Below, one piece after another: positions 1 to 23,435 of a stretch of DNA of 23,435 nucleotides. Below the pieces are notes generated by a model, which was not told where the DNA came from, did no database searches, and worked only from the letters and a program-made list of their open reading frames with translations. How positions within the stretch are numbered: the first letter of the stretch is position 1; each line of letters starts with the position of its first letter. Both the position numbers and the translations under genes were made by a program. The stretch covers positions 1 to 23,435 of the forward strand of contig CAWJIM010000007.1 of the NCBI GenBank assembly GCA_963842945.1. Reading direction: 5' to 3'. This DNA is from an uncultured Gemmatimonadales bacterium. GTDB lineage: Bacteria; Gemmatimonadota; Gemmatimonadetes; Gemmatimonadales; GWC2-71-9.

Positions 1-132
1 TGCCGGCCGAGTACCTCTCTTCCTATTAGATAGGCCGCCCACCCTGCCCTTTGGTCTAATGGCCTCCTGCACGATCCGAGGCCACACTGTTTCATATCCC
101 GAACGTCAGTTTAGAAGAAGAAGGGGGGCCGA

Positions 133-1104
133 ATGTCGGTGGCTCTCGAGCTTGGCATGTACCTGGTGCTCGCTGCCGCGGGCCAGGACCGGTCCGTCCC
201 CTATCAGCCGGCGTCGTTACCGGCCGGGGTCCCCGGATACTTCTCCCGGAATGGTCTTCCGCCGGTGCCGGGAGTCTTAACTCTGACCGCGAGTGGATTG
301 ACCTTCCGCTCGCCTGGCGGAACCGTCCTGCTGAGCTACCAAACCATCCACGCCAACGAACCGGTGCATGCGAGCCAGCGTTCCGCGTCGCGCGCGAGGC
401 TGGCTTACACCGGAAAGCTCGGGAGCAGGGTCTCCTACGTTTTCCGGATCAAGGACGGCGTCTTCGAGACGGCAGAGCCCGGCGGCCTGCCCAACATCCT
501 GACCCAGCTGGCCCTTCTCGAGCGGGTACCCAGCAATCCGGTGCATGGTATCGCCGATGCCGCCGCCGCAGCCGGTGTTATCCGTAGGCTCTCCCAGAGC
601 GCCTATGCCGACACGCTCTATGCCCTGTTCGGGAAGCCCGCTAGGCCGGTGGGCTCCGTTGGATCCCGAGGAATCCGGATGGGCAATCTGGCCGAGTACG
701 TGAGTCCCCGTGATTCGGTAGCGCTGGATCCGGTCCACATAACCAGCCAGGACCAGCTGCGGCACGCCTTTGCTCACGAGCTGGGACATCGGTGGGAACA
801 GCGTGAGATGGGGCGGGTGGATTCGATACTGGCCAACGTGCTCGCGATGGGCGATCCGGAGCGGTATGGCTACGGCAGCCGGGCCGAGCACCGGGCCGAG
901 GCCATCGCATTCGCGGTGCACTTCCTCCAGAGCACCATGGCCGACCCCTCGTCAGACGGGCTCGACCTGCTGGAGCACTACGAGCTCCTGGTTCCCGGCA
1001 CCCGGGCCATGGTCGGCTACCTGATCCTGCTGCCAACGTACCGCCGCCATCCGTTCCGGGCGACGCTCGCCGAGCAGCAGGCTTCCTTGCCTTTGGTGCA
1101 ATAG
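133..1104 (+). CDS. Hypothetical protein with HExxH zinc-metallopeptidase motif and an N-terminal hydrophobic segment
   Basis: 323-aa ORF with purine-rich RBS (AGGGGGG) upstream. Contains AHELGH followed about 35 aa later by EHRAEAIA (gluzincin-like third ligand). N-terminus LGMYLVLAAAG is signal-like. Confidence 0.7.
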   Translation: MSVALELGMYLVLAAAGQDRSVPYQPASLPAGVPGYFSRNGLPPVPGVLTLTASGLTFRSPGGTVLLSYQTIHANEPVHASQRSASRARLAYTGKLGSRVSYVFRIKDGVFETAEPGGLPNILTQLALLERVPSNPVHGIADAAAAAGVIRRLSQSAYADTLYALFGKPARPVGSVGSRGIRMGNLAEYVSPRDSVALDPVHITSQDQLRHAFAHELGHRWEQREMGRVDSILANVLAMGDPERYGYGSRAEHRAEAIAFAVHFLQSTMADPSSDGLDLLEHYELLVPGTRAMVGYLILLPTYRRHPFRATLAEQQASLPLVQ

Positions 1105-1179
1105 ATCGTTCCCGCCTGCGGTCCTATGTTCGCCCGGAATTGCCATCTTTTTCACGAGAATTTTGCCAGGAGTGGTCGC

Positions 1180-2647
1180 ATGCCACGGTCCAGCGCGGTG
1201 TTGGGATTCTTCCTGTTCGCCGGTACGACGTTACTGAGTGCGCAGAGCCCGGGAAGCTTCGAGATCACCGGGTTCGGCCGCTACAGCTTCTTTGACGACA
1301 CCCTCGGTCTCGACGACCAGGTCGGGGGCGGCGGCTCACTCGGGTTTTTCTTCCTTCCAAACCTCGACATCGAGGCCGAGGCCGCGACGACCAGCGCTGA
1401 CGGGCCGGCGGGAAGCTCGATTACGAACACTCCGGTTCGCGGTCGGCTGACCTACCATATACCTCTGGGTGGCAATGCCAGTTCCATCCGGATCGGGGCC
1501 GGTTACGTCCGGGACATGTACGGGGAACCCACCGACACCGACGAGGACGGTATTACTGGCGTCCTCGGAGCTCCGCTTGGGCCTGAGCGAGAAGTTCGGC
1601 GTCAAGGTCGATGGTACCATCGACTACGTCCCGAGCCCCTCGGCAGGGACCATCGACAACTACATGAATCTCGGCGTGCAGGCCGGTCTCAGCCTCCTGC
1701 TGGGCAACTCGTCTGATAAGGACAAGGATCAAGTCAAGAACAAGGCGGATAACTGTCCGGGGACCCCTGAGGGAGAGTCGGTCGACGGCAGCGGCTGCGG
1801 GGCGAGCCAGCGGGACAGCGATGGCGACAAGGTGAAGGACGCGGGGGATCGCTGTCCCAACACCCCCTCCGGCCAGGCTGCGGATAGCCAGGGTTGCTCG
1901 CCGGACCAGAGGGACGCCGATCAGGATCGCGTCAGCGACAATAAGGACCGCTGCAAGAGCACGCCCGCCGGCGAGAAGGCAGATCCGGAAGGCTGCTCGG
2001 AGAGCCAGAAGGACGACGACAAGGACGCGGTGATGAACGTCGCCGACCGGTGCCCCGCTACGGCGGAGGGAGAGAAGGTGGATGAGCACGGTTGCGGGCC
2101 GGGGCAGCTCGATGCCGATTCCGACGGCGTTGCCGATGCCCAGGACCAGTGCCCCAACACCGTGATTGGCGAGCTGGTGGACCCCCGGGGCTGCGGCCGT
2201 GATGCCGACGGCGACAAGGTCCCGGATGTGGCGGACCGCTGCCCTGACACCCCCACCCGCGCGTCGGTAGACGAGAATGGCTGCCCGTCTCTGTTCCAGC
2301 AGGGTGCGAAGACGATCACTCTGCAGGGGGTAACCTTTGCAACCGGCTCGGCCACGCTCACGGCTGAATCGGAGGCGGCGCTGCAGGACGTGGCCAAACA
2401 GTTGCAGGCCAGCCCGGAGGTGCGGGTGCAAGTCGCAGGCTTCACCGACAATACCGGCTCGAGATCGGGGAACATCAAGATCTCGCAGAAGCGGGCCGTG
2501 GCAGTGGAGAAATTCCTGGAGCAGAACGGAGTATCGCCGGCACAGCTGAGCGCGAAGGGCTTCGGACCGGACAAACCAGTTGCCTCGAACAAGACGGCTG
2601 AGGGGCGGGCGAAGAACCGGCGGGTGGAGCTGATAAGGATGGAGTGA
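1180..2647 (+). CDS. OmpA-family outer membrane protein (N-terminal beta-barrel + thrombospondin type-3-like repeats + OmpA C-terminal peptidoglycan-binding domain); +1 frameshift at about 1570
   Basis: AGGAG RBS at 1168-1172, ATG at 1180, signal peptide MPRSSAVLGFFLFAGTTLLSAQ. Removing one base at about 1570 joins the two ORFs as ...GITGVLGLRLGLSEKFGVKVDG. C-terminal domain has F-ATGSA, GFTDNTG, SQKRA and NRRVE motifs. Confidence 0.9.
1715..2287 (+). repeat. Six TSP3-like Ca2+-binding repeats (about 33 aa, DxDxDxVxDxxDxCPxTP...D..GC) within the OmpA protein
   Basis: Repeats begin DKDKDQV, DSDGDKV, DADQDRV, DDDKDAV, DADSDGV and DADGDKV; each has two Cys. Confidence 0.9.
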
Positions 2648-2673
2648 AGGGGGCTGGAAGAGCGAAGCGGGAA

Positions 2674-2720
2674 GGAGGGGAAGCGGGGACGTGGCGGTGC
2701 TACGTTCCCGCTTTCTCTTT
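2674..2720 (+). terminator. 22-bp stem-loop between the convergent ompA-like and hdeD genes (terminator or 3' stabiliser)
   Basis: 2674-2695 pairs with 2699-2720 around a GGT loop: 16 Watson-Crick and 6 G.U pairs. No clean poly-U tail. Confidence 0.6.
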
Positions 2721-2743
2721 CCCCCCTTCCCCCTTCCCTGCTC

Positions 2744-3319
2744 CTACGCGAAGCGCTCAGCTACCCGCTTGTTCAAGCCGCGGAGCCGCAACCCCAGCGC
2801 GATCAGCAGAAGGCCAAAGAAGAAGGCGTAGACACCGATGGTATAAACGACCACCGCTGCGCCCCACTGCGGGTTTCCAATCGTCACCACTCCGAAGATC
2901 ACCGAGAGAACGCCCGACAGCGCCAGCAGCCACTCGCCGGAGATCTCCCGGCGCAGCCGGAAGGCGAGCACCACCTGAAGGACGCCAACGCCGATGGCCC
3001 AGGCAGCGATCCAGACAAGGATCGCCAGCGCCGTGACGCCGGGGCGGGCCAGGGTGAAGGCTCCAGCGGCAATGCCGAGGAGCCCAATGAGAATCAGGGG
3101 CCAGACCGGCCGGCCCTCATCCCGAACTTGAAAGGCGGTGATCAAGGCGACGATTCCGTCGATCAGGGCGTAGATGCCCCAGAGAGTGGCCAGAGCCAGG
3201 AGCGTGACGCCCGGCCGGGCAAAGGCCACAATGGACAATCCGATCGCCAAAACTCCCCGCAGGACGAGGAGTTTCCATTGGCGCTTCATGTTTTCGAGAA
3301 AACGTCCATTCGTCAGCAT
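2744..3319 (-). CDS. hdeD: HdeD family acid-resistance membrane protein (DUF308)
   Basis: 191 aa with six hydrophobic segments. Typical WKLLVLRGVLAI, GIYALIDG, WAIGVG and GEWLLALSGVLSVIFG motifs. GAGGG RBS. Confidence 0.85.
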   Translation of the reverse strand: MLTNGRFLENMKRQWKLLVLRGVLAIGLSIVAFARPGVTLLALATLWGIYALIDGIVALITAFQVRDEGRPVWPLILIGLLGIAAGAFTLARPGVTALAILVWIAAWAIGVGVLQVVLAFRLRREISGEWLLALSGVLSVIFGVVTIGNPQWGAAVVVYTIGVYAFFFGLLLIALGLRLRGLNKRVAERFA

Positions 3320-3350
3320 GGGATCCCTCGCTTTTTGGATCCGGCTCGAT

Positions 3351-3854
3351 TTATTGCGCTGTGGTATCTCCCGGCACCGGCAGGGCGGCCTGAAGATTGG
3401 CGCTGACCACGGTGTTCAATGCGTTCTCGATCTGGTAGAAGCGGACCACCTTGACCCCGGGCACCGCTTTGCGGAACTTCCCGGCGTACTTCTTCTGCAG
3501 ATCGATCTGCTTCTCCCGCAGGCTGAACCAGTCATCGAGCAGCTTCTTCGACTGTTCGTCGGACATGGTGGCGGCCTGAGTGGCGAACCGGTCCAGCCAC
3601 TCGACTCTCTGGTCGCCCTGTTTGGCAATTTCGTTGCGGAACTCCCGGTAGATCGGCCAGAACTTCTCGCTCTCGGCCGGGGTCAGCTCCATGAGCTGCT
3701 GCACGATCTCCTGCCGCCGGGTCTGGATATTGGCCCGGGTGAGCTCGAGCTGGTCGCCGGTGGAGGACTGGCCGGCCTGAGCGTGAGCTGGAGGGGCAAT
3801 GAGCAAGCCGCTCAGCGCCAGCGCGCCGAGCCAGGCCGGGTGAGCCTTCCTCAT
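3351..3854 (-). CDS. Secreted all-helical hypothetical protein (Spy/CpxP-like, 'LT..E...FWPIY..F' family), paralog A
   Basis: GGAGG RBS before ATG 3854; signal peptide ending AHA-Q; 167 aa; about 72% identical (manual count) to 17955..18461. Confidence 0.85.
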   Translation of the reverse strand: MRKAHPAWLGALALSGLLIAPPAHAQAGQSSTGDQLELTRANIQTRRQEIVQQLMELTPAESEKFWPIYREFRNEIAKQGDQRVEWLDRFATQAATMSDEQSKKLLDDWFSLREKQIDLQKKYAGKFRKAVPGVKVVRFYQIENALNTVVSANLQAALPVPGDTTAQ

Positions 3855-3882
3855 GAGAGGACCTCCATGGGTATACAGGTGG

Positions 3883-3911
3883 ATGCCCGCCCCGAGCCTG
3901 ACGGCGGGCAT
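3883..3911. other. Intercistronic 9-bp stem-loop
   Basis: ATGCCCGCC (3883-3891) and GGCGGGCAT (3903-3911), located between the small lipoprotein gene and paralog A. Confidence 0.4.
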
Positions 3912-3937
3912 AGTTAGCTGCCGTCAGTCGCTGCCGG

Positions 3938-4204
3938 TCAGGTCGAGTCAGGCCGGACGGAATCCGCCGGGGCGGAAGTGTCAGACGGATAGGCACCCGT
4001 GCTCGCCGCAGTGGTATCTCCGTAGGCTCCCGGGGTGGCAGCCGTGGTGTCCTTAGCCGGGGCCGGGTTAGCACTAGTGGTGTCGGCTGGCGCCTGACCG
4101 GCAGCCTGTTCCGGCGTGGCTTGCTCCGGCTCCGACTTGTTGCAGCCACCGACCAGGATCACCGCCGCGACGATCCCGGCGCCCATCAGTTTTCCCTGCC
4201 ACAT
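3938..4204 (-). CDS. Small low-complexity lipoprotein (88 aa)
   Basis: GGAGG RBS before ATG 4204. Signal peptide MWQGKLMGAGIVAAVILVGG-C; mature part is rich in A/P/T/D/S. Confidence 0.8.
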   Translation of the reverse strand: MWQGKLMGAGIVAAVILVGGCNKSEPEQATPEQAAGQAPADTTSANPAPAKDTTAATPGAYGDTTAASTGAYPSDTSAPADSVRPDST

Positions 4205-4279
4205 AATGCCTCCGCGCATGAGTCGTGAAGAAACCTCTTTCCCAGGATCACTATGGGGGAGACCGAGGGTCCAACGAAA

Positions 4280-4295
4280 CTGCACTTTGTACCAG
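4280..4295 (-). promoter_or_regulatory. Degenerate palindromic activator box 1 (CTGGTAC-AA-AGTGCAG-TTTC) with -10 CATAGT at 4255-4250
   Basis: CTG-N10-CAG core with TTTC tail. The downstream 24-nt spacer and CATAGTGAT match those of box 7 (17881). Confidence 0.55.
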
Positions 4296-4324
4296 TCCCA
4301 GAGCCCACGACAAGGCGCGGCTGC

Positions 4325-4340
4325 CTGTCAGAAATGCCAG
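4325..4340 (+). promoter_or_regulatory. Palindromic activator box 2 (CTGTCAG-AA-ATGCCAG-TTTC) with -10 TAGCCT at 4364-4369
   Basis: Matches the repeated consensus; 23-nt spacer to TAGCCT; upstream of the DyP operon. Confidence 0.75.
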
Positions 4341-4437
4341 TTTCCTCCTGTAGCACCCACTCCTAGCCTCAAGCAGCCGCCGTACTCGCCACTCAGGCGC
4401 TGAGTAATCCTGCCAACGTCACCTACGAGAGGTTCCC

Positions 4438-5028
4438 ATGACGAACACCATGACCGAGCCAACCGACACGACAGAGATCGTAGAAGACTGGTCCAAGCCC
4501 GCAGCGATGGCGATTCCGAAGGAAGGGTTCTTCAAGCTGGAGCAGGGACGGTACGGTCCGATTTATCCCAAGACCCCCGCGAACTATGGGTTCACCATCA
4601 TCGCCAAGATCAAACCGGGTACCGAGCAGACCATCCGTGAGTACGGCCACAAGATCGAGGATACCATCAAGGGTCTGCCGGATGGACTTGCCGTGCTCAA
4701 GCTGCATTACCTCCGGTGGGTGCTCTTCGACATCGGCAAGGAGACCTACTTCATGTATCAGGGCATCTTCGATACCGATTTCGACAAGTACACCGAGGAC
4801 GCTGTTGCGCTCTTCGGCAAGTACGGCATCAGCACGGTCTTCGAGAACCTGGAGGGCTTCCCGATGGACTGGAAGACCAACCCTTCGGCGTTCGTCCAGT
4901 TCGTCCGCGACCACCACCGTCCCAGCTTCCTCGAGTACGGCGAGTACCCCTACGTGACCGCGGAGGAGATCAAGAAGGCGCTGAGGCTGAAGGCGGCGTT
5001 CTCCAACATGCTGGATCAGATGCAGTGA
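4438..5028 (+). CDS. Conserved hypothetical protein, DyP-associated (probable dimeric alpha/beta-barrel-like fold)
   Basis: 196 aa, GAGAGG RBS, strong codon bias. The FTIIAKIKPG...LHYLRWVLFD...GIFDTDFDKYTED pattern resembles domains found beside or fused to DyP and catalase genes. Confidence 0.8.
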   Translation: MTNTMTEPTDTTEIVEDWSKPAAMAIPKEGFFKLEQGRYGPIYPKTPANYGFTIIAKIKPGTEQTIREYGHKIEDTIKGLPDGLAVLKLHYLRWVLFDIGKETYFMYQGIFDTDFDKYTEDAVALFGKYGISTVFENLEGFPMDWKTNPSAFVQFVRDHHRPSFLEYGEYPYVTAEEIKKALRLKAAFSNMLDQMQ

Positions 5029-5047
5029 GTCGGCAGGGGAGGCAACG

Positions 5048-6373
5048 ATGCTCGAGCTCGATGACATCCAGCACATTCTGGTGACCCGAACCCCGGCGCT
5101 GACCGGGCGGTACGAATTTCTCACCTTCCGGGACACCGCCGGCGCCCAGGGCTGGCTTACGGGCATCCTGGAGAAGGTCCGCTCGGCCTCCAGCGTACGG
5201 ACTACGGTCGAGAGCGACAATCGCTGGGTGAACGTCGCATTCACCTGGGAAGGATTGCGGGCCCTCGGCGTGGATGAGGCGTCGCTGGCGACGTTCCCCG
5301 AAGAATTCAAGCAGGGCATGGTGGCTCGGGCCGAAATGCTGGGTGACACCGGCGTCAACCATCCGAACTGCTGGGTGGGAGACCTGGCCAGTCCCGACCT
5401 CCACGCCATAGTGATTCTGTTCGCCCGCACGGCCGCGGAGCATACCCGGTGTGTGGCGGCCCATGAGGAGCTGCTGGCGGAGATCCCCGGAGTGGAACGG
5501 CTCTCCTTCCTCGACCTCGAGGCCACCCCGCCCTTCGATTACGCCCATGACCACTTCGGCTACCGAGACCGTCTTTCCCAGCCGGTGATGAAGGGAACCG
5601 GAGAGGAGCCAACTCCCGGCTCCGGCGCGGCGCTCGAGCCGGGCGAGTTCATTCTGGGCTATCCCGATGAAAACGGTCCTCCCGCCCTCCAGCCGCAACC
5701 CCAGGTGTTGTCCCGGAACGGCAGCTATATGGCGTACCGCCGGCTGGAGGAACACGTGGGGAAGTTTCGGGAGTTTCTAGCCGAGCACGGGAAGACCGCC
5801 GAAGAACAGGAGTTCATCGCCGCGAAGCTCATGGGCCGGTGGCGCAGCGGTGCGCCGTTAGTCCTCGCTCCCGAGAAAGATGATCCGGTGCTCGGAGCCG
5901 ATATGCAGCGGAACAACGATTTCAACTACAAGAAGATGGACCCGCTGGGCTATGCCGTTCCGCTCGGCTCCCATTGCCGCCGGATGAACCCCCGGGACAC
6001 GGCCGCCAACATGAACCGGAGGCGGATGATTCGGCGGGGCGCCACCTATGGCCCGCCTCTGCCGGAAGGCGCGCCGGAAGACGGCGTAGAACGAGGGATC
6101 GCCGCGTTCGTGATCTGCGCCAGTCTCATCCGCCAGTTCGAGTTCGCCCAGAACGTGTGGATCAACGACAAGAACTTTCACGAGCTGAAAAATGAGCGCG
6201 ATCCGATCATCGGGACGCAGGACGGGACGCTGGAGTACAAGATTCCGAAGCGCCCGATAAAGAAGCGCATCACCGGCCTCCCCGCGTTCACCACCGTCCG
6301 GGGCGGGGCCTACTTCTTTCTACCGGGCCTCAAAGCGCTCAGGCATCTCGCGGGCTCGGGCGATGCGCGCTGA
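5048..6373 (+). CDS. DyP-type (dye-decolorizing) heme peroxidase, long class C/V-like
   Basis: GGAGG RBS. Motifs LDDIQ, HFGYRDRLSQP (GxxD motif), GEFILGY, NGSYMAYRRLEE, AKLMGRW, SHCRRMNPR (proximal His), IRRGATYG (distal Arg), QFEF and RDPIIG. No signal peptide. Confidence 0.92.
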   Translation: MLELDDIQHILVTRTPALTGRYEFLTFRDTAGAQGWLTGILEKVRSASSVRTTVESDNRWVNVAFTWEGLRALGVDEASLATFPEEFKQGMVARAEMLGDTGVNHPNCWVGDLASPDLHAIVILFARTAAEHTRCVAAHEELLAEIPGVERLSFLDLEATPPFDYAHDHFGYRDRLSQPVMKGTGEEPTPGSGAALEPGEFILGYPDENGPPALQPQPQVLSRNGSYMAYRRLEEHVGKFREFLAEHGKTAEEQEFIAAKLMGRWRSGAPLVLAPEKDDPVLGADMQRNNDFNYKKMDPLGYAVPLGSHCRRMNPRDTAANMNRRRMIRRGATYGPPLPEGAPEDGVERGIAAFVICASLIRQFEFAQNVWINDKNFHELKNERDPIIGTQDGTLEYKIPKRPIKKRITGLPAFTTVRGGAYFFLPGLKALRHLAGSGDAR

Positions 6374-6376
6374 GCC

Positions 6377-7285
6377 ATGCGCACCCTGCCCGTCGCGGTG
6401 GCCTGCAGCTTCATCGCGTTCGGGTGGGCCCAGGCGCAGAACCGGGGCGTCTACCCGCTGGGCATGAGCGCCATAGGCTCGGGCGTGATGCCGGCCGCCG
6501 GGTTCACCTACTCAAACTCGTTCCTGTTCTACTCCCGCAACCGGAGTGTGGATGCCGAGGGCGGGGTCTTGGCCACCGGCAGCAATTCGGTCCTTATGGA
6601 CATGAACGGGTTCGTGTGGGCCAGCGCGAAGCAGGTTCTCGGCGGGGCCAGGCTGGCGGCCTCGGCCACTCTGCCGATCGCCAACAACTCGCTTGCGTCC
6701 GACGCGAGCGGGGCAATCAGCGGCGGTGGCGGGTTTGCCGACTCCTACTATCAGCCGCTGATTCTGGGCTGGGCCACGCAACGCGCGGAGATCAAGGCGA
6801 TCTACGGATTCCTGGCTCCGACTGGGCGATTCGACGCCGGCCAGGACGATAACGTCGGATCGGGATACTGGACCCACGTCGTCGCATCGGGTCAAACGAT
6901 CTATCTGACCGCGGACAGGAGAACGGCTCTCTCCGCCTTCCAGATGTACGAGTTTCACGGCACTCAGGAGAGCACCGGTATTCGGCCGGGGCAGACCCTG
7001 AATCTCGACTATTCGGCCACTCGGTTGTTCCCGCTGCGGGAGGATCTGCAGCTGCAGCTGGGACTGGTTGGATACGAACAGCGGCAGACCACGGACAAGA
7101 CCGGGCCGACCGTAACACCGGAGCAGGCCGCGGCCCACTACAGCGTCAACGCGCTGGGCTTCACCGCAAACCTGGGCTTCCCCGCCCGGGAGGTCGGGCT
7201 CGGCCTCAAGTATTTCAAGGAGTTTTCCAACCGATCGACCTTCCAGGGCCACTCGCTGCAGATCGCCGCGTCGGTCCACTTCTGA
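6377..7285 (+). CDS. COG4313/SphA-like (Phenol_MetA_deg) outer membrane channel
   Basis: Signal peptide ending AQA; YPLG...G..P..G N-terminal plug; APTGRFD...NVGSGYW motif; C-terminal Phe. Confidence 0.85.
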   Translation: MRTLPVAVACSFIAFGWAQAQNRGVYPLGMSAIGSGVMPAAGFTYSNSFLFYSRNRSVDAEGGVLATGSNSVLMDMNGFVWASAKQVLGGARLAASATLPIANNSLASDASGAISGGGGFADSYYQPLILGWATQRAEIKAIYGFLAPTGRFDAGQDDNVGSGYWTHVVASGQTIYLTADRRTALSAFQMYEFHGTQESTGIRPGQTLNLDYSATRLFPLREDLQLQLGLVGYEQRQTTDKTGPTVTPEQAAAHYSVNALGFTANLGFPAREVGLGLKYFKEFSNRSTFQGHSLQIAASVHF

Positions 7286-7318
7286 CGGCGGTTTAGCCAG
7301 ACGAGAACGGAGCACAAT

Positions 7319-8335
7319 ATGAGTACAGTCAATGCCGCGAGGACCTACAACCAGGATCACGTTCCCCGGAAGTACAAGTCCGGCAAGCGGCGGGTGAGCA
7401 TCTACTGGACCTGGAGCTATCCCTGGGAGGCGAACCGCGATCCATCCATCATGGACAACCGCTTTTCCACCTTCACCGAGGTTCGCAGGGTGGCTTGGCC
7501 CGAGTATGAAACCCGGGAGTGGGACGAGCAGGGCTTCCTGCAGGGCATTGCCGGTACGCTGGAGCTGTTTCACCGCTCGACGCTGAGCTTTCAGCAGCTG
7601 GTGGGCGAAGCGACCGAGCAGCCCGTCGCCGTCTTCCAGCGGATCGACCAGGCCGGCTATCGGCAGCCGATCGACGAGCGAGTTCTGGCGGACACGGACA
7701 CGCTGATGGTCTTCGGGCTCGACCACCTGCTCGCGGAGCAGGAAGCTGCGCCGGAGGAGATCGCCGCGCTCCGGGAGTGGCTCAAGCGCGAGGGGACCTG
7801 TCTCCTGATCGGCCCCCACCATGACGTCGGTTTTGCGGCCGACCTGAAGCAGCGGCAGATGGAGTACAAGCACCACGGCGATCCGCTGGTGCCGCGGCAG
7901 CAGCGGTTCGGCCAGTACACCCGGTCTTTGATGAAGGGGCTGAACGTTCCGGTGATGAACCAGTACGGACTCCGCCCGGCGGTGGTAAAAGGCACCACCC
8001 AGATCGCGCCACTCCACACCAACCGGGACCTCGACGTCCGGGGCCTTCTGCGCGATGTCACCACCTTCAACTTCCATCCTCACCTGCCCCATTACGCCCT
8101 GACCAACGGCGACACCTCGTCGGTGCGGGTCCTCTCCTGCCAGCCGATCGACCTGGACCGGCCCCACCCGTTTACGGCCGCCGGCAACACCGAGTTCAAC
8201 TGCTTCATCTGGATGCCGCCTCAGTCGGAGCGCGGCGGAGATATCCTGATGGCTGACTCGACCATCTTCACCACGCTGTTCGGCGGCACCCAGAGTCTGG
8301 AGAATTTCTGGCGGAACCTCGCGCTGATGAGATGA
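7319..8335 (+). CDS. Conserved hypothetical cytoplasmic protein (possible class I glutamine amidotransferase-like/ThuA-like fold)
   Basis: 338 aa, GGAG RBS. The beta-alpha-beta pattern DTLMVFGLDH...EEIAALREWLKREGTCLLIGPHHD suggests the fold (inference). Also contains HPHLPHY. Confidence 0.75.
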   Translation: MSTVNAARTYNQDHVPRKYKSGKRRVSIYWTWSYPWEANRDPSIMDNRFSTFTEVRRVAWPEYETREWDEQGFLQGIAGTLELFHRSTLSFQQLVGEATEQPVAVFQRIDQAGYRQPIDERVLADTDTLMVFGLDHLLAEQEAAPEEIAALREWLKREGTCLLIGPHHDVGFAADLKQRQMEYKHHGDPLVPRQQRFGQYTRSLMKGLNVPVMNQYGLRPAVVKGTTQIAPLHTNRDLDVRGLLRDVTTFNFHPHLPHYALTNGDTSSVRVLSCQPIDLDRPHPFTAAGNTEFNCFIWMPPQSERGGDILMADSTIFTTLFGGTQSLENFWRNLALMR

Positions 8336-8360
8336 ACTAAGCGGGGCCACAAAGCCCAAC

Positions 8361-8376
8361 CTGTCAGAACTGCCAG
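8361..8376 (+). promoter_or_regulatory. Palindromic activator box 3 (CTGTCAG-AA-CTGCCAG-TTCC) with -10 TAGCCT at 8400-8405
   Basis: 15/16 identical to box 2, with the same 23-nt spacer and the same TAGCCT hexamer; upstream of the arylsulfatase. Confidence 0.8.
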
Positions 8377-8463
8377 TTCCCGATCGTACCGCGCGACCCT
8401 AGCCTGGAGCCATTCGCCACCATTGGCCACCAAGCGGCCGAGCCTTCCTGCCCGGCAGCCTGC

Positions 8464-8518
8464 GCCTTGTTAGGGGTATCCGCAGCGGCGTGATGAACGC
8501 CGACGATACCATCAAGGC
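8464..8518 (+). promoter_or_regulatory. Three-helix interrupted hairpin in the predicted arylsulfatase 5' leader
   Basis: GCCTTG/CAAGGC (8464-69/8513-18), GGTATC/GATACC (8475-80/8505-10), CGGCGT/ACGCCG (8486-91/8497-8502), loop GATGA. Confidence 0.4.
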
Positions 8519-8535
8519 CCACAACGAGAGGCCCC

Positions 8536-10899
8536 ATGAGTTCTCAGGACACCATCCAACGGTCGATTCTTCCGATCCCGGACGCGCAACACGTGGGATT
8601 GACCACCTACGATGCCAAGGATCCGGACACAAAATTTCCAGCCATCGAGCCGCTCCGGCCGCCCAAGGGAGCGCCGAACGTCCTGGTCATCCTGATCGAC
8701 GACTGCGGCTTTGGCGCTACCAGCGCCTTTGGTGGGCCGGTCGCGACGCCGAACGCAGAACGGCTGGCGAAGAGCGGGCTCAAGCTGAATCGCTTTCACA
8801 CCACCGCCCTCTGCTCTCCCACCCGCCAGGCGCTGCTGACCGGGCGGAACCACCATTCGGTGAACATGGGCGGCATCTGCGAGATCGCGACCTCGGCGCC
8901 CGGCTATACCTCGATCCTGCCGAAGAACAAGGCGCCGCTCGCGATGACCCTCAAGCTCAACGGCTACGCGACGGCGCAGTTCGGCAAGTGCCACGAGGTC
9001 CCGGTCTGGGAGACCAGTCCGATGGGACCCTTCGATCAGTGGCCGACCGGTGGTGGCGGCTTCGAGTACTTCTACGGTTTCATCGGTGGTGAGACCAACC
9101 AGTGGTACCCCGCCATCTACGAAGGCACCACGCCGATGGAACAGGGCAAGACCCCGGAGGAGGGCTACCACTTCACCGAAGACATGACCAACAAGGCGAT
9201 CGGCTGGATTCGACGGCAGAAGGCGCTGATGTCCGACAAGCCCTTCTTCATCTATTTCGCACCGGGCGCCACCCACGCCCCCCATCACGTCCCCAAGGAA
9301 TGGATCGACAAGTACAAGGGCAAGTTCGACCAGGGTTGGGACAAGGTGCGGGAGGCGACCTTTGCCCGGCAGAAGCAGCTGGCTGTGATTCCGGCCGACG
9401 CGGTTCTCACCAAGCGGCCGGAGGAGATTCCCGCCTTCGACGACATGCCCGAAGAGCTGAAGCCGATTCTGGCCCGCGAGATGGAAGTCTATGCCGGGTT
9501 CCTCGAGCACACCGACTACCACGTCGGCCGCTTGTTCGACACCCTGAAGGATCTGGAGATCCTGGATGACACGCTGATCTACTACATCTTTGGGGACAAC
9601 GGCGCCTCCGCGGAGGGTACGCTGAACGGCTGCTTTAATGAGGTGGCCGTGCTCAACGGCATGGGTACGATCGAGACCCCCGAGTTCCTCATGAGCAAGA
9701 TCGATGACTTCGGCGGACCGCATGCATACAACCACTACGCGGTGGGCTGGGCCCATGCCATGAACACGCCCTACCAGTGGACCAAGCAGGTGGCGTCGCA
9801 CTTCGGCGGTACCCGCAACGGTACGATTGTGCACTGGCCCAAGGGCATAAAAGGTAAGGGCGAGATCCGGTCTCAGTTCTGCCACGTGATCGATCTCGCG
9901 CCCACCGTTCTGGAGGCCTCAGGGCTGCCGCATCCGACCATCGTGAACAGCGCGCAGCAGGCCCCGTTCGAGGGCAGGAGCATGATGTACGCCTTCAAGG
10001 ACGCCAAGGCGGCTGAGCAGCGGGAGACCCAGTACTTCGAGATGTTCTGTAACCGGGGGATCTATCACAAGGGCTGGACCGCGGTGACCCGGCATGGGAT
10101 CCCCTGGGTCGGCTCCTACAAGCGCGCCTTCGACGAGGATGTCTGGGAGCTATACGATACCAACTCCGACTGGAGCCAATCGAAGGATTTGGCCAAGGAG
10201 CAGCCGAAGAAGCTGGCCGAGCTCCAGCGGCTATTTCTAATCGAGGCGGCCAAATACAATGTCATTCCGCTCGACGATCGGACGTTCGAGCGCTTCAACC
10301 CCGACCTCGCCGGCCGCCCGCAGCTGATCAAGGGCAACTCGCAAATCCTGTTCGGCGGCATGGCCCGGCTGAGCGAGGGCTCCCTTGTCGTCACCCACAA
10401 CAAATCGTATTCGCTGACCGCGGAGATCGAGGTGCCGAAATCCGGCGCGAAAGGCGTCATCGTGGCACTGGGTGGCGACGTGGGCGGCTGGAGTCTCTAC
10501 GCCCATAACGGGAAGCTGAAGCACTGCTACAACTTCTTCGGCATCACGCGGTACTATACCGAAGGCAGTAAGCCAATTCCCCCCGGCAAGCACCAGGTTC
10601 GGATGGAGTTCCAGTACGATGGGGGCGGCCTGGCCAAGGGCGGCGACGTGGCGCTCTTCGTGGACGGAAAGAAAGACGGCGAGGGGCGGGTCGAGATGAC
10701 GGTCCCGATGCTGTTCTCCGCCGATGAGACCTGCGACCTAGGTAAGGAAACGGGGTCGACGGTGTCTCCGGACTACGCCCCGGCTCACAACGATTTCAGC
10801 GGCGAGGTCAACTGGGTCCAGATCGACCTAGAGAAAGAAGATCAGGACCACCTCATCACGGCGGAAGAGCGCTTCCGGGTCGCGATGGCCGTGCAGTAG
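8536..10899 (+). CDS. Arylsulfatase (Cys-type, formylglycine-dependent S1 family; long form with C-terminal beta-sandwich)
   Basis: PNVLVILIDDCG, LCSPTRQALLTGR, FGKCH, HAPHH, GDNG and HFGGTRN motifs; GAGAGG RBS; no signal peptide. Confidence 0.96.
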   Translation: MSSQDTIQRSILPIPDAQHVGLTTYDAKDPDTKFPAIEPLRPPKGAPNVLVILIDDCGFGATSAFGGPVATPNAERLAKSGLKLNRFHTTALCSPTRQALLTGRNHHSVNMGGICEIATSAPGYTSILPKNKAPLAMTLKLNGYATAQFGKCHEVPVWETSPMGPFDQWPTGGGGFEYFYGFIGGETNQWYPAIYEGTTPMEQGKTPEEGYHFTEDMTNKAIGWIRRQKALMSDKPFFIYFAPGATHAPHHVPKEWIDKYKGKFDQGWDKVREATFARQKQLAVIPADAVLTKRPEEIPAFDDMPEELKPILAREMEVYAGFLEHTDYHVGRLFDTLKDLEILDDTLIYYIFGDNGASAEGTLNGCFNEVAVLNGMGTIETPEFLMSKIDDFGGPHAYNHYAVGWAHAMNTPYQWTKQVASHFGGTRNGTIVHWPKGIKGKGEIRSQFCHVIDLAPTVLEASGLPHPTIVNSAQQAPFEGRSMMYAFKDAKAAEQRETQYFEMFCNRGIYHKGWTAVTRHGIPWVGSYKRAFDEDVWELYDTNSDWSQSKDLAKEQPKKLAELQRLFLIEAAKYNVIPLDDRTFERFNPDLAGRPQLIKGNSQILFGGMARLSEGSLVVTHNKSYSLTAEIEVPKSGAKGVIVALGGDVGGWSLYAHNGKLKHCYNFFGITRYYTEGSKPIPPGKHQVRMEFQYDGGGLAKGGDVALFVDGKKDGEGRVEMTVPMLFSADETCDLGKETGSTVSPDYAPAHNDFSGEVNWVQIDLEKEDQDHLITAEERFRVAMAVQ

Positions 10900-10906
10900 G
10901 ATTTCT

Positions 10907-12095
10907 ATGGCCTCAACAACGGCAACCGGATCGCCAGAGTTTTCATTGGTCCTGGGCGGGCCGCTGTATCAACTCTGGCGACGGACTCGTCTGTGCGGAG
11001 ACGCTCTGCAGCTCACGCGGCGCCGGATCGTCGTGCTGACGGTCCTGGCCTGGGTGCCCCTGCTGGTCCTCTCCGCCCTGCAAGGATATGTCTGGGGCGG
11101 CGTGGAGCTGCCCTTCCTCTACGACGTCGAACTGCACGCCCGCCTGCTGCTGGCGATGCCCCTTTTGATCCTGGCCGAACTGGCCGTGCACCGACGCTTG
11201 CGCGCGAACGGTGGAGCAGTTTGTCGAGCGGGTTCTGATTCCCGATTCGCAACGGGCGGCCTTCAAGGCGGCCGTCACCTCCGCTATGCGGCTGCGCAAT
11301 TCGGTCTGGGTGGAGGCGCTGCTCCTCATCCTGGTCTACGTCGTCGGAGTCGGATTTCTCTGGCGGAGGCAGATGGCCCTCCCCGTACCGAGCTGGCACG
11401 GGGCCATTGTCGACGGGATATGGCGCCCGTCGCTCGCCGGCTGGTGGCTGGGCCTGGTGAGCCTGCCGTTGTTTCAGTTCCTTCTGCTGCGCTGGTATTT
11501 CCGGTTGTTCATCTGGGCGCGTTTCCTCTGGCAGGTGTCGCGAATCGAACTGAATCTCATGCCAACGCATCCCGACCGCGCCGGAGGCTTGGGCTTCCTT
11601 GCCAGCGTGAGTCGCACGTTTGCGACGGTGCTGCTGGCCCAAGGCGTATTGCTGGCGGGGCTGATGGCCAACCGGATCTTCTACGCCGGCGCGACCCTGC
11701 CCCAGTTCAAGGTGGAGCTGATCGGGCTGGTGACCGTCATGGTGTTTGCCATACTGGGACCTTTGCTCGTGTTCATGCGCCAGCTCGAAGCCGCCCAGCG
11801 CGCCGGTTCGCGCAAATACGGCGTACTGGCTCAGCGATACATGCGCGAGTTCGACGGCAAGTGGGTGCGGGCAGAGGCGCCGCCAGGCGAGCCGCTGCTC
11901 GGAAGCTCCGATATCCAGTCGATGGCGGACATGGGAAACAGCTACGACGTGGTGAAGGAGATGAGGTGGATTCCGTTCACGCTGTCGACCGTCGTGCAGT
12001 TGGCGGTGACCACCCTCCTGCCTGTGCTGCCGCTGGGGTTGACGATGTTCTCGGCCGAGGAGTTTCTCGACCGCCTGCTTAAGGTCGTATTCTAG
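10907..12095 (+). CDS. Conserved multi-pass membrane protein of unknown function; +1 frameshift at about 11207
   Basis: AGGA RBS. The FSLVLGGPLYQL N-terminus in one frame continues as VEQFVERVLIP...HPDRAGGLGFL...LLGSSDIQSMAD in the next. Removing one A of AA at 11207-8 gives HRRLRATVEQF. Confidence 0.82.
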
Positions 12096-13228
12096 CCCGC
12101 CTCGTAGTATTCGGCTGGATCACCACTTGCTGCGGAAGAGTTTGGGCGCAAGGGGTAGAAACCTCCGACATCTCCTCGATCGAGCCGGCGCCTGGAACTG
12201 TCGAAAGCACTGCCGAAGAAGGATCTGGGGTTACCCCGCTGGTGGCACCACTGCCGTTTCGGAACTCGCAGATCGGCTGGGGCATGGCCCTGATGCTGGG
12301 CCTGATTCACCGGTTCGATGCCGATACCACCATCAAGCCTTCTACCGGAGCCATTGTCGGTCTCGCCAGCGAGAATGGCAGTTGGGGCGTCATGGCGATG
12401 GAGATGGCGCGCCTCGGCCGGGACAGCTGGCGGGCCCGCGGCGTGGCCGGCTACATGGACCTACAGTACGATTTCTATGGAATCGGCATCGACGCCGGAG
12501 AAGCGGGTCAATCGGTGCCGATAGAACAGACGTTTTTTGTGGCCTCGGGTGCCCTGCTCCGCCGTGTCGCCAACGGACTCTACCTCGGGGGTCAAGTCGT
12601 CTGGCTGACCACCACCGTCACACCCCAGGACTCGGCGGGACCGAATCAGCCCGCGCTGCCCGATCAGGCCAACACGGAGCTCCTGGCGGGCGGCCTTCAG
12701 GCGGAGTTCGATACCCGGGACGACGACTACTGGCCCCAGCGAGGGTCGTTGGCGCAGCTCAAGGGGAACTTCTTCACTACAACCACCGGAGAGTCGGGCT
12801 CATTTCAACGCTACCAGGCGGCCTGGTCCTGGTATCACGGCTTCAAGGGGCCACGCCTGGTGCTAGCCACGAACCTCCTCGCCTGCGGAGCGCCGGGAGA
12901 TGCTCCGTTCTACGGCCTCTGCTCGCTGGGCACCGGCCGTTTCTCCGTGCGGGGGTACACCCAGGGGCGTTACAGGGATCACTACACTACCGCGGTTCAG
13001 GTGGAGCTGCGCGGTCACACCGCGGGTCGACTGGGTGCCGTGCTTTTTGGGGGTTTCTCGCAGGTGGCCCCGGAAATTTCGGAGATTCTCAATTCGGAGC
13101 TGCTTCCAGCCGGCGGCGCTGGTCTCCGCTTTCAACTAACCCGGAAATATCCGATGCACCTGCGGCTGGATTATGCCTGGGGCCGTGACGGCGGGCTGCT
13201 GTACTTCTCGGTGGGCGAGGCCATCTGA
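12089..13228 (+). CDS. Omp85/BamA-TamA-like outer membrane beta-barrel protein without POTRA domains (start uncertain; first canonical start is GTG 12242)
   Basis: DTRDDDYWPQRG, VRGYTQGRYRD (VRGY loop-6 motif), GAGLRF, LRLDYAWG and YFSVGEAI motifs. The frame is open from 12083 with a signal-like LARLVVFGWITTCCGRVWA-Q. Confidence 0.85.
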   Translation: MLARLVVFGWITTCCGRVWAQGVETSDISSIEPAPGTVESTAEEGSGVTPLVAPLPFRNSQIGWGMALMLGLIHRFDADTTIKPSTGAIVGLASENGSWGVMAMEMARLGRDSWRARGVAGYMDLQYDFYGIGIDAGEAGQSVPIEQTFFVASGALLRRVANGLYLGGQVVWLTTTVTPQDSAGPNQPALPDQANTELLAGGLQAEFDTRDDDYWPQRGSLAQLKGNFFTTTTGESGSFQRYQAAWSWYHGFKGPRLVLATNLLACGAPGDAPFYGLCSLGTGRFSVRGYTQGRYRDHYTTAVQVELRGHTAGRLGAVLFGGFSQVAPEISEILNSELLPAGGAGLRFQLTRKYPMHLRLDYAWGRDGGLLYFSVGEAI

Positions 13229-13268
13229 GGAGCGCTCCAACGAACCTTGACTGAGATCAACGAAGGTT

Positions 13269-13625
13269 TCAGCTGTGCGGGATAGCACCCTCCCGATGCC
13301 GCTCCTGTAGCTCGGCGAGGTCTCGATCGAGGAAGAAGTTGAGGAAGGTCCGGATCACGGCGACCGCCCCGAGCCGGGCGACCGCCTCCCAGTGATGGGT
13401 GATAGAGGTCTCCACGATGTCGGCGCCGAGCTGGAAGGTGAGCGCAGCAACCAGCCAGCGGGCGTAGCGGAGCCACACGTCGCGCCGCGCCGGCCACGGG
13501 CCTCCGGCCAGGAGCAGCCGGACTACGCCAACGATCGCCTCCACCGATCCCGCTAACACCATTAACAGCGCGAGGCCGTTGAGGAAGGCGATGGAGATTT
13601 CGGTCACGTGCGTTAGCCAGCTCAT
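13269..13625 (-). CDS. DUF1622 family membrane protein
   Basis: 118 aa; LVAALTFQLGADIVETSI...W..VARLGAVAVIRTFLNFFLDRDL signature. Confidence 0.9.
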   Translation of the reverse strand: MSWLTHVTEISIAFLNGLALLMVLAGSVEAIVGVVRLLLAGGPWPARRDVWLRYARWLVAALTFQLGADIVETSITHHWEAVARLGAVAVIRTFLNFFLDRDLAELQERHREGAIPHS

Positions 13626-13661
13626 CGGCTTGACGATCCGGTGAGCCGGCGCAGACTGAAA

Positions 13662-13677
13662 CTGTCAGTTGTGACAG
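13662..13677. promoter_or_regulatory. Palindromic activator box 4 (CTGTCAG-TT-GTGACAG), possibly bidirectional
   Basis: Minus strand reads CTGTCAC-AA-CTGACAG-TTTC. Hexamers lie 23 nt away on both sides: CATCCT at 13701-13706 (+) and GATCGT at 13638-13633 (-). Confidence 0.72.
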
Positions 13678-13758
13678 TGCCCGGACCGCCCCATTCTCGG
13701 CATCCTCTCGCCATGCGGTGGATCCGGGCCCCGACCCTCTTGCGCGCAAGGTGGTACC

Positions 13759-14625
13759 ATGTGGCGCTTCCTCGTTTTCGCGGCCGGCCTCACCCCAGTG
13801 CTCGCCTCAGCTGCGGCCGCCCAGGAGCCGGACTCCCGCCTGTACCCGAAATGGGAGCTCGATGCCTCGGCTACGCTCCTGCTGCTGGGCGAAAACATCC
13901 GGATCGATCCCCAGAATCAGGAGGGCGAAGGCAGCGAGATCGATGCCGAAGATGCGCTCGGCGTTTCCGGGACCAGTTTCCAGCCCCGTGCGGCTTTGCG
14001 CTGGCGGCCCGGCAAGCGGCATGAGCTGGAGCTGGGATATCTCCGCGCCGTCCGTTCGGCCGAGAAGGTGCTGGTCGACACCCTGACCTTTTCCGATACC
14101 ACTTTTGACGCCGGGCTCAGGCTCAACTCGAACCTCAGAACCAGTCAGGCGTTCCTGACCTACCGCTACAGCTTCCGGGCCCGGCCCGAGAGTCAAATCG
14201 GGGCCGCCGTAGGCCTGGGTGCCATTTTCTTGAAGAGCGAGCTCAATGCGGTGGCGGGGGCCACCCAGGGTGGGCCTGATACCGCGATCGTCGAGAGATC
14301 GAAGACCACCAGCTTTACCGCCCCTACGCTTTCACTGGGACTCTATGGCCGGTGGAAGCTGGGCGAGAAGTGGTACCTGGAATCCGATGCGCGGGGAGTC
14401 TATTTCAAGGTCGAGAACTTCAAGGCCGGGGTGGCCGAACTGGGACTGGCCGCACGGCGCTTCTTCAGCGAGAAATTCGGAGCGGAACTGGGATATAACC
14501 TCGGCTTCTACACGGTGACTCTGGAGAAGACCAGCGAGGAGAGCGCCTTCCTCAACATCGACGTGGCGGGAAAGATCAAGTACACGGTGAACGGCTTTCG
14601 GGGAGGCATAGTCTGGATTTTCTAG
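13759..14625 (+). CDS. Outer membrane beta-barrel protein, hypothetical
   Basis: Signal peptide ending AAA-Q; alternating amphipathic strands; C-terminal GGIVWIF. Confidence 0.85.
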   Translation: MWRFLVFAAGLTPVLASAAAAQEPDSRLYPKWELDASATLLLLGENIRIDPQNQEGEGSEIDAEDALGVSGTSFQPRAALRWRPGKRHELELGYLRAVRSAEKVLVDTLTFSDTTFDAGLRLNSNLRTSQAFLTYRYSFRARPESQIGAAVGLGAIFLKSELNAVAGATQGGPDTAIVERSKTTSFTAPTLSLGLYGRWKLGEKWYLESDARGVYFKVENFKAGVAELGLAARRFFSEKFGAELGYNLGFYTVTLEKTSEESAFLNIDVAGKIKYTVNGFRGGIVWIF

Positions 14626-14657
14626 GCTTCACCGGAATGTCGTTTGCCAGGTCCAAC

Positions 14658-15200
14658 CTATTTCACGCTGTACCCCTTCCCTTCCAGGCATGCGCTCATC
14701 CCCTTCTTGAACGCGTCGATCTTCCCGGCTGCCTCTCCCTGGGCCCCGGCCACCGCCTGCTGCTCCGCCTGCTTGCTGGCCTGCTTCTTGGCCCGTCGGC
14801 CCTTGACGGCTCCCGCCGCCGCCCCGATCGCGGCACCTGTGCCGGCGTCGCCGGCAATTCCCCCGACGATGGCTCCGCCCGCAGCTCCGCCGGCCGCACC
14901 TTTGACTGCCGCCCCGTGCGTCGCGGTATCGGCGGCCGCCTTCCCCGCTGCTGCCGCGGAGTCGGTGTTCACTGTTACGGCTGCGGGATCGATTCCGGTC
15001 TCCGATTTGGACCAATCGTAGCAGGCCTTCTCGTCCGCAGCCTGCTGCTCCTTGGTCTGGTCCTTGGCGGGAAACACCACCAGGCCCAGCTGGCTCGAGA
15101 TTGAAGCCGACGCGGGGGCTGCTGTCTGGGCTCCGGCCGGCTTACTCCCTATTCCCAGCGCCCACGCCAGCAGCAGCGTGGCGTAGAAAACTTTTCTCAT
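14658..15200 (-). CDS. Secreted glycine-zipper (YMGG-like) protein
   Basis: AGGAAGGG RBS before ATG 15200; signal peptide; FPAKDQTKEQQAADEKACYDW, GAAGGAAGGAIVGGIAGDAGTGAAIGA and ACLEGKGYSVK motifs. Confidence 0.88.
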   Translation of the reverse strand: MRKVFYATLLLAWALGIGSKPAGAQTAAPASASISSQLGLVVFPAKDQTKEQQAADEKACYDWSKSETGIDPAAVTVNTDSAAAAGKAAADTATHGAAVKGAAGGAAGGAIVGGIAGDAGTGAAIGAAAGAVKGRRAKKQASKQAEQQAVAGAQGEAAGKIDAFKKGMSACLEGKGYSVK

Positions 15201-15226
15201 GCTGCCCTTCCTGAAAACGACCCACT

Positions 15227-15895
15227 CTAGAAGGCGAACACCAGGCCGCCGGTCCACTGGCCCTGGTTCACCCAGGCCGTCCCTTCACCCGCGACACAGG
15301 CATAGAACCCGCACCAGACCCCGTAATCGCCCGAGGGAACCGGCGTTACCCAGAGCTTGATGTCGCTGCGGATGCCGATCCGCTGGCTGGAGAACATGTA
15401 CTTGGCCCCGCCGCCGACGCTCCAGGAGAAGCGGGTACTGGAACCGATTCCTTCCGCCTTGGGATCGAGAACGTTGATTCCGAGGGAGCCGGTGATGAAG
15501 GGCCGCAGCTTCTCCGAGTGCCCGAACTCCTGCCGTCCGCCGATCTGGACGTAATTGAACGCGAAGCCGCCGGGCAGAGGTACGTTCGCTCCTCCCCCAG
15601 CCGGATCGAACTCGATGTCGCTATCCTGCCGGGAGTAGAGCAGCTCGACGGCAGATCCCATAGTGGCCAGGAAGCTGACGACCAAGCCCCAGGAGAACGA
15701 ATCGGGCACCCGGAGTTCTCCCGCTCCCAGCGCGCCGCCTGTGTTGGTCTCGAATGCGCCGCCAAACGACCAGGCCGCAAACGGCGTGAGCTCGAAGCGG
15801 CTGTGGTGCACCTCCTGCAATTGCGCTGCTGCCGGCGCCGCTGTGAGCCACAGCGCTGCAACGCCACTGACAAGGGGGAAGATACGGCATCTCAT
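15227..15895 (-). CDS. Outer membrane beta-barrel protein (8-stranded OmpA/OmpW-like barrel)
   Basis: GAGG RBS before ATG 15895; signal peptide ending AAA-Q; FELTPFA, LRPFITGSLG and FSWSVGGGAKY strands; C-terminal GLVFAF. Confidence 0.85.
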   Translation of the reverse strand: MRCRIFPLVSGVAALWLTAAPAAAQLQEVHHSRFELTPFAAWSFGGAFETNTGGALGAGELRVPDSFSWGLVVSFLATMGSAVELLYSRQDSDIEFDPAGGGANVPLPGGFAFNYVQIGGRQEFGHSEKLRPFITGSLGINVLDPKAEGIGSSTRFSWSVGGGAKYMFSSQRIGIRSDIKLWVTPVPSGDYGVWCGFYACVAGEGTAWVNQGQWTGGLVFAF

Positions 15896-15993
15896 GGTGT
15901 GCCTCACTGGGTTCGTAAATGGATGCTTGGCACAGCTCGGCTCAGCCGCCGGGCCGACGGGTACAGGGTACGGTGTTCCGGGTGCTGGGGTAA

Positions 15994-16009
15994 CTGTTAG
16001 TTCTTACAG
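15994..16009 (-). promoter_or_regulatory. Palindromic activator box 5 (CTGTAAG-AA-CTAACAG-TTAC) with -10 TACCCT at 15970-15965
   Basis: Consensus match; 23-nt spacer; internal promoter upstream of the 15895 gene. Confidence 0.75.
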
Positions 16010-16024
16010 GGCAAGGCTCCAGCC

Positions 16025-17167
16025 TCACCACCCCACGGTGTACTGCGCGCCCAGCGTGTAGTCCACCTGATCGGCATGCAGCTGGGCGGCGCGATAGCCG
16101 GTGGACCAGGTGCCCCGCCGGTTCACCATCCTCAGCCGGAGCGCCAGGTTGGAGACAACTTCCCAGGCGAGGGTCAACCGCTCCAGTTGCTCTCTCCCCC
16201 GGGGCGCGAGCGATTGGTCGCCGAAGGCCACCATGCGGTCCAGCGTGACGGTCAGAGGGATCCGGACGTCGGTGAGCCCTCCATTGAACGAAATGAAGTT
16301 GGTCAGCTCCTGCATGACGCCCCTTCCGTTGCCATAAACTCCGATCTGCGTGCTGACGGTCAGGCCCTTGAGCATGATAGCCGGCCCTATGCTCGCTCGA
16401 TAGGCGGTCCCACTGCTGAGGGCAACATTCCCGGCGGTGGGCTGCCAATCCGCGTGAATAGTGCCGAGGTGGACCGCCAGTCCGTACCCCATACCACCCG
16501 AGCCACGCTTGATCTCCCGAGAGAGGTCGAGTGAGGCCGCTCGGGCCCCTGACCCAAAGGAGCCTTCCAGCCGGGCACTCAAACCGGCGACCGCGAGCTC
16601 CGCCTGCAGATTGAGCTCCGAGGCGCTCTGAGCGCCGCGCTGGGTCGGGCTTCGATCGGGGCCGCGGATCGCCCGCTGGCTGAAGTTTGTGCTCCAGCCG
16701 CCGGTGATCGCCACAGAGCGCCGGTTTCTTTCCGGCAGCAGAACCGAGAGCTCGTGGTAGTAGGACTCGCAGGCGTGGCGGCGGCAGACCTGAACCTTGA
16801 GCGGCTTCTTCACCACATTGAGGAGCCGGCCCTCGTGGCGCACTGCATAGCGCATGACCGGCAGGCTGTCCCCGAAATCCGATTGGAGCCAGGTCTGGAG
16901 CTTGGACCCGGTGGCCGAGTACCGGTCCAGCTCGTTGGCCGAGCTGACCACGATACTATCCGCGGAAGGACTGGTAACGCTGAGGTGGATCGGGCCGTCC
17001 GCCCGGCTGACCCCAGGGTTGAGGTGCAGCCGGACGGGGGCGGGGCCGCCCGAGAGATTGATGGTCGTCGCTGCCGGAGTGCTACAGGCCTGAAGTGCTA
17101 ACGAGCCCGGCACCGGCCCGAGCGACAGCAACGTCCACCGGAGCTTCCTGCAGAGTGCTGCTGGCAA
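16025..17167 (-). CDS. Hypothetical outer membrane protein (lipobox-like N-terminus, C-terminal beta-barrel); start uncertain
   Basis: 380-aa ORF filling the gap between neighbouring genes; LALQA-C; amphipathic strands ending YTLGAQYTVGW; overlaps the upstream gene by 86 nt. Confidence 0.65.
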   Translation of the reverse strand: MPAALCRKLRWTLLSLGPVPGSLALQACSTPAATTINLSGGPAPVRLHLNPGVSRADGPIHLSVTSPSADSIVVSSANELDRYSATGSKLQTWLQSDFGDSLPVMRYAVRHEGRLLNVVKKPLKVQVCRRHACESYYHELSVLLPERNRRSVAITGGWSTNFSQRAIRGPDRSPTQRGAQSASELNLQAELAVAGLSARLEGSFGSGARAASLDLSREIKRGSGGMGYGLAVHLGTIHADWQPTAGNVALSSGTAYRASIGPAIMLKGLTVSTQIGVYGNGRGVMQELTNFISFNGGLTDVRIPLTVTLDRMVAFGDQSLAPRGREQLERLTLAWEVVSNLALRLRMVNRRGTWSTGYRAAQLHADQVDYTLGAQYTVGW

Positions 17168-17762
17168 AGACCTTCTCTTTCTTCATCTGGCTGACGGTAG
17201 CGTCGACGATGTCATTGACCAGCTTCCGCACCGAGTCTGGATTGTAGGTCTTGGTGCGGCTGGCCCAGACCAGTTTGTTCTGGGTCAGCGAATAGACGTT
17301 CGACTCCACGCTCACCACCTGGTCCTGTTGGACGTAGCCGGGAGAGTAGGCGTACCCCCAGCCCGTGCCCCAGTAGCCCCACATCGACCCGTACGCCGAC
17401 GGGACCACATAGGACGAACCCGGGACGTAGGTGGTCTCCTGGTCGACCGCCACCGGACGCATCACCACGGCGCCGTCGAAGTTTTGCGCTATGACCAGCG
17501 CCCGGGCCTTTTCCTGGTCCCGCAGAACCTCATCCGGAATAACCGAGTAGGCCGCTACCCCATTCCCCAGCTTCTTGGCCAGCTCGTCCTCCGCCGCGCG
17601 GCGCATACCCACGTCCTTACTGATGAAGACCGCAAGAACCTTCTTGAACTTTTGCGGCTGCATCGTGGGCTCTTTCCAGGAGTTCACCACCTCCGTATTC
17701 GGTGCGCAGGCACCGAGCAGGAGGCTGAGCGCGAGAGCAGGGTGAGTTCGGGTAATTCGCAT
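17082..17762 (-). CDS. Lipoprotein, DUF4136-like
   Basis: AGGAGAG RBS; lipobox LLLGA-C; SWKEP...KKVLAV...RRAAEDEL; Y/W/G-rich loop; KLVWASRT motif. Confidence 0.85.
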   Translation of the reverse strand: MRITRTHPALALSLLLGACAPNTEVVNSWKEPTMQPQKFKKVLAVFISKDVGMRRAAEDELAKKLGNGVAAYSVIPDEVLRDQEKARALVIAQNFDGAVVMRPVAVDQETTYVPGSSYVVPSAYGSMWGYWGTGWGYAYSPGYVQQDQVVSVESNVYSLTQNKLVWASRTKTYNPDSVRKLVNDIVDATVSQMKKEKVFASSTLQEAPVDVAVARAGAGLVSTSGL

Positions 17763-17842
17763 ACTCTCTCCTGGTGATTGAGATCGAGTCGGTCAGCGGT
17801 ATTCCGGTAACTCACGGTAGAGTCCGGTACTGCCAAGGGAAA

Positions 17843-17858
17843 CTGTTAGTTCTAACAG
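17843..17858 (-). promoter_or_regulatory. Palindromic activator box 6 (CTGTTAG-AA-CTAACAG-TTTC, perfect 7-2-7) with -10 TACCGT at 17819-17814
   Basis: Perfect inverted arms; 23-nt spacer; upstream of the 17762 gene. Confidence 0.8.
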
Positions 17859-17880
17859 CAGTGTCCTCCGACCTCCGCCA

Positions 17881-17896
17881 CTGGTAGAACTGACAG
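17881..17896 (+). promoter_or_regulatory. Palindromic activator box 7 (CTGGTAG-AA-CTGACAG-TTTC) with -10 CATAGT at 17921-17926
   Basis: Consensus match; 24-nt spacer; upstream of the 17955 operon. Confidence 0.75.
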
Positions 17897-17954
17897 TTTC
17901 GGGCGGACCCGGGAACTCCGCATAGTGATTCAGTCTGCCACCTAAGGAGGCCGC

Positions 17955-18461
17955 ATGAGGATGGCCCACCCAGTCTGGCTCGGCGCACTCGCCCTGAGCG
18001 GACTGCTCAACGCACGGCCTGCTCAGGCCCAGGGCGGCCAGCCCACCAACGTACAGGATCAGATCGAGCTCACCCGGGCCAACATCCAGGAGCAGCGGCA
18101 GCAGATCGTGCAGCAGATCATGGAGCTGACGCCGGCCCAGAGTGACAAGTTCTGGCCGGTCTACCGAGATTTTCGCAACGAGATCGCCCGGGTGAGCGAC
18201 CAGCGGGTCGAGCTGATCGACCAGTTCGCGAAGCAGGCTGCAACCATGTCCGATGAGCAGTCGGAGAAGCTGCTCCATCAATGGTTCAGCCTGCGGGAAC
18301 AGCAGATCAACGTGCAGAAGAAATACGCCGGGAAGTTCCGCAAGGTTCTGCCGGGTGCCAAGGTGGTCCGCTTCTACCAGACCGAAAACCTGCTCGACAC
18401 GATCGTCAGCGCCAACATTCAGGCTTCCATGCCGGTGGCGGGGGACAGTGTCACACAGTGA
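17955..18461 (+). CDS. Secreted all-helical hypothetical protein (Spy/CpxP-like), paralog B
   Basis: TAAGGAGG RBS; signal peptide ending AQA-Q; 168 aa; paralog of 3351..3854. Confidence 0.88.
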   Translation: MRMAHPVWLGALALSGLLNARPAQAQGGQPTNVQDQIELTRANIQEQRQQIVQQIMELTPAQSDKFWPVYRDFRNEIARVSDQRVELIDQFAKQAATMSDEQSEKLLHQWFSLREQQINVQKKYAGKFRKVLPGAKVVRFYQTENLLDTIVSANIQASMPVAGDSVTQ

Positions 18462-18471
18462 GACGGAACGA

Positions 18472-19479
18472 GTGAACGAGGGAACGACGGAACGAGGGAA
18501 GTCCAGCTCTCAAACTCCCGGAGTGGCGCCACCTGCGGATATGATCTGGATCCCCGGCGGCACCTTTGCCATGGGGTCGGAGAAGCATTATCCGGAAGAG
18601 CGCCCGGTACACCGGGTGACGGTGGACGGGTTCTGGCTCGACCAGTACCCAGTCACCAACGAGCGCTTCGCCCGCTTCGTGGCGGAAACCGGACATGTCA
18701 CCTTTGCGGAGATCTCTCCTGATCCGGCCGATTACCCGGGCGCGTTGCCGCACATGCTGTACGCCGGGAGTCTGGTGTTCTTCCAACCGGAGGGCCCGGT
18801 CAGCCGGCGCGAGATCGGAAACTGGTGGCGGTTCGAGCGGGGCGCCGATTGGCGCCATCCGTATGGACCCGACAGCTCGATCGAGGGCCTCGAGCAGCAC
18901 CCGGTGGTTCACGTGGCGTTCAGCGATGCGGAGGCGTTCGCCCGGTGGGAAGGCAAGAGCCTCCCCACCGAGGCCGAGTGGGAGTTCGCCGCGCGGGGTG
19001 GCCTGGCGGCCATGCCGTATGCCTGGGGGCACGAGTTCATCCCCGAAAACCGGTTCATGGCCAACACTTGGCAGGGGGAGTTTCCCTGCCAGAACCTAGT
19101 GGAAGACGGCTACGAGCGCACCTCGCCGGTGGACGCTTTTCCGGCCAACGGCTACGGCCTCCACGACATGATCGGGAACGTGTGGGAGTGGACCACAGAC
19201 TGGTACGTACCCCGTCACCCGGGGGATGCGGCCAAGGCGTGTTGCGTCCCTACCAATCCCCGTGGCGCGCAGGAGAGTGAGAGCTACGACCCCGCGCAGC
19301 CCGAGATCCGCATTCCCCGCAAGGTCCTGAAGGGCGGATCGCACCTATGCGCGCCCAACTATTGCCGCCGCTATCGGCCGGCTGCCCGGTTCCCGGAGCC
19401 GATCGACACCTCTACCTGTCACGTTGGTTTCCGCTGCATCGTCCGGGCGGAAACCGGCCTAATTTCCATTCTAGGCTGA
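18472..19479 (+). CDS. Formylglycine-generating enzyme (SUMF1/FGE, sulfatase-modifying factor)
   Basis: IPGGTFAMGS, HPVVHV, LPTEAEWEFAARGG, NGYGLHDMIGNVWEW, KGGSHLCAPNYCRRYRPAAR (both catalytic Cys) and GFRC motifs. Start is GTG 18472 or ATG 18541. Confidence 0.94.
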   Translation: MNEGTTERGKSSSQTPGVAPPADMIWIPGGTFAMGSEKHYPEERPVHRVTVDGFWLDQYPVTNERFARFVAETGHVTFAEISPDPADYPGALPHMLYAGSLVFFQPEGPVSRREIGNWWRFERGADWRHPYGPDSSIEGLEQHPVVHVAFSDAEAFARWEGKSLPTEAEWEFAARGGLAAMPYAWGHEFIPENRFMANTWQGEFPCQNLVEDGYERTSPVDAFPANGYGLHDMIGNVWEWTTDWYVPRHPGDAAKACCVPTNPRGAQESESYDPAQPEIRIPRKVLKGGSHLCAPNYCRRYRPAARFPEPIDTSTCHVGFRCIVRAETGLISILG

Positions 19480-20930
19480 TGCGATCCCCTCTCCTTCTGA
19501 TTGCACTCTGGGCGGTTGCTCCCACTGCAGTCAGCCAGGCTCAGGAGGCGGCATCGGTCGCCCTCAGCACCCAGAGCCAGGCGCTCACCCAGGACTGGGC
19601 CACTCCGCTCGGCCGGCATCTAGCCTGTCCCGACTGCAACCCCCCGAAGCGGTTCTGGGCCGGCGCCTGGGAACTGATGGCGGTGCAGTTCGTCCCCTGG
19701 GCATTCACCAAATGGGTCACCGAAGGTGAGTGGTCGAACATTTCGTTCCGCACCTGGGCCGACAACATCAAGTTTCCCTGGCAGTGGGACAACAACAAGT
19801 TCAACAACAACCAGTTCGCCCACCCGTATCACGGCAGCCTCTACTTCAACGCCGGCCGAACCAACGGCTACAACTTTTGGCAGTCCGCGCCGTGGGCTTT
19901 CGCCGGTAGTCTGATGTGGGAGCTCTTCGGCGAGGTCTGGGCCCCTTCCCCCAACGATCTGGCCAACACCACCCTGGGCGGAATCACCCTGGGCGAAATG
20001 TTGTTCCGTTTTTCGTCGCTCACGCTGAAGAACGAGGCGACGGGCTCCAACCGGATCGTGCGCGAGGTGGGCGCGGGATTGATCAACCCGGTCCGGGGAT
20101 TCAACCGGTTGATCCGCGGCGAAGCCGGCCGCATCTCAGAGACCCCGCCCGATTGGCGCCCCACCCGAATCCAGGCTTCGATGGACGTTGGCTATCGCCG
20201 ATTCTCGACCTCGGCATCGCTGGATGACCCGGGCGCGCTCGATCAATCATTCGTCCAGTTTTCCGTCTTCTACGGCGATCAGTTCGGCGACCTGGGGAAG
20301 GAGCCGTTCTCCGCCTTTCAGGTCTTCGGCACCCTGGCCAGCCACTCCAGCAACGAGAAGCCGCTGCAGGAGCTCCGGGTGCGGGGCAACCTGGCCGCCA
20401 AGCCGGTGGGATCCGATGGGAACAAGCTGCTCGCCGGCTTCATGACCTACGAATACCTCCAAAATCCAGTGGTGGACTTTGGCGCGCAGGGCTTTCAGGG
20501 AGGGCTACTGGTCTCCCGCTCGAAGCCCGGCAAGTCCATGCAGCTGTACGGCGAGGCGATGGCCCGGGTGAACCCGATCGCGGCAATCCGGTCGGACTAC
20601 TTCGTCACGGCCGAGGGGCGGGACTACGACTACGGAATCGGATTGGGTGGCCGGGTGGAAGGGCGGGCCCTGTGGCCGGGGAAAGCCACGGTCCGTCTCA
20701 ACGCCGGGTATATATGGCTGCCGGTCGTAAGTGGTTTCCCCGGAAATCACCAGCTCTGGACCCTGAGCACAGAGGCCCGGGGTTACTACCGTGGCAAGTA
20801 CGGAGCGGGGCTGATGTACCAGCGGCTGTGGAAGAACAGCAACTACACCTTTAACCCCGATGTGAACCAAGACATGTCCGAGGTGCGCGTCTTCCTTTCC
20901 CTCGCCATGCCGAGATGGGAGGAGCAATGA
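19479..20930 (+). CDS. DUF3943 domain-containing outer membrane protein
   Basis: TGATG coupling to the FGE gene; signal peptide; WQWDNNKFNNNQFAHPYHGSLYFNAGRTNG...SLMWELFGE...PSPNDL motif; beta-strand-rich C-terminal half. Confidence 0.85.
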   Translation: MRSPLLLIALWAVAPTAVSQAQEAASVALSTQSQALTQDWATPLGRHLACPDCNPPKRFWAGAWELMAVQFVPWAFTKWVTEGEWSNISFRTWADNIKFPWQWDNNKFNNNQFAHPYHGSLYFNAGRTNGYNFWQSAPWAFAGSLMWELFGEVWAPSPNDLANTTLGGITLGEMLFRFSSLTLKNEATGSNRIVREVGAGLINPVRGFNRLIRGEAGRISETPPDWRPTRIQASMDVGYRRFSTSASLDDPGALDQSFVQFSVFYGDQFGDLGKEPFSAFQVFGTLASHSSNEKPLQELRVRGNLAAKPVGSDGNKLLAGFMTYEYLQNPVVDFGAQGFQGGLLVSRSKPGKSMQLYGEAMARVNPIAAIRSDYFVTAEGRDYDYGIGLGGRVEGRALWPGKATVRLNAGYIWLPVVSGFPGNHQLWTLSTEARGYYRGKYGAGLMYQRLWKNSNYTFNPDVNQDMSEVRVFLSLAMPRWEEQ

Positions 20931-21337
20931 GGAGCCGACGAGTGCGGAGCGGGCTGGCTGTGTGTGGCCTGGCGCTGGTGCTGGGATGCCAGGACTCGAT
21001 CGTTCGGCTGCTCGGTCCGGAGAACGATCCCCAGACCGTCATCACCCCCCAAGAGTTCCGGTTTTCCGCGACGGATCTGAGGAACGTGAATGACCGGGAG
21101 ACCTGGACCTGGCCCAACTCGGCGCCCCAGGCCTCCCTTCATCACAGCAGCTTCCTGCATCACGGCTACGGCATACTCGTCGTTCTGGACGCCGTGGGTC
21201 AGGTGGTCGACTCGACCTTGCTCGAGTACAACCTGGACACCGAAACCCGACCGGGAACTCCCGGGAACTGGACGCTCATCCTGGTCCTTGCCTCTGCACG
21301 CGGCCGCGCCGCCTTCGAGATGACTCCGAAGCCGTGA
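20927..21337 (+). CDS. Hypothetical lipoprotein
   Basis: ATGA overlap with the previous gene; GGAGGAG RBS; MRSRRVRSGLAVCGLALVLG-C lipobox; beta-rich mature domain. Confidence 0.8.
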   Translation: MRSRRVRSGLAVCGLALVLGCQDSIVRLLGPENDPQTVITPQEFRFSATDLRNVNDRETWTWPNSAPQASLHHSSFLHHGYGILVVLDAVGQVVDSTLLEYNLDTETRPGTPGNWTLILVLASARGRAAFEMTPKP

Positions 21338-21362
21338 GACCGCGGGAAGGAGTGACCTGAGC

Positions 21363-22220
21363 ATGGCAACCCTGCTCCCGCTCCTGCTCAAGACCAGCCT
21401 CGCGCTGCTGGTCTTCTCCCTGGGTCTTGGCGCCACACTGCAGGACACTACCCATCTCTTCCGCCGCCCCGGCCAGCTGGCTCGGGCGCTGGTGTCGATG
21501 TTCGTGGTCATGCCGGTCTCATCGCTGATCCTGGTCCGCGCAGTCGACCCGCCCGCGGCGGTAAAGATTGCGCTGGTAGCCCTGGCGCTCTCGCCCCTGC
21601 CTCCGACCTTCCCCCGAAAGGCCCTCAAACAAGGCGGAAGACTTTCCTACGTAGCTGGGCTCCTGGTCGCGGCGACACTGCTGGCGGTGCTGCTCATCCC
21701 CCTGTCGCTCGAGCTGATCGAGCGCAACCGGGACATGCCCCTGCAGATGCGGCCCGCCGCCGTGCTGGGGCTGGTTTTCTGGTCGCTCCTGCTGCCGCTG
21801 GGGGTCGGAATCGTGGTTCGGAAGATGGCTCCGGCATTCGCCGAGCGAGCCGCCGGCCCGATCACCTCGATCGCGTTTGCGGTTCTTGTTCTGGGTGTGA
21901 TCCCGATTCTGATCCGGGTATGGCCCGCGCTGGTGAGCCTGATAGGAAACGGGACGCTGCTGGCGATGGTCCTGCTCGTTCTGGTGGGTCTCGCGGCGGG
22001 GCATATCCTGGGCGGACCGGCTCCGGAGGACCGTACCGTCCTGGCGCTCTCCACCGCCACCCGTCACCCCGCCATTGCCATCGCGATCGCGCAGGCCAAC
22101 TTCCCGGACCAGAAGTTGGCCCCCGCTGCCATCCTGCTCTATGTGCTCGTCAGCGTGATCGCCTCGTTGCCCTATCTCAAGTGGAGCAAACGGCATCACG
22201 TCGCCGCCGGCAGTGGCTAG
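21363..22220 (+). CDS. Bile acid:sodium symporter (BASS/SBF) family transporter
   Basis: AAGGAG RBS; about 9 TM segments; FSLGLG...LFRRPGQLARAL, LALSPLPP and LALSTATRHPAIAIAIA motifs. Confidence 0.88.
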   Translation: MATLLPLLLKTSLALLVFSLGLGATLQDTTHLFRRPGQLARALVSMFVVMPVSSLILVRAVDPPAAVKIALVALALSPLPPTFPRKALKQGGRLSYVAGLLVAATLLAVLLIPLSLELIERNRDMPLQMRPAAVLGLVFWSLLLPLGVGIVVRKMAPAFAERAAGPITSIAFAVLVLGVIPILIRVWPALVSLIGNGTLLAMVLLVLVGLAAGHILGGPAPEDRTVLALSTATRHPAIAIAIAQANFPDQKLAPAAILLYVLVSVIASLPYLKWSKRHHVAAGSG

Positions 22221-23435
22221 GTCCTGACCACCGGACCTGAATTCCCGCCCGCATTGCCATCGCCGGCCGATGGCTCGGAGGTTGGAGCCGGAGCCGGGAA
22301 CCACTGCCCTCGGGGCACGACCTTGGGCTGCTCGGGATCTCCCTCGTAGGCCGGCACCATGACCTGCACGCCGTGCTCGTTGAACAAATCCAGGATATTC
22401 GAATGTAGTGCGCTGTAGAGCCGCATCATCGACTTGGCATTGTCGGTATAAGCATTGATCTCGTACAGCACGCCGAACTCACCCAACGATTTCTGCAGGA
22501 CGAACGGCTCTGGCTGGCGGAAAAGCCCTCGCGTGCGCGCGGCAGCCTCGAGCAATATCGCTTCCACCTGACGCCAGGGAGTGCCGTAGCCGATCCTCAC
22601 GGTCGTATGCAGGATCAGTCCCGGATCCGGCGCCAGGGTGCTGTAGTTCACCACCTCCCGGTTCAGGATCAGCGAGTTGGGGATGACGATCTCCTCGTTC
22701 TTGGGAGAGCGAAGATAGGTCGTCAGCAAACGGACTTGCGCTACGTCCCCGAGGTGCTCGCCCACCTTCACCCGGTCTCCCACCCTGAATGCGCGGCGGA
22801 AGGCCAGGGTCTGGCCCGCCACCAGATTGCTGATCACCGACGGTGATCCCAGGGAGAAGATGAGACCGAGGAGGAGCGTGATGCCCTTGAACGCCTCGGA
22901 TCCCGAACCGGGGATGTAGGGATACGCGATGACCAGCGCAAAGGCGAACGTCAGCAGCCGAACAATTCTCTCGGTGGGCAGTGCCCAATCGGAATCGAAG
23001 CCGGGAATCGAAATCGATCCCTTGCCCACCCGCTCGAAGAACAGCCGGATCGCCTGCAGGACGTAGCGGGTGAGTACCACCAGGATGATCAGGAAGAACA
23101 GGTTGGGCAGAAAGCTCACTGCGCCCGCGCCGAATATTACCAGCGGTCCCAGCAGCCACTCCCTGAGCCTGATGCCGATTCCCCGGGTCCGGGGAAAAGA
23201 CGGAGGACATAGGAGACAACCGCGTAGCTGGCCAGCACCACGAGCAGGGCGGCGGTGACATCGATTATCCGGTGCAGCCCCCGCCAGAGCTGCTCCCGGC
23301 GGACAATGGGAATCGCCCGGAAGTGCAGGTCACCGATATCCGGCTGCCACCGACCGTCGAGTGTCCTTCGAAGCCAGCGAAAGACCTGGCGTCCCAGCCA
23401 GAGCACCAGCAGCAGTGCCAGGATTGCCGCCGCGG
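22217..23435 (-). CDS. mscS: MscS family mechanosensitive channel, 5'-truncated by the window edge; 1-base deletion at about 23190
   Basis: SNLVAG...RAFRVGDRVKVGEHLGDV...IVIPNSLI...VVNYS and IGYGTPWRQVE motifs. Adding one base (CCC[T]GG) restores ...LRLFPWTRGIGIRLREWLLGPL...SFLPNLFF. Confidence 0.9.

Follow-up and report, generated by a model that had tools for sequence, protein, structure and literature searches.

The window (the entire 23,435-nt stretch of DNA from an uncultured Gemmatimonadales bacterium from soil, here genome G000) contains seven copies of a short palindrome, which lie ahead of eight promoters of a cell-envelope gene island with genes and operons for, among others, a peroxidase, a sulfatase, outer-membrane proteins, and lipoproteins (Table 1). 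The palindrome, termed the box herein, is an imperfect 16-bp inverted repeat in a 7-2-7 arrangement, with the core CTGTCA-N4-TGACAG and the consensus CTGTYAS-AA-CTRMCAG (two heptamers with 2 bp between them). Six of the boxes match CTGTYAGAACTRMCAG with at most one mismatch on the better strand. Searching the window with the consensus of the original prediction and up to two mismatches gave eight strand matches at six places (4325+, 8361+, 13662−, 15994−, 17843−, and 17881+), compared to a chance expectation of 0.02 and to none of 100 shuffles reaching eight matches; allowing three mismatches returned these six places again and none besides. The seventh site, 4280(−), reads CTGGTACAAAGTGCAG and was missed by the pattern search, having five mismatches to the consensus by count. 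It retains CTG...CAG, the TTTC tail, and a CATAGT hexamer 24 nt past the box, and its sequence is identical in the copy of the window on contig C2. Since the genes at 3351-3911(−) and 17955-18461(+) are paralogues, site 4280 is the paralogous counterpart of the 17881 promoter, and its conservation, together with the canonical boxes carried by orthologues elsewhere, shows that it is degenerate yet real. The original observation of seven copies is confirmed.

All seven boxes lie outside called genes and face a gene start, as had been noted, with box 13662 serving both directions; the gene calls are rough codon-bias calls made for this analysis and cover 81% of the genome. The expected intergenic enrichment was also seen when the 4.30-Mb genome was scanned with the core alone: the 15 sites on contig C7 and at C2:239-270 kb ranked 1 to 14 and 16. 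All 15 are outside gene calls, whereas 8 of the 16 weaker places elsewhere are inside genes.

Between 19 and 22 genes can be counted behind the eight promoter faces, in fair agreement with the earlier figure of about 21. The HdeD assignment is a weak match, scoring under the family cutoff. Orthologues of the P1 operon are present in genome G011, and the 288-aa exported protein behind the right face of P4 has an orthologue in G087 with a box of its own. That face has a complete TTTCCG tail in C2 and G105. On the left face of P4, the DUF1622 ATG is located 7 nt past the hexamer, which is the position required for the start of a leaderless transcript, and its mRNA is therefore predicted to be leaderless.

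Table 1. Promoters, target genes, and candidate regulators (window positions unless a contig is given)
Feature	Position	Strand	Description
P1	4250..4295	−	box CTGGTACAAAGTGCAG 4280-4295; tail TTTCGT 4274-4279; CATAGT 4250-4255, 24 nt past box
Operon of P1	2744..4204	−	three genes: lipoprotein, exported protein, HdeD-like membrane protein
87-aa PT-rich lipoprotein, first gene of P1 operon	3944-4204	−	lipobox LVGGC, from translation
186-aa exported protein, P1 operon	3351-3911	−	paralogue of 17955-18461
HdeD-like membrane protein, P1 operon	2744-3319	−	family match E 6.7e-9, below cutoff
P2	4325..4369	+	box CTGTCAGAAATGCCAG 4325-4340; tail TTTCCT 4341-4346; TAGCCT 4364-4369
Operon of P2	4438..8335	+	196-aa uncharacterized protein; three further genes
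DyP-type peroxidase, P2 operon	5048-6373	+	
Phenol_MetA_deg outer-membrane channel, P2 operon	6377-7285	+	
338-aa protein, P2 operon	7319-8335	+	uncharacterized
P3	8361..8405	+	box CTGTCAGAACTGCCAG 8361-8376; tail TTCCCG 8377-8382; TAGCCT 8400-8405
Operon of P3	8536..13188	+	sulfatase and two uncharacterized proteins (10907-12082, 12127-13188)
787-aa sulfatase-family enzyme, P3 operon	8536-10899	+	
P4, two-faced	13633..13706	both	box 13662-13677, CTGTCACAACTGACAG on minus strand
P4, left face	13633-13638	−	hexamer GATCGT; tail TTTCAG; target DUF1622 gene
P4, right face	13701-13706	+	hexamer CATCCT; tail TGCCCG
DUF1622 membrane protein, left-face target of P4	13269..13625	−	orthologues box-preceded in G011, G105
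288-aa exported protein, right-face target of P4	13759..14625	+	no family; signal-peptide start MWRFLVF
P5	15965..16009	−	box CTGTAAGAACTAACAG 15994-16009; tail TTACCC; TACCCT 15965-15970
Outer-membrane beta-barrel protein behind P5	15227..15907	−	
P6	17814..17858	−	box CTGTTAGAACTAACAG 17843-17858; tail TTTCCC; TACCGT 17814-17819
Operon of P6	16025..17762	−	DUF4136-like lipoprotein 17082-17762; 380-aa uncharacterized protein 16025-17167
P7	17881..17926	+	box CTGGTAGAACTGACAG 17881-17896; tail TTTCGG; CATAGT 17921-17926, 24 nt past box
Operon of P7	17955..22220	+	168-aa exported protein, FGE-sulfatase, DUF3943 protein, 131-aa protein, SBF transporter
Formylglycine-generating enzyme (FGE-sulfatase), P7 operon	about 18541-19479	+	
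SBF-family transporter, P7 operon	21363-22220	+	
RR-B, NarL-like response regulator	G000 C2:263697-264401	−	REC 1.7e-21, GerE 4.9e-18
RR-A, FixJ/StyR-like regulator	C2:265118-265741		divergent from RR-B operon

Promoter layout around the box

A TTWC(C/G)N hexamer directly abuts the box, and a TAnnnT-like hexamer follows 17 nt after it, beginning 23 to 24 nt past each box. The hexamers and spacings first read for the window were confirmed as written: a 23-nt spacing precedes TAGCCT (two sites), GATCGT, TACCCT, and TACCGT, as well as CATCCT on the right face of 13662, and both CATAGT hexamers come after 24 nt. The original prediction saw no obvious −35 element; we find the TTWC tail at bases 1 to 4 of the −35 position, which a gap of 17 nt separates from the hexamer. 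From this placement of the tail, the box center is predicted to be at −43.5, close to the −43 suggested before; it lies 31 bp ahead of the −10-like hexamer, and the box abuts the −35-position hexamer TTWCnn. Both core elements are weak, with TTWCnn having only the two leading T's of TTGACA and the −10-like hexamers being G+C rich (TAGCCT and TACCGT).

The layout was quantified on 53 nonredundant sites (out of 78) from 13 genomes of one Gemmatimonadales genus. T was found at +24 in 34 sites, A at +25 in 42, and T at +29 in 42, with an information content of 1.32 bits at +25 and +29 compared to ≤0.38 bits at +5 to +21 and +30 to +45. The best hexamer offset was 23 in 41/53 sites, 22 in 4, and 24 in 5, ties having been resolved towards 23. 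The near-invariance of TTWC in the collected sites is partly a product of selection, since the position weight matrix and search patterns included the tail. No symmetry is seen outside the 16 bp: the tail is present on one side only, and the sequence upstream of the box varies. A comparison of the C7 and C2 copies (88% identical) shows that the spacers have diverged, as at P3, whereas box and hexamer have been preserved, and the layout is likewise kept ahead of orthologous genes whose remaining intergenic DNA has diverged.

This conservation upstream of orthologues had been predicted and was found in up to 10 genomes per gene. Box-preceded orthologues exist for the REC-only gene of the regulator operon (10 genomes), the outer-membrane beta-barrel protein (OMP) of P5 (7 genomes, 61 to 96% amino acid identity), the DUF4136-like gene (6 genomes), the small lipoprotein of P1 (4 genomes, with canonical boxes in G002, G008, G055, and G082), MscS (4 genomes), the sulfatase of P3 (3 genomes: G087, G091, and G105), and the 196-aa gene (3 genomes, the P2 box being conserved before orthologues in G011, G087, and G105).

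Candidate regulator and alternative readings

The window contains no gene with a GerE-type helix-turn-helix (HTH); all nine such genes of the genome are located on other contigs. Contig C2 holds a second copy of the window, 88% identical, and two of the nine genes, RR-A and RR-B, flank a C2 box about 5 to 6 kb beyond the stretch homologous to the window. This best-conserved box, CTGTCA-CAAC-TGACAG, is a perfect 6-4-6 palindrome and precedes an operon encoding a REC-only protein, RR-B, an aquaporin, an OMP, and a HisKA_3 kinase. The closest solved relative of RR-B is NarL (7e-26), and the presence of a REC-plus-GerE regulator and a HisKA_3 kinase near the sites is as found for operators of the NarL/FixJ family. 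In this genus, no sensor domain is present in the kinase adjoining RR-B; its neighbors, namely two MASE1-PAS kinases, the FixJ-like RR-A, and two single-domain receivers, probably feed into it.

Of the 103 genus genomes, 15 encode an RR-B orthologue, and 15/15 of these have the box. The box itself is found in 17/103, the two genomes without RR-B having a single site each. When the intergenic DNA next to the regulator genes was compared among 11 genomes, the only invariant block was around the box. The seven boxes most likely serve to dock a NarL-type response regulator whose gene is on another contig of this genome, in line with the LuxR/NarL-type regulator that was predicted to be encoded outside the window. 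The boxes are real promoter elements and most likely bound by an RR-B dimer, with predicted activation from about −43.5, an explanation that we consider probable.

Genus co-occurrence partly reflects physical linkage within one island.

The 15 genus genomes with RR-B and the box are also precisely those with RR-A orthologues (≥64% identity), and because the two genes are always adjacent in the genus, co-occurrence there cannot separate them. RR-A might itself bind the box, driven by the adjacent MASE1-PAS kinase, and turn on the island from the top of a cascade that includes the RR-B operon. It is transcribed divergently from the best-conserved box, and among solved structures, StyR (4e-48) and FixJ (1e-36), both of which bind 16-bp-type palindromes, are closest to it. 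This reading is nevertheless unlikely, since the box tail and hexamer face the RR-B operon and not RR-A, and since the loci outside Gemmatimonadales point to RR-B. Among 52 box-bearing loci there, an RR-B-like gene (39 to 47% identity) is located within 4 kb in 12, representing roughly six lineages, compared to 0/52 for RR-A-like genes, and the box in Acidobacteriota and Binatia lies beside RR-B-like genes only. Genomes G483, G484, and G485 each have a single box genome-wide, 0.05 to 1.9 kb from an RR-B-like gene. The box-linked regulators across phyla have in common the unusual recognition helix RTV(A/R)(F/Y)HKY(R/K/Q)(I/M)M, while RR-A has GTVKLHRANLIRKL. As some Acidobacteriaceae have many RR-B-like genes (G486 has 13), adjacency there names no single paralogue. 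The outside targets are as in the window, with boxes preceding sulfatase, MetA-type channel, SBF, and HdeD-family genes. In Acidobacteriota, the element downstream of the box is TGrACT instead of TAnnnT, an unusual sequence for a sigma-70 −10 box that makes the core promoter type uncertain in that phylum.

A site touching the −35 position, as the box does at every promoter, could also repress, and GerE-type regulators can act as repressors. A dimer of RR-B or another protein would then block RNA polymerase until displaced in response to a signal. We regard this as slightly less plausible still: weak TTWCnn elements and G+C-rich hexamers are expected of activator-dependent promoters, the sites keep a base-pair-exact spacing on a single helix face, and the box leaves the −35 hexamer, spacer, and −10 uncovered, in the activation geometry of yeaR.

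It is improbable that an unlinked regulator of another family reads the box, with the two-component genes as mere targets. Within the box, the inner 14 bp can be read as a 5-4-5 repeat like that of FNR-type sites (TGTCA-N4-TGACA), and the box shares 12/16 positions with the core of the Vibrio fischeri lux box. A lux box is centered at −42.5 over the −35 region of an activator-dependent promoter (PMC3376562). Linkage between the box and RR-B-like genes in three phyla argues against such a regulator. The autoinducer-binding domain PF03472 had no matches in G000 (86.9% complete; the Escherichia coli control was positive), so that the quorum-sensing side of the lux analogy in the original prediction is unsupported. 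A CRP/FNR class II site (−41.5, 29 bp before the −10) was rejected as a candidate, the box center being at 31 bp and no cNMP-binding or Crp-type HTH domain being found among the ORFs scanned (window; C2:225-235 kb and 257-285 kb).

Least credible by far is a nonregulatory remnant of a small mobile or REP-like repeat, since the boxes, though short, palindromic, intergenic, multicopy, and clustered, always point towards a gene start at a fixed spacing to the −10-like hexamer, precede orthologues in genomes with unalignable flanks and the same gene families in another phylum, and show no conservation beyond 20 bp, the site of the regulator itself being the one exception.

Related systems, proposed mechanism, and significance

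The heptamers bound by NarL follow the consensus TACYYMT, in contrast to CTGTYAG in the box. At the E. coli yeaR promoter, controlled by NarX/NarL and seen in a cryo-EM activation complex, a single NarL 7-2-7 site reading TAACCAATAAATGGTA, just upstream of the −35 and centered at −43.5, suffices (PMC10853779), and an ogt derivative is activated from one site located 32 bp ahead of the −10 (PMC9314961). The systems have in common a lone 16-bp inverted repeat of the 7-2-7 type that immediately precedes the −35, and a REC-plus-GerE regulator with a HisKA_3 kinase; the center of our box is 31 bp before the −10-like hexamer. NarL contacts bases through Lys188, Val189, and Lys192, whereas the RR-B helix has AFHKY there, and the box system has no link to nitrate respiration, targets envelope proteins, and belongs to an uncultured host. 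The NarL regulon proper (E. coli type) was rejected because the box heptamer and the recognition-helix contacts differ.

The lux box has outer CTG...CAG arms and, like the box described here, is an inverted repeat associated with a GerE/LuxR-type HTH. It is 20 bp long, however, and one bp closer to the promoter, and LuxR has an autoinducer-binding domain, whereas our candidate is a phosphorylation-type response regulator. A quorum-sensing lux box was rejected, the symmetry being 16 and not 20 bp and the predicted center −43.5 and not −42.5. UvrY/SirA (GacA family), also of the NarL/FixJ family, has an 18-nt inverted repeat, TGTGAGAGATCTCTTACA, at csrB/csrC (PMC4682653); its TGT...ACA-type arms resemble the box variant CTGTAAGAACTAACAG, but it lies far upstream (about −183) of small-RNA genes, in contrast to the 16-bp box at the −35 of protein-coding operons.

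In the mechanism that we propose, the HisKA_3 kinase would phosphorylate RR-B, which would then dimerize on the box just upstream of the weak −35 and, in the manner of NarL at yeaR, bring in RNA polymerase by noncanonical class II activation via the alpha-CTD. RR-B would thereby raise its own synthesis (positive autoregulation) and coinduce about 20 window proteins, mostly exported or membrane proteins, and, on C2, MscS, the aquaporin, and others. A NarL-type dimer at −43.5 is a mechanism of a known, textbook-adjacent kind.

Among soil bacteria, Gemmatimonadota and Acidobacteriota belong to the most abundant groups. Our literature search returned no description of the box or its regulon, nor of a regulon for this regulator subfamily in these phyla. 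Tentatively, RR-B and its relatives may constitute an unrecognized NarL subfamily (helix TV(A/R)FHKY(R/K)IM) in Acidobacteriota, Gemmatimonadota, and Binatia that reads CTGTCA-N4-TGACAG and controls a conserved, horizontally shared envelope-remodeling regulon in abundant uncultured soil phyla, rewired with MASE1-PAS kinases into a mobile island in one Gemmatimonadales genus. If so, the regulon would include a sulfatase with its maturase, MetA-type outer-membrane channels, SBF transporters, HdeD-family proteins, MscS, aquaporin, and bestrophin-type channels, and kinases with a periplasmic-binding-protein-like domain would sense the signal in Acidobacteriota. The candidate regulator-operator pair can be tested directly because its DNA address can be read, its promoter layout is defined, and its targets are listed. 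About 20 proteins without an assigned role, among them members of several families that lack any function (DUF1622, DUF3943, DUF4136-like, DUF1579, and DUF3300), would be tied to one signal, so that many of them could be annotated together once the inducing condition is found. The value of the finding would lie in the new subfamily, the cross-phylum recurrence of box-target pairs, and a handle on uncultured organisms.

Boxes in the window and their promoters

The original prediction held that seven copies of a 16-bp 7-2-7 palindrome (the box), each with an adjoining TT(T/C/A)C tail, form a regulon of one LuxR/NarL-type activator. A search of the window, whose G+C content is 60 to 66% throughout, with the proposed consensus, CTGTYAGAACTRMCAG, at up to two mismatches returned 8 strand-matches at six places, against 0.02 matches expected and with 8 reached in 0 of 100 shuffles; allowing three mismatches yielded no further place in the window. 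The seventh box, at 4280(−), is weak, and we accepted it because both arms (CTG and CAG) are retained, as are the TTTC tail and a −10-like hexamer (CATAGT) 24 nt past the box, because no letter of it differs in the island's other copy, on contig C2 of the same assembly, because it and 17881(+) are paralogous promoters, as 3351-3911(−) and 17955-18461(+) are paralogous genes (78 to 79% DNA identity), and because orthologues (42 to 53% identity) of the lipoprotein gene behind it are first genes behind canonical boxes in four other genomes (G002, G008, G055, and G082). All seven predicted boxes stand, and their hexamers and spacings were all correct on re-check.

The box at 13662 had been described as two-faced, and a hexamer does lie on each side: GATCGT on the left, with the ATG of a DUF1622 gene 7 nt further on, and CATCCT on the right, upstream of an exported-protein gene; this second face bears the full TTTCCG tail in C2 and in genome G105. 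The DUF1622 start leaves no space for a ribosome-binding site, an arrangement also found in C2, G011, and G105, and its mRNA is predicted to be leaderless. Just beyond the box-controlled part, a gene for an OmpA-family protein converges on the HdeD-like gene.

Promoter anatomy was compared at 78 sites, 15 from the assembly under study (G000) and 63 (≥27 bits) from islands in 12 further genus members, reduced to 53 by removing redundancy at ≥80% identity across box + 45 nt. Past the box, 34 of the 53 sites have T at +24, and A at +25 and T at +29 are each present in 42; information is 1.32 bits at both of the latter positions versus at most 0.38 bits at +5 to +21 and +30 to +45. At 41 of the 53 sites, the hexamer most like TAnnnT began 23 nt past the box (a tie-break favored this offset); it began 22 nt past it at 4, 24 nt at 5, and elsewhere at 3. 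The tail (+1 to +4) has the sequence T, T, T/A, C, which is partly a product of selection, as the tail was included in the matrix and patterns; the tail is nevertheless real, since it was also seen in the genome scan with the core only. Because it begins exactly 17 + 6 nt ahead of the hexamer, we read it as the start of a −35-position hexamer, TTWC(C/G)N, 17 nt before the −10-like hexamer, so the statement that no obvious −35 exists needs amending. The one-sidedness of the tail fits a promoter element rather than a longer palindrome. Should transcription begin 7 nt past the hexamer, with which the leaderless DUF1622 arrangement independently agrees, the box would be centered at −43.5, and starts would fall 36 to 37 nt past each box and, for the DUF1622 gene, at its ATG (13625).

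Coordinates of boxes, genes and related features
Feature	Location	Strand	Description
Box	window 4280	−	weak; reads CTGGTACAAAGTGCAG; 5 mismatches to the consensus by our count
Box	window 4325	+	consensus search, ≤2 mismatches
Box	window 8361	+	consensus search, ≤2 mismatches
Box	window 13662	−	consensus search, ≤2 mismatches; faces both directions
Box	window 15994	−	consensus search, ≤2 mismatches
Box	window 17843	−	consensus search, ≤2 mismatches
Box	window 17881	+	consensus search, ≤2 mismatches
OmpA-family protein gene	window 1469-2647	+	thrombospondin type 3 repeats
Lipoprotein gene	window 3944-4204	−	87 aa; first gene behind the 4280 box; lipobox LVGGC, Pro/Thr/Ala-rich tail; missed by the gene caller
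DUF1622 gene start and hexamer	window 13625-13638	−	start 7 nt after the hexamer
Exported-protein gene	window 13759-14625		right face of box 13662
Extra boxes	C2:260186, 265006, 270389		beyond the C2 island copy
RR-B	C2:263697-264401	−	NarL-like response regulator
RR-A	C2:265118-265741		FixJ/StyR-like response regulator
Operon faced by tail and hexamer of box 265006	C2		REC-only, RR-B (REC + GerE), aquaporin, OMP, HisKA_3 kinase, Omp85-like
Opposite side of box 265006	C2		RR-A (REC + GerE), REC-only, then convergent MASE1-PAS kinase
Block (A/G)GTTGCAAG	C2:265022-265031		directly upstream of box 265006
Box-like site	C24:463069-463084		CTGTCAGTTGTGCCAG + TTGCCG, 17 nt, GACCAT

An accessory island and its distribution

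The assembly comprises 4.30 Mb in 24 contigs (86.9% complete, 6% contamination), with rough gene calls from codon bias that cover 81% of it. Scanning it with the 16-bp core of the matrix built from the sites (≥14 bits) gave 31 places, of which the 15 on C7, the 23,435-bp contig that constitutes the window, and on C2:239-270 kb rank 1 to 14 and 16; this ranking is circular, the matrix having been built from them, but their location is not, and all 15 lie outside gene calls. Among the remaining 16 places, 8 are within genes and none has a TTWC tail. A site on contig C24, 43 nt upstream of a 333-aa gene (463128-464129), is a possible extra member of the regulon outside the island.

C7:40-23435 aligns in a single piece with C2:235061-258569 at 88.1% identity, and all seven boxes recur, in unchanged order, in the C2 copy. 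Box and hexamer sequences are preserved between the copies, unlike the spacers, which have diverged; at 8361, 10 of the 23 C7 bases between box and hexamer are unchanged in C2. The C2-copy genes for the sulfatase, DyP, DUF3943, and the product of 7319-8335 have two to four frame changes each, and their C7 counterparts are intact. The pair could be a decaying paralogous island, the result of frame errors in the assembly or a co-binned variant of a related strain; relatives with long contigs (G087 and G105) have a single island each.

Of the 103 genus genomes searched, 17 contain the 20-mer of box plus tail (≤1 mismatch), always clustered and with 3 to 15 copies in 14 of them, and a reversed control pattern gave no match in any of the same 103. 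Across the phylum, 401 evenly drawn genomes were searched with a looser pattern and no mismatch: G000 and 3 of 24 other genus members matched, one of 142 genomes from the family's other genera had a lone site, and none of the 234 from other families matched. From these two distributions, the regulon is an accessory island within one genus. Twenty sequencing runs were listed for window:13200-19000; all are DNA from soil or rhizosphere, with a small share in each, and none is RNA.

One genome per species was then scanned for 185,579 species with the pattern CTGTCACAANTGACAGTTWC, which returned 81 stretches against a rough chance estimate of ∼9 that assumes equal base frequencies. Eighty loci were fetched: 28 from Gemmatimonadales, 46 from Acidobacteriota, and 6 others (Selenomonas, 2; Binatia, Verrucomicrobia, Flavisolibacter, and Bacteroidaceae, 1 each). 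The Selenomonas pair (L040/L072), on a contig of a low-G+C Negativicutes metagenome-assembled genome, consists of two identical boxes with identical flanks 1.3 kb apart, the first followed by a good −10 (TAGAAT); the pair may reflect chance, a repeat element, or a related regulon.

First ORFs behind the box were scanned for families at 34 non-Gemmatimonadales loci and encoded a Phenol_MetA_deg channel (4 loci), DUF1579 (3), sulfatase (2), bestrophin-like protein (2), SBF transporter, DUF3300, DUF3302, NapC/NirT cytochrome, HAD, and Por_Secre_tail (1 each), and a sub-threshold DUF3943 (1), with no family at 16. At further loci, the ORF behind the box encodes a DUF308/HdeD-family protein (L098) or another DUF3300 protein (L056). 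Sulfatase, MetA-type channel, SBF, DUF3943, and HdeD-like genes also lie behind boxes in the window. At the Acidobacteriota loci (L030 to L108), positions +24 to +29 read TGrACT (T in 20/33, G in 19/33, A at the fourth position in 20/33, and T in 21/33), whereas the Gemmatimonadales genus has TAnnnT; a G at the second position is unusual for a sigma-70 −10 box.

A candidate regulator

The regulator had been placed outside the window, and the window indeed has no GerE-type helix-turn-helix (HTH) gene; all 9 in G000 are on contigs other than C7. On C2, box 265006 lies between two divergent operons and is flanked by the REC + GerE genes RR-B and RR-A. The closest solved structures are NarL, VraR, DesR, and EvgA for RR-B and StyR and FixJ for RR-A. 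The HisKA_3 kinase of the RR-B operon (266 aa) lacks a sensor domain. On C2, the C7 homology begins at the very point where a second MASE1-PAS kinase, a hybrid, ends.

RR-B orthologues (E ≤ 1e-40) occur in 15 of the 103 genus genomes, all 15 of which have the box. RR-A orthologues (≥64% identity) are found in the same 15, adjoining RR-B, the remaining matches being paralogues of at most 53% identity. Two genomes, each with one box site, lack RR-B: G002, of 76% completeness, and G103, whose one-mismatch site is not of the CTGT type. Outside Gemmatimonadales, an RR-B-like gene (39 to 47% identity, E 1e-42 to 1e-48), often accompanied by genes for a REC-only protein and a HisKA_3 kinase, lies within 4 kb at 12 of 52 loci, which represent about 6 lineages and not 12 independent cases. 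In the acidobacterial and Binatia kinases (754 to 755 aa), HisKA_3 is preceded by a PAS domain and a region that weakly resembles periplasmic binding proteins. Against the same stretches, RR-A gave only 24 to 29% identity, and none of the 52 loci has an RR-A-like gene of its own. Three genomes of 4.4 to 5.9 Mb (G483, G484, and G485) each contain one match to the looser pattern, 0.05 to 1.9 kb from an RR-B-like gene. All box-linked regulators have the recognition helix RTV(A/R)(F/Y)HKY(R/K/Q)(I/M)M in common, and RR-A has GTVKLHRANLIRKL. Because of the linkage at outside loci, the single-box genomes, and the common helix, we name RR-B over RR-A as the candidate regulator of the box, with the caveat that some Acidobacteriaceae have an expanded set of this subfamily (13 copies in G486).

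The intergenic block GTTGCAAG-CTGTCACAAMTGACAG-TTWC at the regulator's own box is nearly invariant in 11 genomes, and the DNA on its upstream side is unalignable; such a block reads as the signature of an autoregulated promoter. Directly upstream of this box, on C2 (about 22 to 31 in L003, the locus for this place), is an 8- to 10-bp block, (A/G)GTTGCAAG, that is nearly invariant in the same number of genomes (G000 and 10 others) and missing at other boxes. Read on the other strand it contains TTGCAA, which is −35-like, and no −10 at the proper distance for an RR-A promoter was consistent across the genomes compared. The block might be a half-site of a second regulator or part of the RR-A promoter.

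Relation to known systems

NarL sites are 7-2-7 inverted repeats, and yeaR has one just upstream of the −35, centered at −43.5, at which a single NarL dimer activates in a noncanonical class II manner, contacting the alpha-CTD and not sigma region 4 (PMC10853779). In an ogt derivative, one site 32 bp ahead of the −10 suffices (PMC9314961). The 31 bp between box center and hexamer match the yeaR layout, given the starts predicted here. The lux box, to which the boxes had also been likened, is a 20-bp repeat centered at −42.5 (PMC3376562). G000, at 86.9% completeness, has no match to the autoinducer-binding domain PF03472, so the quorum-sensing part of that analogy is not supported and a quorum-sensing LuxR is unlikely. 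The UvrY site, an 18-nt repeat, has arms like those of the box but lies far upstream (PMC4682653).

A sulfur-starvation response, suggested by the sulfatase and its maturase, found no support: Cys + Met made up 2.33% of 20 regulon proteins versus 2.37% of 2,609 other called proteins, and 44% of random 20-gene sets had a mean as low or lower. The palindrome is no PhoB site, as the CTGNCAG repeats recur each 9 bp, not 11, no ECF-sigma promoter, as the GAAC of the box center is 29 nt ahead of the hexamer, too far for a −35/−10 pair, and no sigma-54 promoter, as it does not fit TGGCAC-N5-TTGC.

A limited literature search on Gemmatimonadota and Acidobacteria response-regulator regulons and on TGTCA/TGACA LuxR-family sites found no description of the box or regulon. 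The boxes are real and most likely mark a regulon, for which binding, activation, and transcription starts are predicted from sequence. Its predicted mechanism is of a kind already known, its box-target pairs recur in a second phylum, and it has a named candidate regulator encoded outside the window.
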